Origin: Bifidobacterium longum subsp. longum JCM 1217
GTDB taxonomy: Bacteria > Actinomycetota > Actinomycetes > Actinomycetales > Bifidobacteriaceae
Length of the DNA stretch: 32,000 nucleotides
Reading direction: 5' to 3'
Assembly: GCF_000196555.1 (NCBI RefSeq)
Contig: NC_015067.1
Location: 1,200,001 to 1,232,000 of the forward strand
Shown here: in pieces, positions 1 through 32,000 of the stretch
Layout of the letters: each line of letters opens with the position of its first letter
How positions within the stretch are numbered: the stretch's first letter is position 1
Position numbers and translations under genes: made by a program
Notes under the pieces: model-generated
Databases searched by the model: none
What the model was told of the DNA's origin: nothing
The model's input: only the letters and a program-made list of their open reading frames with translations

Positions 1-55
1 GGTTGGCTTCGAGCAGTCGCGGGTCGGACAGGAGATACGGGTTGTGTTCGCTCAT
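1..55 (-). CDS. 5' end of an unidentified CDS running off the left edge (MSEHNPYLLSDPRLLEAN...)
   Basis: ATG at 55-53 overlaps the TGA (54-52) of the upstream 985-aa gene as an ATGA junction. Only 18 codons are visible, so no product call. Confidence 0.4.
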   Translation of the reverse strand, partial: MSEHNPYLLSDPRLLEAN

Positions 56-3009
56 GCGCCCCTCCTATGCCGCGCCGTGTTCGCCCGCTGTTCGGCGAGG
101 AACCTCCGGTAGTTCGGATCGTTGCTCTCGTCTGATATGTCGCCCCGCTGTTCGGCGCGGCTGAACCGCCGCTCCTCCGTGCTGCGCGCCCGTTCGCGTT
201 CCAGGAGCGCGCGCGTCGCCTCGCTGTTCGACGCGGGTATGCGGATCGGACGGGCCGGCGTGGCGGCGCGTCCGGACGCGGGCCGGTTCGTCCGGCCGCG
301 CCGCCGCATGTCGTTCAGGAGGCGTTCGCCGACGCGTATCAGCGTCCGCTCGTCCAACCCGTTGTTCACGGTCAGCTTGTAGCCTTTCCCGAAGCCGGCC
401 AGGAGGGCGTTCTTCGACGGGGCGAGGGGCCGGGCGGGCGCGTCGGGGCGCGCCCCCGGACGGCCGGCCGGGGGCCGGGACGCGTCCGCCCGGCTCGCGG
501 GGCCGTTCGCGGCGCGCATGCGCGACTGCGGGGAACCCTGGGCGAACGCGGGCCGGGACGGTGGGCGCGGGGCCTTCGCCTGCTCGTGGATGTCCTCGGC
601 GAGCTGGCCGATGTCCTCGGCCGCCGTGTCGGAGCGCATGATCTTCCTCACCTGGCTTTCGAGCTCGTCGCCCCGCAGGGATTTCGCCAATTCGGCGCGC
701 ACCTTGTTCTCGTATCGGACGGTCGCCAGCCGGTTCTCGTCCGGGGTGGGACGGTTCGCGAGATATTCGGTTCTCGCCCGCGCCTCCTTGTCTCTGGCGG
801 CGATGGCCGCCTTGTCCGCCTGGCTGGGCCCGTGCCCGCCGGCCGACCGGCCGCCGCCCGTCATGCCATGCATGGCCGGCCCCATGCCCGCCTTCACCCC
901 GTTCATCGCGGTCCCGGCGAACCCGCCGCGCCCACCGTCCTTCATGGCCATGCCCGCGGAGCCGAGCGCCATGGCGGCCGAGCCGCCGGTCGCCACGCAC
1001 ACGCCCGCCGCGATCGCGGCGCCCGCGGCCATGGTCAGGCCCCGTTTCATGCCGTTGCCGAACCCGGCGAGCTGGGCGAGGCCGGGCAGGCTGAACGGGT
1101 TGCCGATCCTCCACACCTTCACGCACAGGAGCTTCACGGCCTTCACGTACAGGATCGGCAGGAAGATCGCCGCGACGAGCAGGCCCGCGACCCCGCCCTG
1201 CGTGTTCCCGTCCGCGTCGACCAGGCCCAGGAGGGCCATGCCGATGTTGGTGAACAGGATGCCGAGACTGCCGAACAGGGCGACGACCGTGGGGCCCGCC
1301 ACCCATGCGAGCATCTGGACGAGCGCGTTGCCGACCGCCCGCCGGCCCGCGTCCGGGCTGACGGCGAGCAGGAGCAATGCGAGGAACAGGCCGAGCGCGG
1401 CCAGGCAGGCGACGAGCATGCTCAGCGTCTGCAGGCTGCCGCACAGCAATCCCCAGACGATCAGGTTCACCTCGCCGGCCACGCCGTTCAGGAACCCCTC
1501 CGACAGGGTGCCCAGGGAGCTTTTCCCGTGCTGCTGGTCGATGAGCCGGTAGGCGGCCGTGTTCTGCTGCATGTTCCCGCCGCCGTTCGTGAACACGAGC
1601 TGCTGCCAGCCGCTGGTCGCCGTGTTCACGTCGAACAGGAGCGTCAGGTTCGCGATCTCGCTGCGCTTGTTCGTCTTGTCCGAATCGTCGGTGACGGGCT
1701 TCGCCTTGTCCGCGTCGCCGCGCGTCACATAATACGTGTCGTTCCCGTCCGGGTCGATGCCGGTCAAAGCCGCCTCGCAGGAGGATGCGAGCGGCCCTCC
1801 CGCTTCCCGGCTGACGACGCCCGCCGCGGAGCCCGCCAGGGGTTTCCTCTCGATCGCGCCGACGAACTTGAAGCCCGCGCGCGCCTTGAACGAGCCGTCC
1901 GCATCCACCTTGCACACGTTCCACAGCATGACCCACCGGTCGAGCATCTGGGTGGTGGAATCCGCGGGCAGTTTCAGCGTGTACTGGACGCGCAGGTCCT
2001 TCGCCGTGCTCATCATGGTCGGCCAGAACGCGATCGCGTTCTGCTGGACGGCGTTCAAGCCGCCCATGCCCGCGGTCGTGATGTCGCTCATCGCCTTCGC
2101 GTCCGCGCCCGCACGGTATTCCAGGATCCGGCAGAACACGTTGCTCGCGTTCGCGCCCGCCCCGTAGGAGCCGCGCATCCACACGCGCAATCCGGTCTCC
2201 TCCCACATGAGGTTCACGCCGTCCGACATGGCGTTCCGGTTCTTGCGGGCCGCCTGGTTCAATACGGACGTGTACCGTCGGCAGGACGCCATGTTCGACT
2301 GGTCGGACGGGTCGGCGACCAGTCCGCCCGTCTTCTCCAACGCGCCGTTGAACGCCTTCGTGACGCCGCCGCCCGCCTCGTCGACCACGCTTTTCGCCGT
2401 GGACACCAGCCAGTACGGGGTGCCCGGGTACGCGTCCGTCGGATGGGCGGCGCTCGTCGCGCCCATCATGTAGAACAGGCCGAGCGCGAGGAACAGGCAG
2501 ACGAGCCGTCTGGCGAGCACGCCCGCCCCCTGCCGCATGTAGACGGCGACGACGCCCGCCACGATGGCGACGAGGACGGGGATGGCGAGGAAGAAGCCGA
2601 TGGTCGCCGGATCGAACAGGGCCTTGTAGATGCCGGCCGCCATCGTGTTCGCGGCCGGGCCGGCCAGGGCGATCGCCTTGTCCGACCCGGCCAGGACGCC
2701 GCCGTCGGCCAGGTTCGCGGCCGCCGCCCACATGCCGTTGCCCACCGCGTTCAGCATGTGGCCGAGCGAGTTGCCGATGGCGTCCGTGAAGTTGAGCATG
2801 TTCACGATCTTCGACGCGAAATCCTCGCGGCTGGTGCCCGATATGGTGGCCGTCGCCCACCGGTCGACGGGCAGGCAGTCGAGCGCCCTGCAGACCACGT
2901 CCGTGTTGAGCGTGTCCGCGCTGGCGGGCGCGCCCGGCGTGACGCCCGCCCCCTGCCCGCCGCCCGCGTCCTGCGTGGCGAGCACGATCATGTCCGACAT
3001 GAATCCCAT
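52..3009 (-). CDS. Large polytopic membrane protein, VirB6/TrbL/TcpH-like T4SS channel component (call by architecture and context)
   Basis: 985-aa ORF with AAGGAGG 7 nt upstream of the ATG at 3009. Several long hydrophobic segments (IGFFLAIPVLVAIVAGVVAVY, LSMLVACLAALGLFLALLLLAV, GVAGLLVAAIFLPILYV) and a Gly/Ala/Arg/Pro-rich low-complexity C-terminus. Sits in a run of T4SS-like genes. Confidence 0.65.
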   Translation of the reverse strand: MGFMSDMIVLATQDAGGGQGAGVTPGAPASADTLNTDVVCRALDCLPVDRWATATISGTSREDFASKIVNMLNFTDAIGNSLGHMLNAVGNGMWAAAANLADGGVLAGSDKAIALAGPAANTMAAGIYKALFDPATIGFFLAIPVLVAIVAGVVAVYMRQGAGVLARRLVCLFLALGLFYMMGATSAAHPTDAYPGTPYWLVSTAKSVVDEAGGGVTKAFNGALEKTGGLVADPSDQSNMASCRRYTSVLNQAARKNRNAMSDGVNLMWEETGLRVWMRGSYGAGANASNVFCRILEYRAGADAKAMSDITTAGMGGLNAVQQNAIAFWPTMMSTAKDLRVQYTLKLPADSTTQMLDRWVMLWNVCKVDADGSFKARAGFKFVGAIERKPLAGSAAGVVSREAGGPLASSCEAALTGIDPDGNDTYYVTRGDADKAKPVTDDSDKTNKRSEIANLTLLFDVNTATSGWQQLVFTNGGGNMQQNTAAYRLIDQQHGKSSLGTLSEGFLNGVAGEVNLIVWGLLCGSLQTLSMLVACLAALGLFLALLLLAVSPDAGRRAVGNALVQMLAWVAGPTVVALFGSLGILFTNIGMALLGLVDADGNTQGGVAGLLVAAIFLPILYVKAVKLLCVKVWRIGNPFSLPGLAQLAGFGNGMKRGLTMAAGAAIAAGVCVATGGSAAMALGSAGMAMKDGGRGGFAGTAMNGVKAGMGPAMHGMTGGGRSAGGHGPSQADKAAIAARDKEARARTEYLANRPTPDENRLATVRYENKVRAELAKSLRGDELESQVRKIMRSDTAAEDIGQLAEDIHEQAKAPRPPSRPAFAQGSPQSRMRAANGPASRADASRPPAGRPGARPDAPARPLAPSKNALLAGFGKGYKLTVNNGLDERTLIRVGERLLNDMRRRGRTNRPASGRAATPARPIRIPASNSEATRALLERERARSTEERRFSRAEQRGDISDESNDPNYRRFLAEQRANTARHRRGA

Positions 3010-3028
3010 GCGGGATCCTCCTTCGTTG

Positions 3029-3424
3029 TCAGCGGTCGATCACGTGGTCGTGGAATTCGATGAGCTCGTAGCCGCCCGGATCGTACGGTTCGAGGCTTCC
3101 CGGACGGACGAACCGGCCGTCCATGCCGTGCCGGCGCGCCATGATCCGGTCGATGCGCCGCATGTTGCGCTCCCCCTCCACGCTGCGCCGGCGGACGAAC
3201 AGGACGAGCGCGGCGACCATGCCCGCGGGGATCAGCAGGTACGGCCACCATTGGCCGGCGGCGGCCGGCAGCACGCGTACGAGCGTGGCGAGCGCCGCGC
3301 CCGCCACGGCGCCCGCCACGGCGATGAACAGGTTCGTGCTGGACACCCATTGGCGTCCGCCCAGGTGCAGTTCGTCGACCTGGGAGACGCGCTGGCCGCT
3401 GACCGACGTCAGATCGAACAGCAT
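3029..3424 (-). CDS. Small two-TM membrane protein in the position of PrgI/VirB3-like T4SS components
   Basis: 131-aa ORF with two hydrophobic helices (NLFIAVAGAVAGAALATLV, WWPYLLIPAGMVAALVLFV) followed by a soluble tail. Tightly packed between two other membrane-protein genes on the same strand. Confidence 0.6.
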   Translation of the reverse strand: MLFDLTSVSGQRVSQVDELHLGGRQWVSSTNLFIAVAGAVAGAALATLVRVLPAAAGQWWPYLLIPAGMVAALVLFVRRRSVEGERNMRRIDRIMARRHGMDGRFVRPGSLEPYDPGGYELIEFHDHVIDR

Positions 3425-3428
3425 GATC

Positions 3429-3791
3429 CTACAGTCCGAACACCTGGGAGATGACGTTCAACACGATCTGGAACAGCATGGCGACCAGTCCGGCGGCGAA
3501 CGGGAGGATCTGGGAGGGCAGGATGCCGCACAGGCCGAGCGTGATGCCCGCGCAGCACCATCCGACCGTGCCTCCCCCCTGCAGCGCCTGCCCGATCTGC
3601 GTGGACGGCCACCATTTGCGCAGGACGAGCAGCACGACGCAGGTGATGATCACGACCGCGCCGAGCAGGACGAGCAGGGTCGCGAGCGCCGCGTTGCCCG
3701 TCACAAAGCCGCACAGTTTCGCCACGCCGTCCATGATGGGCCGCACGATCTGGGGTGCGGCGGCGACTTCCACGCTTCGCATGGCTTCCAT
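3429..3791 (-). CDS. Small multi-TM membrane protein (possible VirB2/TrbC-like pilin-type component)
   Basis: 120-aa ORF with GGAAGGAAAGG directly upstream of the ATG at 3791. Three hydrophobic stretches. First gene of the minus-strand T4SS operon. Confidence 0.55.
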   Translation of the reverse strand: MEAMRSVEVAAAPQIVRPIMDGVAKLCGFVTGNAALATLLVLLGAVVIITCVVLLVLRKWWPSTQIGQALQGGGTVGWCCAGITLGLCGILPSQILPFAAGLVAMLFQIVLNVISQVFGL

Positions 3792-3807
3792 CCTTTCCTT
3801 CCGACGT

Positions 3808-3850
3808 CATGATGCACGCCCCCTATGCGGCATAGGGGGCGTGCATCATG
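3808..3850. promoter_or_regulatory. 43-bp perfect palindrome (two 21-bp arms around G3829) in the divergent T4SS control region
   Basis: catgatgcacgccccctatgc g gcatagggggcgtgcatcatg. The arms are exact reverse complements. The right arm ends in the ATG of the 3848 gene, and the core contains the GCATAG box seen upstream of other genes. Confidence 0.7.
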
Positions 3851-4837
3851 CGAAGGAAAAGAATCGACGAGGACGCGGGCTGGCGCGCCCCCGACCCGAA
3901 ACGCGACGGCGACCCGGACCGCCAGTTCTCGAGGCGCGCGTTCCGCCTCACCGGCCTGCGGCTGCTCAGATGGCAGCGGTGGATCGCGATCATGCTGCTC
4001 CTGATCGTCGCCTATCTCATGTCGAACCCGCCGGACGCGTCGAAGCCCGCCCCCGCCGCGGACCTCGATCCCGCGGGACGCGTCGAATCATGGGCGTTGA
4101 CGGAGCAATGGCTCGCCAAGGGCGCGTTGGGCGCGGACGCGCGGATCGTCAGCTGGAACGGACAATCCCACGCCACCGTGTCGGACGGGTCCAAGGACAT
4201 GACATTGAGCGTGAACACGCTGATCGTGGACTCCGCGGCCGGCTGGTGGCGGGTCAGGACCACGGTCACGCCCGACGGGCGCCTGTCCGGCTGGCCGAGC
4301 GTGGAACGACTCGGCCTGGCGGGCGCGGACGACAGGGGCGATACGGGCATGTGGAAGGACACGCTCGGACAATTGACCGCGTCCGACATGCTGGACACGA
4401 CCGTGCGCAAATGGGCGGACGCGTTCATGGGCTCCGATTCGGACATGCTGACCGTGCTCGTCAACGATCCGGATCCGAACGCCTGGTATCGGGCGCAGGG
4501 GCTCGGCAAGGCGGCGGCGGCCACCATCGACGGGGGCGCCTACCTGGACAAGGGGAACGTGGACCGTAACGAACGCAGGTCGGACCGGGCGGCGCTCAGG
4601 GTCACCGTCACCGTCGCGCACGCGGACGCGGGCGACGGTTCGGCCGCCCAATCCCAATACTCGTACGATCTGCTGGTCGCCGACCCGGACGGCACGCCGC
4701 GCATCCTCGCCTGGGGGGCTCCCGGCACGGGCGCGACCCTCAGGGAGCATGGGAACCGGGCGCCCGGCGCGCGCCCCGCGCACGACGCGTCATCCGACAC
4801 GTCCGCGTCCGCGGGCACGGGGGGCGCGGCGAAATGA
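3848..4837 (+). CDS. TcpC-like conjugative transfer protein (N-terminal TM anchor plus two soluble halves)
   Basis: 329-aa ORF with a basic N-terminus followed by one TM (WIAIMLLLIVAYLM). Located immediately upstream of the CHAP and NlpC/P60 hydrolases, as in Gram-positive T4SS loci. The family call is contextual. Confidence 0.55.
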   Translation: MRRKRIDEDAGWRAPDPKRDGDPDRQFSRRAFRLTGLRLLRWQRWIAIMLLLIVAYLMSNPPDASKPAPAADLDPAGRVESWALTEQWLAKGALGADARIVSWNGQSHATVSDGSKDMTLSVNTLIVDSAAGWWRVRTTVTPDGRLSGWPSVERLGLAGADDRGDTGMWKDTLGQLTASDMLDTTVRKWADAFMGSDSDMLTVLVNDPDPNAWYRAQGLGKAAAATIDGGAYLDKGNVDRNERRSDRAALRVTVTVAHADAGDGSAAQSQYSYDLLVADPDGTPRILAWGAPGTGATLREHGNRAPGARPAHDASSDTSASAGTGGAAK

Positions 4838-5595
4838 GGGGAACGCATACCCGGGTCCGGCATGGGAGGACGGACATGACGGCGGACACGAGACGGGATC
4901 GGACCAGACTGCGGCGCGGGCGCGTCAGGCAGCGGCATGTCGCCCTGCTCCTCCTGTTCGCGCTCGCGGCGTCGGGCATGGGAGCATGGCTCGCGAACCC
5001 CGCGCCCGCGACGGCGGACACGACGGTCCGCGCCTCGATCGGCGTGCAGGGCCGTCCCGACCCGTTCCCCGCCGCGGACCGCGACCGGACGCGCACGGAC
5101 CTGACGGTGGACGGCACATGGGATATGGGCGACCGGCCGGAGGGCAAGCTCACCATCATCCACGCGGACAATCCAACGGTCCGTGACCTGATCAACGGGC
5201 GCGACGAGGATCAGACTCCGACCGGATTCAATCCGGACCATGCGACCGGCGACACGGGCAACGCGTACGCGTACGGGCAATGCACATGGTGGGCGTATGT
5301 GCGGCGCACGCAACTGGGATTGCCGGTCGGCAGCCGGCTGGGGGATGGCGGCATGTGGGCCGATTCCGCCAAGGCGCTCGGCTATTGGGTGGATGATACT
5401 CCCCGACAAGGGGATGTGATCGTGTTCAGCCCGGCGCAGGTCAACAACGCATGGGGGCACGTCGCCATCGTGGAGAAGGTCAACGGCGACGGTTCCATCG
5501 AGATCAGCGAAGCGAACGTGAACGGGCAGGTCGGCCCGTTCCGACGCGCCATCGAGGCGAAACAGACGCATGCATACCAGTACATCCACTATTAG
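4834..5595 (+). CDS. CHAP-domain peptidoglycan amidase/endopeptidase
   Basis: ATGA overlap with the upstream stop. N-terminal TM/signal (VALLLLFALAASGMGAWLA). CHAP catalytic Cys context YGQCTWWAY and His context WGHVAIVEKV. Confidence 0.85.
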   Translation: MRGTHTRVRHGRTDMTADTRRDRTRLRRGRVRQRHVALLLLFALAASGMGAWLANPAPATADTTVRASIGVQGRPDPFPAADRDRTRTDLTVDGTWDMGDRPEGKLTIIHADNPTVRDLINGRDEDQTPTGFNPDHATGDTGNAYAYGQCTWWAYVRRTQLGLPVGSRLGDGGMWADSAKALGYWVDDTPRQGDVIVFSPAQVNNAWGHVAIVEKVNGDGSIEISEANVNGQVGPFRRAIEAKQTHAYQYIHY

Positions 5596-6280
5596 AAGAG
5601 CTCCCATTGTCCTGACGGTTCTCCTGCCAATCGTCATGCTCGCCATGCCGACGATCCCGGCATGGGCGGACGCCGCCGATTCGGCTCCAATCCACATGGC
5701 GAGCAGTGTCAGATCGTTCCCGAAACACTTGGTTCCGCATCGTTCGTTCAGTGAGGCCGTATCGACCGACGTGGACGGCTCATGGGGAGGCATCGAAACC
5801 CTGGACGTGCCGCATGCGGAAAGCCCCGAGGAACAGGCCACGCGCATCCAGGCCGAACAGGCGCGACAGTCGGAGGCCGCGTCACGCGCCGAGCCACGCA
5901 CACCGGCCGTATCGGCGCCGACGACAGGTGACAAGGAGAAACCCGCCTCGGATACGGCCGCCGCCCTGGTCTCCTACGCGCTCCAATACCAGGGCGCGCC
6001 ATACGTGTACGGGGGCAATACGCCTGCCGGCTGGGATTGCAGTGGTTTCACCCAATACGTGTACGCGCGGTTCGGCATCCAATTGCCGCACCCGTCCGGC
6101 ATGCAGGCCACGATCGGCACGCCCGTTACTGACCCGCAGCCGGGTGATCTTATGGCAAACGCGGGGCATGCGGGCATTTACATCGGCAACGGTCTGATGA
6201 TCCATGCGATGAACCCGGTCGACGGCACGAAGGTCACGGCCGTCATGCCCGGCATGGGATATTATCGCCTGCTCGGCTAG
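5570..6280 (+). CDS. NlpC/P60-family peptidoglycan endopeptidase
   Basis: Signal-like N-terminus (IVLTVLLPIVMLAMPTIPAWADA). NlpC/P60 motifs YVYGGNTPAGWDCSGFTQYVY and GHAGIYIGNGLMIHA. Confidence 0.85.
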   Translation: MHTSTSTIRRAPIVLTVLLPIVMLAMPTIPAWADAADSAPIHMASSVRSFPKHLVPHRSFSEAVSTDVDGSWGGIETLDVPHAESPEEQATRIQAEQARQSEAASRAEPRTPAVSAPTTGDKEKPASDTAAALVSYALQYQGAPYVYGGNTPAGWDCSGFTQYVYARFGIQLPHPSGMQATIGTPVTDPQPGDLMANAGHAGIYIGNGLMIHAMNPVDGTKVTAVMPGMGYYRLLG

Positions 6281-6302
6281 GGCACGCTATACTGTGTGGA
6301 AA

Positions 6303-6352
6303 GGGTCGGCGCGCGTTTTCCGGTTCTCTGTCCGAACGACGCGCGTCGACCC
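6303..6352. terminator. Hairpin between convergent genes (13-bp stem with one mismatch and a large loop)
   Basis: gggtcggcgcgcg (6303-6315) pairs with cgcgcgtcgaccc (6340-6352) and is followed by ttctttgt. Lies between the stop at 6280 (+) and the stop at 6360 (-). Confidence 0.4.
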
Positions 6353-6359
6353 TTCTTTG

Positions 6360-6626
6360 TCACCGGTTGTTGTTGGCGTACGGGTTTTGCGTATTGCCTG
6401 ATGTTACGGGCGGTTGGGCCGCCTGCTGTGGAGGCGCGTATTGGCCTGCGTCCGGCGGCGGGATCATGCCATTGCCGGTACCGGGCACCTGAGGCGGATA
6501 CGGGTTCACCGGAGGCAACGGCCCCCGCGCCCGCGCGGCGGACGGTGTCCGGGTCGGAAGGATGGCCCGTATGGCGTGTTCCCGTAGTGGTTTTTGTCCG
6601 GTCAAGCCGCATCCTCCCGTCCGCAT
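6360..6626 (-). CDS. Hypothetical Pro/Gln-rich protein (weak call)
   Basis: 88-aa ORF ending just before the convergent hairpin. Third-position GC is moderately high by hand count. Low-complexity PPVNPYPPQVPG...QQAAQPP tail. The start is uncertain. Confidence 0.3.
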   Translation of the reverse strand: MRTGGCGLTGQKPLREHAIRAILPTRTPSAARARGPLPPVNPYPPQVPGTGNGMIPPPDAGQYAPPQQAAQPPVTSGNTQNPYANNNR

Positions 6627-6799
6627 GCGGGTCCCAGGGGGCCGGCGGGCAGCACGATCATGACCTTGCGGCCCCGATCGTCCGCCAGGGCGGCCCGCAT
6701 GCCCCGCCGTCTCGCCTCATGCAGGACGGACAACGCGAGCATGTCCGGATCCGATCCGTGCAGGACGGTGCGTTCGCCGCCGATGATGAGCATCGCCAT
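6602..6799 (-). CDS. Small hypothetical protein (65 aa, MAMLIIGGERTVLHGSDPDML...)
   Basis: Internal ATG of the 6602..7036 track ORF, preceded by AAGGAGA with an 8-nt spacer. Starts 20 nt after the stop of the upstream gene on the same strand. Confidence 0.55.
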   Translation of the reverse strand: MAMLIIGGERTVLHGSDPDMLALSVLHEARRRGMRAALADDRGRKVMIVLPAGPLGPACGREDAA

Positions 6800-6819
6800 C
6801 GCGCGTGTCTCCTTCGCCT

Positions 6820-7668
6820 TCAGTCGATGTTGCCGAGCAGTCGGGCGGCGAGCCGGTAGCGGCGGTCCATCCCGCGCGCCGCCGTCCCCGGATCCGCCTC
6901 CTCGCCCATATGCGCGTCCGTGTCCTCCAAAAGGATCCGCTCCCGTTCCGGATCGAGCCCGTAGCGGCCGGCGAGCGCACGGGAATACTGTCCCACGCCG
7001 TCCCCCTCCGCGATGCGTTCGCCCAACGCGTCCCATTCCTTCTCGTCCGCCAGGGCGAGCATGTTGTCGCGCCGGACCTGCTCGTTGAGCTGGCGGGCTT
7101 TGGCGAGCATGTAGGCGGCCGCCTCCCTGGTGCCGGAGATCTCCTTGCCGCGTTTCTCCTCATAGGCGCGGATCTCGTCCGGATGCCTCCGTCGATGCCG
7201 TTCGAACGCGTCGATCGCGTCCACATGCTTCTTCGACGGTTTCGGCTCCTGCCTCAACCGTTCGATCTCCGCGTCCACCCACCGGTCGAGTTCGCCGAAT
7301 TCGGGATCCCGTTCGCGTTGCAGGTCGCGGCGGGCGAGCATGAACGCGGCCGCCTCCCGGTCCGACGAGATCGGGTCGCGGCGTCGGGCGACGAAAGCGC
7401 CCGCCTCGTCCGCATGCCCCGCCCGCCATCGGTCGAACGCGGCGGCCCACCGGCGGGTCGTGCGGTGTCTGACGTCCCGTTCCTCCAGTTCGAGCAGCCG
7501 ACCGTAATGCCCCTCCATGAGGGAGACGAACCGGGCGTGCCCATCGTCCGTCACGGGCGTGGGCGCGGCGACGTCATCCGGGGCCGCGCCCGTGTTTTTC
7601 GCCTCGTATCGGCCGCCTTCGGGCGTGCCCTTCGGCTTGTGGCTCCTGTTGTTCCTGTCCACGGTCAA
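6820..7668 (-). CDS. Leader-family protein A: conserved N-terminal module plus a unique helical body with internal repeats
   Basis: TTG start preceded by AGGAAAGGGGAA. N-terminus is (M)TVDRNNRSHKPKGTPEGGRYE...PDDVAAP. The body has repeated REAAAFMLARRDL / REAAAYMLAKARQL segments. Confidence 0.7.
   Translation of the reverse strand: MTVDRNNRSHKPKGTPEGGRYEAKNTGAAPDDVAAPTPVTDDGHARFVSLMEGHYGRLLELEERDVRHRTTRRWAAAFDRWRAGHADEAGAFVARRRDPISSDREAAAFMLARRDLQRERDPEFGELDRWVDAEIERLRQEPKPSKKHVDAIDAFERHRRRHPDEIRAYEEKRGKEISGTREAAAYMLAKARQLNEQVRRDNMLALADEKEWDALGERIAEGDGVGQYSRALAGRYGLDPERERILLEDTDAHMGEEADPGTAARGMDRRYRLAARLLGNID
7603..7667. repeat. Left copy of a 65-bp perfect inverted repeat (partner at 9174..9238)
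   Basis: The reverse complement of 7603-7667 is identical to 9174-9238 (tgaccgtggacaggaacaacaggagccacaagccgaagggcacgcccgaaggcggccgatacgag). It covers the first ~22 codons of leader genes A and B. Confidence 0.9.
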
Positions 7669-7686
7669 GACGCCGTTCCCCTTTCC

Positions 7687-8622
7687 TTACTGGTTCTTCC
7701 CGGCCACACAGCCGGCGAGGTAGGTGACGGTCTGCTGTTTCTCCCTCGGAGTCATCGTCAGACCGTATTTCGTTTTGATGCTGACGCGTTTCGCCATGTA
7801 GTCGCACCGGTACGCCTTGTTGTCCGGCATCCAGATGTCGGGCGCGCCCGTATGCTGCGTCAGGTATCCGGATCGTCCGTTCACGTCGATGCCGCTCCCC
7901 TTCGCCATGTTCGCCGGCCCGTCCGAGGCGAGGAGCACGTCCGGATCGTTCGCGTATTCGACGCGTTTCGCCTGATCCCAGTCGCGGGCGCCGGACGCCC
8001 AAGCGTCGTACAGGGACACCACATGGTCGATCTGCACGTCGGCGCTCGTCTTCACGCCCCGTCTGAACCCGATGGTCCCGCCCGTGTACGGGTCGCGCAG
8101 CGTGCCCGACACGACCCGGCATGAGGAGTCCTTCCTCACGCCGGTCATGTCACGGGCGAGGATCGTGTCCCTCGTGGTCGCCTTCCCGCAGCCGGACGAA
8201 GCCCAGCCGCCGAACCGCGTCTCACGGTCGTAGCCGCCCGGCCTGGCGTCCGCCGTGCCTATCCGGCCGGCCGCGTCCAACTGGGCCCGCCATGCGGCCG
8301 CATCCCCCGTCGGGGCCGTGTCCGGGGTTCTCCCCGTGCCCTTCGCCCCCGCGTCCGTCTCCCCGCCCGTATGGACGCCGAACAGGGAGAGCAGGCCCGA
8401 CAGGCTTTTGGCATCCGGGTTGCGTCCCGCATCCCCCTTCTTCGATTCGGCCAATGCGGCCGTGGACGCGTCCGGGTTCCCGACGCCCAGCGTCTCGGAC
8501 ACGGTCCGCCAGCCTCCCGAGGAGACGAGCACGACGACAAGCACGCCCACCATGACCAGGGTCGCGATCATGGACAGCAGCTGCCGGAACGGGCCTCCCC
8601 CATCGCCACGTCGCATGGTCAC
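7687..8622 (-). CDS. Membrane-anchored/secreted DUF1524 (GmrSD C-terminal-like, His-Me finger) nuclease
   Basis: N-terminal TM (LLSMIATLVMVGVLVVVLV). Motifs typical of the actinobacterial DUF1524 family: DPYTGGTIGF, VQIDHVVSLYDAWASGA, ANDPDVLLASDGPANMAKG, WMPDNKAYRCDY, IKTKYGL. Confidence 0.75.
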   Translation of the reverse strand: MTMRRGDGGGPFRQLLSMIATLVMVGVLVVVLVSSGGWRTVSETLGVGNPDASTAALAESKKGDAGRNPDAKSLSGLLSLFGVHTGGETDAGAKGTGRTPDTAPTGDAAAWRAQLDAAGRIGTADARPGGYDRETRFGGWASSGCGKATTRDTILARDMTGVRKDSSCRVVSGTLRDPYTGGTIGFRRGVKTSADVQIDHVVSLYDAWASGARDWDQAKRVEYANDPDVLLASDGPANMAKGSGIDVNGRSGYLTQHTGAPDIWMPDNKAYRCDYMAKRVSIKTKYGLTMTPREKQQTVTYLAGCVAGKNQ

Positions 8623-8915
8623 GCCTCCGGGATGTAGACGGGGGCCTGCACCTGTTCGAGCAGCCAGTTGATCGCGGGCGTCAATCCGGTCATGTTCAGG
8701 CCGAGCACGCCGAGCACGCCCATGATCATGATCGCGGACAGGAGCAATGCGAGGACGCGCAGGCCCATGGAGAGCGCGGACTGGGCGCGGTTGAACGCGA
8801 AGCCCACGAGGAGCGCGATCATGAGGACGATGAAGTACACGCCGAACGCGCCCGGCGCGGTGACGCTCGACCAGAATGCGCGCCAGCCGGTGACGCCGAT
8901 ATCAACAATGCTCAT
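8619..8915 (-). CDS. Small three-TM membrane protein
   Basis: 98-aa hydrophobic ORF. Its stop overlaps the start of the nuclease gene (8619-8622). GGGGGAGG lies upstream of the ATG, and the T of a GCATAG box is 12 nt from the start. Confidence 0.6.
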   Translation of the reverse strand: MSIVDIGVTGWRAFWSSVTAPGAFGVYFIVLMIALLVGFAFNRAQSALSMGLRVLALLLSAIMIMGVLGVLGLNMTGLTPAINWLLEQVQAPVYIPEA

Positions 8916-8936
8916 GGCCTCCCCCTATGCCCCAAA

Positions 8937-8965
8937 GGGGCCCGTCGTACGGGACGACGGCCCCC
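8937..8965. promoter_or_regulatory. Strong hairpin in the divergent 8916-9172 control region
   Basis: ccgtcgt (8942-8948) pairs with acgacgg (8954-8960) around a 5-nt loop, extended by G/C flanks. Confidence 0.35.
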
Positions 8966-9172
8966 GGGGGGGCGAGGGACATGATGGCGGATGCCGATGG
9001 ACGGGATCGGCCCGTGACGGGCGTGGAACGAGAGGCTGCGGGCGTGTTCGACGAAAACGCGCGCCTGCGCGGACCCGACCCGCGGGCCGCGGCCGGCGAT
9101 GCATCATGCCCCGTTGCGCACGCATAGCCTCCGCACGCAACGGGAACCGGAACGGGCGGAGGAAACGGCGTA

Positions 9173-9643
9173 ATGACCGTGGACAGGAACAACAGGAGCC
9201 ACAAGCCGAAGGGCACGCCCGAAGGCGGCCGATACGAGACGAAAGGCGGCGCCACGGGCCCGGATGACGTGAGGCCGCCCACCACGGCCGAAAACGCGTC
9301 CGACATCCTCGACCGGGCACGGGAACGCGGCCTCGACTGGGATCTGCTCGCCGGACGAAGCGAGAACGGGCGCAGCATCAACCTGGACGCGCGGGGTCAC
9401 GGCGACCGGCGCGTCCACGCGGAACCCGACGGGCACGGCGGCTGGGACCTCGTCTACCGGGAATGGAGGAAACCCACATTACGCGAATACAACGGGCCCG
9501 GCATCCACCCGTTCGGCGTATTCGGCTGGATGTCCGACCGGATCAACGGGAACGCGGAGACATGGATCCCCATCCGTCGCGGGCACGCCGCCAATGACGA
9601 CCAGCTGCTCGACGCCGCCGCCGACTGGTGCGGGACCGACTGA
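9173..9643 (+). CDS. Leader-family protein B: conserved N-terminal module plus a unique 110-aa body
   Basis: GGAGGAAA upstream of the ATG. MTVDRNNRSHKPKGTPEGGRYE...PDDVRPP. The first 22 codons are identical at DNA level to gene A. Confidence 0.7.
   Translation: MTVDRNNRSHKPKGTPEGGRYETKGGATGPDDVRPPTTAENASDILDRARERGLDWDLLAGRSENGRSINLDARGHGDRRVHAEPDGHGGWDLVYREWRKPTLREYNGPGIHPFGVFGWMSDRINGNAETWIPIRRGHAANDDQLLDAAADWCGTD
9174..9238. repeat. Right copy of the 65-bp perfect inverted repeat (partner at 7603..7667)
   Basis: See the partner entry. Identity was verified base by base. Confidence 0.9.
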
Positions 9644-9681
9644 AACGGGAAGCCGGCCGACGGCACGCATAGCCATCCCGC

Positions 9682-10320
9682 ATGAGCAAAGACACGCACG
9701 GCCGGACGCACCGGCCCGCCGGACTGCCGAAAGGCGTGGCCGGCACCTACGACAGGAATCCCGGCACGAACGGCGACGACATCGCCCCGCCCATGCCCGT
9801 CCACGACGATCCGGACATACTGCGCCGCGAACTGGCATCCATCCCCCAGCGGGACGGTCCGGAATACGACGGGCTGCGCACCAGGCTCGCCCGCGCCGAA
9901 CTGAGGCAAATGGAATCGAAAGAGAAGCATGCCACCGCCGCCGACATGTTCCGCTCACTCAGCGAAACAGGAGGCGGGACATGGAGTCCGCGAAACGACG
10001 CCACTCCCGTTGTCGGGTTCTGCCATTCACCATACCCCGAACGGAGCAGGGTCGTGGCAATGCCCTCCACCACCGATGATTTCGCACGACTGTCCATGGA
10101 ATATCTCATGGACAATCGCGATCTGCTGTCGAAAGACGGCAACTATCTGGGATTATGGCGCAACCCGGCCGACGACAGATTATATGTCGACGTCTCCGTC
10201 TGCGACATGGACGCGCATGACGTCCGGGACGCATGTGCCAAACATGATCAGATAGCCTTCTGGGACATCCAATTGGGTGAAGAGGTCATCGTGAATCCAG
10301 ACGCGCGATCAGGACAATAA
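9682..10320 (+). CDS. Leader-family protein C: divergent N-terminal module plus a unique body
   Basis: MSKDTHGRTHRPAGLPKGVAGTYD...GDDIAPP. No SD. CGCATAGCC box with its T 12 nt upstream of the ATG. Confidence 0.7.
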   Translation: MSKDTHGRTHRPAGLPKGVAGTYDRNPGTNGDDIAPPMPVHDDPDILRRELASIPQRDGPEYDGLRTRLARAELRQMESKEKHATAADMFRSLSETGGGTWSPRNDATPVVGFCHSPYPERSRVVAMPSTTDDFARLSMEYLMDNRDLLSKDGNYLGLWRNPADDRLYVDVSVCDMDAHDVRDACAKHDQIAFWDIQLGEEVIVNPDARSGQ

Positions 10321-10335
10321 ACAAGGAGAACGACA

Positions 10336-10599
10336 ATGGCACGACAGCTTGAAGGCCTATACGATCCGAAGACCGGAGCCGTAGGCATGGCAAAGTTCAG
10401 CGTCATGATGATGCGTAAACTCAACGGGCACATCACCAGCCGTCAGGAAATCCTGGACATGCAGGACACGCTGGGCCGCGAATGGACGGAAGAGGAGATA
10501 AAGGAGATCCTCAAGGCGAACGGGACGTCCGCCGACGATCCGTCGCAGACAGCCTTACGCGCATCGACATGCGGGGGCACGCATAGCCGTCCCGCATGA
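10336..10599 (+). CDS. Small hypothetical protein (87 aa)
   Basis: AAGGAG 7 nt upstream of the ATG. Its stop TGA overlaps the ATG of the downstream leader stump. Confidence 0.6.
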   Translation: MARQLEGLYDPKTGAVGMAKFSVMMMRKLNGHITSRQEILDMQDTLGREWTEEEIKEILKANGTSADDPSQTALRASTCGGTHSRPA

Positions 10600-10637
10600 G
10601 CAGAGACATGCACGGCCGCGGCCGGACCGCCGGATAG
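10596..10637 (+). pseudogene. Stump of a leader-family gene (MSRDMHGRGRTAG*)
   Basis: Same upstream box and first codons as gene C (gcacgcatagccgtcccgcATGagcagagacatgcacggcc versus gcacgcatagccatcccgcATGagcaaagacacgcacggcc). An indel then gives a TAG after 13 codons. Confidence 0.6.
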
Positions 10638-10705
10638 AGGACGGCCGTCCTGTCCGCGATCGCGCATGCGCCCCCGCGCGCCCGGGACGCATAGCCGGAA
10701 CCATC

Positions 10706-11479
10706 ATGAACGATAAGCCTCTCTTCGAAATCCGGCAGGGCACGACGCCCATGCTCGTCCACACACCACACGCGGGCCGGCTCGTCCCCGACGGATTCGA
10801 CCGCACCCGCCTGACGGACGCGGAAGCATTCGACCAGACATGCGAACAGGTACGAGACCGGCACGCGGACACGCTCGGCCTCATGATCGCCGCCCGGCTC
10901 CACGCAACCATCATGCTCGACCACACGACCCGCATGTGGTGCGACCCGGAACGATACCCCGACGACCGGGAGGAGATGAACACGGCCGGCATGGGCGCCA
11001 TCCCCACACGCGACATCGACGGGCATCCCCTCTACAAGCCCGGACAGGCACCCGGCATGAGGGAACGCGGACAACGGTTCCGCCTCCTGTACACGCCATG
11101 GCACCGCATGCTGCAAGCCCAATGCCGGACCATGCTCGACACGTACGGACGATGCACGATCATCGACGTCCACACCCACCCCAGAGAACCACGCCCGTTC
11201 GAACCGCACGCCGACCAGCCGCGCACCCAGACCATCATCGGCCACAACAACGATCCCGCATCCCGGGCGATCGGGGCACGCGCCGCCGCGCTCCTCATGG
11301 GCCGCGGCCTCACCGTCGGCGTCAACACCGCACACCGGGGCGCCATCACCCCCGACGGCATACACGACATACGGCTCGCCAGCATCATGGTCGAAACCAG
11401 ATGGGACACGGCCGCCGACCCCATGGCGCGCCATGACATCGCCGACGCGATCGCACGCGCCCTGGAGGGACGCGCATGA
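10706..11479 (+). CDS. N-formylglutamate amidohydrolase (FGase, PF05013-like) family zinc hydrolase
   Basis: Family motifs HTPHAGRLVP, TRMWCDPER (D-x-N/E-R block) and IIDVHTH. 257 aa. Confidence 0.7.
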   Translation: MNDKPLFEIRQGTTPMLVHTPHAGRLVPDGFDRTRLTDAEAFDQTCEQVRDRHADTLGLMIAARLHATIMLDHTTRMWCDPERYPDDREEMNTAGMGAIPTRDIDGHPLYKPGQAPGMRERGQRFRLLYTPWHRMLQAQCRTMLDTYGRCTIIDVHTHPREPRPFEPHADQPRTQTIIGHNNDPASRAIGARAAALLMGRGLTVGVNTAHRGAITPDGIHDIRLASIMVETRWDTAADPMARHDIADAIARALEGRA

Positions 11480-11817
11480 AACCACGCATGCAATACCGGA
11501 GCCGACGCGTCCACGGCATCCTGTTCGAACCCGACCATGCGAGCATGATCATCCGCAACAAGCCCGGCCGCCACTACCTGATCCACGGCGACGACACCCG
11601 TCTCATCACCGGGTTCGACACCCCGCTGGACGCGCCCGACACCATGGGCTACGGCATCTACCACGAAGCCGACCGGCCGAACACCATGTGGATACGCGAC
11701 CGGACCGGCCTACGCCGCATCCAAGGCACGCCCGCCACGCCGCTCGAACGCGACGCGCCCTGGAACCGCGTCGCCACCCGCATCCCCAACCATCCCATCC
11801 CCAGCCCATACGCATAG
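11476..11817 (+). CDS. Hypothetical protein (113 aa)
   Basis: ATGA overlap with the FGase-family gene. Its stop TAG is the TAG of the next CGCATAG box. Confidence 0.5.
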   Translation: MKPRMQYRSRRVHGILFEPDHASMIIRNKPGRHYLIHGDDTRLITGFDTPLDAPDTMGYGIYHEADRPNTMWIRDRTGLRRIQGTPATPLERDAPWNRVATRIPNHPIPSPYA

Positions 11818-11826
11818 GCGCACCGC

Positions 11827-12771
11827 ATGAGCACAGACAGGAACAACCGGAGCCACAGGCCGAAAGGCCTGCCCCCACGCGTGGCCGGAACATTCGAACC
11901 GGAAGCATGCGGCGGCCACGAGACCGGCATACGACCGCCCGAACCACCCGACCGCATCGAACTCATGGAACTCGAACGCCTCGCCCGCACCATGCCCGCA
12001 CCACGGCCCGGCGACATCGCATGGCGTTTCGGCACGCACACCATCCCCCAGCAGGCCATCGACATGCGCTACGGGCGCGACGACATACGCCTCCAACGGC
12101 TCGTCATCCTCACCCACGCGGACGAGGACACGCGCCGCATGCTCGCCGCACGCATGCACGACCACGATTGGATTCGCAGCCACGCCACACCCCTGTTCAA
12201 AGACCGCGCATGCATCATCATCCCCGAACCGGACCCCTGGGATGAACCCGGACACGAACCCGGCCGGCCGGACACACGCCCCGTCTGGCCGCACCCCATC
12301 GACACGCGCATGATCGCCGAAGACTGCGCCGCCCACCTCGACATCCGACGCTCATACACGCCCACGCGCGTCAGCCGCACGGGGAACGAAACCCACGTCG
12401 AATGCGTGGACGACACGACCCACACGTCCCGCTCCTACCGGACCGGAACGAACATCGCGCATCTCCCCGACGGAGCCTGCATCGAACATGCGGCCGACGG
12501 ACGATGGCATGTCATCCACGACGATCCGCCGCTCCCCCCACGCCCCGCCGACAGGCCGCACGCACGCGAAGACACGCGCCCGCACGACCCCCGACCCGAC
12601 ACGGAACCGGAACCGGAACCAAACCCGGATCCGCCCGGGCGATCCGACGAAGCGGACAGGCCGCGACGCCCGGCCTCCGACCCGCGCATGCGCCAAGCCT
12701 GGATCCGGTTCCTCACCGGACTGTTCCAGGGCGTGTCCAGCATCATCCGCGAATCCAGGCGCGCCCACTGA
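11827..12771 (+). CDS. Leader-family protein D: N-terminal module plus a unique body with a Pro/Asp/Glu-rich tail
   Basis: MSTDRNNRSHRPKGLPPRVAGTFE. No SD. CGCATAGG box with its T 12 nt upstream. Confidence 0.7.
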   Translation: MSTDRNNRSHRPKGLPPRVAGTFEPEACGGHETGIRPPEPPDRIELMELERLARTMPAPRPGDIAWRFGTHTIPQQAIDMRYGRDDIRLQRLVILTHADEDTRRMLAARMHDHDWIRSHATPLFKDRACIIIPEPDPWDEPGHEPGRPDTRPVWPHPIDTRMIAEDCAAHLDIRRSYTPTRVSRTGNETHVECVDDTTHTSRSYRTGTNIAHLPDGACIEHAADGRWHVIHDDPPLPPRPADRPHAREDTRPHDPRPDTEPEPEPNPDPPGRSDEADRPRRPASDPRMRQAWIRFLTGLFQGVSSIIRESRRAH

Positions 12772-12793
12772 CAGGGGGCGCCATGCGCGCCGT

Positions 12794-12988
12794 CCGGCGC
12801 ACGCCGCGGACGAAAACGAAAAAAAGGAGACAAAGAAAAGGAAAAAGAGAAAAAGAGCAAAAGAGGAAAACACGATACGACACCATCCCATCAGCCATCG
12901 GAAAAGAAAAAAGACAGGACACCGACACCCAGGAACACACGCGACGGACATCACACCACAAAACAGCATCACATCAAGGGGAGGGACC
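12794..12988 (+). other. T-depleted, A/purine-rich tract (strong strand asymmetry)
   Basis: No T at all between 12794 and 12875, and only 7 T in about 195 nt by hand count. The core is gaaaaaaaggagacaaagaaaaggaaaaagagaaaaagagcaaaagaggaaaaca, in an otherwise GC-rich window. Confidence 0.8.
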
Positions 12989-13103
12989 GTTTTCCCTTGC
13001 AAAAAACCGGGTTTCGGCATGGTTTCCATGCCCGGACGCCGGGATTTCCCCTTCATGAGGGACGCATACCCGATCCGCAAGGGACGATGGAAGGGGAAGG
13101 CGT

Positions 13104-13769
13104 ATGATCACCGTCAGTTTCGACGACACGACGGCCGGGCCGGACGACCTGCCGTTGCTTCGGATCGCGGACGCGGCGAACCGGATCCATGGCATGGACG
13201 CGCGGCGGCTGCCCGGCCTGCTGGAATCATCCTGGCTGGACTGGGCGCCGCCCTCCTCGCGTCTGCCCGACGTGGGCATGCCGTCGCCGCCCGGCCGGGA
13301 CGATTGGCTGTGGGCGCGCGGGCATGCGGGGCTGCTGGGGTTCGACGTGTCCGCCTACGGGTCGGGCATGATGTTCGCGTCCATGCTGGCGAAGCGCGTG
13401 GGCGTGCGCCGGGCGGGCTGGTGCGCGCTGGCGTTGGCCTGGTGCGCGCGCATGGCCCGGTTGGATGCGCGCGCATGGACGCTGGCCCTGCTGGAGCATG
13501 ATCCGGCGCGCGTGCGGGCCGATTCGCTTCGGCTTGTGCCGGTGGGCCCGTTGTCGGGGTTGTGGAGCGTGTGGGCGTCGCCCGCGTTCATGCCGGGCGT
13601 GACGGGCGTGGATGTGGCGTGCGCGTTGATGGATTGCGCGCGTGCGGGACGCTACCGGTCGGATCATGTGGTCGCGCCGGACGGCCGGACGGTCCGAATC
13701 CCGGATATGGTGTGGGATCGCGTGGATTCGATGGGATTGGCTTCCGTGTTCGCCGACACGGGGTTCTAG
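13104..13769 (+). CDS. Hypothetical protein (221 aa, Trp/Ala/Arg-rich)
   Basis: GGAAGGGGAAGG upstream of the ATG. High third-position GC. No recognisable motif. Confidence 0.55.
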   Translation: MITVSFDDTTAGPDDLPLLRIADAANRIHGMDARRLPGLLESSWLDWAPPSSRLPDVGMPSPPGRDDWLWARGHAGLLGFDVSAYGSGMMFASMLAKRVGVRRAGWCALALAWCARMARLDARAWTLALLEHDPARVRADSLRLVPVGPLSGLWSVWASPAFMPGVTGVDVACALMDCARAGRYRSDHVVAPDGRTVRIPDMVWDRVDSMGLASVFADTGF

Positions 13770-13836
13770 AACAGGGGCGTCATCGTCCCCTCGTCCGGCG
13801 TGCTGTTTTCCCGTCTGCATGCGCGGGCGGCGTGGA

Positions 13837-14799
13837 TCATGCGTCCCGCGTCCGTCTGACGAGCAGCCGCTTGTACAGTCGGCGTCCGTTGACCGTCGGA
13901 TCGTCGAGCTTGCCGAGCAGCATGAACCCGTTGCCTGGCGCCCAATGTTCGAGGAAGTTCAACGGGACGCCCATCGGCCCGTCATGATCGTCGGGCATCA
14001 TGCGCATGGAGTCCACGTTGATCGCGTCGTAGGCATCATATTCCGGATATTCGTCCTCATGTCCCCGGTACGTGTGTCCCGTGGGAGGCTGGGTCTTGTC
14101 GGCGCGTGCGGCGGCGAGGCTGGTGAGCCATCGGATGCTGTTGACGCCGACCGTGCCGTCGGGCCGGATCATGCTTCCCGTCTTCGGCCGGTCGTCGGGC
14201 AGTCGGAAGAACATGCTGCCCGAGTGGATGCTCAGGCCGACGAGGCAGCGTCCCCCCTTGACCATGGGGAATACGTCGTTGGCGGTGGCGAGGTTCAGGT
14301 TGGCGACGATCAGGAAATCGGTGTCCGGATGCCGGCGGAGCATGCGCATGAACCGGATGGCCTTGCTGAACGGCGGGTTGGTGACGACGATCGCGCCGGG
14401 CCGGTCGAGCAGGCGTTCGCATTCGGGCGAGTCGAACGAGCCGTCGCCGTCCAATGGGCGGGCGGCCAGGTCCGCGATCGAATATCTTCCCTCGCGGCCG
14501 TCGTTGTCCACATGCCATTGCATGGCGGGCGTCCCGTCGTCGAACAGGGTGTCATGGTCGGGTTGGAAGCTCGTGCAGGTGAGGGACGCGATCCCGTATT
14601 CGCTCATGTGGTCGAGCGTCCATCGGACGAACATGCTCATGCCGGGCCGGTCATTGCAGTCGCAGATCACATGCCGGCCGGCCAGGTCATGGCGGTAATG
14701 GGACAGTTCCCTGTCGATCGCGTCGTACGTGGTGTAGAATTCGTCGGCCTTCGCCTTGCGCGCGCCGGTCAGGTACCGGTGATGCTTGTGTGTTCCCAT
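13837..14799 (-). CDS. EcoRI-methylase-like (PF13651-type) N6-adenine DNA methyltransferase, copy 1
   Basis: N-terminal KADEFYT, CDCND, catalytic VVTNPPFS (NPPF motif IV), C-terminal VNGRRLYKRLLVRR. CGCATAC box with its T 11 nt upstream of the ATG. Confidence 0.8.
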   Translation of the reverse strand: MGTHKHHRYLTGARKAKADEFYTTYDAIDRELSHYRHDLAGRHVICDCNDRPGMSMFVRWTLDHMSEYGIASLTCTSFQPDHDTLFDDGTPAMQWHVDNDGREGRYSIADLAARPLDGDGSFDSPECERLLDRPGAIVVTNPPFSKAIRFMRMLRRHPDTDFLIVANLNLATANDVFPMVKGGRCLVGLSIHSGSMFFRLPDDRPKTGSMIRPDGTVGVNSIRWLTSLAAARADKTQPPTGHTYRGHEDEYPEYDAYDAINVDSMRMMPDDHDGPMGVPLNFLEHWAPGNGFMLLGKLDDPTVNGRRLYKRLLVRRTRDA

Positions 14800-15029
14800 G
14801 CCCCGTCGTATGCGTCAGGGGCACGGTTTTCCGGTCGGCTGTCAGACGGCGGGACCGTTGCAGTCTCACCCCCGGATGCCGGTCGGCGGCATGTCATGCG
14901 GGGACGAATACGGTTTCGACGTGAACCAGCCGTGCACGCCATGACCCGTCCTGCGCTCCGATACGGACGGGGCCATTCCAGGGGTCCGCAAAGGCGCGGG
15001 CTCCGGGGCGGCCCCTTTTCCTTTCCGTC

Positions 15030-16136
15030 CTACCTCTGCGCGCCCTTGCGCAGGTTGCAGTCACGGCACAGCATCTGGCAGTTGTCCGGCACGGTGTGCC
15101 CGCCACGGCTCCACGGGACGATGTGGTCCGCATGCATGTCCGCCAGGCCGAACTCGCCGCCGCACACGGCGCACCGGTGCCCTTGGGCTTCATAGGCGGC
15201 GCGCTGGGTGCGTTTGTCGAACGCCCGGATGCTGAGTCTCCGCTCGTCGCCGTCGAGCAGATACCGGTAGACGCCGCTCTTGCGGGTCACGTCCTCGTCG
15301 GCCATCAGCTCTTGGACGCGGGCCTCAAGCGCGTTCGGGTCCAGGTCGGTACGGTCCCGGTTCGCATCGTACATGGGACCCCATGGCAGGCCCTTCATCT
15401 CCCGCCGGTAGACGGGGAACACGGCCTGCGCCCAGTCGAGCACGCTGCGGAAGTAGCTCCACAGCGCCTGCGCGGTCGGGTCGTGCTGGTGTGTGCCCAT
15501 GTAGTCCTCGACGCTCGCGCCGTGCCGTGCGGCCGCCCAGCCGAGCACGGTGGCCAGATAGTCCTGCCGGATGGCCGAGCCCTTCAGCCAGTCGCCGCCC
15601 ACCTGGACCGCGGGGCCGCCCGGCTTGCTGAAGCGGGCGCGGGCGTCCGCGACCCATGGGCCCGCGTATACGGCGTTCAGCAGCTCCTGGTCGTTCAGCT
15701 GGACGCCGGCGATGTTGACGATGCGGAACCAGTCGAGCTTCTCCGACTCGGTGCCGGAGCATACGTACACGGTCAGCGGGTAGCCGAGGATACGCTCCTT
15801 GACGTCGCGGGGCAGGTTGAAGAAGAACCGCCCGTCGAGGCTGTACTGTCCGGCCACGTATGAGCAGACGCTGATGGTGCGCTGCTGGCCGTCCATGACC
15901 TCGTAGCGTGGCCGCGCGTCGGGTCCCCGGTCCACCCAGTACATGACGTTCAGCGGGAGCCCCTTGAGTATGGTGCGCACCACCTCGTCGCGCCGGTCGT
16001 CCCGGTAGACGAACTCGCGCTGGTAGGGCGGGCGCACGTCCAGGTCGCCGCCGTAGGCGGTCACGCCCCCGACCGCATTGTCCGTGTAGCCTTGGCTCAG
16101 GTCGCGCACCGCGACGGTGATGGGTTCGACGTTCAA
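15030..16136 (-). CDS. DUF262 (ParB-like, GmrSD N-terminal type) plus C-terminal HNH endonuclease
   Basis: MDGQQRT motif of DUF262. HNH region CAVCGGEF...HADHIVPWSRGGH...NCQMLCRDCNLRKG. TTG start in a TTGA overlap with the upstream MTase stop, with AAGGAGG 6 nt upstream. Confidence 0.85.
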   Translation of the reverse strand: MNVEPITVAVRDLSQGYTDNAVGGVTAYGGDLDVRPPYQREFVYRDDRRDEVVRTILKGLPLNVMYWVDRGPDARPRYEVMDGQQRTISVCSYVAGQYSLDGRFFFNLPRDVKERILGYPLTVYVCSGTESEKLDWFRIVNIAGVQLNDQELLNAVYAGPWVADARARFSKPGGPAVQVGGDWLKGSAIRQDYLATVLGWAAARHGASVEDYMGTHQHDPTAQALWSYFRSVLDWAQAVFPVYRREMKGLPWGPMYDANRDRTDLDPNALEARVQELMADEDVTRKSGVYRYLLDGDERRLSIRAFDKRTQRAAYEAQGHRCAVCGGEFGLADMHADHIVPWSRGGHTVPDNCQMLCRDCNLRKGAQR

Positions 16137-17344
16137 TTGGATGCCTCCTTGCGGCGGATGAGGATTCGCCTGTATGTCTCCTGGCCGTGTATGCGCCCGT
16201 TCATCAGACCGGGCGCACGGCGGGTCATGTTCGGATAGTCGCGGTCTATCGGCTCGGTCTGCGGCGTATGGTGATGCGGGCGTACTTCGATTTGCCGTTG
16301 ACCATCGTGTCCTTCGGATTGTTGAACAGCCCGGCTATCGCCGTCGCCGGACGAGTATGCGAAAGTACGGTTGTACTCTCTCTCTCTTTCTCGGGTGAAG
16401 ACCAGGTCGCGTCCGTCATCGCCCTTGCGGAACGCGACGATGTCGAATTGGTCCGGGTTGTACTTGTCCATGAACGTGATGGGCACGCCCATCACGCCGT
16501 AGTAATCCTCGGGGATGTCGGCCACCTTCGACACCTCGATGGCGTCGTGGTTGTCGTACTTCGGGTAGTCGGTCTCATGGCCCTTGTACCGGCGATAGAG
16601 CAGCAGGTCCTCGTGGCGCTTTTTGATGTCCAGGTTGGTGTACCAACGGCACAGGCCGTTGACTTGTTTGGTGGTCCCCTCGCCGGGGATGGTGAAGTCG
16701 GACGGCGAGGTGAAGCCCAACCAGACCTTGTCATCGCGTAGGAGCGGAAAGATCTCCTTGTAGGTAATGGCGTTCTTGTTGCCCAGTACCACGAATTTCT
16801 TGCCATGTTCCACGAGCGTCGCCACATACTCGCGGAACAGGCTGAACGGCGGATTGGTCACGACGATGTCGGCCTCGTCGAGCAGTTCGAGGCATTCACG
16901 GCTGCGGAAGTCCCCGGCTCCGTATTCGCCGTCCCCGTGGAGCTCGGCCACCTCGTTGCCCGGGGCGTTCAACAGCACTTTGACGTCCTCCATGTCGAAG
17001 CCGCCGTCACCGGTCGTATCCTCCACGTGGGTGACGATGGCCTTGTAGGCGTGACGCGACGGCGCGTCCGGTTCGTCGCCGAACAGCGACGGCTGGTACT
17101 CGGCCCCGGCGATAGGCGAGCCGCAGTAGCTCGTCGCCATCAGCTTCTTCAGTCCCAGATGGTTGAAGTTCAGGGCGAAGTACCTGAAGAAGTTCGACTC
17201 GTAGGGGTCGTCGCAGTTGCAAAGCACGGTCCTGCCTTTGAAATGCTCCGAGTAATGCCTTAGCTCGTTCTCGATGTCCGGCATTCGTGTGTAGAACTCG
17301 TCGTTCTTGGCCTTCTTGGCGGCTGATAGTTGGTTGTTGCCCAT
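16133..17344 (-). CDS. EcoRI-methylase-like N6-adenine DNA methyltransferase, copy 2 (3' region shows a reading-frame anomaly)
   Basis: Start chosen at MGNNQLSAAKKAKNDEFYT (ATG 17344), with the T of an ACGCATAGCG box 11 nt upstream. CNCDDP, VVTNPPFS, tail GLMNGRIHGQETYRRILIRRK. The 74 codons upstream in the track ORF look non-coding. Confidence 0.75.
   Translation of the reverse strand: MGNNQLSAAKKAKNDEFYTRMPDIENELRHYSEHFKGRTVLCNCDDPYESNFFRYFALNFNHLGLKKLMATSYCGSPIAGAEYQPSLFGDEPDAPSRHAYKAIVTHVEDTTGDGGFDMEDVKVLLNAPGNEVAELHGDGEYGAGDFRSRECLELLDEADIVVTNPPFSLFREYVATLVEHGKKFVVLGNKNAITYKEIFPLLRDDKVWLGFTSPSDFTIPGEGTTKQVNGLCRWYTNLDIKKRHEDLLLYRRYKGHETDYPKYDNHDAIEVSKVADIPEDYYGVMGVPITFMDKYNPDQFDIVAFRKGDDGRDLVFTREREREYNRTFAYSSGDGDSRAVQQSEGHDGQRQIEVRPHHHTPQTEPIDRDYPNMTRRAPGLMNGRIHGQETYRRILIRRKEASN
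16376..16387. repeat. (CT)6 / (AG)6 dinucleotide repeat inside MTase copy 2
   Basis: ctctctctctct on the + strand, which encodes RERERE on the minus strand. Confidence 0.9.
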
Positions 17345-17476
17345 ACCGGGCGCTATGCGTCGCGGCGAAAGGAAAGGTGCCGCCGAAGCCTTTGGCGGCA
17401 CGGCCCGTCCTGGGCGGATACGCCGACGGGCCGCCGCCAATAAGCCGGAAGTCCCGCACCGTTTGCCGAACATGAC

Positions 17477-17517
17477 AGGAGGCCGCCTCATGGGATAATC
17501 CCGTGGGGCGGCCTCCT
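17477..17517 (-). terminator. Long hairpin after the 17523 stop
   Basis: aggaggccgcc (17477-17487) pairs perfectly with ggcggcctcct (17507-17517), with partial pairing inside the loop. No clear U-tract. Confidence 0.4.
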
Positions 17518-17522
17518 TACGA

Positions 17523-18092
17523 CTATTCGACGCGTTCCACCTTATCGTCGAACAGATGGAACCCATGGCGTGCGGCGGCGACGCCCTGCGGTGTCCTGTC
17601 GGCCAAACGGCGTAGGTCGCTGTCGTCGTACGCTTTGATGGTCAGCGTGCAATGGTAGCCTCCCTCGCCCTTGGTCAGGTCCAGGTCGGGGTCGGCGAGA
17701 AGCCCCTCGCGGTCGGGCTTGCTTCCTTGGGGATAGCACAGTTTGAAACGGACGGTCCAATCGGCGGGCTCGCCGATCTCATACTCGTCCGACTTTGCGC
17801 CGGGAATCCTCGCGGTGATGTCCGCAGCCTGACGGTTCGCCCGTTCGATGCGGTCCGCCTTGCCCTGATGACGGTCGAGCCAAAGATTCACCGCATGGGA
17901 CACGTCCGCCCCTTCGGATCGGGTGCAGTCGCAGTCGACGTGGACGCGAAGCGCATCCTCATCCCCGTCATATCCGGCCGTGACGATCACAGCCTTGTGG
18001 CAGATGGGACATTCGCGCCCTGCATATAGGTCGCGGAACCGCTCGAACGATTCGACGCAACGATTCCACCTCCAGGCGCGCCCGTACAACAA
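17523..18092 (-). CDS. Hypothetical Cys-containing protein (CPICHK ... CDCDCT, possible zinc ribbon)
   Basis: 189-aa ORF with good third-position GC. Only TTG starts are available, so the start is uncertain. Confidence 0.5.
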   Translation of the reverse strand: MLYGRAWRWNRCVESFERFRDLYAGRECPICHKAVIVTAGYDGDEDALRVHVDCDCTRSEGADVSHAVNLWLDRHQGKADRIERANRQAADITARIPGAKSDEYEIGEPADWTVRFKLCYPQGSKPDREGLLADPDLDLTKGEGGYHCTLTIKAYDDSDLRRLADRTPQGVAAARHGFHLFDDKVERVE

Positions 18093-18190
18093 TTCCTCAT
18101 CGTATCCATGCAGGCCGGAACATGCGGTCCCGCCCCGTATAGCAGGCAGCAGCCGGAACAGGATCCGGTATTCGTGGAACGGAGACGACC

Positions 18191-19513
18191 ATGACGGCAG
18201 ACAGGAACAACAGGAGCCACAGGCCGAAGGGCCTGCCCCAGGGGGTGGCGGGCACGTTCGACACGACGGCCGTGACGGCGGGGATCGACGACGTCGTCCC
18301 GCCGTCGGCCGGCGGACGTCGGCTGGACGATGCGATGCTCACAGCCGAAACATACATCATCATGGATCCGGATGTAGCCGACTGCGCGGGATACGCCGCC
18401 AGACGATTGGGTGAGCTCATCGCCCGTCCGGCGAAACCGGGCGAAACCGATGACATGCCGTTGATCATTGAAAACCTGCGATACGATCCGCAGGCCCCGG
18501 GCGGCTCCCATGCCGACTATATCGCCGACCATATAGAGGCCGCCTATGACGGCATACCGGTCAAAGCGCCTGACCGTACGCAATTGGAACAGGAAACCCG
18601 ACAGCATATCCTCGAGACCGCGTTGGATCCGAACCGGGAGCTCCGCAAGCTCGGATTGGAGCCCGTACGGCCAGACGAACACACGAACGCATACGCGGGA
18701 CCGCAGCCGGAGGATTGGGTAAGCGACTACGACGAGGAGACCGCCGAACGCCGCCACGAAGCCGCATGGAAAGGCACCCGGACCAAACAGGCCCGATATG
18801 CCGCGGCGACGGAGAAACACCTGTCACCGTTGAACGATGACATGCGCGACCTGTACAAGACGAACGTCGACCGTGGACTGATCAACGGCAGCGCGTTCGA
18901 TGACAGGATGGCGTTCGCCGACACGCTGCACGAATTGCAGGAGGATGGCTGGAACCCGCAGGCGGGGCGCGAATACCGGAAATCCAAGGAGTTCAGGAAA
19001 CTGGAGAAACAACTGCTGGACGGGCGGAAACCGACCCGACGATACCGGCAGCTGCGCGACGCGTTGTGCGACGACGAACACGGGTACCGGGCGTTCATGG
19101 CCGCGGATCCTGACGTGTTCGACCCGGACGAGAGAATCGTGAAGCCGTTCGCCGGACTCGGCCCCGACGTCGGCCAGGCCGCCATGCTGCGCCTGGCCGC
19201 CAAACACCGGGGCGTCACCGGGGCGCTCGCCCTGGCACGCTGGGATCCGGGCATCGAATACGTGACGGCGGACGCGAAGACCCACACGTTCCGCATGGAG
19301 CATGACCGGCCGGGAATCGGGTATTACAGCGACGGCTCCACCTATCCGATCGGGCACACGGTCATCACGGCGAACGGGATCAAACCCGCGAGCGTGATGA
19401 GCTGGATACACAACGAGAAGCCGGGCACGCCGGAATGGGAGGCGCGGACCCGCACCCGGTTCGAGGAGTCGAACGGCGGCGAATGGAAGCCCGCCGAAAC
19501 CGACGTAATCTAA
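18191..19513 (+). CDS. Leader-family protein E: N-terminal module plus a unique 400-aa body
   Basis: GGAGA 6 nt upstream of the ATG. MTADRNNRSHRPKGLPQGVAGTFD...IDDVVPP. Confidence 0.75.
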   Translation: MTADRNNRSHRPKGLPQGVAGTFDTTAVTAGIDDVVPPSAGGRRLDDAMLTAETYIIMDPDVADCAGYAARRLGELIARPAKPGETDDMPLIIENLRYDPQAPGGSHADYIADHIEAAYDGIPVKAPDRTQLEQETRQHILETALDPNRELRKLGLEPVRPDEHTNAYAGPQPEDWVSDYDEETAERRHEAAWKGTRTKQARYAAATEKHLSPLNDDMRDLYKTNVDRGLINGSAFDDRMAFADTLHELQEDGWNPQAGREYRKSKEFRKLEKQLLDGRKPTRRYRQLRDALCDDEHGYRAFMAADPDVFDPDERIVKPFAGLGPDVGQAAMLRLAAKHRGVTGALALARWDPGIEYVTADAKTHTFRMEHDRPGIGYYSDGSTYPIGHTVITANGIKPASVMSWIHNEKPGTPEWEARTRTRFEESNGGEWKPAETDVI

Positions 19514-19561
19514 TGGGGACGCATGCGGAATGCCGTAGGATTGGAATCGAAGGAGGACGTG

Positions 19562-20098
19562 ATGGAAGAAGAATCCGTTCGGCTCGCTATCCGGCTCAAA
19601 GATGATTCGGTGTGGAAGATTTCCAATCTTTCCGGCACCGTCATACCCTACAAGGCAGCCGCCGGCATCGTCCACCACGGAAAGGGTCTTGCAGGCCGTC
19701 CCGTCGAGGAGACGGTGTTGTTGTACCGTCTGTCGAACGCATTGGAGACGACCATCGCCAATGCAGATCATCCACTTGATGAAGACCTGTTCGATTGCTT
19801 CAAGGAGCAGTTGGGGGCTTCGAAGGACATTCCCCTGCCGGATCACACCAATCCGACGGAGGAAAACGCCACGGACATGTTTATGGAGCTTTGGAATCAG
19901 GATAGGATCCTCGCCGCCGTGTGCGCGAACCATCTTCTCGTCGAAGGCGGCATCGGCCTGTTCGGAACCTACCCCGACCAGCTTCCGGCATTGGAATCCG
20001 CCATAGGGGATTCCAAGGAAGCCGCCATCTCCTATATTCACGACAATGCGGTAGAGCTTCTTCCCGGAGGCCTCACCCGGAACAGGATGCCACAATGA
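19562..20098 (+). CDS. Acidic hypothetical protein (178 aa), translationally coupled to the Fic/Doc-like gene
   Basis: AAGGAGG 5 nt upstream of ATG 19562. An alternative upstream ATG at 19523 lies inside a conserved box. About 28 Asp/Glu against about 14 Lys/Arg by hand count. Visibly lower GC than its neighbours. ATGA overlap with the next gene. Confidence 0.6.
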   Translation: MEEESVRLAIRLKDDSVWKISNLSGTVIPYKAAAGIVHHGKGLAGRPVEETVLLYRLSNALETTIANADHPLDEDLFDCFKEQLGASKDIPLPDHTNPTEENATDMFMELWNQDRILAAVCANHLLVEGGIGLFGTYPDQLPALESAIGDSKEAAISYIHDNAVELLPGGLTRNRMPQ

Positions 20099-20919
20099 CC
20101 ATGGATGCGAACAACCGGAGTCATCGTCCCGCCGGACTGCCACAAGGCGTGGCCGGCACGTTCGATACGACCGTATCCGGAGTGGATGATGCCGATGTCG
20201 CCCCTCCCATGGGGGCGGGAACCGTTTCCAATGCGGAGGCATGCGTCAATCTGGCGAAACGCCGCACCATCGACCTGCTGTGGAAGACCGCGAGCATCGA
20301 GGTCAGGGGTCTCACGTTCCCCGATACGCGCGACGTGTTCAAGGGCATCACGCCCGGGGATGCGAGGGCCAGGGATGTGATGGTGCTGAACAATCTGAAG
20401 CACGCCTGGCAGTTCCTTTTCGACAACACGGATTGGCCGGTCGACTGGCAGTATCTTTCCGAATACAACCGGCTTGTAGGTGACGGGCTGGAGCCCTCCC
20501 CCGGCAGGCTGAGGAACGACATGGTCACCATCGGAGGCACCAGATATGTTCCCCCTGTTCCCTCGTATGATGGGGTCAGGGATCAAATCGGAAAGGATCT
20601 CGGGCTTGACGATCCGGAGGATAGGGCGTTGAACCTGTTCGCATCCATCAGCCGGGGCCAATGGTTCAGCAACGGCAACAAGCGGACTTCGGCGATGGCC
20701 GCCAACCATTGCCTCATCCATGACGGGGTCGGCATATTCGCATTGCCTCCGGAACGGATGGATGACGAGTTCAGGGACAGGCTCATCGGCTTTTACGAAA
20801 GCGATGATCGCGGACCGTTCATCGACTGGCTGAAATACCATGCGGTCGGACGTCTGGTGGACAATGGGCTGACTTCGGCGCAGAAAAACGGGGATGATCC
20901 GATCCACGACGATATGTGA
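20095..20919 (+). CDS. Leader-family protein F: N-terminal module plus a Fic/Doc (Fido) domain with a non-canonical active-site motif
   Basis: MTMDANNRSHRPAGLPQGVAGTFD...DDADVAPP. Fic-fold landmarks are PGRLRNDMVTIGGTRYVPPVP and ISRGQWFSNGNKRTSAMAANHCL, against the canonical HPFx[DE]GN[GK]R and the Doc motif HxFx[DN][AG]NKR. Confidence 0.75.
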   Translation: MTMDANNRSHRPAGLPQGVAGTFDTTVSGVDDADVAPPMGAGTVSNAEACVNLAKRRTIDLLWKTASIEVRGLTFPDTRDVFKGITPGDARARDVMVLNNLKHAWQFLFDNTDWPVDWQYLSEYNRLVGDGLEPSPGRLRNDMVTIGGTRYVPPVPSYDGVRDQIGKDLGLDDPEDRALNLFASISRGQWFSNGNKRTSAMAANHCLIHDGVGIFALPPERMDDEFRDRLIGFYESDDRGPFIDWLKYHAVGRLVDNGLTSAQKNGDDPIHDDM

Positions 20920-20986
20920 TATTCGACAATGACGGGGACGCATGCGGGATGCCATAAAGGATTTCTCCGCATGCAAGGAGCCCGTC

Positions 20987-22408
20987 ATGGCCGAAAGAAT
21001 CACCACACTGTTACAGGATCGTCTCCCGGTGGATTCGGACCGTCGTCTGAAGGTGCCGGCCATCCGGCCGGAGGACGACATGGTCGCCGTCCGCCGCCGT
21101 CTGGGCCGCTACCTGTACGATTCATTGGAGAAGGACACGGACCGCAAGGCGGTGGCCAAGGCCACCGCGAACGCGATCTGGCCGGGCTGCACGCCCATCG
21201 ACCGCGACACGGACGCGGAGGTCGCGCGCGACCTGAGGCGCACGGAATCAAAGACCGGCAGCCCCGCGATCGCATTGCGGCATCCGGCGGGGCGGATTCT
21301 CATCATCGGGCTCGGCCCGCACAAACCCATGCTGGCGAGAATCGACTACAGGTACCGTCTCTCGAAGCGCACCGTGGACACGGTGAGCCTGCCGAGCCTG
21401 CTGGCCGCCCGCATGATCATGGAGCATATGGCGAACCCGGATCCGGAGGGGCCGATCCGCGACCTGCTGACCGACGACCGGCACACATGGCAGTATTTCC
21501 GTACGAACATGGATCGCCGGTTCGAAGGCGTGGACGGGCTCGTCGTCTCCTGCAACACCCGCGGCGTGAGCCTCCCCGACCCGCCCGAGGCGGGCGATGC
21601 GAAGGCGTTGCTGGCATGGACGGTCGGGGCGGGACTGATCGGATTGGACTGCGATGACGAACGCGCGAAAAGGCTGCTGGCGGAACGCCTCGAATGGGTG
21701 CGGTGGACGGCGGAGCTGCGGCTTGCGGCCGAGACCATCCTGCGCGTCGAATCGGATTGGCGCATGAACCGGGATCTCGCCCGCCGCACGGAGGCCGGAG
21801 TATCGGCGACCGTGTTCGAGGACAAGAAACACCGTGATCCGAAGCACGACAAGGCCGGGCAGGCCAGCCCGTTCGCCATGGACTTCGACCGGATCGAGGT
21901 CGAGGACGACGTGGACCTCGCCCTGTTCGCCCGACTGGGAGCCGAATGGGAGGCGTTGAAGCCCGCCGTCCCCATGTCCGGGACGCGCGCCGCATTGCGC
22001 TTCCGCTACACGGGACGCCACCGGGCGGACGGCGTCTACCACACCGGTTTGCGCGCGATCGCGATAGACCCGCGCCACCCCGAATCGTTCGGCCACGAGC
22101 TCATGCATCACCTCGACCACACGTGGGGCGGAACCGACCTGAGCCTCGACCCGCTGTTCCGCCCCCTGCTCGACCACTATCGTGAGACCGTGGACACGGC
22201 GCGCATGAAGGGCGCGAACCCGGACCGGTGGCTCGCCCCCGCGGAGGCGTTCGCAAGGGCGGGCGAGATTTGGCTGCACATGCGACTCGACGGCGCCGAA
22301 AACAGTCTGCTCTCCGACGGCGGGCATTACGAAACGGATTGGGCGTACGCCCCCTACCGGGGCCGGTGGAATGAGATCGGGACCGTGTTCGACCGGCTGT
22401 TCGCCTAG
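20987..22408 (+). CDS. HExxH zincin-like metallopeptidase-motif protein (473 aa)
   Basis: AAGGAG 6 nt upstream of ATG 20987, with an alternative ATG at 20942 inside a conserved box. The C-terminal third carries ESFGHELMHHLDH. Confidence 0.65.
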   Translation: MAERITTLLQDRLPVDSDRRLKVPAIRPEDDMVAVRRRLGRYLYDSLEKDTDRKAVAKATANAIWPGCTPIDRDTDAEVARDLRRTESKTGSPAIALRHPAGRILIIGLGPHKPMLARIDYRYRLSKRTVDTVSLPSLLAARMIMEHMANPDPEGPIRDLLTDDRHTWQYFRTNMDRRFEGVDGLVVSCNTRGVSLPDPPEAGDAKALLAWTVGAGLIGLDCDDERAKRLLAERLEWVRWTAELRLAAETILRVESDWRMNRDLARRTEAGVSATVFEDKKHRDPKHDKAGQASPFAMDFDRIEVEDDVDLALFARLGAEWEALKPAVPMSGTRAALRFRYTGRHRADGVYHTGLRAIAIDPRHPESFGHELMHHLDHTWGGTDLSLDPLFRPLLDHYRETVDTARMKGANPDRWLAPAEAFARAGEIWLHMRLDGAENSLLSDGGHYETDWAYAPYRGRWNEIGTVFDRLFA

Positions 22409-22474
22409 AACACGGCGTCGCGTATCCGCCATACGCCGCCCGTCGCATACGCGACATCCCGGGTGACGCACGTG

Positions 22475-22516
22475 ACGCCGGCCGGCACCGGACCGCAACG
22501 GTCGGCCGGCCGGCGT
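22475..22516 (+). terminator. GC-rich hairpin downstream of the HExxH gene
   Basis: acgccggccgg (22475-22485) pairs with ccggccggcgt (22506-22516) around a 20-nt loop. No U-tract. Confidence 0.25.
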
Positions 22517-22619
22517 TCCGCATGGCCCGGACCGTGACCGCGCAAAAAACGTCGGACGGCGCGCACTCCAGGATTTCACGCCCTCCCGTAAGCGTCCGGG
22601 CCCGGCATAGCCGGCACGC

Positions 22620-25600
22620 ATGATCAGATTCGAATACGAATACCCCGTCCGCGTGAAGACCCAGGCAGGCGACAGCGTCGAATTCGACCCGGCGAACAAC
22701 GGCGGCCACCGGGCGCTCCTCGACCGGCAGATAGCGAAATGGCAGGCCGGGTATCCGGAGGCCAAGGCCGCCCGCCTCGAATTCATCGACCGGGACCGGC
22801 ATGTCGCCGTCCTCGTCGACCGGCAGTCGTCCAGCGTCGACATGCGCGACGATTCCAGCCTCGAAGTCAATCTGAGCGCCGAACATTCGAAACCCAGCAA
22901 GGGCGCCGAGGTGCAGGCCGTATACGAGACGAAATACCCCGGATACCGGCTCACCGTGTTCCACCCGTACGAAGGCAAGGCGCTCCTCGAACGGCTCACG
23001 GACGCGCAGGCCACGGCCCGCGCCCAGATCGCCACCGAACTCGGCCTGCACGACTGGGATCTCAGGGTCACGCCTTTGGAGGACGGCGGATGGAAGGTCC
23101 TCCTCGACGAGGGCATCACCTACCAGCCGTCCAAAATGGACACGCGCATGGAGAAGGCCTGCCTGACCGTCGGCCGGCTCGGCTGGTGGTTTGACGCCGA
23201 CCCCGACACCGGCGTCATCGAGATCCATCCCGGCGAGCCGCCCACCTTCCCCAAACTCGTCCCCTTCCCGTTCGACCGGATCGGCGACCCGACCGTCCGC
23301 GACAAGACCCCGTTCGGCATCCGACTGGCCCGCCCCGGCGAGACCGGCGAACCCGCGTTCGTCGACTGGACCCAATCCCTCGGCCTCCTTATAGCCGGAT
23401 TGTCAGGTGGCGGCAAGGCTCTTCCCTTGGATGCGCGTATCCCCGTGCCCGTCTCCGAACGCTTCCCCGCCGGCTGGGCTAGGAACCGGGACCTCAAAGA
23501 AGGCGATCCGGTGTACGGGCGCGACGGGCGGATCATCCCCATCAAGGACTTCAGCGACGTGGAGGAGCTGCCCATCTACCGTCTGACCCTGTCCGATGGC
23601 CAGATTCTGGAATGCGCGGACAACCATCTGTGGACCGTATCGGATTCCGTCATGCGCCAGGCCATGTCCGACGAACGAGGCCGGGAGCGACGCGAACAGA
23701 CCATCCGGCTCGTGAATCGTTTGCGTGACGAAGCGGCCACGGTCGGGGATGGCGTGAGAGCCAACCGACGCCATATCGCCATCGACCACGGGCTGCCCCC
23801 TAATGTGACCCAGAACTGCGCGGAACGGCATGATCTGGTCGGGTCGGATGGCCTGTGCGACGAGGCGGAACTGCTGCACGCCATCGCCGACGAACGCGAA
23901 TCCTACGTCATGCCCGGCGGCGTATGGGCGAACACCGTCGAAACGATCCTCACTGCACGCGAGATATCGGAGAATCCGAAACCTCACGGCAAATGCTGGG
24001 GTATCCGCCTTGCCAATCCCATCGAGAATCCGGACGCCAACCTGCCGCTCGGCCCGTATTTCCTCGGCACCTGGCTTGGCGACGGCATCTCCCGTGCCGG
24101 GGCCATCTGTCTCAACGATGACGACGAACCGCATATGCAACCCGACATTCTCTCCAGTCTGGGTGGTTCGATCCGTCGCGGAAAAGTTGAACACGGGGCG
24201 CATACCTGGTTCTATGACATGGATGACGGGCGCATCCTCGTAACCGAACTCAAAAGGCTCGGCCTGTACATGGACAAGCACATCCCCGCCGTCTATCTGC
24301 GCGCCTCCAAGAGCCAGCGCCTCGCCCTGCTCCAGGGGCTCATGGATACGGACGGTTCGGTTTCCAGTCGCGGATCATGCGAACTGTGCTTCACCAATCA
24401 GCGGCTTGCCGAAACCGCATTGGAGCTCATCCGCTCCCTGGGCATCGCCGCCGGCATGCACTCCGGACGGGCGGGCTATACAAAAGACGGCGAACGTGTG
24501 GAGGCCGGCATCCGGTATCGGATCCGTTTCACCACCTCCAAACCCGTGTTCCGCTTGCCCCGCAAACTGGCACGGCTCAAGACCGACACCCGTTCCACGC
24601 AGGATTGGCTGTACATCACGTCCTGCGAGCCGACGGGGCGCACGGAGCCGGTCCGCTGCCTGAACGTGGCGACCGACGACCACCTGTTCCTCATGGGCGG
24701 GTTCGTGCCCACGCATAACAGCGTCACCATCAATGACGTGACCACGTTGGGCATCGGCACGGGCGCGGAACTGTACGTGATCGACCATTCCACGAAGGCC
24801 ACCGACTACTACTGGTGCCGGCCGTGGATCGCGGACCGGGGCTGGGGCGCGGATTCGCTGCTCCAGACCGCCGGACTGTTGAAATGGCTGCTCGACGACA
24901 TCGAGGACGGCGGCGAGCGCGCCAGGGCGTGGAAGAGCCACGGCTGGCAGAACTGGTACGACGACCTGTCAGACGAGGACAAGAGACGATACCCGTACCG
25001 GCTGATCGTCGTGGACGAGCTGTCCCAGCTGACGGTCGGCGCGAAGGATGCGACCAGCCTGCCGAAGAACCCGCTGCCGCCGGTCATGGAGAAGATGTTC
25101 GAACAGCAGGTGAAGGCGCTCATCCTGTCCACCCTGATCCGCATCCTTCAGATCGGCCGAGCCTATGGCTACCGGGTGGTGGTCGCCACCCAGATCGCGT
25201 CGTCGACGACGGGCATGCCGCCCGCGTTGCGCGGCAACCTGGGCAACAAGGTCATCATGGGCGCGAAGGTCAACGACGCGCAGAAGAACCTGATCTTCAA
25301 CATCGCGAAGGACGTGCCCGACATTCCGGCGAACGTGATCGACGAGGGCGTGTCCAAGGGCGCGGGCCTGAGCGAGATGGAGGGGCAGCCGCCCTACGAT
25401 TTCAAGAGCTCGTTCCCCATGCTTGGGCATCATGCGGGCGTGGCGGCGCTCGGCAAGGCTTTGGCCGAACGGATCGGCCTGCCCGACGGGATCGGCATGG
25501 ACGAATACCTCGACTCCCTGGACAAGGACACGCCTTCGAACCCGGAGTTCGAACAACGGGTCATGGAACGCATCCGGTTCCCCGAGGCGGAATCATATCT

Positions 25601-25811
25601 GCGTTTCCCGTTCCTGCAGGCCATCAAGGACAAGTGGGATGAAAGCCTCGACGAGTACGGGGGCGGCCCGGCCGATGCCGGATCCGGGGGGAACGGGGAT
25701 GACGGCACCGCACCCGCCGGCCGACCGGTCGCACCGGCCGCCTCCGGCCCGGAACCGTCCGGCCCGCTCATGGACGCGGCCGAACTGGCGCGCATCATGC
25801 GCCGGGGCTGA
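22620..25811 (+). CDS. FtsK/SpoIIIE-family conjugative coupling/translocase ATPase (TcpA/TraB-like), interrupted by an intein
   Basis: Walker A is split as GLSGGGK | S. Walker B is YRLIVVDELSQL. VVVATQIASS...LRGNLGNKVIMG is typical of FtsK-like motors. No SD, and the T of a GGCATAGCC box is 12 nt upstream of the ATG. Confidence 0.85.
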   Translation: MIRFEYEYPVRVKTQAGDSVEFDPANNGGHRALLDRQIAKWQAGYPEAKAARLEFIDRDRHVAVLVDRQSSSVDMRDDSSLEVNLSAEHSKPSKGAEVQAVYETKYPGYRLTVFHPYEGKALLERLTDAQATARAQIATELGLHDWDLRVTPLEDGGWKVLLDEGITYQPSKMDTRMEKACLTVGRLGWWFDADPDTGVIEIHPGEPPTFPKLVPFPFDRIGDPTVRDKTPFGIRLARPGETGEPAFVDWTQSLGLLIAGLSGGGKALPLDARIPVPVSERFPAGWARNRDLKEGDPVYGRDGRIIPIKDFSDVEELPIYRLTLSDGQILECADNHLWTVSDSVMRQAMSDERGRERREQTIRLVNRLRDEAATVGDGVRANRRHIAIDHGLPPNVTQNCAERHDLVGSDGLCDEAELLHAIADERESYVMPGGVWANTVETILTAREISENPKPHGKCWGIRLANPIENPDANLPLGPYFLGTWLGDGISRAGAICLNDDDEPHMQPDILSSLGGSIRRGKVEHGAHTWFYDMDDGRILVTELKRLGLYMDKHIPAVYLRASKSQRLALLQGLMDTDGSVSSRGSCELCFTNQRLAETALELIRSLGIAAGMHSGRAGYTKDGERVEAGIRYRIRFTTSKPVFRLPRKLARLKTDTRSTQDWLYITSCEPTGRTEPVRCLNVATDDHLFLMGGFVPTHNSVTINDVTTLGIGTGAELYVIDHSTKATDYYWCRPWIADRGWGADSLLQTAGLLKWLLDDIEDGGERARAWKSHGWQNWYDDLSDEDKRRYPYRLIVVDELSQLTVGAKDATSLPKNPLPPVMEKMFEQQVKALILSTLIRILQIGRAYGYRVVVATQIASSTTGMPPALRGNLGNKVIMGAKVNDAQKNLIFNIAKDVPDIPANVIDEGVSKGAGLSEMEGQPPYDFKSSFPMLGHHAGVAALGKALAERIGLPDGIGMDEYLDSLDKDTPSNPEFEQRVMERIRFPEAESYLRFPFLQAIKDKWDESLDEYGGGPADAGSGGNGDDGTAPAGRPVAPAASGPEPSGPLMDAAELARIMRRG
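23418..24719 (+). mobile_element. 434-aa intein with a LAGLIDADG homing endonuclease domain, inserted in the P-loop
   Basis: Starts ALPLDARIPV right after GGGK and ends FVPTHN before SVT, so removal restores GLSGGGKSVT. Block B is GQILECADNHLW and block F is VRCLNVATDDH. LAGLIDADG motifs are YFLGTWLGDGIS and LALLQGLMDTDGSV. Confidence 0.85.
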
Positions 25812-25940
25812 TCCGGATCCCGGTCTCCGGGCCCATCCTGTTCCAATCGGCCAGCCAAACGACGATCCGATCATCATCATGCATGTACCAGGCCGGCCGT
25901 TCAGAAGCGCAAACCGACCGTATCGCACTGATACGGGACT

Positions 25941-25959
25941 CCCATGCCTCAGGCATGGG
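25941..25959. terminator. Perfect 8-bp hairpin between convergent genes
   Basis: cccatgcc tca ggcatggg, followed by aggacgtcaa. Lies between the stops at 25811 (+) and 26018 (-). No U-tract. Confidence 0.35.
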
Positions 25960-26017
25960 AGGACGTCAACGTATCGGCTTCCGATGCTAGCGCATGCGCC
26001 TTGTCCCCGGCCGGTGG

Positions 26018-27052
26018 TCATCCATGCGCCGGATAAGCGTCCCGTGGCGTCCCGTCGTCGGCGATGCTCGCCCAATGGTATCCGTAGGCGACGTGATCCG
26101 GGTCGCCCGCCACATGCCCGATGTTGGTGGCCGACCCGGCGGGCAGTCCCAATGCGACTGCGGCGGCGCGCAACGACGGGTATATGGTTCCCGTCTCCAC
26201 GCAGCGGATGGCGTGCCGGTTGCCTTTCGGCGCGGATCCCGCCCTCAGCCGGGCCAGGAGCGCCGGATCAGCCGAGGCCAGCCGGGCCAGCCATTCCGGG
26301 CTCGCCCAATGGAAGCCGCCGGCGCGGCGATCCGGATTGTCTCGCACATGGTTGATCAGGTCGCGCATGCCGGGCGTGTTCCTTGTCCGGCCCGTCAGGG
26401 CCAGGGTTTCGGCGGCGCGCATCGCGTCCCCGTATTCGACGCCCGTCTCCACGCATACGACCGGGCCGCGCAGCATGGTCTCGCGCATCGTCCTGCGCCA
26501 GGCGGCGAGCAGGCCGGGATGCCGGCGGCGTATCCGCCCGTACGTGACGCCGTCGACCCAGTGGACGCCCCCGTTCCGCCTGTCCAGCCGGTTGCGCTTC
26601 TGCAACCGGGATACGGGCATGCCATGCGCTTCGGCGGCCAGCGTCATCGTGTCGTACGCCTCCCCCGTTTCGGCGCACACCCACAGTCCCCTGAGCCGCT
26701 CCCCCTCCACAAGCCCCCGCAGCCGGCGGCGGCCTTGTTCGCCCAGCGCATCCCAGCGTCCGGCGGAAATCCAGTGCGCGCCGCCGGCGCTGCGACGCCA
26801 TGGCTGCGCGCTTCTGGCCGCCACGCTGATCCTGCCCACGGCCGCCCCGGTCTCATCATGGGCGGCCTTCAGCGTGTCGAACCGTCTGCCGTCCTCGATG
26901 CGCACCACGCCGGACAACCGTCGCGGCTCGAACTCGAATCCCGCGGCCTCCAGACGACGGGTCTGCCCCGCGTCGAGCCGGCCATGCCGCCACGCGTCGC
27001 GGATCCGCGCCGCATACGCCTGGTATCGTCTGGCTTCAACGCTTGTCGCCAC
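26018..27052 (-). CDS. Helicase-associated-domain-like N-terminus plus four tandem NUMOD1-like DNA-binding repeats
   Basis: GTG start overlapping the helicase 3' end by 17 nt. Four repeats of the pattern h-x-C-h-E-T-G-x-x-Y-x(3)-AA-x(10-25)-GG-x-HW: RIEDGRRFDTLKAAHD..GGAHW, VCAETGEAYDTMTLAAEA..NGGVHW, VCVETGVEYGDAMRAAET..AGGFHW, RCVETGTIYPSLRAAAVA..AYGYHW. Confidence 0.7.
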   Translation of the reverse strand: MATSVEARRYQAYAARIRDAWRHGRLDAGQTRRLEAAGFEFEPRRLSGVVRIEDGRRFDTLKAAHDETGAAVGRISVAARSAQPWRRSAGGAHWISAGRWDALGEQGRRRLRGLVEGERLRGLWVCAETGEAYDTMTLAAEAHGMPVSRLQKRNRLDRRNGGVHWVDGVTYGRIRRRHPGLLAAWRRTMRETMLRGPVVCVETGVEYGDAMRAAETLALTGRTRNTPGMRDLINHVRDNPDRRAGGFHWASPEWLARLASADPALLARLRAGSAPKGNRHAIRCVETGTIYPSLRAAAVALGLPAGSATNIGHVAGDPDHVAYGYHWASIADDGTPRDAYPAHG

Positions 27053-28295
27053 GGCGTTCCCCCAATCGTCGGATCACGTATTCGATCTTCCCGTCCATGC
27101 TCATGCCCAGCATGTCCTCCAGACGGGAGGCGAGGATGCGGATGTCGGCCGTCTCGTCCACGATCCGCATGCCCGCCAGCGGGTTTCCGGCATCCATATC
27201 CGCGCCGCCGGCCGCATCCGCGGGGGTTCCATGGGCGAGCAGCCATCCCAGCCCCGAATAATTGTCCGATATGTCGAACACGAGGGGCGTCCGGTTGCCC
27301 GTCGCGTCCAGGACGCGCCCCAACTGCTGGAGGTACACGTGCGGGCTTGTGGTGGCGCGCAGCATGACGATCGCGTCCACGCCGTCCAGATGCACGCCCT
27401 CGTTGAGCATGTCCACGCAGTACAGGATCTTCCGCCCCGGCGCCGAATCCGCCTCGAACGCGCGGATCGCGCCGTCGGGCCGCCCGTACCGGCTGTGGAT
27501 CGCGTAATCCCTCGCATCCGGGCCGAACCATTCGCGGGCATGGGCGCGCGCCCCCTCCAGCCGGGTCAGGTCGGTGCAGAACACGATGACGTGCGCGTCC
27601 GGCGGCAGGCGGCGGGCGAACATGGCGTCGACGCCTGCCATGCCCGTCACGGCGCGGCGCAGCCGTTCGAACAGGCGGCGCGCGTCCGGCGTCCCGCACC
27701 GTTCCACGCGGGGGCGGACGCGTCCGATGAGCGCATCCCCCTCGTATCCGGCGATGACGTATTCGGGGACGGGCAGTATCCGTCGCGCCCATGCCTCGCT
27801 CAATGTCATGCGGGAGGCGACCCGCCCGTCGAACAGCTCGTCGGTCATGTCCCTGGCCCCGTCCCCGTACCGTCTGGGCGTGGCCGACAGTCCGACGATC
27901 CTCGCCCCGGGGTTCGCGTCCAGGAGACGGCGCACCCCCGCGCCCCAATGGCGGGCCCCGCAATGATGGTATTCGTCGAGGATGATCAGGTCCGCATGCG
28001 GCATGGGGTTCCCGCGGCGCGTGCCGATCATCAGCTTCGCGTAGGTGAGGACCGTCACCCGGTCGGCCCGGAAGCCCGGGATGTCCCGTTCCAGGCATGG
28101 CAGCCGGCCGTCGGTGATGGTCCTTGACGGAGTGCACCAGATGACGTCCCATGACGGGCGGGCGGCGATGAGCGCGGCGGCGACGTAGGATTTGCCGGTC
28201 CCGGTCGGCTGGATGACGGCCGCCCTGTCCGTCATGTCGAGCATGGCCTCCAGTCCGCGCAATGCGGTCCGATTATGCGGGAGCAGTCCGTTCAT
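27036..28295 (-). CDS. Superfamily-2 DEAD/DEAH-box helicase (type III restriction Res-like core)
   Basis: Motif I QPTGTGKS, motif II LILDEYHH, motif III LSATP, motif VI QQLGRVLD. ATGA overlap with the upstream gene. Confidence 0.85.
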   Translation of the reverse strand: MNGLLPHNRTALRGLEAMLDMTDRAAVIQPTGTGKSYVAAALIAARPSWDVIWCTPSRTITDGRLPCLERDIPGFRADRVTVLTYAKLMIGTRRGNPMPHADLIILDEYHHCGARHWGAGVRRLLDANPGARIVGLSATPRRYGDGARDMTDELFDGRVASRMTLSEAWARRILPVPEYVIAGYEGDALIGRVRPRVERCGTPDARRLFERLRRAVTGMAGVDAMFARRLPPDAHVIVFCTDLTRLEGARAHAREWFGPDARDYAIHSRYGRPDGAIRAFEADSAPGRKILYCVDMLNEGVHLDGVDAIVMLRATTSPHVYLQQLGRVLDATGNRTPLVFDISDNYSGLGWLLAHGTPADAAGGADMDAGNPLAGMRIVDETADIRILASRLEDMLGMSMDGKIEYVIRRLGERRGDKR

Positions 28296-29074
28296 GCCGT
28301 CGGGTATGCGTTCCCCTCGCGTTTCTCGAACGTTTCGAGCATGGCGGGCACGCCTTCCATGGGGAACGTGGCCGTCGTGCCGAGGATGACGCCCTTCAAC
28401 AGGTTCGCGGCCACATGCTCCGCCTCCCGGACGGCTTTCGTGTTCGAGGCGGGACGCCGGTGCGCGGCCGCGTACTCGCGCATGACGGGCAGTTGGCGCG
28501 CCAGCTCGTCGTCATGCATGCCGTGCGCGCGGATGCGCCGCAATTCCGCGAGGTCGTCGTCCGGCAGGCGGCACGGCCATGGGGCGGACGGGTCCGCGCA
28601 GACGAGGCCGGCGGCGAGCATGAGCCGCATCGATTCCGCCTGCATTTTCCGCCGCCGCCGGGCGTCCATGTCCCGTTCCAGCAGATGCAGGTTCGAGGCG
28701 ACGTTGCCCAACGCCATGTCCACGGTCCGCCGTGTCGCCAGACCGGCCGCCAGGGGCTTCAGACCGTCCGGCAGCCCCGCGTCGAGGAGCAGGCACCCGT
28801 CCGGCAGGGACAGGGCCTCGAGCATGTTCGGGGATCCCTTGGCGACGCCTTTCAGGAACGCGACGGGCGTCATGATGGTGATGTCGGGATCGTGCAGCCC
28901 GATCGTCGCGTCCGCGCGATCCAGGAGGATGTCCTCCGGATCCGGCGCGATGACGATCCTCAGGTCGATGTCGCTGTCCGGACGGGCGAGCCCGTGCGCG
29001 TGGCTGCCGCCCACCCATGCGGCGAGCACGCGACGGGCCATGTGGGGTGCGAGCGCCTGTTCGAAACGGTTCAT
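28292..29074 (-). CDS. Pol-beta-superfamily nucleotidyltransferase (RlaP/PF10127-like)
   Basis: Start chosen at MNRFEQ (ATG 29074, ATGA overlap with the upstream stop). NTase signature GGSHAHGLARPDSDIDL (G-S ... D-x-D). Confidence 0.7.
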   Translation of the reverse strand: MNRFEQALAPHMARRVLAAWVGGSHAHGLARPDSDIDLRIVIAPDPEDILLDRADATIGLHDPDITIMTPVAFLKGVAKGSPNMLEALSLPDGCLLLDAGLPDGLKPLAAGLATRRTVDMALGNVASNLHLLERDMDARRRRKMQAESMRLMLAAGLVCADPSAPWPCRLPDDDLAELRRIRAHGMHDDELARQLPVMREYAAAHRRPASNTKAVREAEHVAANLLKGVILGTTATFPMEGVPAMLETFEKREGNAYPTA

Positions 29075-29403
29075 CGTTCGATTCCCAACGATTCGAGGTA
29101 GTCGTCGCCGAGCCGGGCGGCCTGCCGGCCTTCGCGGCTGTGGTTGATGCGGTCGGCCACGTCGCACGCCTCGCGGACGAGACCGGCGAACAGGCGGGCG
29201 TCGCCGGCGTCGCGGGCGCCGATGCCGGTCCATGCGATGCGGGCCTTGCCGTATTCCATGCGGATGGTCACGCAGGCCGGTTCGCCGAGGCGCGTGGCGT
29301 CCGTCCCGTTGTCGATCCGGTATGGGCGTTCCGGGTCGTCGAGACGGTGGACGGTGAAGTGTTCTGTGGAGAATGCGATGCGATCGTTCATGGAGGGATG
29401 CAT
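29071..29403 (-). CDS. Hypothetical protein (106-110 aa), first gene of the helicase operon
   Basis: ATG 29403 is directly preceded by GGGGACGC, with an alternative ATG at 29391. No motif recognised. Confidence 0.5.
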   Translation of the reverse strand: MHPSMNDRIAFSTEHFTVHRLDDPERPYRIDNGTDATRLGEPACVTIRMEYGKARIAWTGIGARDAGDARLFAGLVREACDVADRINHSREGRQAARLGDDYLESLGIER

Positions 29404-29430
29404 GCGTCCCCGCGGACGGGTTCCGTCGGG

Positions 29431-29479
29431 CTTTACATTATTGTAAAGCCCCGGCCCCGGACTTTACAATATTGTATAG
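29431..29479 (-). promoter_or_regulatory. Two 18-bp AT-rich palindromes that carry a sigma70-like -35/-10 for the minus-strand operon
   Basis: ctttacattattgtaaag (29431-29448) and ctttacaatattgtatag (29462-29479). On the minus strand, TTGTAA (29469-29464) and TACAAT (29445-29440) are separated by 18 nt, about 35 nt upstream of ATG 29403. Confidence 0.45.
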
Positions 29480-29801
29480 TTTTCCGGCCCGTTTTGTATG
29501 CGTGTATGCATCTGTATGCATCCGGGGATGCATACAGAAAAAGCCCGGAAAAAGCCCGAAAACCCTTATATATAAAGGGAAAAACAGAATTCCTTTCTCT
29601 TGTATGCATTGTATGCATCAATATAAGGGGTTTCTTCCCTTTTTCCCGAATCCCCTATAAGGGAACGATGCATACAATGCATACACGCCCCCGGACCATC
29701 CCCGGAACGTCGGAAACAAGCCGAAACGGGAAGAGAAGATGTATGCATCCCCGGATGCATACGGATGCATACACGCGCCCCGGAATGCATACACGGCCCG
29801 G

Positions 29802-29827
29802 GGCCGGCGACCGCCGGCCACCGTTTT
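29802..29827 (+). terminator. Terminator-like hairpin plus T-tract inside array unit 1
   Basis: ggccggc gacc gccggcc, then accgtttt. Confidence 0.3.
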
Positions 29828-30259
29828 GCCGTGAGGGTGCCCCGCCTTTAGGCGTGGGGAGGACGTCAAGCGATCCTCCGATCCGTTTCGCCGGGCTCCC
29901 CGGGGGTTCGCGATGCTGTGGAGCCGCATGCGCGGGACCGTGTATGCATTCCGGTTCGCGTGTATGCATTTGTATGCATCCGGGGATGCATACAGAAAAA
30001 GCCCGGAAAAAGCCCGAAAACCCTTATATATAAAGGGAAAAACAGAATTCCTTTCTCTTGTATGCATTGTATGCATCAATATAAGGGGTTTCCTTCCTTT
30101 TTCTCGAATCCTCTATAAGGGAATGATGCATACAATGCATACACGCCCCCGGACCATCCCCGGAACGTTGGAACCAAGCCGAAACGGGAAGAGAAGATGT
30201 ATGCATCCCCGGATGCATACGGATGCATACAGGCCGGCCGGAATGCATACACGGCCCGG

Positions 30260-30285
30260 GGCCGGCGACCGCCGGCCACCGTTTT
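30260..30285 (+). terminator. Terminator-like hairpin plus T-tract inside array unit 2
   Basis: Identical copy 458 bp downstream of the first. Confidence 0.3.
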
Positions 30286-30737
30286 GCCGTGAGGGTGCCC
30301 CGCCTTTAGGCGTGGGGAGGACGTCAAGCGATCCTCCGATCCGTTTCGCCGGGCTCCCCGGGGGTTCGCGATGCTGTGGAGCCGCATGCGCGGGACCGTG
30401 TATGCATTCCGGTTCGCGTGTATGCATTTGTATGCATCCGGGGATGCATACAGAAAAAGCCCGGAAAAAGCCCGAAAACCCTTATATATAAAGGGAAAAA
30501 CAGAATTCCTTTCTCTTGTATGCATTGTATGCATCAATATAAGGGGTTTCTTCCCTTTTTCCCGAATCCTCTATAAGGGAATGATGCATACAATGCATAC
30601 ACGCCCCCGGACCATCCCCGGAACGTCGGAAACAAGCCGAAACGGAAAGAAAAGATGTATGCATCCCCTGATGCATACGGATGCATACAGCCCGCCCGGA
30701 ATGCATACGCGCCCCGGGGCCGGCATAGCCGCGCCGC

Positions 30738-30845
30738 ATGAACGGCTTGAGACCATACGCGGTCCGGTTCACGGTGTCCGCCTCCCTGTGGATGACGACC
30801 ACCGGCGACGAGGTGTGTTTTAGCAAGTTGGCGTCCGCTTTGTGA
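30738..30845 (+). pseudogene. 5' fragment of a gene truncated by the IS21-family insertion
   Basis: ATG with the T of a GGCATAGCC box 12 nt upstream and no SD. Reads [26 protein letters not shown], then runs into IS-end sequence and stops after 35 codons. Confidence 0.5.
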
Positions 30846-30925
30846 GCGGTGTTTTTCCGCAGTGTAGGCAGCGGGTTTTCCGCAGGGTGTGCGGTATCGG
30901 CCGCTGCCTGTCTGCGTTGTGTTGG

Positions 30926-31711
30926 TTATTTGGTCATGAGGGCGTGTTCGCTTCGGTAGGAGCGGCCCTCGAATCTGATGAGCCGTCCGTGGTGGACGGT
31001 GCGGTCGATGAGGGCGGCGGCCATGTTCTTGTCGCCGAGCACGCGTCCCCATCCGCTGAATTCGATGTTGGTGGTGTAGATGATGCTCCTTGTCTCGTAG
31101 GAATCGGAAATGATCTGGAAGAGGAGCCTGCTGCCCTCCTCGTCTATGGGCAGGTAGCCGAACTCGTCGATGATGAGAAGTCGGGCCTTGCCGATGCTCG
31201 CGAGTTCCCGGTCGAGCCGGTTCTCCTGCTGGGCGCGGCGCAGACGCATGAGCAGTCCGGTCGCGGTGAAGAAGCGCACCGGGACGCCCCGCTCGCAGGC
31301 GAGCCGTCCGATCGCGATGGCCAGGTGGCTCTTGCCGGTGCCGACGGGCCCGTAGAGCACGAGGTCCTCGCATCCGGCGACGAAGTCGAGGTTCTCGAGC
31401 TGCGCGCGCCCCCAGTCGGCGGGCATCTTCAGGTTGGTCCAGTCATAGCCGTCGAGGGTCTTGTCGGCGGGGAAGCCGGCCTGTTTGAGCAGGCGCAGGC
31501 GTTTGGATCGCTCGCGCGAGTCGAGTTCGGCCGTGAACCATCGTTCGATGAAGTCGAGCTGGTTGGGCGTGGCCTCGGCGAGCGTGCCCGCGAGCACGCT
31601 GCGTGTCAGGGTCAGGCTGCGGCTCATCTTCAGGATCCTCTCGCTCTTCTCGGTCGTGGACGCGCGACGGCGGCGGGTCTCCGGGATCACCGGATCGGGT
31701 CTGACGCTCAC
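30926..31711 (-). CDS. istB: IS21-family helper ATPase IstB
   Basis: Walker A GPVGTGKSHLA, Walker B LLIIDEFGY, IYTTNIEFSGW and RTVHHGRLIRFEGRSYR. GTG start overlapping the istA stop, with an alternative ATG at 31627. Confidence 0.9.
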   Translation of the reverse strand: MSVRPDPVIPETRRRRASTTEKSERILKMSRSLTLTRSVLAGTLAEATPNQLDFIERWFTAELDSRERSKRLRLLKQAGFPADKTLDGYDWTNLKMPADWGRAQLENLDFVAGCEDLVLYGPVGTGKSHLAIAIGRLACERGVPVRFFTATGLLMRLRRAQQENRLDRELASIGKARLLIIDEFGYLPIDEEGSRLLFQIISDSYETRSIIYTTNIEFSGWGRVLGDKNMAAALIDRTVHHGRLIRFEGRSYRSEHALMTK

Positions 31712-32000
31712 CGTTCTTCCCCTCCGTCGTCCGTGCCGGTGATGAACCGGTCGTAGCCGCTCAGGTCGGGCTCCTCGATCCCGCCGGGGTATTCCCACTC
31801 GCCGTCGCGCATGCGCAACGCGATAGGGGTGAGCGAGTCCGCGTGCAGGCCCATGTCCCTGTTCGAGCGCAGGATCTCGCCGCACGCCTGCATCGCGGGA
31901 TCGAACCCGGCCGCCCGGCACGCGTCCCCGATCGCTTTGAGGCTCTCCCTCAACGTCTTTTCGTCCATGGAATCAAGCCACGCGCGTATATCGTCGGGCA
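31708..32000 (-). CDS. istA: IS21-family transposase IstA, C-terminal part only
   Basis: The reading frame is open to the window edge (PDDIRAWLDSMDEKTLRESLKAIG...). It lies immediately upstream of and overlaps istB. The call is by position. Confidence 0.6.
   Translation of the reverse strand, partial: PDDIRAWLDSMDEKTLRESLKAIGDACRAAGFDPAMQACGEILRSNRDMGLHADSLTPIALRMRDGEWEYPGGIEEPDLSGYDRFITGTDDGGEER

Follow-up and report, generated by a model that had tools for sequence, protein, structure and literature searches.

The window analysed here is a 32,000-nt stretch of Bifidobacterium longum subsp. longum JCM 1217 DNA (NC_015067.1, 1,200,001-1,232,000, forward strand), and it belongs to an integrative conjugative element (~56 kb, 67% GC) of Bifidobacterium longum/breve. 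Among the proteins of the element, two of 985 and 817 aa appear to resemble membrane or surface proteins, eight paralogues have a ~40-aa N-terminal domain in common, and a 344-aa protein (26018-27052, minus strand) contains four helix-turn-helix (HTH) modules of the I-TevI/I-HmuI type (PMC10319021). An XRE-type HTH protein is encoded just beyond the window. We found neither a sigma factor nor an RNA polymerase gene in the ~52 kb of the element that were read; over this stretch, searches of Pfam, NCBIfam and PHROG for an element-encoded RNA polymerase gave 0 matches, and no large protein has a DxDGD motif. The hexamer GCATGC occurs at twice its expected frequency (39 vs 18.2). A 458-bp tandem repeat of 2.7 copies (29500-30724), present only in close relatives, contains 18 forward ATGCATAC and 17 inverted GTATGCAT together with an AT-rich core; it lies directly upstream of the box of the gene at 30738, and GCATAC is common to both.

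A short box, GCATAG or GACGCATAC, recurs on both strands of this window 11-15 nt before start codons, counted from its T to the A of the ATG. All ten sites named in the original prediction are present at the coordinates and distances it gave, and we found six more, at 28295(-), 55(-), 3810(-), 9122, 4845 and 13064. The distance is 12 at 8915(-), 9682, 10596, 11827, 22620, 30738 and 55(-), 11 at 14799(-), 17344(-) and 28295(-), 14 at 10706 and 15 at 3848. On the plus strand, GCATAG and 9 nt precede the SD-less (SD, Shine-Dalgarno) 212-aa gene at ATG 9682 (9667-9684, box at 9667-9672) and the SD-less 314-aa gene at ATG 11827 (11812-11829), both class A, that is, with T at -12. The same arrangement starts a 275-aa core gene at ATG 30738 (30723-30740); an IS21 insertion interrupts this gene here, whereas two related loci (L014 and L010) have it intact. 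The box GCATAGCCGG precedes ATG 22620 (22605-22622) of an intein-bearing FtsK/TcpA-like coupling protein, and at 10581-10598 a duplicated box and the first codons of a 9682-type gene remain as a 13-codon stump. On the minus strand, GCATAG (8925-8930) and 9 nt lead to ATG 8915 of a 98-aa membrane protein (8913-8930). GCATAG and 9 nt also stand before ATG 55(-) (53-70), inside the end of the 985-aa gene; GGAGG is present there as well, which makes this the sole ambiguous site.

Class B sites, with T at -11 and 8 nt between box and ATG, lie on the minus strand before two EcoRI-type adenine methyltransferase genes, at ATG 17344 (box GACGCATAG, 17342-17358) and ATG 14799 (box GACGCATAC, 14797-14813). 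At the latter, the predicted site and its distance of 11 were borne out, but the hexamer is GCATAC and not GCATAG. A similar box, AACGCATAC with GCATAC, stands 8 nt before ATG 28295(-) of an SF2 helicase (28293-28309); it lies within the preceding gene, at its 3' end, and would thus be an internal promoter. Before ATG 10706 of an FGase-like gene (10689-10708, plus strand), the T of GACGCATAG is at -14, and an A preceded by C, 11 nt past this T, gives a predicted 3-nt leader (AUC-AUG). The palindrome at 3808-3850 is perfect over 43 bp and holds two back-to-back boxes (CTATGC-G-GCATAG). Its plus arm serves ATG 3848, with T at -15 and again a predicted 3-nt leader; its minus arm, 3810(-), serves the T4SS-like conjugation operon that runs leftward from a conserved, SD-led start at ATG 3791.

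This arrangement is real and far above chance. GCATAG occurs 12 times in the window, and for 11 of these copies an ATG follows the box T by 11-15 nt, compared with 0.56 expected from 300 dinucleotide-preserving shuffles of the window, and eight GCATAG+ATG pairs fall at 11-12 nt against 0.21 expected and a shuffle maximum of three. The genes at 9682, 10596 and 11827 have their first codons in common (ATGAGCAnAGAC) and are partly paralogous copies, and the boxes of 3848 and 3810 make up a single palindrome; the window therefore holds about nine independent sites. GCATAC alone is non-specific, filling the tandem-repeat array and occurring inside genes, and only its longer form, (G/A)ACGCATAC, is associated with starts. 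Across the element family we collected 56 non-redundant sites, with a T-to-A distance of 12 nt in 33 of them and 11 nt in the other 23. Enrichment was checked in an unbiased 6-mer test on 127 starts from independent gene calls in the family: in the 30 nt preceding them, GCATAG is the top 6-mer (18 vs 0.52 expected, p=2.5e-22) and CGCATA the second, followed by SD-type words.

The box occurs in two forms, class A, (C/G)GCATAG + 9 nt, and class B, (G/A)ACGCATA(C/G) + 8 nt. Positions G-15, C-14, A-13, T-12, A-11 and G/C-10 are invariant or nearly so, the invariance of T-12 and A-11 following from how the 12-nt (33) and 11-nt (23) site sets were built. T at -7 is one of the two key bases for sigma-A recognition. 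It is present in one of 33 class A sites, confirming that the box is not a canonical TANNNT, and T stands at the matching position, -6, in three of 23 class B sites; T-7 is also lacking in a 44%-GC Bombiscardovia locus (L018). Upstream of -20, conservation stays below 0.6 bits at every position in class A and in class B, and a GGAAC-type -35 placed 16-18 nt upstream of a short -10, as in ECF-sigma promoters, was not found in either class. Canonical sigma-70-type promoters are not enriched (4 vs 3.0 expected), and none stands at the head of a box gene. With T-7 missing and no -35, the earlier reservation about non-canonical recognition was right. At some starts a variant in which G replaces the A (GACGCATGC) keeps the distance unchanged, and it fits badly with an A-11 that flips out.

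Box and SD are mutually exclusive. An SD-like word precedes one of 22 called box starts and 59 of 105 others (Fisher p=3.5e-6), in agreement with the predicted scarcity of purine-rich SDs. All 22 called box starts are ATG, whereas 15 of the 105 other starts are GTG, TTG or ATT. In 55 of the 56 family sites, position -1 is C or T, with A at +1; pyrimidine-purine is the usual start-site pattern. Leaderless translation is documented in mycobacteria, where a 5'-end ATG or GTG is necessary and sufficient (PMC4633059), and leaderless start sites are known in Bifidobacterium, making up ~15% of start sites in Bifidobacterium pseudolongum (PMC4782308).

The box marks the first genes of transcription units, and in the element and its relatives it precedes the ATG of most of these genes by 11-12 nt. 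First genes with an SD have the box 28-51 nt ahead of their start, which rules it out as a translation signal coupled to the start codon; operon-internal genes use ordinary SDs and have no box before them. GCATAG stands 51 nt upstream of the SD-led ATG 9173 (9122-9175, plus strand) in what would be a leadered version of the promoter, and the Bombiscardovia locus has the same layout (box 9061, start 9107). Likewise on the plus strand, AACGCATAC lies 31 nt upstream of ATG 4876 of a CHAP hydrolase (4845-4878), with the SD GGGAGG in the predicted short leader, and GACGCATAC lies 40 nt upstream of ATG 13104 of a conserved 221-aa gene (13064-13106). In divergent gene pairs 38-45 bp apart, each gene has its own box, which leaves no space for a separate upstream promoter. 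Inverted box pairs occur only at divergent gene pairs, with spacings of -2 (overlapping), 1, 8 or 14 nt.

The box is conserved at orthologous positions. It is kept before orthologues of the TcpA-like, 98-aa and 329-aa proteins at 40-87% protein identity, with flanks that cannot be aligned. Six orthologues of the coupling protein at ATG 22620 (40-87% identity) retain it at 11-12 nt, and a seventh (L019) has it ~52 nt upstream of an SD-led GTG; before the 98-aa protein it is kept in two loci, L007 and the Bombiscardovia locus. In the latter the distance is unchanged at 44% GC compared with 67% GC here. The box is restricted to this element family: in ~128 kb of sampled host chromosome it is not a gene-start marker, and in 91 kb of the megaplasmid pMP7017 one of 24 GCATAG copies has the box+ATG geometry, that one away from gene starts. 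On a Microbacteriaceae plasmid whose coupling protein is distantly related, GCC(G/A)CACAC lies 9-10 nt before seven SD-less ATGs, and the plasmid also carries a CGCATG-type intergenic repeat. This plasmid thus has a fixed-distance box of its own, and the parallel suggests that private promoter boxes anchored to start codons may be a general feature of type IV conjugative elements in actinobacteria.

Taken together, the box (GCATAG or GACGCATAC) is most likely an unusual promoter whose mRNAs would begin right at the start codon, and we consider it probable, judging from the sequences compared, that it forms the -10-like core of a leaderless promoter class private to a Bifidobacteriaceae conjugative-element family. 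The original prediction of a -10-like element of leaderless transcripts is consistent with all computational tests run. In the mechanism we propose, the T and A of the box would occupy about -12/-11 when RNA polymerase binds, and transcription would start at a purine 11-12 nt downstream of the box T. This purine would mostly be the A of the ATG, and the resulting mRNA would thus have neither leader nor SD and would be translated by the leaderless pathway, which is efficient in actinobacteria. Genes that keep an SD, with the box 28-51 nt before their start, would be transcribed with a short leader. Recognition would differ from that of housekeeping TANNNT/-35 promoters in that G-15 to G/C-10 are read without T-7 or a -35, and the box is probably read by a sigma or other factor in a way that departs from the usual sigma-A mode. 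More tentatively, the box may be the sole recognition element of a putative dedicated specificity factor. The element itself might encode this factor, as a sigma-like or polymerase-redirecting protein, or it might be an unstudied alternative sigma of the Bifidobacteriaceae. Such a factor would provide this conjugative-element family with a private, -35-independent, leaderless gene-expression system.

Two further roles for the box must be weighed, along with an origin as a by-product. It might be mainly an operator, with an element-encoded regulator acting on the promoter core of each unit and switching the whole element together, as KorA/KorB do on IncP plasmids or the stoperators in mycobacteriophage L5; on this view, leaderless promoters would produce the fixed distance to the ATG as a side effect. 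We regard this as rather unlikely. The XRE-type HTH protein and the 344-aa four-HTH protein are candidate DNA binders of the element, and GCATAC forms the core of dense repeat arrays that immediately precede two box promoters, but in those distant relatives that have kept the box (~20 kb of each sampled) we found neither the ATGCATAC arrays nor the four-HTH protein. Confinement of the box to this element family fits an operator, as does the precedent of pMP7017, on which a 34-bp motif overlapping the -10 of 19 promoters was read as a transcription-factor site (PMC10832533). However, a single box is short and asymmetric and has no dyad, unlike the sites of dimeric repressors, and the palindromic pairs are confined to divergent genes and vary in spacing. 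Apart from the box, neither a TANNNT nor a -35 is present to act as the promoter beneath it, and an operator box would have to be promoter and operator together.

It is improbable that the box acts in the RNA, as a non-SD ribosome-recruiting or processing site in the place of the SD. Its position at -15 to -10 is roughly that of an SD, and the fixed ATG distance, the replacement of the SD, the ATG bias and the element specificity all recall the start-associated sequences (SAS) of Cluster K mycobacteriophages (PMC3203893). Yet the box has no complementarity to the anti-SD, is missing before operon-internal genes with ordinary SDs, and lies out of reach of the start codon at the SD-bearing first genes; moreover, the 38-45 bp divergent pairs would need promoters within the neighbouring gene. 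An RNA-level signal, which had been offered as an alternative, also found no support in 0 Rfam matches and in seven sites without a shared fold (z-scores -2.5 to +1.6). Most improbable of all is a by-product of duplication and composition, in which a promoter-plus-N-terminus cassette was copied with the paralogues in a GCAT-rich background. The sites at 9682, 10596 and 11827 are indeed alike in box, spacer ending and first codons, and both the eight paralogues and the excess of GCATGC would fit, but the same-family paralogues at 9173 and 6820(-) have an SD and no box near the start. Moreover, the genes that follow most sites are unrelated to one another, as are the flanks (methyltransferases, helicase, coupling protein, membrane protein, FGase-like), and the box persists at orthologous positions from 67% to 44% GC.

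The proposed -10-like core of a leaderless promoter can be compared with known systems. T4 late promoters (TATAAATA, gp55) and the streptococcal ComX box (TACGAATA) are -10-only promoters with a dedicated sigma factor. They resemble the present box in having a single extended 8-9 bp box around -10, no -35 and a private regulon, and ComX TACGAATA has six of eight letters in common with class B GACGCATA, which may be chance. They differ in their leadered mRNAs, in the position of the box relative to +1 and in the dedicated sigma, for which no gene was found in the ~52 kb of the element that were read. The stoperators of Cluster A mycobacteriophages are 13-bp asymmetric repressor sites. Like the box, they are many short asymmetric copies, aligned with the direction of transcription and scattered over a mobile element; unlike it, they have no fixed start-codon distance and replace neither promoter nor SD. 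Stoperators are also mentioned in PMC3203893.

The Cluster K SAS, GGGATAGGAGCCC (13 bp), is likewise short, asymmetric and repeated in a single orientation; in one actinobacterial mobile element it precedes the starts of many unrelated genes at a near-fixed distance, with a strong ATG bias, and it is absent from the host; its function is still untested (PMC3203893, PMC12699233). However, it includes an SD core (AGGAG) and stands 3-7 bp from the start (PMC3203893), whereas the box has no SD and is 9 nt away, and it is accompanied by a 17-bp inverted repeat, whereas the box has none and also occurs far upstream of SD-led genes. The pMP7017 motif is similarly replicon-specific, belongs to a Bifidobacterium mobile element, is absent from chromosomes and overlaps the -10 of its promoters (PMC10832533); it differs in being 34 bp long and AT-rich, with a canonical TATACT -10 and leaders with ribosome-binding sites. 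Actinobacterial leaderless promoters of the housekeeping sigma, with a -10 TANNNT at -12 to -7 and transcription starting at the A or G of the start codon, are alike in T-12, A-11, the lack of an SD, the ATG at the predicted 5' end, the pyrimidine at -1 and the dispensability of a -35. The host consensus is TTGACA-17-TATAAT, and positions 1, 2 and 6 of the -10 matter most (PMC5746004). The box departs from these promoters in having T-7 in one of 33 class A sites and, instead, invariant or near-invariant G-15, C-14, A-13 and G/C-10.

The box GCATAG occurs twelve times in the window, counting both strands, and an ATG lies 11-15 nt past the box T in eleven of the twelve copies (distances run from this T to the A of the ATG unless stated otherwise); the remaining copy, at 9122, lies 51 nt before an SD-led start at 9173. 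The ten sites of the original prediction are all present at the distances it gave. In 300 dinucleotide-preserving shuffles, a mean of 0.21 copies (maximum 3) had an ATG at 11-12 nt versus 8 observed, and 0.56 had one at 11-15 nt versus 11 observed, a pattern well beyond chance. Additional sites were found on the minus strand at the helicase gene (28295, GCATAC at distance 11) and at an ATG at 55, as well as in the mirror arm of a perfect 43-bp palindrome (3808-3850). The genes at 9682, 10596 and 11827 have their first codons in common and are partly paralogous; the flanks of the other sites are unrelated. At 10706 and 3848, where the distance is 14-15 nt, a C-A step lies 11-12 nt past the box T, and the predicted transcripts would carry a 3-nt leader, AUC-AUG.

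To relate the box to gene starts, we relied on third-party gene annotation of the identical element. Genes with the box at -11 or -12 do lack an SD, as had been claimed, and nearly all other genes have AGGAG-type SDs. Pooling the window, two extensions of it and three relatives gave 127 independently called starts, for which GCATAG was the most enriched 6-mer within 30 nt upstream (18 versus 0.52 expected, p=2.5e-22), with CGCATA next to it at the top and SD words after them. Box and SD exclude each other, an SD being present in 1/22 box genes versus 59/105 others (Fisher p=3.5e-6). The start codon is ATG in every one of the 22 box genes, and GTG, TTG or ATT in 15 of the 105 others. The box genes head transcription units, and four SD-bearing heads have a box farther upstream, its first base lying 31 nt (4876), 40 nt (13104) and 51 nt (9173) before the start and, for the leftward operon headed at 3791, 37 nt. 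For several element genes (1305/1338, 2428/2437 and 5301/5235 in L014; 17234/17144 and 20092/19990 in L013), the start in public gene calls differs from the box-predicted ATG, and the box could serve to correct it.

An alignment of 56 non-redundant sites from the element family resolved two classes. Class A (33 sites) reads (C/G)GCATAG followed by 9 nt and ATG, with a weak CCG at -9 to -7 and G-2 C-1, and class B (23 sites) reads (G/A)ACGCATA(C/G) followed by 8 nt and ATG; a pyrimidine (C or T) occupies position -1 in 55 of the 56 sites. No position upstream of -20 carries information in this alignment, so a -35 element is absent. With T at -7 in 1/33 class A sites, the earlier reservation that the box is not a canonical TANNNT element holds. 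A consensus scan for sigma-70-type promoters gave no excess (4 versus 3.0) and none at box heads. One-change variants (CCATAG, ACATAG, GCATAT, GCATAA and GACGCATGC) precede some further SD-less starts by an equal distance. Two near-identical stretches of ~28 nt, GGGGACGCATGCGG(A/G)ATGCC(G/A)TA, at 19513-19540 and 20932-20960, lie ~40 nt before SD-led starts at 19562 and, probably, 20987; their sequence suggests another promoter type, related to the first, in which G replaces the box A.

The box is conserved in relatives. The orthologues of the coupling protein (an FtsK/TcpA-like ATPase, 22620-25811) in loci L010, L007 and L009 are 87, 59 and 53% identical to it, and GCATAGCCGG-N5-ATG, at distance 12, precedes all three in otherwise unalignable upstream DNA. 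A scan of one genome per species yielded four further coupling-protein loci at 40-42% identity. The box stands at distance 12 in B. canis and B. cuniculi and, as GCATAGaaaataccATG, at distance 11 in Bombiscardovia coagulans, whose locus (L018) has 44% GC; in B. castoris, the coupling gene has an SD-led GTG and the box lies ~52 nt upstream. Likewise, in L007 and L018 the box is retained before the 98-aa and 329-aa genes. In the Bombiscardovia locus, 8/14 GCATAG copies occupy a promoter-like position, four leaderless and four leadered, and the layout is that of the window, with divergent pairs at the T4SS-like operon and at the 98-aa gene. Since the AT-rich Bombiscardovia spacer also lacks T at -7, this absence is not a side effect of high GC.

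Exact protein look-ups located window content in ~56-kb contigs of Bifidobacterium isolates and of gut metagenomes, as well as within the 2.3-Mb chromosomes CP049767.1 and CP065209.1, where it is integrated; the window therefore belongs to an integrative conjugative element. GC content ranges from 55 to 73% along the window (~66% overall), and that of the element is well above sampled host DNA (56-61%). Besides cell-wall hydrolases (CHAP and NlpC/P60), the window encodes two EcoRI-type adenine methyltransferases, a GmrSD/HNH nuclease, an SF2 helicase and an IS21 helper. The coupling ATPase (1063 aa, Walker A GLSGGGKS) is split by an intein of ~435 aa with a LAGLIDADG-type homing endonuclease, at about residues 265-700 beside Walker A, and intein-free homologues of ~627 aa exist. 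An IS21-family element (~30823-32000; IstB 30926-31711), carried by B. longum chromosomes at many places, splits a 275-aa core gene ~28-35 codons past its ATG at 30738; this gene is uninterrupted in L014 and L010. The SphI palindrome GCATGC occurs 39 times in the window versus 18.2 ± 4.3 in dinucleotide shuffles, an excess that could reflect methylation, several methyltransferases being encoded by the element, or another bias in its sequence.

Two segments of the window match pMP7017-type B. longum megaplasmids, namely 5098-6405 (1.3 kb with the CHAP and NlpC/P60 hydrolase genes, 97% identical) and 18331-19442 (part of a 440-aa gene, 87%). Near matches are lacking for the remainder of the window, and this pattern indicates that two kinds of mobile element exchanged DNA recently. 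The 97%-identical 1.3 kb suggested these megaplasmids as the source, a reading that was rejected; they lack the box geometry: in pMP7017 (91 kb), 1/24 GCATAG copies has an ATG at 11-12 nt, and this copy is not at an annotated start. The promoter motif of pMP7017 is a different one of 34 bp (PMC10832533). The host sample scanned was 183 kb of B. longum chromosome around ten other IS21 copies, found with the 261-aa IstB. Only three box matches fell at real gene starts, all in L028, another mobile element, and the seven loci of mostly chromosomal gene content (~128 kb) had no start-associated box. A Glaciihabitans sp. plasmid (NZ_CP043654.1), whose coupling protein is 36% identical to that of the window, has its own start-anchored motif, GCC(G/A)CACAC, which ends 9-10 nt before the ATG in 7/45 annotated genes, SD-less, and carries CCGCATGTCT in at least seven intergenic regions; promoter boxes private to an element may be widespread among actinobacterial conjugative plasmids.

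A TA step at a fixed 11-12 nt from a pyrimidine-preceded A has the spacing expected between a -10 element and its start site. Taken together, the lack of an SD, the exclusive use of ATG, the position at unit heads, the leadered versions and the back-to-back boxes where divergent genes lie only 38-45 bp apart fit a promoter that would make leaderless mRNAs. All available computational tests support this -10-like reading, which had been put forward originally. Its recognition appears to differ from the housekeeping mode, with conserved bases from -15 to -10 and both T at -7 and -35 missing; the host vegetative consensus is TTGACA-17-TATAAT (PMC5746004). It is possible that the box serves as an operator in addition to its promoter role. 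A role at the RNA level, another alternative raised originally, is unlikely; a structured-RNA reading was weighed and discarded.

A search for the factor that reads the box covered ~52 kb of the element. Among ~50 element proteins, Pfam, NCBIfam and PHROGs found no sigma factor or RNA polymerase, and a regular expression for the two-barrel polymerase motif DxDGD gave trivial matches only. For the conserved 221-aa neighbour of the coupling protein (13104-13769), a profile built with five orthologues retrieved nothing from PDB or Pfam, and a word-based homology search returned near-identical proteins only.

At 29500-30724 lies a tandem repeat of 458 bp (2.7 copies, 96% match), in which an AT-rich core is surrounded by 18 ATGCATAC and, in inverted orientation, 17 GTATGCAT copies, with near-palindromes GTATGCATCC-CC-GGATGCATAC. 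Such arrays also occur at L013 16905-17186, L010 15265-17163 and L028 6642-11219, and lie directly upstream of two box promoters, those of the 275-aa core gene and of a methyltransferase beside an XRE regulator gene. In appearance, the array resembles an origin of transfer or replication, or else a set of sites for a regulator. The idea that the ATGCATAC repeats and the box are one signal was rejected, because the repeats were not found in the ~20 kb sampled from each of the distant relatives that keep the box. A candidate for binding these 8-bp repeats is a 344-aa protein encoded just downstream of the SF2 helicase gene (26018-27052, minus strand), which has four tandem ~50-aa repeats (V.C.ETG..Y...AA..G...GG.HW). 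Its assignment as a four-HTH protein comes from a sequence-profile match of the repeats to PDB 8b6e (sCTP-23166; E=1.7e-9); the protein has only three close homologues, and an AlphaFold model made without an alignment was unusable (pLDDT 42). The 8b6e fold is the DNA-binding HTH of the homing endonucleases I-TevI and I-HmuI, which reads 6-8 bp per module (PMC10319021).

Eight paralogues have a common N-terminus of ~40 aa (M..DRNNRSHRPKG.P.G.AGT(F/Y)E...DV.PP) and unrelated C-terminal parts: 6820-7668 (minus strand), 9173-9643, 9682-10320, 11827-12771 and 18191-19513 in the window, and L013 14557, L013 19013 and L014 6082 outside it. One of them weakly matches the polyvalent-protein domain LPD28, and the N-terminus of a Bombiscardovia protein (L018 9107-9784) resembles the common one. 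This segment may be a shared signal by which proteins are delivered through the conjugation channel.

Both leaderless mRNAs and -10-only promoters have precedents in Actinobacteria. To our knowledge, an element-private conserved box without T at -7, across nearly every transcription unit of a conjugative element, has not been described previously, and literature searches for the present box, including GCATAG together with leaderless, returned no description and nothing relevant. In mycobacteria, a 5'-terminal ATG or GTG is enough for leaderless translation (PMC4633059), and leaderless start sites make up ~15% in B. pseudolongum (PMC4782308). If confirmed, the box would control almost all transcription units of a conjugative element that is widespread in gut Bifidobacterium, by a way of promoter recognition new to Bifidobacteriaceae. 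It would also provide a simple rule for start-codon correction and promoter finding in these elements, compact promoters for engineering Bifidobacterium, usable without a leader or ribosome-binding site, and a handle on the switching-on of transfer genes, which bears on gene flow in the infant gut. In mechanism, the closest known case is the leaderless TANNNT promoter of actinobacteria. As a phenomenon, the box comes closest to the start-associated sequence of Cluster K mycobacteriophages, which, like the box, is element-specific and ATG-biased and has no established function but, unlike the box, includes an SD and is a shorter distance from the start (PMC3203893, PMC12699233).

Follow-up and report, generated by a model that had tools for sequence, protein, structure and literature searches.

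The 65-bp perfect inverted repeat found in the 32,000-nt stretch of Bifidobacterium longum DNA analyzed here (the window) consists of codons 1-22 as shared by two paralogous genes that lie back to back, gene A and gene B, on a mobile island. We consider it probable, at roughly three chances in four, that the identity of the two leaders arose by lineage-specific gene conversion, that the gene layout is ancestral and stable, and that the intervening 1.5-kb segment inverts at most rarely, as a by-product.

Direct sequence comparison confirmed the repeat noticed in the sequence-only reading, with one arm matching the reverse complement of the other over 65 bp without a mismatch (Table 1). This is the maximal perfect run, and no further copy is present in the 2.385-Mb genome. 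In both genes, the arms extend from the second base of the start codon to the end of codon 22, and the left arm encodes the leader residues TVDRNNRSHKPKGTPEGGRYE. In an inverted-repeat search, the arms widened to 122 nt with 86% complementarity and lay 1480 nt apart. Weaker similarity had also been noted in the upstream SD regions, which holds given that eight more bases, AACGGCGT, are identical directly 5´ of the gene A and gene B start codons.

Table 1. Features of the repeat locus (positions are those of the window)
Feature	Position	Strand	Evidence or remark
Gene A, 282 aa, TTG start	6820..7668	-	GC3 0.86
Extended imperfect left arm (86%): remainder of the ~40-aa leader and 8 nt 5´ of the start codon	7559..7680	-	Inverted-repeat search
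Left arm of the perfect inverted repeat, gene A codons 1-22	7603..7667	-	Exact reverse complement of 9174-9238
TTGAC at the gene A start codon, where IS200/IS605-family elements have repeatedly inserted in other strains	7664..7668	-	L045 junction sequences
Membrane-anchored GmrSD_C/DUF1524 nuclease-like protein	7687..8622	-	PF07510, E=1.3e-7
Integral membrane protein of 98 aa, encoded first in the minus-strand operon	8619..8915	-	Weak profile matches
Divergent control region, membrane gene to gene B	8916..9172	.	Intergenic
Extended imperfect right arm	9161..9282	+	Inverted-repeat search and match string
Gene B, 156 aa, ATG start	9173..9643	+	Exact protein in 173 collection blocks
Right arm of the perfect inverted repeat, gene B codons 1-22	9174..9238	+	Sole other copy in the genome
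Gene C, next leader gene, 212 aa, co-oriented with gene B	9682..10320	+	Forms a block with gene B

The segment between the arms carries a small membrane gene and a DUF1524 nuclease gene, as originally described. The nuclease-like protein has a hydrophobic N-terminal segment and scores 32 bits against PF07510 over residues 168-295 (cut-off 23); by this match it is a member of the GmrSD_C/DUF1524 family and a putative nuclease. Public contigs annotate it as a 309-aa protein starting from the ATG at 8616. In a plasmid collection, the only DUF1524 matches were distant ones on B. longum megaplasmids, where the gene context differs. Since the nuclease gene ends 18 nt 5´ of gene A on the same strand, the two genes are probably co-transcribed. 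The 98-aa membrane protein, the exact sequence of which occurs in 1331 collection blocks, gave a weak DUF6113 match below the cut-off and a phrog_2272 match at 1.4e-4. The divergent control region holds, at 8981-9085 on the plus strand, a remnant of a gene whose intact copy in a sister lineage encodes 100 aa; residues 1-35 of the sister protein (from L056) aligned here by tblastn at 63% identity. A simple scan found no consensus promoter in the control region.

Gene A is annotated as a 282-aa gene in public contigs and begins with ATG in other strains. AF2 models predict a disordered leader for both repeat-bearing proteins, spanning residues 1-39 in the gene A protein, where an all-helical body follows (mean pLDDT 76.8, 12 helices), and residues 1-41 in the gene B protein, where the body is small and alpha/beta (mean pLDDT 61.7). 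For the gene A protein we found no Pfam or NCBIfam match, no PDB fold match with E<0.001, and a single marginal PHROG match (E=0.0022), to a function-unknown group; Foldseek returned no fold match for the gene B model. More generally, the payload bodies have no Pfam, NCBIfam or PDB-sequence match, and their AF2 models no significant Foldseek match. Genes B and C together make up a block (8935-10678) that is missing from a related element in another species.

Both genes belong to an 11-member family with a common N-terminal leader on the B. longum island. All 11 genes, recognized by an R.H[RK]P.G.P leader, lie within 94 kb, with none elsewhere in the genome, and join the ~40-residue leader to unrelated bodies. 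No Pfam, NCBIfam or PHROG model covers the leader, and a homologue search with the leader alone retrieved only six proteins, all of them gene A or gene B alleles. The A and B leaders match at 65 of 66 nt, whereas 46-61 of 66 nt agree in the other leader pairs of the genome, where no perfect run exceeds 32 nt, which makes the initial estimate of 75-85% identity elsewhere in the leader genes roughly right.

One contig of 2.2x coverage (L043) contains two candidate rearrangements of leader genes. In one, gene C is lost by a join between the gene C leader and a leader stump; in the other, the gene B body stands behind a chimeric G/B-type leader with the upstream region of leader gene G. Given the coverage and a join that falls inside a 32-nt shared run, the contig may be chimeric, and we set it aside as proof of body swapping.

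Comparison across strains supports the proposal, first made from the perfect identity of the arms, that gene conversion took place recently, and indicates that it is also recurrent, because the tract ends vary, non-reciprocal patches occur, and the arms of the sister lineage are degenerate. In 17 B. longum contexts that have gene A as well as gene B, the perfect inverted repeat measures 62, 65, 66, 84 or 97 nt, and a 60-nt core is invariant in all 34 copies from contexts with both genes. Where gene A is deleted (three contexts), the gene B core has one, one and two private substitutions, with none in the next 74 nt. In an isolate contig (L046, LKUQ01000019.1) and in L051, the gene B copy runs from B-type upstream sequence through the arm into A-type and back into B-type sequence, with A-type bases at 11 of 11 diagnostic sites beyond the arm; the gene A copy in these contexts stays A-type at all but one of the diagnostic sites. 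The patch in gene B is A-type and non-reciprocal. Smaller patches at the start-codon context were observed in L025 and L040.

The sister lineage (L056, L058 and L063) has the same A, nuclease, membrane gene and B architecture, made up of true orthologues: the gene B orthologue (B´) is 71.5% identical to gene B at the protein level, and the DNA from gene A to the membrane gene shows ~81% identity. In this lineage, only 57-59 of 66 nt agree between the arms, and the perfect runs measure 22-25 nt. Compared with their orthologues, the arms match at 56-61 of 66 nt (A-A´) and 58-60 of 66 nt (B-B´), against the 65 of 66 nt shared by A and B in the window, and the window arm is a mosaic of A´-like and B´-like states. 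The paralogous arms are thus more alike within a genome than either is to its orthologue, and the tract boundaries are sharp and strain-variable with non-reciprocal patches; both are hallmarks of concerted evolution. As recombination sites, the arms are not conserved in related elements, being degenerate in the sister lineage, and gene B is absent from the G043 relative.

On the gene conversion reading, host homologous recombination would copy non-reciprocally between the arms and homogenize codons 1-22 of gene A and gene B, and its recurrence in the B. longum lineage would leave tracts that differ in length among strains. The layout, with gene A behind the nuclease and membrane genes on one strand and gene B diverging on the other, would be ancestral and stable, and any inversion of the 1.5-kb segment would be a rare product of that recombination and no programmed switch. 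The A/B conversion is presumably RecA-dependent, and, because the window arm is such a mosaic, it may have run from A to B or from B to A. Bifidobacterium, an actinobacterium, is not known to have the MutS/MutL mismatch-repair system.

A precedent for such a process is the concerted evolution of tufA and tufB, reportedly described for Salmonella enterica and E. coli by Abdulkarim and Hughes in 1996 and by Hughes in 2000. As proposed for genes A and B, non-reciprocal conversion with variable tract ends keeps two paralogous coding segments of opposite orientation on one replicon nearly identical, and the DNA between them may invert as a by-product, with no dedicated recombinase involved. The two cases differ in that the homology here is limited to the first 22 codons (62-97 nt) of genes with unrelated bodies, compared with whole 1.2-kb tuf genes, the spacer is 1.5 kb instead of hundreds of kb, and genes A and B sit on a mobile island. 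In Salmonella, gene conversion that depends on RecA makes the inversely oriented tufA and tufB co-evolve, and inversion accompanied about half of the events in one class of conversion (Paulsson et al., 2017; PMC5485169).

The sequence-only reading had proposed that recombination between the copies would invert the 1.5-kb segment and had suggested comparing its orientation in related genomes. The reference orientation was found in L021-L027, L040, L045-L048, L050-L053 and L068, with 18 contexts checked by alignment, as well as in two diverged relatives. Four look-ups of 23-24 long contigs each, which took the longest contigs first and so may under-sample mixed populations, returned the reference orientation throughout, the membrane gene always lying 5´ of gene B and gene A or an IS always 3´ of the nuclease gene. 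No inverted context was seen among all isolate genomes and long contigs inspected, though assemblies show the majority orientation only. A scan of genome contigs for the gene B junction gave no match beyond the genome itself, and a scan of viral contigs gave one, in normal orientation. In metagenomes, a scan for this junction by DNA pattern found one inverted contig among four, L042 (ULRO01091065.1, 5204 bp), which an exact-pattern scan for the inverted junction had missed owing to one SNP in the flank. On L042, the 3´ end of the nuclease gene is followed by the arm and then by the gene B body, with a complete switch from A-type to B-type sequence at the arm, so that the whole 1.5-kb segment is inverted. 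Since L042 breaks off right at the other arm, and no other contig in the collection carries its nuclease allele, it could be a misjoin at the repeat. If real, L042 presumably arose by crossover within the arms, and it would mean that inversion does occur and orientation is not strictly fixed. As a working switch, the proposed inversion is not supported, given the single orientation in isolates, long contigs and relatives; one short metagenome contig has the predicted inverted junction.

These data bear on the alternative that host RecA flips the 1.5-kb module at a meaningful rate, exchanging the payload behind the nuclease and generating population heterogeneity without a dedicated recombinase. 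Minimum homology for RecA-type recombination is ~25-30 bp, which the 65-97 bp of perfect homology exceeds, and gene conversion between the arms clearly happens. Further points in its favor are the exact predicted junction on L042, the one inverted contig of four in what was the only unbiased DNA-pattern sample of gene B junctions, and the tuf model, in which conversion between inverted copies often comes with inversion (PMC5485169). Against it stand the uniform orientation of the isolate genomes and long contigs, the misjoin as a live alternative for L042, and the sister lineage, whose orientation is the same and whose arms are too degenerate to recombine. The effect of a flip on phenotype would also be subtle, because proteins A and B are unaltered and both promoters move with the segment. 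The payload exchange first envisaged holds in part: inversion would exchange the body that follows the nuclease (A, or B with its downstream genes) and nothing else, since the divergent control region lies entirely within the segment, so that both promoters move along. Rare RecA-type inversion, with flipping at low frequency within a culture, is possible; flipping at a meaningful rate we regard as unlikely.

Of similarly low likelihood, and put forward tentatively, is the broader idea that the conserved leader DNA acts as portable homology for reshuffling leader-tagged payloads, with the A/B pair as a flip-flop that needs no recombinase. If true, the flip-flop would connect the membrane-nuclease operon anew with either gene A or the B-C-FGase-D operon, and the same process would also yield deletions between co-oriented leaders and swaps of their bodies; the two L043 rearrangements and the inverted contig L042 would be candidate examples. 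Conserved N-terminal modules are known from mycobacterial PE/PPE proteins, LXG and other polymorphic toxins, which have orphan cassettes, and phage T4 internal proteins, which have a capsid-targeting leader; gene conversion is said to occur among PE_PGRS genes. As in these families, a short conserved module is joined here to unrelated bodies in many copies per element, and the conserved 5´ DNA can provide homology for recombination, deletion and cassette exchange. The leader differs from theirs in that models of Pfam, NCBIfam and PHROG all fail to match it, and no partner for secretion or packaging was identified; it may serve in targeting, in transfer with the DNA or in regulation.

We also weighed selection on the nucleotide sequence itself, for instance as a site to which protein or RNA binds, as an internal element for ribosome binding or pausing, or as a single-strand promoter-like module that takes in the first codons, with recombination not being the cause. 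The leader does contain an AGGAG motif and AGG arginine codons, and 32-nt perfect runs are shared between the arm and leader gene G and between leader genes E and H. However, the regions upstream of the 11 leader genes are unrelated, with similarity beginning only ~10 nt before the start codon, the orthologous sister arms differ at 7-9 of 66 positions, and both the variable tract ends and the A-type patch that reaches past the leader core (L046 and L051) point to copying and not to a fixed selected site. On these grounds we rejected this explanation as improbable.

Least credible is a programmed site-specific inversion of the Hin/Gin, Fim or shufflon type, with the arms as sites and the recombinase encoded elsewhere. 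Inverted repeats bracketing a promoter-containing segment are the classic anatomy of a phase-variation switch, and in type I R-M hsdS shufflons the repeats likewise lie inside coding sequences. In known invertible systems (S. pneumoniae SpnD39III/ivr, Mycoplasma pulmonis hsd, Hin/Gin, the R64 shufflon), as here, repeats in 5´ or internal parts of paralogous genes bracket a segment whose flipping would re-pair gene halves with expression signals. Those systems have an adjoining dedicated recombinase, conserved crossover sites and both orientations readily seen, whereas this locus has no recombinase, variable ends, one dominant orientation and proteins that inversion leaves unaltered. As the sequence-only reading had stated, no recombinase is encoded nearby: a Pfam scan found none among the window ORFs it covered, serine recombinases (PF00239) gave no match in the genome although control genomes do give matches, and there is no tyrosine recombinase (PF00589) within ~125 kb of the repeat at ~1,208,000, the nearest being at 1,074,017 and 1,353,773, ~134 kb and ~145 kb away. 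Together with the ends of the identical stretch, which vary from 62 to 97 nt among strains, the degenerate sister arms, and the deletion or IS disruption of gene A in many strains that keep the rest of the locus, this largely refutes a programmed switch.

Gene conversion would thus account for a striking sequence feature without a new mechanism. The locus would offer a clear natural case of gene conversion over short tracts in Bifidobacterium, a new instance of a known process, with tracts of 62-97 nt mapped across strains. For genome assembly, the repeat is a likely site of contig breaks and misjoins. For the family, the findings suggest that the 5´ ends of so far undescribed leader-tagged genes are recombination-active on a widespread mobile island of a gut commensal, which bears on how the cargo of the island diversifies.

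The A-B identity is exceptional among leader pairs of this genome. As the sequence-only reading had claimed, the 5´ ends of the divergent paralogous genes A and B carry a 65-bp perfect inverted repeat, and this was confirmed in every detail: 9174-9238 is the exact reverse complement of 7603-7667, and the perfect run in the window sequence is exactly 65 bp. Both arms are coding: each begins at base 2 of its gene's start codon and finishes with codon 22, and 8 more identical bases lie directly 5´ of the start codons; a repeat search extended the pair to 122-nt arms (7559-7680 and 9161-9282, 86% complementarity, 1480 nt apart). No further copy of either arm was found in the whole 2,385,164-bp genome, which is assembled as one contig. 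A and B share 65 of their first 66 nt, and the next-best leader pairs in the genome match at 61 (genes G and H), 60 (B and G) and 59 (A and G), with perfect runs of at most 32 nt in all other leader pairs. The A-B identity also has sharp edges, since about one quarter of the positions differ just 3´ of the arm, after which similarity soon gives way to unrelated sequence.

Features of the A-B locus (window coordinates)
Feature	Coordinates	Strand	Description
Gene A	6820-7668	minus	282 aa, TTG start
Membrane-anchored GmrSD_C/DUF1524 nuclease-like protein	7687-8622	minus	PF07510, 32 bits against a cut-off of 23; between arms
Membrane protein	8619-8915	minus	98 aa; between arms
Divergent intergenic region			257 nt; between arms
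Gene B	9173-9643	plus	156 aa, ATG start
FGase, N-formylglutamate amidohydrolase-family gene	10706-11479		PF05013

The nuclease gene ends 18 nt ahead of the A start codon, a spacing that makes A very probably the final gene of a membrane-nuclease operon. The neighborhood includes CHAP and NlpC/P60 wall hydrolases, a GmrSD_N-HNH nuclease flanked by two EcoRI-type methyltransferases, an intein-bearing large ORF and an IstB gene. Identical genes occur in public B. longum assemblies, including JRWN01, which is strain VMKB44 (PMC4537262).

We compared 17 public B. longum contexts carrying both genes (L021-L027, L040, L045-L048, L050-L053 and L068), a sample that combines metagenome scaffolds with isolate genomes, among them the complete chromosomes CP118598.1 and CP049767.1. 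Across these contexts the perfect inverted repeat varied between strains, measuring 62, 65, 66, 84 or 97 nt. In isolate contig L046 (LKUQ01000019.1) and in L051, a site-by-site map shows the B copy passing from B-type upstream sequence through the arm into A-type sequence, with A-type bases at 11 of 11 diagnostic sites over ~35 nt past the arm end of the window, and then back into B-type sequence. The A copies of these two contexts are A-type at all those sites but one, and the patch is therefore non-reciprocal. Smaller patches were seen around the start codon in L025 and L040, and a 60-nt core was unchanged in all 34 copies from contexts with both genes. Judged from these alignments, the variable lengths, the patches and the invariant core together show recurrent non-reciprocal copying between the 5´ ends of A and B. 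The recent gene conversion proposed from the single genome was correct and is now backed by population data, namely the variable tract lengths and the non-reciprocal patches. By analogy with tufA and tufB of Salmonella, inversely oriented genes that are likewise subject to copying (PMC5485169), the copying would proceed through host RecA-type recombination. Where A is deleted (L041, L049 and L055), the B arm has 1, 1 and 2 substitutions, respectively, and 0 in the next 74 nt, a pattern that is only suggestive, the numbers being small and the contexts related.

More distant relatives of the locus were also compared. In another Bifidobacterium species (G043), A and the nuclease and membrane genes are present at 86% DNA identity, and the inverted pair does not exist because that genome lacks the block corresponding to 8935-10678 (B with the region upstream of it, C, an 87-aa ORF and a decayed leader stump); the upstream region of the membrane gene directly adjoins that of FGase. 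A more diverged lineage from gut metagenomes (L056-L063) is arranged alike: the membrane gene, the nuclease gene and A´ share a strand, B´ lies on the opposite one, and an additional 100-aa gene separates B´ from the membrane gene. With 71.5% protein identity along its whole length, B´ is a true orthologue of B, and this shared architecture indicates that the divergent A/B layout is old and its orientation stable. The arms of this lineage, 2.1 kb apart, agree at 57-59 of 66 nt, perfect runs being 22-25 nt long; perfect A-B identity is thus confined to the B. longum lineage. The distance between the two arms of the window is far smaller than that between either arm and its orthologue, which is the signature of concerted evolution.

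Two side observations concern the segment between the arms. Positions 8981-9085 (plus strand) hold a 35-codon remnant, at 63% identity, of the 100-aa gene that is intact in L056 (2352-2654), so part of the presumed control region is a decayed gene. Among strains, the membrane-nuclease segment (7690-9160) is more polymorphic than the B-C side (9245-10700), with pairwise differences of up to 33 per 1526 nt (59-78 for L041) and at most 21 per 1458 nt, respectively.

The sequence-only reading had further proposed that the 1.5-kb segment could invert. A crossover inside the arms would invert it and leave proteins A and B unaltered, setting B right behind the nuclease gene and A behind the present B upstream region, and both promoters would travel with the segment. 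Perfect homology of 65-97 bp is longer than the minimum that RecA-type recombination needs. Given this homology, and since crossovers often accompany conversion between inverted copies in the tuf model (PMC5485169), inversion is mechanistically possible. That much of the proposal stands; a regular feature of the locus it is not, the reference orientation being present in 17 of 17 aligned B. longum contexts and in both diverged relatives, in one of which (L056-L063) the repeat is degenerate. In four extra short-flank look-ups, each of which took in the longest 23 or 24 contigs of overlapping sets, the membrane gene was always upstream of B, the nuclease gene was always followed by A or by an IS200/IS605 element at the A start codon, and B was never downstream of the nuclease gene.

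The sole exception to the reference orientation is L042 (ULRO01091065.1, 5204 bp, assembly GCA_900523075.1). Over positions 1-1637 it matches window 9171-7554 in reverse complement (96.3% identity), and it continues unbroken through the arm, B, C, FGase and leader gene D up to window 12857 (99.3% identity), with a full switch from A-type to B-type diagnostic sites at the arm. Its sequence is exactly that predicted for the inversion junction. The contig stops at the outer limit of the other arm, and its allele of the nuclease gene was found only once in the collection; a misjoin made by the assembler at the repeat is judged about as likely as a genuine rare inversion. In the contigs inspected, one orientation overwhelmingly predominates, and it is the ancestral one.

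A classical site-specific switch is largely ruled out: there is no dedicated recombinase nearby, the identical stretch ends at different points in different strains, and the arms of relatives are degenerate. The claimed absence of a nearby recombinase holds: none was found among the larger ORFs of the window, the closest tyrosine-recombinase domains are at 1,074,017 and 1,353,773 (the repeat is at ~1,208,000), and no serine-recombinase domain, found in 12 of 14 control genomes, was detected in the whole genome. Outside the window, apparently identical, inverted tyrosine-recombinase gene trios ~355 kb apart (998,647-1,001,101 and 1,353,773-1,356,227) flank the region containing the island; the Pfam scores of the two trios agree pair by pair, and they look like two copies of one recombinase-trio element.

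We also noted insertions and rearrangements. In many strains an IS200/IS605-family element with a TnpB gene lies directly after TTGAC at the A start-codon context (L045:4753-6137, L050, L051, L053, L071, L073, L075, L077 and L080, the last with a Y1 transposase), and the right end of the element supplies an adenine that restores ATG for gene A. In the window this site (7664-7668, minus strand) is empty and the start codon is TTG. L051 has a second copy within gene C, also beside a TTGAC. Contig L043 (ENA OQHF01002147.1, 10170 bp, 2.2x coverage) was compared with window 9180-9723, 10576-11033 and 34104-34299. In this contig the B body is preceded by sequence of leader gene G (window 34201), comprising its upstream region and ~16 opening codons; the switch falls within a 32-nt run common to both leaders. 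Gene C is missing, the C leader (9723) being joined to the leader stump (10576). The contig reflects rearrangements mediated by the leaders or is itself a low-coverage chimera.

Eleven leader genes, including A and B, all lie inside genome positions 1,148,467-1,242,034, each combining a ~40-residue leader (R-x-H-[RK]-P-x-G-x-P ... G-x-[YF]-[DE] ... DV-x-PP) with an unrelated body. The leaders of A (residues 1-39) and B (residues 1-41) are predicted to be disordered (AlphaFold2 pLDDT <50), and the bodies are modeled as all-helical for A and as a small alpha/beta fold for B. Neither protein had a significant match in Pfam, NCBIfam, PDB-sequence or Foldseek searches; A had a marginal PHROG match (E=0.0022) to a group of unknown function. 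Gene A (protein records P0003 and P0005) has two internal repeats, around ISSDREAAAFMLA and ISGTREAAAYMLA, and P0003, a 212-aa allele that lacks the stretch between them, is consistent with a deletion between these repeats. The A, B, D, E, G and H leaders (for example, window 9179-9215) encode arginine by AGG, which would be unusual in a genome with 66% G+C, and contain an internal AGGAG. Together with the 22-32-nt perfect runs common to leaders with unrelated bodies, this hints at family-wide constraint or exchange at the nucleotide level. That leader DNA provides portable homology for reshuffling island cargo seems unlikely. The locus itself we take, with a probability of roughly 0.75, to represent concerted evolution of inverted paralogous segments, a known kind of evolution.

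Follow-up and report, generated by a model that had tools for sequence, protein, structure and literature searches.

A DUF262-HNH nuclease between two EcoRI-family methylases in Bifidobacterium longum: a probable restriction-modification cassette beside a resident orphan methylase

In the window analysed here, a 32,000-nucleotide stretch of the Bifidobacterium longum subsp. longum JCM 1217 genome, a nuclease gene encoding DUF262 and HNH domains lies between two genes for EcoRI-family adenine methyltransferases, designated M2 and M1. This arrangement raises two questions, namely whether the three genes form a single system, and how a nuclease of a type associated with modification-dependent cleavage can be tightly coupled to a methylase, which an earlier note on this DNA had called paradoxical. 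The features of the locus are:

13837-14799, minus strand: M1, EcoRI-family N6-adenine methyltransferase, 320 aa, solitary, resident in the element backbone (PF13651, E 1.7e-56)
14800-14946, minus strand: upstream region of M1, backbone DNA, matching at 96% identity the region ahead of the M1 orthologue in the cassette-free genome G043
14938-15029, minus strand: cassette-borne 3' flank, 96-97% identical to the DNA directly 3' of the nuclease in loci L105, L106, L119 and L120
15030-16136, minus strand: restriction nuclease, 368 aa, TTG start (Pfam, PADLOC, AF2)
about 15039-15173, minus strand: HNH domain of the nuclease, after a helical middle (Pfam)
15879-15893, minus strand: DGQQR motif of the nuclease (residues 82-86), in the ParB/DUF262-type NTPase-fold N-domain
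16144-16150, minus strand: Shine-Dalgarno sequence of the nuclease, AAGGAGG, within the frame-1 tail of M2
16133-17344, minus strand: M2, cassette EcoRI-family N6-adenine methyltransferase, 403 aa in the present frame (PF13651, PADLOC MTase_II)
16133-16375, minus strand: three successive alternative M2 tails, one per frame
16335-16337, 16246-16248 and 16133-16135, minus strand: stops of the frame-2, frame-0 and frame-1 tails, respectively
16376-16392, minus strand: interrupted (GA)n tract of M2, 17 nt, which sets the reading frame of the tail
16646-16720, minus strand: variable segment of M2 (aa 209-233), candidate target-recognition module, in 22 discrete classes among 82 methylase-nuclease pairs
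16844-16855, minus strand: NPPF motif of M2
17368-18107, minus strand: DNA unique to the present copy, upstream of the cassette, unmatched in any relative fetched
17477-17517: 20-nt hairpin within this unique DNA
17523-18092, minus strand: 189-aa open reading frame within this unique DNA

Inspection of the open reading frames gave the minus-strand order M2, nuclease, gap, M1. The order, the coordinates, the TTG start, the TTGA overlap and the AAGGAGG inside M2 were all present in the sequence as the earlier note had described them; the nuclease start codon (TTG, 16136-16134) overlaps the M2 stop codon (TGA, 16135-16133) by 4 bp. The gap, claimed to measure 230 bp, spans 14800-15029 and is exactly that long. 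Likewise, the two methylases are divergent paralogues and not recent duplicates, being 32% identical over 311 aligned residues. The longest reading frame of M2 extends to 17566, and its relatives begin at the ATG at 17344. Upstream, the 189-aa reading frame had no match in Pfam, PADLOC or NCBIfam. A scan for promoters and terminators gave output no higher than in shuffled sequence.

The Pfam domain E-values of the three proteins are far beyond chance. Both methylases match PF13651 over their full length and above its gathering score of 26.4 bits, M2 with 426.6 bits (E 1.1e-127 to 2.4e-127) and M1 with 192.5 bits. VVTNPPFS is common to both, and M1 keeps the NPPF motif together with the family-invariant residues. 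The nuclease matches GmrSD_N (PF03235, E 1.8e-16) and HNH (PF01844, E 2.5e-14; also PF14279), and its motifs are intact, i.e., both DGQQR and the HNH core CxxC...DH...N...CxxC. Pfam gave no match to PF07510 (DUF1524) in the nuclease, and none to PF01555 or SF2 helicases in either M2 or the nuclease; NCBIfam gave only sub-threshold HNH matches, to IscB/Cas9d. Among the PADLOC models, REase_II (PDLC03418) matches the nuclease over its full length (residues 7-365 of 368, E 1.5e-135), and MTase_II (PDLC03297) matches M2, also over its full length (E 4e-117), and M1 (E 2.1e-55). In Foldseek, the AF2 model of the nuclease (mean pLDDT 91.9) found domain-level matches only, to ParB/Noc and HNH proteins, with weak matches to BrxU and SspE; neither this model nor that of M2 found a full-length structural relative. 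A sequence search of the PDB returned HNH-domain matches only for the nuclease and none for M2.

Do M2 and the nuclease belong together? A same-strand PF13651 gene lies directly upstream of the nuclease in 78 of 82 loci, which come from many phyla and two phages. The spacing is 30 nt or less in 52 loci, and the genes overlap in 27; Flavobacterium phage laban6-1 and a gut phage contig likewise carry the pair with a 4-bp overlap. A single methylase is found at about 95% of the loci of the species set, and only one copy of the nuclease, that of locus L029, is clearly solitary. The family comprises more than 8000 protein clusters among the matches listed, from gut, rumen and environmental bacteria and from phages. 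Within the genus its distribution is patchy, the nuclease being present in 10 of 149 species genomes, and seven other genomes carry EcoRI-family methylases without it. A search for near-identical DNA in plasmids found no match. A transposon-like cassette with flanking repeats was also considered and rejected, as short repeats occur at chance level only.

Because the methylase-then-nuclease order is near-universal and often overlapping, and because both proteins match the PADLOC models over their full length, these comparisons support the view that M2 and the nuclease form a widespread two-gene restriction-modification cassette, in which the nuclease would be the restriction partner of the methylase. 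The earlier note had listed an unconventional restriction-modification system among three options; that option is supported for the M2-nuclease pair. No paper describing a DUF262+HNH nuclease with a PF13651 methylase was found in the literature, including Bifidobacterium methylome work, nor did the searchable literature yield published biochemistry of such a pair (methylome, cleavage or toxicity). The nearest report is a 2025 survey, in which ParB-CTPase-HNH fusions are named as novel.

The same loci bear on whether, as had been presumed, the nuclease acts in the modification-dependent manner of type IV enzymes such as GmrSD or BrxU, with the methylases being unrelated anti-restriction cargo or marking another base context. 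The DUF262 N-domain with DGQQR is common to GmrSD, BrxU and SspE, and the weak Foldseek matches point the same way. However, DUF1524 is absent, the protein has 368 aa compared with about 560-580 for BrxU and SspE, and it is not a stand-alone gene. For a methyl-dependent enzyme, the prevailing linkage to a methylase, often through a 4-bp overlap, would make no sense or would be suicidal. We thus regard a type IV nuclease as extremely improbable. The paradox disappears because DUF262 amounts to no more than a ParB-fold NTPase module. A shared DUF262 domain does not prove a modification-dependent nuclease, and gene context decides.

The surroundings of M1 are different. Locus L089 carries an M1 that is 98% identical and is collinear with the window on both sides at 96.5-97.7% DNA identity, and the slot beside M1 is filled there by other genes, with no cassette. 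Genome G043 carries a 91% identical orthologue in a collinear element from which the nuclease is absent, and relatives of 61% and 49% identity are also solitary, in collinear elements. No cognate nuclease lies beside the M1 relatives of L089, L090-L092 and G043, and their position on the mobile element is conserved. Conversely, the closest cassettes (M2 93-95% identical) follow a coupling ATPase and lack M1. Comparison with G043 and with L105, L106, L119 and L120 places the junction between cassette and backbone at 14938-14946, within the 230-bp gap.

These data support the assignment of M1 as an orphan methylase of a Bifidobacterium mobile element, outside the M2-nuclease unit; M1 also agrees with the earlier note's remark that conjugative elements carry orphan methylases of the EcoRI type as cargo. 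Because M1 orthologues and the closest cassettes are each found without the other, and the gap joins DNAs of different origin, the trio is, on this comparative reading, a juxtaposition of two independent modules rather than one system with three parts. As a functional trio, the sandwich did not survive the gene-neighbourhood survey, which had been set as its test beforehand and in which the trio was not kept as a unit. A single system could still be imagined, with a division of labour like that of Type IIS systems with two methylases: M1 would modify one strand or half of an asymmetric site and M2 the other, both being needed against the nuclease. Tandem EcoRI-family methylases do adjoin the nuclease in L003, L004, L017, L083, L085 and G007, but in L083 and L085 the second methylase shares just ~31% identity with M1 and is not its orthologue. 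The occurrence of a single methylase at most loci, the solitary M1 orthologues, the closest cassettes and the conserved upstream region that M1 possesses beyond the mapped junction also speak against this possibility, which we consider very improbable.

Within the cassette, the nuclease is conserved throughout and has no variable region. The variable segment of M2, by contrast, falls into the discrete classes listed above; within a class it shows no less conservation than the methylase core. Where two nucleases are at least 90% identical, their methylases carry segments of different class in 26 of 36 pairs. A constant nuclease beside methylases of differing segment class is not what one would expect of a classical Type II enzyme, which recognizes its site itself. 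Near-identical nucleases whose methylases bear unrelated short segments are an oddity seen in the present cassette too.

A second variable element lies near the 3' end of M2. In otherwise near-identical genes, the (GA)n tract measures 13, 15, 17 or 19 nt between identical flanks, giving products of 380, 351, 403 or 420, and 382 aa, respectively. All three frames after the tract end in a methylase-like Y-x-R-I-x-x-R-R tail. In the frame-0 tail, 8 of 13 substitutions fall at third codon positions, and in the frame-1 tail indels are in-frame only. Frame 1 is used here, and only this frame overlaps the nuclease start. In the model of the present product, residues 308-381 are predicted to be disordered, and residues 381-398 to fold as beta strands. 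A frameshifted and broken M2 was rejected, as the identical 403-aa form occurs on 89 contigs and forms of 404-421 aa are common.

What might such variation accomplish? One reading is methylase-guided restriction with a Type III-like logic, in which the methylase would recruit or license a nuclease without specificity of its own, or the nuclease would read only the methylase mark. Exchange of the segment would then retarget the system, and the (GA)n tract would alter the tail and the coupling of methylase to nuclease while modification stays on. The uniform nuclease and the discrete, swapped methylase segments would fit this logic, as would the tract polymorphism between identical flanks, the common ending of the three tails and the pattern of their substitutions and indels; moreover, the nuclease combines an NTPase-fold domain with a nuclease domain, like Res subunits. 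Yet the methylase lies outside the beta-class Mod enzymes, the nuclease lacks a helicase motor and has a strong Shine-Dalgarno sequence of its own, and the methylase-nuclease complex and the role of the segment in specificity are suppositions. If the tails were leftovers of recombination, three remnants in three frames would arise by chance in ~2/9 of cases. Methylase-guided restriction therefore seems to us rather unlikely. Decidedly unlikely is a fuller version, in which the cassette would belong to a class of restriction system not described before, guided by its methylase and gated by nucleotide, the tract cycling three functional tails and tuning overlap-dependent translation of the nuclease, the methylase segment being exchanged by recombination, and M1 possibly serving as a second guide or a competing protector.

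We thus favor, as the likely explanation, two independent modules: a mobile M2-nuclease restriction-modification cassette and the resident orphan methylase M1. In the first module (about 14938-17367), M2 would methylate adenines of host and element DNA. The nuclease, presumably co-transcribed and translationally coupled with M2, would use its HNH site to cut incoming DNA that lacks the M2 mark, and is probably governed by nucleotide binding in the ParB-like N-domain. The second module is M1 with its own upstream region, a solitary methylase of the backbone of a Bifidobacterium integrative element; most likely, it either methylates the element in advance, as protection from restriction in new hosts, or stays silent at rest. 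The apparent sandwich probably arose when a 1.6-1.7-kb segment adjoining M1 was replaced by the cassette and about 740 bp of unrelated DNA.

The dissection of the trio into cassette and M1 is new in the present analysis. It provides a base-level example of a restriction cassette that changes its slot among related integrative elements of Bifidobacterium and comes to lie next to an orphan methylase from the family of its own methylase, and it is relevant to the reading of methylomes and to the genetic accessibility of gut bifidobacteria. With a constant nuclease, a variable methylase and a three-tailed repeat switch, the cassette is a good candidate for the bench.

How do the two modules compare with known systems? 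A methylome study of B. breve reported orphan methylases in mobile regions without a detected motif (PMC5829577). Like these, M1 stands alone: its place in the integrative element is conserved, and no partner nuclease accompanies it in orthologous contexts. Unlike them, it happens in this genome to have, 230 bp away, an unrelated restriction nuclease that belongs to the same system family. M1 and M2 share family PF13651 and the NPPF motif with M.EcoRI, but the partner in the cassette is a DUF262+HNH protein, not a PD-(D/E)XK enzyme like R.EcoRI. With GmrSD, BrxU and SspE, the cassette nuclease shares an N-terminal DUF262 fold with YQR and DGQQR, followed by a C-terminal His-Me-finger nuclease (PMC4619093); it differs in having a zinc-binding HNH domain (PF01844) instead of DUF1524, in being about 200 residues shorter, and in being obligately linked to a methylase rather than solitary or modification-dependent.

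Type III systems combine a beta-class Mod (PF01555) with an SF2-helicase Res, and include some with phase-variable mod genes. The cassette resembles them functionally, in that the methylase gene precedes the nuclease gene and overlaps it, the otherwise conserved methylase contains a variable segment, the R subunit is a constant NTPase plus nuclease, and the methylase gene contains a repeat. Its methylase nonetheless belongs to PF13651, there is no SF2 helicase, and the repeat, being near the 3' end, swaps tails and causes no early truncation; the resemblance is thus one of function only, not of membership. From Type II systems the cassette departs in the ParB-fold NTPase domain of its nuclease, which is unusual for that type, and in the constancy of this nuclease while the methylase segment is swapped. 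It is nevertheless to Type II systems that both cassette proteins correspond over their full length (MTase_II and REase_II), in adjacent, co-oriented, methylase-then-nuclease order and with a patchy, horizontally transferred distribution.

The earlier note placed three genes on the minus strand of 13837-17344, and open reading frames and Pfam matches agree:

16133-17344, minus strand: M2, EcoRI-family adenine methylase, 403 aa (PF13651 EcoRI_methylase, E ~1e-127)
15030-16136, minus strand: nuclease, 368 aa (PF03235, GmrSD_N/DUF262, and PF01844, HNH)
13837-14799, minus strand: M1, paralogue of M2, 320 aa (PF13651, E 1.7e-56)

The longest reading frame of M2 begins at 17566; the ATG at 17344 is the start in every relative. 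The joints between the genes are also as described: the TTG start of the nuclease (16136-16134; ATG or GTG in relatives) overlaps the M2 stop (16135-16133), AAGGAGG lies inside M2 at 16150-16144, and 230 bp (14800-15029) separate the nuclease from M1. M1 and M2 are indeed divergent, at 32% identity. Both retain NPPF and the family-invariant residues; the nuclease carries the motifs YQR and DGQQR, and its zinc-binding HNH core is intact.

The nuclease belongs to a very large family (at least 7989 clusters at E<=1e-10) and is strongly conserved, with 50-65% identity across phyla. Its context was sampled in 80 loci of species-representative genomes and two phage records. In 78 loci a PF13651 gene lies upstream on the same strand, within 30 nt of the nuclease in 52 of the 78, and overlapping it in 27. 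The exceptions are one locus with the methylases downstream, two cut by a contig end and one solitary nuclease, L029, where no EcoRI-family methylase lies within 7.7 kb. The same pair, with 4-bp overlaps, is found in Flavobacterium phage laban6-1 (gp07/gp08) and in one gut phage contig. PADLOC's Type II REase model matches the nuclease end to end (E 1.5e-135), and its Type II MTase model matches both M1 and M2. Within the genus, the nuclease is present in 10 of 149 species genomes, at 35-65% identity, a patchy pattern typical of restriction systems.

Several loci vary the arrangement. L029:1025-2593 is the only clearly solitary nuclease copy, and a PIN-domain gene directly precedes it. In loci from Paludibacteraceae and other Bacteroidales MAGs (L016, L013, L019, L025, L026, L030), about 1.1-1.6 kb separate methylase from nuclease; L016 (5021-5950), the only one of them scanned, has an HTH-Fic gene in this interval. 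In L106:3985-5090 the loss of one C from a C4 run splits the nuclease into ORFs of 183 and 190 aa, reflecting either genuine inactivation or a mistake in the assembly. At L083:2027-2950 and L085:3197-4126 the cassette methylase is preceded, in tandem, by short EcoRI-family methylases (307-309 aa) of a third lineage, about 31% identical to M1.

The trio is not kept together elsewhere, which is a refuting condition that the earlier note set: M1 orthologues occur without the cassette, and the closest cassettes lack a second methylase. The M1 lineage is narrow, with relatives at 98, 91, 61 and 49%, then below 40%. On both sides of the cassette slot (window 24463-18192 and 14828-12929), L089, the locus with the 98% copy, is collinear with the window, and DNA identity there is 96.5-97.7%; the slot beside M1 measures 3.4 kb including the cassette in the window, versus 1.7 kb with two other genes in L089. 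Genome G043 has the 91% orthologue in a collinear element and contains no nuclease homologue at all, and the relatives at 61% and 49% likewise stand alone. The closest relatives of M2 (93-95%, one from B. adolescentis) stand between the coupling ATPase, which directly precedes them, and a 271-aa gene, and no other methylase accompanies them; L087, L088 and L105-L107 are arranged likewise. Judged by gene context, then, M1 is outside the M2-nuclease unit, and the reading in which both methylases protect against the nuclease appears very improbable.

Seven further genus genomes have EcoRI-family methylases without the nuclease, often two about 5 kb apart. Four nuclease-free genomes (G030, G021, G009, G022) have two such genes each, 2-6 kb apart, which suggests that such elements regularly carry orphan methylases in pairs. 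A methylome study of B. breve reported orphan methylases without detectable motif in mobile regions (PMC5829577).

The 230-bp gap is a mosaic of two DNAs:

14800-14946: M1 side, 96% identical to DNA upstream of M1 in G043
14938-15029: nuclease side, 96-97% identical to the 3' flank of the nuclease gene in four other cassettes

The overlap of these blocks places the junction at 14938-14946; this base-level junction and the dissection of the trio are new here. On the other side of the cassette, 17368-18107 matched none of the loci fetched; this stretch carries an unassigned ORF of 189 aa and a hairpin. The hairpin is an inverted repeat at 17477-17517 (20-nt, 90% complementary, 1-nt loop) directly after the ORF stop; more GC-rich hairpins lie within the ~180-nt leader ahead of M2.

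The trio sits in an integrative mobile element of a complete 2.39 Mb chromosome, and its close relatives carry Bifidobacterium names. Neighbouring genes encode CHAP and NlpC/P60 hydrolases, a DUF1524 protein, a helicase, IstB and a coupling-type ATPase that a LAGLIDADG insert interrupts. The ATPase (22620-25811, plus strand, 1063 aa) aligns with relatives of 626-630 aa over two separate blocks (residues 1-268 and 254-626); the LAGLIDADG_3 match within the ~420 extra residues between them indicates an intein. The 311-aa protein with the DUF1524 (GmrSD_C) nuclease domain, 7687-8622 on the minus strand, has a membrane-like N-terminal segment and no DUF262, and its relative position is conserved in L087 and L120. 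An N-terminal module of about 35 aa, M-T-x-D-R-N-N-R-S-H-[KR]-P-K-G..., is common to several otherwise unrelated genes:

6820-7668, minus strand: gene with the module
9173-9643, plus strand: gene with the module
9682-10320, plus strand: gene with the module
11827-12771, plus strand: gene with the module
18191-19513, plus strand: gene with the module
19921-20919, plus strand: module inside this interval

A degenerate remnant lies directly upstream of M1 (~14832-14846, minus strand). The module may be an export or recombination handle common to cargo genes.

Taken together, we consider it likely that a mobile restriction-modification cassette was inserted beside a resident orphan methylase. M2 would protect from the nuclease; the nuclease would restrict unmethylated DNA, presumably in an NTP-dependent manner; and M1 would act independently of the cassette.

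Two features of the cassette are unusual. The nuclease has no variable region, whereas residues 209-233 of M2 form a short segment that exists in discrete, unrelated versions across methylases. Among 82 non-redundant pairs there are 22 segment classes; identity is bimodal (10-30% or 50-100%), and members of one class conserve the segment at least as well as the methylase core. In 36 pairs the nucleases share 90% identity or more, and the class differs in 26 of these; between the window and L083 the nucleases are 97% identical while the segments differ. The second feature lies in M2 at 16376-16392: a (GA)n tract with interruptions, whose length differs between genes with otherwise identical flanks:

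13 nt: L106, 380 aa, frame 0
15 nt: L107 and L084, 351 aa, frame 2
17 nt: window and L105, 403/420 aa, frame 1
19 nt: L085, 382 aa, frame 0

All three frames past the tract finish in a Y-x-R-I-x-x-R-R tail, the normal C-terminus of the family. Between the window and the L085 lineage, third codon positions account for 8 of 13 substitutions in the frame-0 tail, and the frame-1 tail has in-frame indels only and retains the motif; this comparison shows use of more than one frame over time. For the product of the window's frame, disorder is predicted at residues 308-381 and beta strands folding back at 381-398, and only in this frame does the M2 stop meet the nuclease start. Identical copies of the 403-aa form occur on 89 contigs, which makes it a stable, common state. 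The segment is a candidate for target recognition, and the three methylase forms are presumed active. In the main mechanistic alternative, a refinement of the cassette's mode of action, target choice would lie with the methylase instead of the nuclease, and the repeat tract would tune the methylase tail and its coupling to the nuclease; this seems rather unlikely.

The AlphaFold model of the nuclease is confident (mean pLDDT 91.9), with an alpha/beta N-terminal domain, a helical middle and HNH at the C-terminus. Foldseek found no full-length relative in the PDB; only single domains matched, with hits on the ParB/Noc/KorB nucleotide-binding domain and HNH enzymes and weak ones on BrxU and SspE. 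To the earlier note, a presumed modification-dependent DUF262 nuclease tied to a methylase was a paradox unless one of three explanations held. DUF262 is an NTPase-fold module in several kinds of nuclease (PMC4619093, PMC3632139), so the paradox disappears. The reading of the nuclease as a type IV enzyme, to which the shared domain had pointed, is the least probable of all. The nuclease has the DUF262 N-domain in common with the GmrSD family; however, it lacks DUF1524, its length falls about 200 residues short of BrxU and SspE, and it is almost never solitary. For these reasons we do not place it in the GmrSD family. In a 2025 survey (PMC12704722), ParB-CTPase-HNH fusions are counted as novel and as not yet characterised.

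Follow-up and report, generated by a model that had tools for sequence, protein, structure and literature searches.

A probable class 3 intein with a LAGLIDADG endonuclease domain in the Walker A loop of an FtsK/TcpA-like ATPase of Bifidobacterium longum

The interrupted ATPase gene

The DNA analyzed here, referred to as the window, is a stretch of 32,000 nucleotides from Bifidobacterium longum subsp. longum JCM 1217. It carries, on a mobile island, a gene of 1063 codons that forms a single uninterrupted frame with a GC3 of 0.83 and is predicted to encode an FtsK/TcpA-like ATPase split by one in-frame insert (Table 1). The insert, residues 267–700, separates GLSGGGK from SVT, the junctions reading LLIAGLSGGGK/ALPLDARIPV on the 5′ side and GGFVPTHN/SVTINDV on the 3′ side. 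The original prediction had placed an insert here, splitting the Walker A loop, and the intact frame and the junctions agree with it; taking out residues 267–700 also restores the canonical P-loop that it foresaw, as the resulting GLSGGGKS fits the pattern GxxGxGK[ST]. Ser+1 has two roles, as the Walker A Ser and as the predicted splice nucleophile. Upstream of the insert, 24 homologues all keep G260, G263, G265 and K266. The RefSeq product name found in the same 90% cluster is "LAGLIDADG family homing endonuclease [B. longum]".

Table 1. Features of the precursor gene, in nucleotide positions of the window.
Feature	Position	Strand	Remarks
Precursor gene, FtsK/TcpA-like ATPase split by one intein	22620..25811	+	1063 aa plus stop; one open frame
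N-extein, aa 1–266	22620..23417	+	Ends with Walker A residues GLSGGGK, nt 23397–23417
Intein, predicted class 3, 434 aa, Ala1 to Asn434	23418..24719	+	
Block A region, ALPLDARIPVPVS	23418..23456	+	Residue 1 is Ala, not a nucleophile
Block B, GQILECADNHLWTV	23598..23639	+	His70 (B:10), Trp72 (B:12), lineage-invariant Cys66; aligned to HQW of 6rix/6bs8
LAGLIDADG motif 1, PYFLGTWLGDG, intein 213–223	24054..24086	+	Putative catalytic Asp222
LAGLIDADG motif 2, LALLQGLMDTDG, intein 302–313	24321..24356	+	Putative catalytic Asp312
Block F, EPVRCLNVATDDHLFL	24645..24692	+	Cys414 (F:4), predicted initiating nucleophile; aligned to PVRCVEV of class 3 DnaB inteins
Block G, GGFVPTHN	24696..24719	+	Thr432 (G:5), His433, Asn434
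C-extein	24720..25811	+	Ser+1 first; Walker B RLIVVDELS at nt 24999–25025

Intein-less homologues with an unbroken P-loop had been called for as a check, and 14 were found, each ≈627 aa long and the closest with 95% extein identity. Because all 14 rejoin exactly at G(x)GK followed by S or T, the boundaries of the intein are exact. The empty site, taken from L002, reads GGATTGTCAGGCGGCGGCAAG up to the insertion point and AGCGTCACCATCAACGACGTG after it. Also present were three pairs of near-identical sequences, one member having the intein and the other lacking it, with extein identities of 95%, 96% and 97%. Judged from the sequences, the presence of an intein is far beyond chance.

Splicing blocks, fold and endonuclease domain

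As originally noted, the insert starts with Ala (ALPLDARIPV) instead of Cys or Ser; ten Bifidobacterium copies have A, M or H at this position, and none has C, S or T. The original prediction had also assigned to it the Trp–Cys–Thr triad of class 3 inteins, and Trp72, Cys414 and Thr432 were indeed found in the blocks claimed for them, conserved across the copies. NHLW lies at intein residues 69–72, VRCLNV at 412–417 and PTHN at 431–434. His70, Trp72, Cys414, His433, Asn434 and Ser+1 are invariant in the ten copies, and Cys66 (B:6) is visible in all ten rows of the alignment. Thr432 is present in nine of the ten, with Ser in its place in the other (P0017). These residues are kept although the inteins of the ten copies share just 41–81% identity (the window/P0001 pair is identical). 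A phmmer search of PDB sequences returned the class 3 DnaB mini-inteins 6rix, 6riy and 6bs8 (E = 2e-7 to 3e-6). In the alignment, HLW falls on HQW and PVRCLNV on PVRCVEV, VPTHN is the same in both, and the block assignment holds. Class 3 inteins typically sit in P-loops and follow the pattern Trp(B:12)-Cys(F:4)-Thr(G:5) with Ser or Thr at +1 (PMC2807308). At the sequence level, the insert has every residue that marks the class: Ala1, His70-x-Trp72, Cys414, Thr432-His433-Asn434 and Ser+1.

An AlphaFold model of the intein had a pLDDT of 91.7. Foldseek matched it to PI-SceI (TM 0.62, E = 5e-17), with gp41-1 also among the matches. For the splicing domain, the class 3 inteins MchDnaB-1 and MsmDnaB-1 were the top-ranked mini-intein matches, with an rmsd of 1.8–1.9 Å over ≈76 aligned columns and 30% identity. 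The splicing domain is predicted by the model to have a HINT fold.

Both the sequence and the model indicate a double-motif LAGLIDADG homing endonuclease domain, in agreement with the two motifs first reported. In motif 1, P213, Y214, G217, W219, L220, G221, D222 and G223 are invariant in 21 inteins, while in motif 2, D310, D312 and G313 are invariant in the intein alignment; Asp222 and Asp312 are both kept in the ten Bifidobacterium copies. Intein residues 300–374 matched Pfam LAGLIDADG_3 with 23.4 bits, above the 22.5 cut-off, and Hom_end with 21.0 bits, just under the 21.1 cut-off. Foldseek matches for this domain of the predicted model include PI-SceI, PI-PfuI and I-DmoI.

The prototype of class 3 is the MP-Be DnaB intein of mycobacteriophage Bethlehem (Tori et al. 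2010, PMC2807308). Going by its published description, it resembles the Bifidobacterium intein in its non-nucleophilic residue 1, the WCT triplet and Ser/Thr+1, and both are full-length inteins inside an ATPase. However, the MP-Be extein is a DnaB-type helicase, whereas the Bifidobacterium extein is an FtsK/TcpA-like motor, and the Bifidobacterium intein is longer (434 aa vs. about 341) and has an extended N-terminal block. The best PDB sequence matches, the DnaB-1 mini-inteins of M. smegmatis and M. chimaera (6BS8 and 6RIX), are likewise inserted directly behind the P-loop Lys, and their Ser+1 is also the P-loop Ser, but they have lost the endonuclease, whereas the Bifidobacterium intein keeps a LAGLIDADG domain under purifying selection. 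The class 3 LAGLIDADG inteins of actinobacteriophage terminases and Cas4 nucleases (Omega gp11, LittleE gp9), with 33–38% identity over 74–91% of the Bifidobacterium intein, have the same architecture and preference for nucleotide-binding sites, but are found in phage genes and not in an island or plasmid translocase. The strongest PHROG match of the intein is a terminase family (phrog_36964, E = 6e-29). Extein switching via similar nucleotide-binding sites has been proposed for the terminase and Cas4 inteins (PMC5050341; bioRxiv 10.1101/2025.01.02.630785), and neither of these two surveys mentions FtsK.

Spread of the intein and selection on it

The host ATPase family comprised 202 representatives at E < 1e-30. 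Inserts longer than 100 aa were present in 49 of the best 150 cluster representatives, at three sites that all follow a Lys, and single proteins carry as many as three inteins. The block F Cys and the terminal THN were found in all 36 inserts that could be delimited, and H-x-W in 35 of them. Of the 36 parsed inteins, 34 start with A, R, L, F or Q and the other two with S, and Cys+1 variants also occur. An extended N-terminal block, A-x-P-L-x-x-R-I-P-V-P-V-S-x-R-F-P-x-G-W-A, is common to the inteins of this family. The sequences thus show the FtsK/TcpA-like family as an apparent intein hotspot, with inserts in about one third of the best 150 cluster representatives.

The original prediction implied that the arrangement is unique, which these numbers contradict, and there is also a partial precedent. 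In type IVB secretion, the role of coupling ATPase falls to IcmO/DotL. The plasmid-borne icmO gene of Burkholderia vietnamiensis G4 encodes a class 3 mini-intein for which splicing was shown experimentally (PMC5222942). However, that intein is 142 aa long, proteobacterial and located outside the P-loop (ARSLGF/C) with Cys+1, whereas the Bifidobacterium intein is in the P-loop with Ser+1, and its host belongs to a branch of the FtsK-HerA superfamily unrelated to the Bifidobacterium host. In the literature covered, which lacked most subscription journals and InBase, no paper was found on inteins in FtsK-like proteins or in Bifidobacterium.

Full-length Bifidobacterium precursors were gathered by an extein search; a search for homologues with the intein alone did not return them among its limited number of scored candidates. 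The cluster of intein-bearing alleles comprises 664 sequences. Measured against the B. breve copy, dN/dS was 0.23 across the entire intein, 0.18 in its LAGLIDADG part, 0.25–0.36 in the splicing blocks and 0.14–0.25 in the exteins, showing purifying selection on every part of the intein (0.18–0.36). In the same comparison, dS was 0.58 for the intein vs. 0.27–0.31 for the exteins. GC3 was 0.77 in the intein vs. 0.86–0.89 in the exteins. Between the window and P0003, the exteins are 99% identical and the inteins 66%, whereas between P0003 and P0012, the inteins are 71% identical and the exteins only 61%. This disagreement between intein and extein histories, together with the contrasts in dS and GC3, points to mobility of the intein. 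In the B. bifidum copy P0041, the match to the P0012-type intein ends midway and resembles a frameshift, and in the closest intein relatives from outside Bifidobacterium (P0042–P0046, one from Arthrobacter) few extein residues remain. An apparent relaxase–intein fusion, P0016, in which a Firmicutes-like MobA/VirD2 N-terminus is joined mid-intein at ENPKPHGK, was judged to be a metagenome chimera.

The host ATPase, the predicted splicing pathway and their meaning

The profile of the intein-less family matched TcpA best (6o1w, E = 8e-8), followed by FtsK. A model of the intein-less homologue P0004 (pLDDT 85.9) gave TM-scores of 0.63–0.67 with TcpA and ≈0.58 with the FtsK motor; these were the top fold matches, at E about 4e-14, with EccC/EssC and HerA also listed. 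The PHROG family phrog_1358, "FtsK/SpoIIIE-like", matched at E = 2e-14. Walker A (GLSGGGK/S) and Walker B (RLIVVDELS) are both present in the predicted RecA-like motor fold. Against Pfam PF01580 (FtsK_SpoIIIE), the spliced window protein scored 13.5 bits, below the 24-bit cut-off, and P0004 gave no match; the distant family member P0040 scored 27.9 bits. Homologues with 31–35% identity are annotated as FtsK on pMP7017 and on B. longum megaplasmids. By profile and predicted fold, the spliced host protein is an FtsK-family motor, with TcpA of pCW3 and FtsK as its best matches. TcpA of C. perfringens pCW3 (6O1W–6O1Z), whose PDB titles name no intein, is its closest solved relative, with a sequence identity of about 15%. 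TcpA has N-terminal membrane helices. The host, unlike TcpA, FtsK and TraB, has no predicted membrane helices (the highest 19-residue Kyte–Doolittle mean was 1.13), and compared to TcpA it has a family-specific α/β region of ≈225 aa at its N-terminus.

The original prediction had gone further, naming the protein a conjugative T4SS coupling ATPase and making conjugative transfer depend on its splicing. An FtsK-family motor nearest to TcpA and FtsK bears out one part of that name; for the other part, the protein has no predicted transmembrane segment and the scanned genes of the window gave no T4SS or relaxase family. Scans of 20 likely genes in the window against Pfam, NCBIfam and PHROG gave no match to VirB4-like, VirD4-like or relaxase families and left most neighboring genes without any family match. 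These genes showed no VirD4/TraG/TraD-type domain, and no VirB4-like ATPase or relaxase next to the ATPase gene; tRNA and Rfam scans of the window, covering island borders and RNA genes, found nothing. All plasmids in PLSDB that carry a homologue are typed as non-mobilizable, and FtsK and coupling proteins are not discussed in the paper on the pMP7017 transcriptome. Given the lack of a predicted membrane anchor, the sub-threshold Pfam score, the lack of T4SS and relaxase families among the scanned genes and the non-mobilizable typing, a conjugative role is weakly grounded, and a dependence of conjugation on splicing is hypothetical.

We considered the possibility that the intein is correctly identified but that its host is a soluble FtsK-like motor serving the island or megaplasmid in another role, which could be DNA segregation or resolution, T7SS/EssC-like protein export, or that of a HerA-like defense or repair ATPase. 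The missing anchor and the missing relaxase, VirB4 and VirD4 genes among the 20 scanned fit such a role, as do the EccC/EssC and HerA fold matches, the abundance of defense and restriction-modification genes nearby (two EcoRI-like methylases, GmrSD and HNH), and a homologue on a Glaciihabitans plasmid that lies within 6–10 kb of type IV pilus/Tad-like genes and not of a classical T4SS. However, TcpA, a proven conjugation coupling protein, tops both the profile and the fold searches, and homologues of the ATPase co-occur on the conjugative pMP7017 megaplasmid family with distant homologues of the island's 995-aa membrane protein (8 TM). A tblastn comparison of the window ORFs with the surroundings of the FtsK genes on pMP7017 gave no further synteny. 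The gene upstream of the ATPase also matches plasmid genes annotated "LPD1 domain-containing protein", and LPD1 is typical of polyvalent proteins on conjugative elements. A soluble motor with another role is quite possible, if short of probable; by analogy, the host ATPase may pump DNA for transfer of the island.

For the insert itself, the best explanation, to which we give a probability of about 85%, is that nt 23418–24719 encode a full-length class 3 intein, made up of a HINT domain, a helical linker and a double-motif LAGLIDADG domain, in an FtsK/TcpA-like ATPase. Its anatomy, conserved residues, fold, purifying selection, empty alleles and intein/extein incongruence are documented above, and from these splicing and endonuclease activity may be expected by analogy with known class 3 inteins. 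Following the published class 3 mechanism, the 117-kDa precursor would be unable to form a P-loop. Cys414 (F:4), aided by Trp72 and His70, would attack the Lys266–Ala267 bond, giving a thioester branch at block F, and the N-extein would then be transferred to Ser+1. Cyclization of Asn434 would release the intein, and an O-to-N shift would produce GLSGGGK-SVT and an active ATPase of ≈69 kDa. Once released, the intein would serve as an endonuclease that cuts alleles lacking it between GGCGGCAAG and AGCGTCACC, and it would then be copied in by repair.

Alternatively, the insert might be a decayed remnant that no longer splices, leaving the host ATPase dead or the 117-kDa fusion acting only as a homing endonuclease. 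Decay of this kind has a parallel in Arthrobacter FB24, where the intein of Arth_1007 ("DnaB") is reported to be a pseudogene whose exteins are tiny (PMC3196547), and the few extein residues of P0042–P0046, the frameshift-like end of P0041 and a RefSeq name that mentions only a homing endonuclease would also be in keeping with it. However, the frame is intact over 1063 codons, the catalytic residues are kept across ten diverged copies (one with Ser for Thr432), dN/dS indicates purifying selection on both the exteins of intein-bearing alleles (0.14–0.25) and the splicing blocks (0.25–0.36), and the intein-bearing cluster has 664 members; we consider a remnant very unlikely. Less likely still is another splicing route, either class 2-like with direct attack by Ser+1 or class 1-like with another residue, in which Cys414 is not the initiator: KlbA-type Ala1 inteins do splice without a block F nucleophile (PMC2807308) and P0017 has Ser instead of Thr at G:5, but class 2 inteins lack the WCT triplet (PMC2807308), whereas W, C and T/S are all present here, invariant and aligned to experimentally proven class 3 inteins, which characteristically have Ser/Thr at +1.

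A class 3 intein in this position might also give this anaerobic gut commensal a post-translational, redox-gated switch for its horizontal DNA transfer. A reversible Cys414–Cys66 disulfide, formed under oxygen or peroxide as with Cys48–Cys118 in MsmDnaBi1, would keep the translocase in its inactive precursor form until conditions become reducing again. The MsmDnaBi1 redox partner Cys48 aligns to an Ile in the Bifidobacterium intein, and the Bifidobacterium lineage has the invariant Cys66 instead. We think such a switch improbable; if true, the high intein load of the family may reflect selection for control, and not homing alone.

Most class 3 inteins described so far come from helicases, terminases and Cas4 nucleases of phages and actinobacteria, and the locus adds a new extein family, the FtsK/TcpA-like translocases of mobile islands and plasmids. 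The element itself is of a familiar kind; its host protein family was previously undescribed as an intein carrier. The family's numerous diverged class 3 inteins, which appear functional and vary at residues 1 and +1, may provide starting material for protein engineering. In B. longum and B. breve, a likely DNA-transfer ATPase is hidden under the names "LAGLIDADG family homing endonuclease" or "hypothetical protein", and mobile-element surveys based on PF01580 therefore miss it. Since the ATPase would work only after splicing, a block of splicing would be a block of its function, and this dependence is a possible handle on gene transfer in infant-gut bifidobacteria.

The insert and its boundaries

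The third-position GC of 0.83 identifies the precursor ORF as a real gene in this GC-rich window (≈0.55–0.73 per kb). The original prediction had placed an intein at residues 267–700, and the span is exact: nt 23418 opens residue 267 and nt 24719 closes residue 700. The junctions read LLIAGLSGGGK/ALPLDARIPV on the N side and GGFVPTHN/SVTINDV on the C side, and every intein motif claimed was found in the precursor, each once. In RefSeq, the precursor goes by the name 'LAGLIDADG family homing endonuclease' in B. longum and 'hypothetical protein' in B. breve (WP_318712771.1, WP_230595074.1, WP_258926821.1). These names acknowledge neither the intein nor the ATPase that hosts it, and the public annotation is misleading.

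Features of the precursor and its neighbourhood (window nucleotides unless stated)
Feature	Position	Strand	Remarks
995-aa protein	55-3806	-	left window end; ~8 TM-like segments; span also takes in the two small 2–3-TM proteins that follow; no family match
ORF with common N-terminal motif	start near 7668	-	
ORFs with common N-terminal motif	starts near 9173, 11827, 18188	+	
Defence or restriction-modification cluster	7690-8901, 13840-17641	-	
GmrSD_C protein	7690-8901	-	
EcoRI-like adenine methyltransferase	13840-14814	-	
GmrSD_N + HNH protein	15033-16334	-	between the two methyltransferases
EcoRI-like adenine methyltransferase	16136-17641	-	
Gene directly upstream of ATPase	20942-22408	+	no Pfam match
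Precursor ORF	22620-25811	+	single unbroken frame, 1063 codons
NHLW	intein residues 69-72		
LAGLIDADG motif 1, PYFLGTWLGDG	intein residues 213-223		
LAGLIDADG motif 2, LALLQGLMDTDG	intein residues 302-313		
VRCLNV	intein residues 412-417		
PTHN	intein residues 431-434		
ResIII/DEAD-type helicase	27039-28511	-	
Nucleotidyltransferase (RlaP/NTP_transf_2)	28295-29437	-	
IS21-type IstB ATPase	30929-31972	-	

Among all PDB sequences, phmmer ranked highest 6rix, 6riy and 6bs8 (E = 2e-7 to 3e-6), class 3 mini-inteins from the DnaB proteins of M. chimaera and M. smegmatis. H-L-W of the insert lies opposite H-Q-W in the N-terminal stretch, and PVRCLNV...VPTHN opposite PVRCVEV...VPTHN in the C-terminal stretch. 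For the middle part, the intein endonuclease PI-PfuI was a significant match, whereas those to PI-SceI and PI-PkoII were weak; in Pfam, LAGLIDADG_3 scored above threshold and Hom_end slightly under the cut-off. Ten Bifidobacterium copies of the intein are only 41–81% identical, except for the window and its homologue P0001, whose inteins are the same. His70, Trp72, Cys414, His433, Asn434, Ser+1 (the first C-extein residue) and both LAGLIDADG Asp residues are invariant in all ten; residue 432 is Thr in nine and Ser in one, and residue 1 is Ala, Met or His, a nucleophile in none. Class 3 inteins are defined by a non-nucleophilic N-terminus that co-varies with Trp(B:12)-Cys(F:4)-Thr(G:5), with Ser or Thr at +1 (PMC2807308, PMC5050341). 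Since the insert has these residues, it is a class 3 intein.

An AlphaFold model of the intein, built on 21 sequences, was confident (pLDDT 91.7, pTM 0.78). In Foldseek, the whole model matched PI-SceI (TM 0.62, E = 5e-17), and the best-ranked mini-intein matches of the splicing domain were the class 3 inteins MchDnaB-1 and MsmDnaB-1 (rmsd 1.8–1.9 Å over ~76 aligned columns, 30% identity). The original observation and its reading as an intein were correct.

The dN/dS between the window and the B. breve copy (Nei-Gojobori, in-house implementation) was 0.25 in the N-terminal splicing part, 0.24 in the helical linker, 0.18 in the LAGLIDADG part, 0.36 in the C-terminal splicing part and 0.14–0.25 in the exteins. 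By these values, pseudogene-like decay appears in no part of the intein or the exteins, and the host gene remains under constraint. The precursor is predicted to be spliced, because continued constraint on the host gene would make sense only then. By analogy with MsmDnaBi1 of M. smegmatis (PMC6195587), splicing might be conditional, with redox gating through Cys414 and Cys66, the latter invariant within the window intein lineage; we regard this as improbable.

Empty alleles and intein history

Searching 5.8 billion proteins for relatives of the extein, spliced in silico, returned 40 in two length classes (~620–648 and ~1054–1076 aa); all that are named come from Bifidobacterium (B. breve, B. 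sp. SO1, B. castoris). In a 24-sequence alignment, in which K266 is invariant, 14 short homologues have a single clean gap of exactly residues 267–700, rejoined at G-x-G-K/S (T for S in one). There are three close pairs with and without the insert: window/P0004, P0017/P0013 and P0022/P0019, with extein identities of 95%, 96% and 97%. Intein-less homologues with the anticipated GGGK/S junction thus exist. The empty allele reads GGATTGTCAGGCGGCGGCAAG/AGCGTCACCATCAACGACGTG at the insertion point, with a few synonymous differences from the occupied allele beside the junction. Within its clade the allele with the intein predominates: 664, 120 and 30 member sequences fall into its clusters, versus 3 into that of the empty allele with 95% identity.

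The intein has a history separate from that of its host gene. Between the window and the B. breve copy, dS is twofold higher in the intein (0.58) than in the exteins (0.27–0.31), and intein GC3 (0.77) is below that of the exteins (0.86–0.89). The exteins of the window and P0003 are 99% identical, their inteins 66%; the P0003 intein is closest to that of P0012 (71%), though the P0012 extein shares just 61% identity. Such a mismatch, combined with patchy occurrence among near-identical exteins, is what homing or recombinational exchange classically leaves behind.

The P0003 and P0012 inteins, which begin with Met or His, differ from the other eight in the N-terminal endonuclease half (alignment columns ~530–600; for example ITFNHADAEIMRPWL versus ICLNDDDEPHMQPDI), and endonuclease modules appear to have been exchanged between inteins of one insertion site. 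In P0041, from a B. bifidum MAG, the match to the P0012-type precursor ends midway through the intein, apparently by frameshift. P0016, a public metagenome protein joining a MobA/VirD2-type relaxase N-terminus to the intein middle at 'ENPKPHGK', was set aside as a probable assembly chimera.

The host ATPase and its island

The spliced host scored 13.5 bits against Pfam FtsK_SpoIIIE, under the 24-bit cut-off; in PHROG, its match to an FtsK/SpoIIIE-like family reached E = 2e-14. With a profile built from 21 relatives that lack the intein, TcpA of pCW3, titled 'DNA translocase coupling protein', ranked first (6o1w, E = 8e-8), followed by FtsK, and the model of the intein-less relative P0004 (pLDDT 85.9) gave the same order: TcpA (TM 0.63–0.67), the FtsK motor (~0.58), then EccC/EssC and HerA. 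By these matches, the host is an FtsK-family motor nearest to a proven conjugative coupling protein. The conjugative megaplasmid pMP7017 (PMC10832533), megaplasmids of B. longum and large plasmids of Arthrobacter and Curtobacterium carry homologues annotated FtsK that are 31–35% identical. The original prediction had called the host a conjugative coupling ATPase. The motor and its kinship to TcpA stand; however, no membrane segment is predicted in the host protein, and the 20 likely window genes scanned gave no match to a relaxase, VirB4 or VirD4 family. The genomic context is suggestive but not decisive. We put the probability that the host is a DNA translocase through which the island is transferred at about 0.55–0.65; its conjugative role, and the dependence of conjugation on splicing, are reasonable inferences.

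The gene directly upstream is syntenic and 87% identical in the B. breve copy and in the locus with an empty allele. Its C-terminal half is 28–30% identical to 'LPD1 domain-containing protein' genes on Enterococcus plasmids, with additional matches on Clostridium, Bacillus and other Firmicutes plasmids. The 995-aa protein, followed by two small 2–3-TM proteins likewise without family match, has distant homologues (22–27% identity) on pMP7017-type Bifidobacterium megaplasmids and two of the above Arthrobacter plasmids, and could be a VirB6/TcpH-like channel component. Four otherwise unrelated ORFs, none with a Pfam family, share a ~25-aa N-terminal motif, M(T/S)xDRNNRSH(K/R)PKG(T/L)P..G.(Y/F)(E/D), also found three times in the B. 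breve copy and once in the empty-allele locus; a shared leader is one possibility, a transfer or secretion signal of island cargo proteins another. The downstream genes match these two loci only partly, which suggests a rearranged or IS-disrupted right flank. On a plasmid of the actinobacterium Glaciihabitans sp. INWT7 (L004, 22024-26429), an FtsK-like homologue lies within 6–10 kb of type IV pilus/Tad-like genes (two T2SS/T4P/T4SS ATPases, one GspF-family protein and one A24 prepilin peptidase), a hint that transfer there uses pilus-associated machinery and not a classical T4SS.

An intein hotspot in the ATPase family

When a profile of the intein-less family was run exhaustively against 1.84 billion cluster representatives, 202 relatives had E < 1e-30, and 49 of the 150 best carry an insert of >100 aa between matched stretches; the window intein is therefore one case of a widespread hotspot. 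Among 36 script-delimited inserts, 33 lie at the P-loop GK/x and three at profile position ~293 (hK/...THN/S). The block F Cys and THN are present in every one of the 36 and H-x-W in 35; two begin with S, the other 34 with A, R, L, F or Q. Three further inserts, at ~442 (K/AQPL...PTHN/C), show the THN ending with Cys+1. Both secondary sites directly follow a Lys. P0270 (1534 aa), P0279 (1414 aa) and P0289 (1634 aa) contain two or three inserts; these three, P0288 and P0240 are among the secondary-site carriers in the representative library. In a 14-intein sample, inteins of the same secondary site were 37–63% alike, versus 31–41% for different sites of one protein, and P-loop inteins ranged from 32% to 50% identity.

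Relatives of the window intein occupy many other exteins, including DnaB, terminases, dCTP deaminases, an AAA_10 ATPase (P0071) and a PilB/VirB11-type ATPase (P0105; GSGK/A...PTSN/T). P0172 (GSGK/ALALD...VRCIQV...PTHN/SGVLN) is membrane-anchored and has both a P-loop and a motif resembling Walker B; by eye its host looks TraB/FtsK-like, an unconfirmed assignment, as Pfam gives only the LAGLIDADG domain. The Bvi IcmO class 3 mini-intein, whose splicing has been demonstrated, interrupts a plasmid gene named for the Dot/Icm coupling protein; unlike the window intein, it lies outside the P-loop and has Cys+1, known in class 3 inteins only from Bvi IcmO as of 2016 (PMC5222942).

The uniqueness that the original prediction implied is wrong at the level of kind: insertion after the P-loop Lys is the rule for class 3 inteins (PMC2807308), and same-family inserts are frequent, as counted here. 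Class 3 LAGLIDADG inteins inserted in P-loops were already a known kind; what is new is the extein family. A hotspot in FtsK/TcpA-like ATPases was not described within the literature searched. The value of the finding lies in this new extein family, in the hotspot pattern, in the presence of the intein in abundant human-gut bifidobacteria and in the misleading annotation under which it stands.

What the first reader, a model, noticed from the sequence alone, without database searches (positions are those of the whole stretch)
29496..30724. Tandem 458-bp repeats packed with about 35 copies of a TGTATGCAT iteron
Nearly identical units start at 29504, 29962 and 30420. The third is cut short at 30724, where the sequence switches to a promoter-like box and the truncated gene. 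Each unit carries 12 copies of TGTATGCAT or its complement ATGCATACA. The hexamer core ATGCAT is otherwise rare in the window. Each unit also holds A-tracts (acagaaaaagcccggaaaaagcccgaaaaccc), an AT-rich near-palindrome (cccttatatataaaggg) and a GC-rich module with a terminator-like hairpin. Dense oriented iterons plus an AT-rich core is the grammar of plasmid replication origins and partition (centromere-like) sites. Triplication of a whole origin-like unit is unusual. The array could alternatively act as a protein sink for a regulator.
Basis: partly seen in the sequence, partly recalled or inferred. Interest (0 to 1): 0.8.

Follow-up and report, generated by a model that had tools for sequence, protein, structure and literature searches.

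The report
Amplified origin-like iteron module, Bifidobacterium element
The 1.2-kb repeat is real: it is a locally amplified copy of a 310-bp protein-binding module that large Bifidobacterium mobile elements place in front of their replication genes, so it is most likely a replication-origin-type loading site, although no experiment yet shows this.

Summary
Observation confirmed. TRF finds 2.7 units of 458 bp at 29500-30724. There are 31 exact and 5 one-mismatch TGTATGCAT sites, all inside the array except one one-mismatch site at 5570 (expected 0.12 exact).

The array is A-B-A-B-A. A is a ~310-bp, low-GC, palindromically organised iteron module. B is a 149-bp GC-rich spacer.

Most Bifidobacterium longum strains carry one A at this locus. 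An independent complete genome carries 3.7 units, including a recombinant unit, so copy number varies by unequal crossing-over.

A is also dispersed. Six copies, 92-97% identical, lie in intergenic regions of a 186-kb B. longum element. One lies 79 nt upstream of a D5-like helicase-PrimPol gene and one upstream of a PIF1 helicase gene.

In diverged elements (24-64% protein identity) the same module grammar recurs, with five different 8-9-bp iterons. There it forms 1-5 tandem copies directly upstream of the helicase-PrimPol gene or PIF1 operon.

Best reading: an origin-type initiator-binding module resembling the SaPI ori and the P4 ori/crr. It probably also acts as an operator for the flanking promoters.

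The partition idea is not. Tandem multiplication is the norm in this family, not an oddity. The binding protein and any origin activity remain unproven.

The parts
29431..29479 (.). Two copies of an 18-bp palindrome (CTTTACAaTATTGTAAAG). Together they form overlapping divergent promoter-like sites: TTGTAA-18-TACAAT on both strands, at 29441-29470 (+) and 29469-29440 (-).
   Evidence: Inverted repeat I14. Promoter scan. The same palindromes flank the module in L128, L112, L113 and L118.
29493..29808 (+). Iteron module A, unit 1. It has 13 YGTATGCAT sites arranged symmetrically around about 29643: 29495+, 29503+, 29513+, 29528-, 29601+, 29610+, 29668-, 29677-, 29740+, 29755-, 29765-, 29785-. It also holds phased A-tracts, an AT palindrome and a T-rich centre. 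GC is 0.48 against 0.66 for the window.
   Evidence: It folds as a 300-nt hairpin with z = -10.6 and -11.6 on the two strands. nhmmer scores it at 388 bits.
29809..29957 (+). Spacer B, copy 1 (GC 0.68). 29800-29860 holds terminator-like hairpins. 29818-29870 is 94-96% identical to an intergenic site of B. longum megaplasmids. 29862-29957 is homologous to the RBS and 5' flank of a leftward gene beside another module copy (L115). It carries one extra iteron at 29941.
   Evidence: B is absent from all single-copy loci.
29951..30266 (+). Iteron module A, unit 2. Its right half resembles the L115-type paralogue.
30267..30415 (+). Spacer B, copy 2.
30409..30724 (+). Iteron module A, unit 3. It is complete and continuous with the ancestral right flank.
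   Evidence: Window 30416-30813 is colinear with the single-copy loci L099, L100, L104, L105, L107, L108 and L128.
30738..30813 (+). First 25 codons of a 275-aa gene ([25 protein letters not shown]). It starts 14 nt after the module and is truncated by the IS.
   Evidence: Intact in L128 9337-10164. Homology ends at 30813.
30814..32000 (-). IS21-family insertion sequence, with end repeats TTTTCCGCAG(T/G)GT at 30853 and 30876. The IstB ATPase gene is about 30926-31711, and istA runs off the window.
   Evidence: Pfam IstB_IS21 at 1.3e-55. Direct repeat D8. The same IS sits at the same site in L106.
26018..29403 (-). Leftward operon driven from the module side. It encodes a 110-aa orphan protein (29403-29071), a Pol-beta-type nucleotidyltransferase (29074-28292), an SF2 helicase (28295-27036) and a 344-aa protein (27052-26018).
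   Evidence: The 110-aa protein has no homologues outside B. longum-type elements.

Best explanation
What it is. The array is a genuine, lineage-specific tandem amplification of a ~310-bp iteron module. That module belongs to the replication apparatus of a family of large, high-GC mobile elements of Bifidobacterium. The amplification arose by ectopic recombination between dispersed module copies, followed by unequal crossing-over.

How it most likely works. Each module is most likely an origin-type loading site. An element-encoded, sequence-specific protein binds the 9-10-bp-spaced TGTATGCATY sites. The best candidate is the element's D5-like SF3 helicase-PrimPol, which is encoded about 105 kb away in the related 186-kb contig and has its own copy of the module. 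The sites face each other across a low-GC, T-rich centre. This arrangement is suited to head-to-head assembly of helicase rings, melting of the centre and self-priming.

Likely second role. The modules sit on or next to divergent promoters at the heads of DNA-metabolism operons. Occupancy therefore probably also gates those operons. The 36 sites of the amplified array, against 12 in a single copy, would raise local loading or titrate the binder.

Shown: the anatomy, the copy-number polymorphism, the dispersal of the module, its linkage to helicase-PrimPol and PIF1 genes across diverged elements, and the change of iteron sequence with conserved grammar.

Inferred: who binds the sites, whether the DNA melts, and whether this array has origin activity.
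For: 1. Anatomy. There are 12-13 oriented iterons per module, symmetric about a centre of GC 0.38-0.45, with phased A-tracts.

2. Copy number. A single module occupies this locus in 8 of 11 related places: L099, L100, L102-L105, L107, L108 and L128. L106 has 3.7 units, including a chimeric unit.

3. Dispersal. Six copies at 92-97% identity lie at about 53, 70.5, 113.5, 118, 142 and 175 kb of IMGVR_UViG_2687453622_000001. A seventh lies in the B. infantis ATCC 15697 region (L121). All are intergenic. Their neighbours are PrimPol-DUF5906 (79 nt away), a PIF1 helicase (28 nt away), an RNase-T-like exonuclease and an RNA ligase.

4. Helicase-PrimPol homologues carry gene-free upstream regions filled with modules:
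- B. felsineum: 2 x 518 nt.
- B. myosotis: 3 x ~600 nt plus 2 x 577 nt.
- L135/L136: 3.6 x 378 nt, with TGTATTCAG.
- L137: 2 x 401 nt, with TGTATGCA.
- L138: 2 x 624 nt, with TGATGAAC.
- L152: TTAACTGCA, 10 copies against 0.77 expected.

5. PIF1 operons in other lineages also carry a module. L159 has a fifth variant, CGTATGCAC. L160 has a contig that breaks inside a module. L139 shares the module region with PrimPol.

6. The helicase-PrimPol models at pLDDT 84. Its best structural matches are the ASFV PrimPol, MPXV E5 and vaccinia D5 replicative primase-helicases. Its only relatives in the annotated collections are in Bifidobacterium phages, where it again follows a repeat-rich, origin-like region.

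7. The layout matches the published SaPI ori description (PMC9371898).
Against: - The window array is not next to an initiator gene. In the window its neighbours are a nucleotidyltransferase/SF2-helicase operon and a 275-aa gene.
- Six or more near-identical 'origins' on one element would be without precedent in bacteria. A purely regulatory role fits dispersal at operon heads at least as well.
- Region-by-region identity of the helicase-PrimPol does not track iteron type. L137 has the same iteron at 33% protein identity, while L135 has a different iteron at 47%. The binder may therefore be another protein.
- L139 has only weak repeats.
- Conservation among B. longum copies is uniform across iterons and spacers. 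Within this lineage, selection on the iterons cannot be separated from recent spread or gene conversion.
- There are no experimental data of any kind.
Confidence: 0.5

Rival explanations
1. Operator or regulon cassette. The modules would mainly be binding platforms for an element-specific transcription regulator that co-ordinates the replication and DNA-metabolism operons. Comparable cases are KorB sites on IncP plasmids, the omega heptad arrays of pSM19035, and the 34-bp promoter motif of megaplasmid pMP7017. They would have no origin function. The tandem copies would strengthen or buffer repression.
For: - Modules lie at the heads of operons, usually between divergent genes. Start codons lie 14-95 nt from the module.
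- Strong overlapping divergent promoters abut five of the copies.
- The same module is found upstream of PrimPol, PIF1, exonuclease, ligase and methyltransferase genes.
- pMP7017 has a plasmid-specific 19-promoter motif regulon (PMC10832533).
- A small RHH-like gene lies beside one copy (weak, E = 0.0065).
Against: - A 300-600-bp module with 10-20 sites, an AT-rich centre and A-tracts is far larger than known operators.
- 2-5 tandem modules upstream of one gene is hard to explain by regulation alone.
- No regulator gene is conserved next to the arrays. The only conserved neighbours are replication helicases.
- No sigma-70-like promoter lies inside the core module.
Confidence: 0.27
2. Partition centromere. 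The iteron arrays would be bound by a small RHH or HTH centromere-binding protein and pulled apart by a ParA, ParM or TubZ motor, as with R1 parC, pB171 parC1/2 or tubC.
For: - Arrays of short repeats in both orientations, split into clusters, resemble parC, parH and tubC sites (own knowledge).
- Several dispersed sites per replicon are known for omega/parS and for N15 (own knowledge).
Against: - No ParA, ParM, TubZ or ParB family hit appears in the window or in any of the roughly 10-kb flanks of nine related arrays.
- In B. longum the element is chromosomally integrated, on contigs of 2.3-2.5 Mb, where a centromere has no obvious use.
Confidence: 0.07
3. Non-autonomous transposable element (a MITE or foldback element). 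It would have 37-nt terminal inverted repeats carrying transposase-binding sites, would have spread through the element, and would have duplicated in tandem here.
For: - Terminal inverted repeats 29500-29536 and 29740-29776 are 97% complementary.
- The copies are about 310 bp, intergenic, dispersed and 92-97% identical.
- IS elements are frequent nearby.
Against: - There are no target-site duplications, and the left boundary is ragged (29428 to 29500).
- No empty sites appear among 10 related places.
- No copy was found in one-genome-per-species representatives of 185,579 species, apart from chance hits.
- Diverged lineages keep the module at the same genes with changed iterons. That is the behaviour of a functional cis-element, not of a transposon.
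Confidence: 0.05
4. Single-strand DNA hairpin element. It would act as a single-strand promoter of the F-plasmid Frpo type, or as a lagging-strand (sso/ssi) signal, on the strand transferred during conjugation. It would switch on early genes such as methylases, helicases and primase.
For: - Either strand of the module folds into a 300-nt hairpin, with z = -10.6 and -11.6.
- The element carries conjugation-type hydrolases and orphan methyltransferases.
- The genes downstream of modules are of the early, DNA-metabolism type.
Against: - The long hairpin is not conserved. Relatives give only z = -4.2 and -3.9, accounted for by the inverted iteron pairs.
- What is conserved is the repetition of one 8-9-mer, which a hairpin does not need.
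- No -35/-10 pair lies in the stems.
- Copies occur in both orientations on the 186-kb contig.
Confidence: 0.05
5. Assembly artefact. Only one module would exist here, and the tandem copies would come from mis-assembly of reads from the dispersed paralogues.
For: - The module is a multi-copy repeat.
- One related 'complete' genome has an N-gap inside the array.
- One metagenome contig breaks inside a module.
Against: - The three units carry distinct substitution patterns, and all three recur 100% identical in an independent genome. That genome also has a fourth, recombinant unit.
- Spacer B is found only between units.
- Tandem arrays are seen in many unrelated assemblies of relatives.
Confidence: 0.04

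Closest known systems
SaPI (Staphylococcus aureus pathogenicity island) replication origin with its Rep or Pri-Rep self-loading helicase
   Same: - Short iterons, 6-12 per origin.
- An AT-rich centre with at least two iterons on each side pointing in opposite directions.
- A position immediately next to the helicase-initiator gene of an integrated mobile element (PMC9371898).
- The paralogous and diverged modules here show the same layout next to a helicase-primase.
   Different: - The modules here are 300-600 bp with 10-20 sites.
- They lie upstream, not downstream, of the gene.
- They are multiplied in tandem (2-5 copies) and dispersed over a >180-kb element.
- The helicase is D5-like and fused to a PrimPol, with no detectable sequence similarity to any solved structure.
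- Binding and melting have not been shown.
Satellite phage P4 alpha protein with ori and crr
   Same: - P4 alpha is a primase plus SF3 helicase with a DNA-binding winged helix (PMC2777425).
- It binds octamer iterons at ori and at a second, distant cis site (crr) that is itself a direct duplication carrying iterons (own knowledge: Flensburg & Calendar 1987; Ziegelin et al. 1993).
- This is a precedent for tandem and distant iteron modules serving one initiator.
- The helicase-PrimPol has a weak TIGR01613 'P4 family primase' hit.
   Different: - P4 has two sites on an 11.6-kb genome.
- Here there are at least six near-identical modules on 186 kb, plus local amplification.
- The primase domain type and the domain order differ: here the helicase precedes the PrimPol.
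Iteron origin of the Bifidobacterium megaplasmid pMP7017 (RepB)
   Same: - The same host genus.
- Multiple iterons in both orientations with a flanking AT-rich region essential for replication.
- Extra repeats that affect stability (PMC8313286).
   Different: - RepB iterons are 20-mers with the core GGnCnAnnR, not YGTATGCAT.
- No RepB-type gene is present here.
- The initiator here is of a different class.
- Only one 1.1-kb gene and a 53-nt hairpin are shared with those megaplasmids.
Omega-parS arrays of pSM19035, KorB operators of IncP plasmids, and the 34-bp promoter motif regulon of pMP7017
   Same: Element-specific repeated sites placed at several promoters of one replicon, co-ordinating its genes (own knowledge; PMC10832533).
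   Different: - Those sites are 13-70 bp, not 300-bp composite modules with an AT-rich centre.
- No cognate regulator or ParA is identified here.

Membership tests
Iteron origin served by a self-loading SF3 helicase-(primase) initiator (SaPI ori / P4 ori-crr type) | A cluster of short, sequence-identical repeats (iterons). | tested here: met
   31 exact and 5 one-mismatch YGTATGCAT sites, against 0.12 expected.
Iteron origin served by a self-loading SF3 helicase-(primase) initiator (SaPI ori / P4 ori-crr type) | An AT-rich, easily melted centre flanked by iterons pointing in opposite directions. | tested here: met
   Sites 29601+ and 29610+ face 29668- and 29677- across a 49-nt T-rich spacer of GC 0.45. 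The adjacent A-tract and palindrome block has GC 0.38, against 0.66 for the window. The same layout appears in L135, L138, L152 and L159.
Iteron origin served by a self-loading SF3 helicase-(primase) initiator (SaPI ori / P4 ori-crr type) | The origin lies immediately next to the initiator gene. | tested here: not met
   No helicase-primase gene lies in the 32-kb window. In the related 186-kb contig the gene is about 105 kb from this locus. The feature is met for the paralogous copy (L118, 79 nt) and for the arrays in L133-L138 and L152.
Iteron origin served by a self-loading SF3 helicase-(primase) initiator (SaPI ori / P4 ori-crr type) | The initiator is an SF3 (D5/P4-like) replicative helicase with a DNA-binding domain. 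| tested here: inconclusive
   - Pfam DUF5906 and Prim-Pol domains.
- Model pLDDT 84, best matches ASFV PrimPol, MPXV E5 and vaccinia D5.
- A helix-helix-hairpin segment at 472-541 looks winged-helix-like, but this was not tested separately.
- Protein identity does not track iteron type.
Iteron origin served by a self-loading SF3 helicase-(primase) initiator (SaPI ori / P4 ori-crr type) | The initiator binds the iterons and the site supports autonomous replication. | not testable with these tools
   This needs EMSA or footprinting and a replication assay.
Classical theta-plasmid iteron origin (Rep_3/RepA/RepB type, e.g. pMP7017) | 17-22-bp direct iterons adjacent to a rep gene of that class. 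| tested here: not met
   The repeats are 9-mers in both orientations. No Rep family hit appears in the window. The pMP7017 iteron core GGnCnAnnR is different.
Partition centromere (parC / parS / sopC / tubC) | Adjacent genes for a centromere-binding protein and a ParA, ParM or TubZ NTPase. | tested here: not met
   None was found by Pfam in the window or in the gene lists of nine related loci.
MITE / foldback transposable element | Sharp ends with terminal inverted repeats, target-site duplications, and presence/absence polymorphism. | tested here: not met
   Inverted repeats are present. But there is no duplication, the left boundary is ragged, there are no empty sites, and there are no copies outside this element family.
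Single-strand promoter or ssi hairpin of conjugative leading regions (Frpo type) | A conserved long hairpin carrying -35 and -10 boxes in the stem, in one orientation relative to transfer. | tested here: inconclusive
   The hairpin is very strong here (z about -11) but weak in relatives (z about -4). No boxes lie in the stems. Both orientations occur.

The most novel reading that the evidence does not exclude
A bacterial mobile element that uses many copies of one origin-like module. A D5-like helicase-primase, or a partner protein, would recognise at least six dispersed and locally amplifiable modules on a >180-kb Bifidobacterium element. The element would then either fire from several origins, as archaeal and eukaryotic chromosomes do, or use origin-type sites as the master switches of its replication regulon. 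The repeated modules would also serve as the recombination joints at which gene cassettes are swapped. The iteron 'code' would have diversified into at least five specificities that could set incompatibility between co-resident elements. L152 carries two of these specificities side by side.
Probability: 0.2. Interest if true: 0.75.

Novelty: new variant of a known kind. Interest (0 to 1): 0.55.

Why it matters
**A candidate replicon for an undescribed element family.** If the reading is right, this defines the cis-acting replication and control element, and the likely initiator, of a widespread family of large mobile elements in Bifidobacterium longum and related gut bifidobacteria. I found no description of this family. 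The 110-aa marker protein alone is indexed in 1005 blocks of the assembly collection.

**A practical use.** Bifidobacteria have few replicons for genetic tools. A module plus its helicase-primase is a directly testable candidate for a new vector backbone. The five iteron variants would offer compatible sets.

**A conceptual point.** Origin-type modules that are both tandemly multiplied and dispersed at operon heads blur the line between origin, copy-control site and operator. That arrangement would be worth an experimental look.

**A caution for assemblies.** The module breaks or scrambles assemblies, producing an N-gap in one genome and a contig end in another.

Tried and rejected
**Searches that gave nothing**
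- Rfam at gathering thresholds found nothing, and no tRNA genes were found in the window.
- BLAST of the array against phages gave no match. Against plasmids it matched only a 53-nt hairpin.
- The iteron-pair scan of 185,579 species genomes gave 97 stretches, all chance hits in unrelated, mostly AT-rich genomes. The one Bifidobacterium hit (L076) is an unrelated two-site coincidence.
- A full-text search for the 9-mer gave only unrelated primer and eukaryotic hits.

**Leads tested and dropped**
- The pMP7017 RepB iterons and its 34-bp promoter motif are different sequences.
- I first thought the array position was syntenic with the PrimPol arrays because both abut a ~1100-aa FtsK-like gene. 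I rejected this: the two proteins share only 24% identity over 241 aa.
- I tried to identify the binder by co-variation. Windowed identity of the helicase-PrimPol does not follow iteron type. The protein encoded just downstream falls into two unrelated families.
- The 110-aa neighbour has no homologues outside B. longum-type elements, so it is no help.
- The GAATTC site in each unit, set against the EcoRI-like methylases in the window, is not conserved in other module copies, so I dropped it.
- An apparent element boundary in L101 is an assembly gap of N.
- The L135-type iteron scan of IMG/VR gave only low-GC, unrelated contigs.

**Correction to my own notes**
- I had first assigned the 87% megaplasmid match to the FGase gene. 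It is in fact the 440-aa ORF at 18191-19513 (corrected).
Full report
**1.

Tandem Repeats Finder reports one array at 29500-30724, with period 458, 2.7 copies, 96% matches and no indels. TGTATGCAT occurs 31 times exactly, always between 29503 and 30689, where shuffles give 0.12. Allowing one mismatch gives 36 sites in the array. The consensus is YGTATGCAT followed by C or T. The A-tracts, the CCCTTATATATAAAGGG palindrome and the GC-rich hairpins are all present.

Two details need correcting.
- ATGCAT is not depleted elsewhere. There are 9 copies outside the array, about the chance number.
- The last unit is not a cut module.

**2. Anatomy**

The array is A-B-A-B-A.

A (29493-29808, 29951-30266, 30409-30724) is a ~310-bp module of GC 0.48 in a window of GC 0.66. 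Its 12-13 iterons are arranged symmetrically around about 29643. From left to right the module reads:
- three or four sites in the pattern (+ + + -);
- phased A-tracts and an AT palindrome (GC 0.38);
- two abutting + sites;
- a 49-nt T-rich spacer;
- two abutting - sites;
- a purine-rich stretch;
- sites in the pattern (+ - - -).

Either strand folds into a 300-nt hairpin, with z = -10.6 and -11.6.

To the left of unit 1, two 18-bp palindromes form overlapping divergent promoter-like sites, TTGTAA-18-TACAAT on both strands. One of them faces a leftward operon. That operon encodes a 110-aa orphan protein, a Pol-beta-type nucleotidyltransferase, an SF2 helicase and a 344-aa protein.

B (149 bp, GC 0.68) has two parts:
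- The left part has terminator-like hairpins, including 53 nt shared at 94-96% with an intergenic site of B. longum megaplasmids.
- The right part (29862-29957) is homologous to the RBS and 5' flank of a gene next to another copy of the module.

After the third A comes the start of a 275-aa gene (30738-30813). An IS21-family element cuts it at 30814.

**3. Host and population state**

The 110-aa protein is a Bifidobacterium longum protein (D2957; also in subsp. infantis ATCC 15697). It is found on 2.3-2.5-Mb chromosomes and on many gut metagenome scaffolds. The surrounding DNA has GC of about 0.67. It carries CHAP and NlpC/P60 hydrolases, orphan methyltransferases and an intein-containing ATPase. 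This makes it a large, integrated, conjugative-type island.

In 8 of 11 related places there is exactly one A between the 110-aa and 275-aa genes, and no B. Genome CP139157.1 (L106) has the same IS21 and 3.7 units. Three of its units are 100% identical to the window's u1, u2 and u3. The fourth is a chimera of u2-left and u1-right, which is the signature of unequal crossing-over. In CP137052.1 (L101) the array is interrupted by a run of N.

So the array is real and its copy number is unstable. It is also hard to assemble. The right half of unit 2, and spacer B, resemble the paralogue in L115. This points to ectopic recombination between dispersed copies as the founding event.

**4. The module is a dispersed repeat**

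An IMG/VR contig of 186,745 bp is colinear with the window (window 1-3265 and 20699-29808 both align). It carries six copies, at about 53, 70.5, 113.5, 118, 142 and 175 kb. Five are in one orientation. The sixth, in the opposite orientation, is the orthologue of the window locus. A seventh copy lies in the ATCC 15697 region.

The copies are 92-97% identical over about 303 bp. Iterons and spacers are almost invariant. All copies are intergenic. Their neighbouring genes are:
- an 847-aa DUF5906 + Prim-Pol protein, with its start 79 nt from the core;
- a PIF1-like helicase (28 nt);
- an RNase-T-like exonuclease;
- an RNA ligase;
- in one strain, an N6/N4 methyltransferase.

There are no target-site duplications. 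The left boundary varies between 29428 and 29500. No empty site was seen. No copy was found in species-representative genomes. A MITE is therefore unlikely.

**5. Decisive comparative evidence**

Homologues of the 847-aa protein at 24-64% identity were located in other assemblies. Almost all have a gene-free region immediately upstream that is filled with modules of the same grammar:

| Locus | Source | Modules upstream | Iteron |
|---|---|---|---|
| L133 | B. felsineum | 2 x 518 nt | ATGCATACA |
| L134 | B. myosotis | 3 x ~600 nt plus 2 x 577 nt inverted, in a 5.4-kb gene-free stretch | ATGCATACA |
| L135/L136 | metagenome | 3.6 x 378 nt | mostly TGTATTCAG |
| L137 | metagenome (33% identity) | 2 x 401 nt | TGTATGCA |
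| L138 | metagenome | 2 x 624 nt | (G)TGATGAAC, about 20 copies |
| L152 | metagenome | one TTAACTGCA module next to the gene plus one TGATGAAC module | TTAACTGCA, 10 copies against 0.77 expected |
| L139 | metagenome | weak repeats in a 1.16-kb gap shared with a divergent PIF1 gene | weak CGTATTCAG |

PIF1 operons elsewhere also carry a module:
- L159 has a fifth variant, CGTATGCAC, about 70 nt upstream of the operon.
- L160 has a contig that starts inside a module just upstream of PIF1.

Across all of these the conserved features are:
- several copies of one 8-9-mer;
- abutting direct pairs that face inverted pairs across a ~50-nt T-rich spacer containing CCTT(A)AAGGG-like motifs;
- a CCCT...AGGG palindrome.

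The long perfect hairpin is not conserved, with z of only -4.2 and -3.9 in relatives. The iteron sequence changes while the grammar and the gene linkage are kept. That is the expected signature of a protein-DNA recognition pair.

**6. The linked protein**

The 847-aa protein has no sequence match in the PDB and only a weak 'P4-family primase' hit. With a 28-sequence alignment it models at pLDDT 84.4. Foldseek places it with the replicative primase-helicases ASFV C962R, MPXV E5 and vaccinia D5.

It has no homologue in 72,556 plasmid records. It has 26%-identical homologues in eight Bifidobacterium phages. In one of those phages the gene again follows a 1.5-kb repeat-rich region, with inverted CCTACAT repeats around an AT-rich stretch. 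It is therefore a mobile-element replication enzyme.

Whether it is the iteron binder is not shown. Its regional identity does not follow iteron type. The protein encoded downstream falls into two unrelated families.

**7. Interpretation**

The published SaPI origin has 6-12 iterons next to the rep helicase gene. It has an AT-rich centre with at least two iterons on each side pointing in opposite directions. Its self-loading helicase recognises the iterons through a winged helix (PMC9371898).

P4 alpha has the same kind of functional organisation (PMC2777425). From my own knowledge, it uses both an ori and a distant, internally duplicated crr that carries the same iterons.

The Bifidobacterium modules fit this logic. 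I therefore rank 'origin-type initiator-loading module' first, at confidence 0.5.

In B. longum the modules sit at several operon heads and abut promoters. A regulatory role is therefore the main rival, at 0.27, whether in addition to or instead of origin function. The two readings are not exclusive. I rank the other rivals low, for the reasons given under each:
- partition centromere;
- MITE;
- single-strand hairpin promoter;
- assembly artefact.

**8. Novelty and score**

Iteron origins for SF3 helicase initiators are known. What is new here:
- the size and composite nature of the module;
- its routine tandem multiplication;
- its dispersal at six or more sites of one >180-kb element;
- the five iteron specificities;
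- the host group.

I found no description of it. The papers on the pMP7017 megaplasmid describe different repeats.

I rate it a new variant of a known kind, with interest 0.55. It has solid comparative support, a directly testable hypothesis and practical value for Bifidobacterium genetics. There is no experimental evidence, and the function of this particular copy remains uncertain.

Noticed in passing
window 22620-25811 (+): A 1063-aa ATPase with a LAGLIDADG/Hom_end homing-endonuclease segment at about aa 566-640, which looks like an intein. It has PHROG hits to intein-bearing terminases and to an FtsK/SpoIIIE-like protein. It is probably the DNA-translocating or coupling ATPase of the element. 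It is only 24% identical to the ~1100-aa FtsK-like proteins of related elements.
   Followed up: partly
window 13837-17566 (-): Two EcoRI-like adenine methyltransferase genes (13837-14799 and 16133-17566) flank a GmrSD_N + HNH nuclease gene (15030-16136). A separate GmrSD_C protein lies at 7687-8622. Together they form a cluster of modification and modification-dependent restriction functions.
   Followed up: no
window 18330-19441 (inside ORF 18191-19513, +): The only long stretch shared with Bifidobacterium megaplasmids. It is 87% identical to B. longum megaplasmids and 79% identical to pMP7017 of B. breve, where it is annotated as a hypothetical protein. This suggests gene exchange between the island and the megaplasmids.
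   Followed up: no
window 29818-29870 and 30276-30328: A 53-nt hairpin element inside spacer B is 94-96% identical to an intergenic site between convergent genes on five B. longum megaplasmids (e.g. NZ_CP065396.1, 113048-113100). It is probably a shared bidirectional terminator.
   Followed up: partly
L103 9576 and L102 9565-11077 (relatives of window 28333-30714): Homology between strains breaks exactly at the module edges. In L103 the gene to the right is an N6/N4 methyltransferase instead of the 275-aa gene. In L102 the nucleotidyltransferase is only 87% identical and is followed by a Fic gene instead of the helicase. The module seems to act as a recombination joint for cassette exchange.
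   Followed up: partly
L152 4966-5247 and 5992-6320: One metagenome contig carries two modules with different iterons, TGATGAAC and TTAACTGCA, side by side upstream of a single helicase-PrimPol gene. It could be a hybrid, or a site that cross-talks with a second element.
   Followed up: partly
L101 9313-9412 (CP137052.1) and L140 1171-1270 (phage BP742P1): Runs of N sit inside the iteron repeat regions of two deposited 'complete' or 'partial' genomes. This shows that these arrays defeat assemblers.
   Followed up: no
L134 4589-10001 (B. myosotis RZUH01000004.1): A 5.4-kb stretch without called genes lies upstream of the helicase-PrimPol gene. Only about 2.9 kb of it is accounted for by the five modules. 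The remaining ~2.3 kb (4589-6850) was not examined.
   Followed up: no
L142 1008-1234 and L145 3462-3688 (IMG/VR contigs, GC 0.34): Low-GC viral contigs with about 10 clustered GTATTCA motifs in both orientations. This may be an unrelated iteron origin with a similar core.
   Followed up: no
L115 2486-2737 (-): A small, low-GC gene with a weak ribbon-helix-helix hit (RHH_10, E = 0.0065) and its own consensus promoter lies about 170 nt from one module copy. It may be a cargo antitoxin or regulator. It is not conserved beside other copies.
   Followed up: partly

Follow-up and report, generated by a model that had tools for sequence, protein, structure and literature searches.

A repeated dyad cassette of nine-base sites between divergent genes of a Bifidobacterium integrative conjugative element

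Bases 1,200,001–1,232,000 of the genome of Bifidobacterium longum subsp. longum JCM 1217 (a single contig of 2.385 Mb, 60.3% G+C), a stretch of 32,000 nucleotides referred to here as the window, contain an array in which a nine-base sequence, TGTATGCAT, recurs in both orientations around shared centres. Why so many copies of one short sequence should be set out in mirror order between two genes pointing away from them, and what might read them, is the question raised by this locus. A preliminary description of the window proposed that each unit of the array is a dyad of three groups of four sites, that this geometry reflects cooperative binding of a protein that wraps or pairs DNA, and, speculatively, that the protein in question is encoded by a nearby gene with four tandem repeats. 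To our knowledge, the large conjugative elements of gut bifidobacteria have barely been studied, and we know of only a few plasmids for which the switching-on of early genes after entry into a new cell has been described.

Twelve sites and their symmetry

Cassette copy 2 (29941..30251, + strand, 311 bp) carries 12 sites and represents the extended, fully mirrored variant. A motif search of the window recovered all 12 where they had been placed by the preliminary description: the outer left group at 29941+, 29961+, 29971+ and 29986−, the central group at 30059+, 30068+, 30126− and 30135−, and the outer right group at 30198+, 30213−, 30223− and 30243−. The plan of this copy is thus + + + − in the left arm, + + / − − in the centre and + − − − in the right arm. 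The site at 30213− is CGTATGCAT, one mismatch away from TGTATGCAT, and the second site of the right arm always carries this same mismatch, ATGCATACG. Thirty-six of the 37 TGTATGCAT matches in the 32-kb window fall inside 29495–30709, and shuffled-sequence controls gave a mean of 2.9 matches and a maximum of 11.

The reported symmetry was reproduced by coordinate arithmetic. Start and end of the outer mirrored pairs of copy 2 add up to 60192, which sets their centre at 30096, and those of the central pairs to 60202, with the centre at 30101, so that the central group is self-symmetric 5 bp away, as had been noted. That every unit is dyad-symmetric was true of two units and not of the third: copy 3 (30399..30709, + strand, 311 bp), an extended variant whose last site is degenerate, is fully mirrored with a sum of 61108, whereas in copy 1 (29495..29793, + strand, 299 bp), which is of the common compact variant, the outermost left site is degenerate (TGTATGCGT) and overlaps its neighbour at a spacing of 8 bp instead of 20 bp, leaving that pair 12 bp off the mirror. 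The inverted arms are 70 nt long and 84–87% complementary, with central arms of 20 nt that pair perfectly; across the array, arms range from 37 to 70 nt and from 84 to 97% complementarity. The 11-bp spacers described as near-palindromic match at only 7 of 11 positions. A-tracts (29996–30023) and an AT-rich palindrome (30024–30038) were confirmed between the left arm and the centre and occur only there, their right-hand counterpart being GC-rich, which makes the dyad a property of the sites and not of the whole interior.

The array forms a tandem repeat (29500–30724) with a period of 458 bp, 2.7 copies and 96% matches, in which the repeated unit is the cassette of 297–311 bp and not the 458-bp period. 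Copies 1 and 2 are separated by a spacer (29794..29940, + strand) that is found again at 30252–30398 and includes a GC-hairpin piece. The spacer is pieced together from cassette flanks of other loci and includes the leader and ribosome site of a divergent gene located there to the left of the cassette, indicating that the tandem array was built by recombination between dispersed cassettes. The hairpin piece itself, 52 bp long (30276–30327, and also 29818–29869), has 94–96% identity to non-coding stretches in five megaplasmids of B. longum (169–198 kb), and shorter fragments of it recur in other Bifidobacterium genomes. In a plasmid collection, only this piece and one gene common to Bifidobacterium megaplasmids were matched; a search of a phage collection returned no match, and an Rfam scan of 28000–32000 gave only sub-threshold microRNA-hairpin matches, caused by the palindromes.

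To the left of the array, two copies of an 18-bp palindrome (consensus CTTTACAATATTGTAAAG) occupy 29431..29479, 31 bp apart and with promoter-like hexamers on both strands. They are followed by a leftward operon (29403–26018) that comprises, in order, a gene for a 110-aa protein with no family match (29071..29403, − strand), a nucleotidyltransferase gene, an SF2 helicase gene and the gene for the four-repeat protein (26018..27052, − strand). To the right stands the 5′ stump of a rightward gene (30738..30813, + strand), cut by an IS21-family insertion at about 30814, after 25 codons. The ORF for the IstB-like ATPase of this insertion (30926..31921, − strand; PF01695, 1.3e-55) lies outside the cassette and, as listed, probably begins too far upstream. 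IS21-family insertions are present just 3′ of two cassette arrays (window 30814–32000 and genome 1,126,0xx–1,128,5xx), both with size-matched ORFs of 520 and 304 aa. No convincing sigma-70-type promoter was found inside the cassette, where a consensus scan returned three sites versus 1.5 expected; the best candidate by eye is TTGTAT-16-TATAAG.

Distribution in the element and its relatives

The window lies inside an island of about 150 kb (63–71% G+C) encoding a VirB4-like ATPase, two FtsK-like ATPases, CHAP and lysozyme cell-wall hydrolases and surface proteins, as well as a ParA-like ATPase, a WhiB-like factor and an excisionase. On the basis of this set of conjugation, ParA-like, WhiB-like and excisionase genes, the island is an integrative conjugative element. 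Across the whole 2.39-Mb genome the cassette is present in nine copies at five loci, all within the island: 1,097,9xx; 1,129,7xx and 1,130,2xx; 1,174,7xx and 1,175,3xx; 1,195,8xx; and the window, with three copies. Exact TGTATGCAT 9-mers follow the same distribution, 92 of the 100 found genome-wide falling in the five island clusters. An exact scan of genome contigs for two adjacent 9-mers yielded 61 unrelated chance matches and no Bifidobacterium record.

A syntenic but inverted island was found in a genome of a second species of the genus (G043; 2.8 Mb, one contig, 99% complete), with protein identities mostly of 83–98%. There, each of the five orthologous loci has a single cassette, and the 2.7-fold array of the window is thus a local amplification. 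At the four loci compared, other than that of the window, cassettes of the two species are 83–94% identical over their whole length, which is not above the identity of the flanking coding DNA. In both genomes the window array has the opposite orientation to the cassettes of the other four loci. The rightward gene that is cut in the window is intact in G043 and encodes 275 aa. Reverse-complemented, the right-arm end of the cassette at 1,130,2xx is identical to the extended left arm of copies 2 and 3, a match indicating that arm exchange between cassettes created the "perfect" mirror. At locus C (1,174,4xx–1,175,6xx) the duplication included the first codons of the PIF1-like helicase gene; this gene is cut there by an rve-type transposase gene, and is intact in G043, beside a single cassette.

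At all five loci the cassette is intergenic and both neighbouring genes point away from it, the rightward start codon lying 28–46 bp beyond the last site of the right arm. Rightward genes encode a 73-aa protein followed by an RNA ligase and a HAD nucleotidase, a PIF1-like helicase (IS-interrupted in the host genome) and an orphan N6/N4 DNA methylase; leftward genes encode an 847-aa DUF5906/Prim-Pol protein (hereafter the primase-helicase), a HicB-like protein and a 183-aa XRE regulator, in addition to the operon of the window.

Many genes of the element are preceded by a distinct box, ACGCAT[AG][CG], followed after 4–10 bases (mostly 7–9) by ATG. Counting ORFs of 50 aa or more, 33 have the box in the 165-kb island and 26 in the other 2.2 Mb; examples in the window are 14801–14816 (−), 11810–11826 (+), 28296–28311 (−) and 29392–29407 (−). 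The box also precedes genes internal to operons, mostly without a Shine-Dalgarno sequence, and looks like an element-family signal that might direct either translation or the transcription of leaderless messages. It is also frequent in the related element of G009, whose cassette repeat is unrelated, which indicates that it is independent of the 9-mer and weakens the idea of a single factor reading both the 9-mer and the box GACGCATAC, one base different from it.

With the VirB4-like protein as query, five more genomes of the genus were found to carry related elements. The G009 element, whose backbone proteins are 27–57% identical to those of the host element, contains at least eight dispersed cassettes of about 290 bp on four contigs, one of them between the primase-helicase and VirB4 genes. 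These are built from a different 8–9-mer, GCTGCGAC, on the same arm plan, + + + − on the left and + − − − on the right, with the centre flanked by a single site on either side. Genomes G098 and G101 each carry a single array of TCCTTACGCT, which has a + + + − arm and lies upstream of the primase-helicase homologue. Arrays based on GTATGCAT stand upstream of the primase-helicase gene in B. felsineum (two cassettes) and B. myosotis (about five in tandem). In B. sp. SO1 about six tandem cassettes upstream of that gene (L182, 1590–3925) combine GGTATGCAT in the arms with pairs of CGTAGGAAC in the centre; this use of different repeats shows arms and centre to be separable units. Over the N-terminal 280 residues of the primase-helicase, identity is 60–61% for B. 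felsineum and B. myosotis and 54% for B. sp. SO1. Site spacing and symmetry, for which the preliminary description had proposed a comparison of homologous arrays, are conserved in related arrays.

Some further features of these elements were recorded. At the centre of the G009 cassette that lies between the primase-helicase and VirB4 genes (contig 16, L051 ~3990–4040), a perfect 19-bp hairpin followed by TTTTTT looks like a one-way intrinsic terminator between two operons. Two genes directly 3′ of G009 cassettes share the N-terminal stretch RKPKGAPNSAGGQY (contig 4 at 7703 and contig 6 at 1751). The WhiB-like factor of the host element (L024:6875–7117, − strand; Pfam 3.2e-17) has a G009 homologue (contig 16, 29246–29551) about 260 bp from a cassette.

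Selection on the sites, candidate readers and alternative explanations

A gapped left-arm pattern searched against metagenomes matched 44 stretches, mostly from human gut, with 51 pattern matches. Relative to the second left site, the large majority of the 51 had left-arm sites at −8 (−20 in four), 0, +10 and +25 (reverse), central sites at +98, +107, +165 (reverse) and +174 (reverse), and right-arm sites at +237, +252, +262 and +282, the last three reverse. Offsets differed by just 1–2 bp, and the reverse site at +252 was in nearly all cases the ATGCATACG variant. Full mirroring is seen in a minority, 4 of the 51 metagenome matches and 3 of the 14 genomic copies. To measure constraint, 46 distinct copies were aligned, and only those site columns left unfixed by the search pattern were counted. 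Mismatches amounted to 1.2% in 54 site columns versus 9.5% in 121 spacer columns of the same half, and 12 of the 54 versus 101 of the 121 columns were variable, an eight-fold contrast in mismatches that is still large although the copies are related and a Fisher P consequently overstates its significance.

Nowhere in the cassette is variation greater than in the 8-bp spacer within the right arm, a spacer that has no left-arm partner in most copies. At 13 variable pairs of the outer arms every change was one-sided, and many of the changes break pairing; in the aligned copies, compensating substitutions between the arms were found neither at the outer stem nor beside the central stem. One-sided changes, lack of compensation and the variability of the unpartnered spacer together indicate selection on the 9-mers and their spacing and not on pairing.

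In metagenome contigs (loci L127–L170) the left and right flanks of the cassette are joined in many different combinations, such as the primase-helicase with the methylase, or the left operon of the window with the RNA-ligase block. This diversity indicates that cassettes act as junctions for recombination, through which operons are shuffled, duplicated and inverted.

From the geometry of the sites, their conservation and their genomic context, we infer protein binding, cooperativity or looping, and repression. The twelve 9-mers would be binding sites for a sequence-specific protein encoded by the element, and this protein would assemble cooperatively on the two arms and the centre. DNA may be wrapped or looped at the dyad, and the phased A-tracts between left arm and centre would probably aid such bending or looping. 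The resulting complex would most likely repress or insulate both flanking operons, and the dyad plan may serve the two divergent transcription units. These operons encode DNA-handling functions (methylase, primase-helicase, PIF1-like helicase, RNA ligase) of a kind that would be needed early after transfer. Cooperative binding to multiple sites is the best reading of the locus in view of the constrained 9-mers, the fixed spacing, the preserved plan and the lack of compensating arm changes, and to this extent the proposal of cooperative binding is supported, its link to the four-repeat protein excepted. That the cassette is a cis-acting multi-site platform for a protein of the element, through which both flanking operons are controlled or insulated, has in our judgement about an even chance of being correct.

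The four tandem repeats of the protein encoded at 26018..27052 are real, each ending in G-x-H-W, and its gene belongs to an operon leaving the array. As a reader of the dyad, however, it is contradicted by its absence from G043, which keeps five cassettes: neither it nor the product of the adjacent SF2 helicase gene has a homologue there even at E ≤ 1, in a search whose positive control, the host genome, was matched by the four-repeat protein at 3.8e-232. Homologue searches found it missing also from G009, G098, G101, G095 and G031. It has no Pfam match even at E ≤ 5, and none to a DNA-binding family, its only other match being one PDB entry, a 66-residue protein with an uninformative name. 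The equation of four sites with four repeats fails as well, given that the G009 element has two central sites, that sites within one group differ in direction and that the outermost site shifts by 12 bp between variants. To judge from its distribution, the four-repeat protein is accessory cargo and not a conserved partner of the cassette, and that it should read each group of four sites and wrap the dyad is extremely improbable.

Among other products of the element, the leading but unproven candidate for binding the cassettes is the primase-helicase, because an array always stands just upstream of its gene, the only gene of which this is true in every lineage examined (two cassettes in the host genome, one in G043 and one in G009). 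Its N-terminal ~250 residues are lineage-specific, with distant homologues aligning only from about residue 250; the N-terminus of the host protein is unrelated to that of G009, whereas those of G009 and G098 are 35% identical despite different repeats. This domain was modelled confidently (pLDDT mostly 70–95) and had no Pfam match and no significant structural match to any DNA-binding fold; in a fold search of the whole model only the Prim-Pol domain was matched (NrS-1 primase-polymerase, E 2e-3). The association between gene and array is in itself weak evidence for binding, because everything in these elements co-varies with lineage.

Other regulators were considered. Profile searches of the island for RHH_1 and ParB_N proteins found neither. 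The XRE regulator next to cassette D is kept in G043 (91%) and has no homologue in G009-type elements, which speaks against it as the binder of the 9-mers; a more plausible target for it is the 18-bp palindrome found alongside left arms. This palindrome, CTTTACAATATTGTAAAG, has eight copies in the genome (≤3 mismatches), all about 10 to 50 bp outside left arms and often paired at a spacing of 31 bp, which yields TTGTAA-18-TACAAT on both strands. It occurs beside the window array and four other cassette loci, is degenerate in G043 and is probably the operator of the XRE regulator. A 91-aa, weakly RHH-like protein (E 0.005–0.03) encoded behind the cassette in some metagenome contigs was also discarded, being absent from G043.

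If the primase-helicase does bind the cassettes, they might be iteron arrays of this 847-aa protein as an initiator, serving as origin and autoregulatory operator beside its gene, with the dispersed copies titrating or pairing with (handcuffing) the initiator and so limiting replication of the excised element. Phage P4 offers an analogy: its alpha protein, likewise a primase-helicase, binds octamer repeats both in ori and at another locus, crr. The constant position of the array upstream of the gene, the A-tracts and AT-rich core of the cassette and the confidently modelled, lineage-specific N-terminal domain are all in keeping with such a role, which overlaps the multi-site platform if the same protein also represses neighbouring operons. 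An iteron origin, however, is expected at one locus per replicon, and here there are five loci and nine copies; four of the five are not beside the gene of the primase-helicase, the window array being 97 kb from it. The domain that would do the binding matches no Pfam family and no DNA-binding fold significantly, and its similarity between G009 and G098 in spite of their different repeats also speaks against this reading. We regard the iteron reading as rather doubtful.

Pairing within the dyad is at the heart of another explanation, by which the cassette works as a folded single strand (an Frpo- or sso-like hairpin, or a leader RNA) and the 9-mers are a by-product. A very strong fold is predicted both for DNA (−93 kcal/mol, z = −14.8) and for RNA (−169 kcal/mol, z about −15); the VirB4 and coupling-ATPase machinery implies that the element probably enters recipients single-stranded, the downstream genes would be of the establishment type, and EGeRS1 regions of another conjugative element, discussed below, are likewise rich in inverted repeats. 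The substitution pattern nevertheless makes a folded strand improbable: compensating changes are lacking, many changes break pairing, spacers inside the arms are the most variable columns and the outermost pairing partner is missing in most copies. Moreover, a hairpin needs no twelve copies of one 9-mer, inspection by eye found no −35/−10 pair inside a stem, and the inverted window array means that cassettes differ in orientation on one transferred strand. A role in partitioning the excised element, as centromere-like or pairing sites, would fit short repeats of mixed orientation at several loci, and the ParA-like ATPase of the island is conserved in G043 and G009. Its gene, however, lies about 21 kb from the nearest cassette with no TGTATGCAT site upstream; no centromere-binding partner was recognised, the ORF 3′ of the gene matched no family, and the island has no ParB_N or RHH_1 protein, so that partition is a very improbable function. 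Finally, a length of about 300 bp, terminal inverted repeats of 37–70 nt, multiple copies and flanks joined in many combinations might suggest a miniature inverted-repeat transposable element, or a selfish repeat without a role for the element. None of 14 copies shows a target-site duplication, both species carry cassettes at the same five loci, every copy is confined to the island, internal 9-mers are constrained and not the ends alone, and shuffled flanks are the expected outcome of homologous recombination between repeats; this origin is highly improbable.

Implications and relation to known systems

The preferred reading, a multi-site platform for an element protein, admits a broader form, in which a portable dyad cassette of about 300 bp is both the common control unit of a family of Bifidobacterium conjugative elements and the recombination junction by which their operons are exchanged. 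The repeat would be lineage-specific (TGTATGCAT, GCTGCGAC or the mixed GGTATGCAT/CGTAGGAAC), and in each lineage all cassettes would be bound by one protein, which would control every early operon on either side; a possible candidate is the primase-helicase, which would act through its lineage-specific N-terminal domain. This is a tentative proposal, to which we give distinctly less than an even chance. Were it true, one sequence-recognisable cassette at the head of every early operon would be a direct handle on the regulon: it would mark the operons, serve as bait for the regulator and provide a portable switch for Bifidobacterium genetics. Cassettes acting as junctions between gene blocks may explain the mosaic cargo of these elements, and regulation and modular gene exchange would then rest on one sequence.

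Several known systems use short repeats in comparable ways. In iteron systems (P4 alpha with ori and crr, P1 incA/incC, R6K), repeats lie by the initiator gene and distant clusters pair with the origin. The cassette shares with them direct and inverted short repeats beside a putative initiator gene and an AT-rich segment, and differs in its five loci spread over 130 kb and its fixed dyad plan between divergent operons. The heptad arrays bound by the omega repressor of pSM19035 have a dual operator and centromere role, N15 has dispersed centromeres, and the Rco operators OI and OII of pLS20 are bound cooperatively with looping. The omega and Rco arrays consist of 7–8-bp sites in mixed orientation, bound cooperatively at several promoters, and so resemble the cassette in layout, with different proteins and motifs; they are contiguous runs, whereas the cassette consists of three separated groups in a fixed mirror geometry. 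A full-text literature search found no paper containing the 9-mer in this context.

Closer parallels are found among the regulatory sequences of Gram-positive conjugative elements. The cassette stands directly upstream of several operons of a conjugative element, at five loci, a position it shares with the establishment-gene regulatory sequences (EGeRS) of the pLS20 plasmid family. In p576 and clade II plasmids of the pLS20 family, EGeRS2 consists of two 7-mers flanking a strong promoter and is bound by an autoregulatory ribbon-helix-helix repressor (Val-Calvo et al. 2021, PMC8708921). The likeness lies in conserved regulatory sequences before several operons, in short repeated motifs bound cooperatively by one element-encoded repressor, with which the cassette compares through its predicted binding, and in variable "establishment" genes downstream, such as anti-restriction functions (PMC8708921). 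By contrast, the cassette has twelve 9-mers in a 300-bp dyad, and no RHH_1 protein was recognised in the island. EGeRS1 of pLS20, 420–750 bp long and rich in inverted repeats, precedes five operons and blocks read-through (PMC8708921). Like the cassette, it extends over several hundred bp with inverted repeats and tandem internal duplications; unlike the cassette, which keeps its 9-mers and not their pairing, it is defined by secondary structure and not by one short motif, and it precedes co-directional operons within about 20% of the plasmid (PMC8708921), whereas the cassette stands between divergent genes.

In the same host genus, the megaplasmid pMP7017 carries a 34-bp promoter-overlapping motif before 19 transcription units, about a quarter of its genes, among them defence and replication genes; the motif is absent from chromosomes (PMC10832533). 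It too is element-wide, but it is a single box over the −10 element with a sequence unlike that of the cassette (PMC10832533). In kind, the cassette would thus be a repeated control sequence heading early operons of a conjugative element, as are EGeRS and the pMP7017 motif; in form it differs from both, with twelve 9-mers in a fixed dyad between divergent operons and a repeat that is specific to each lineage.
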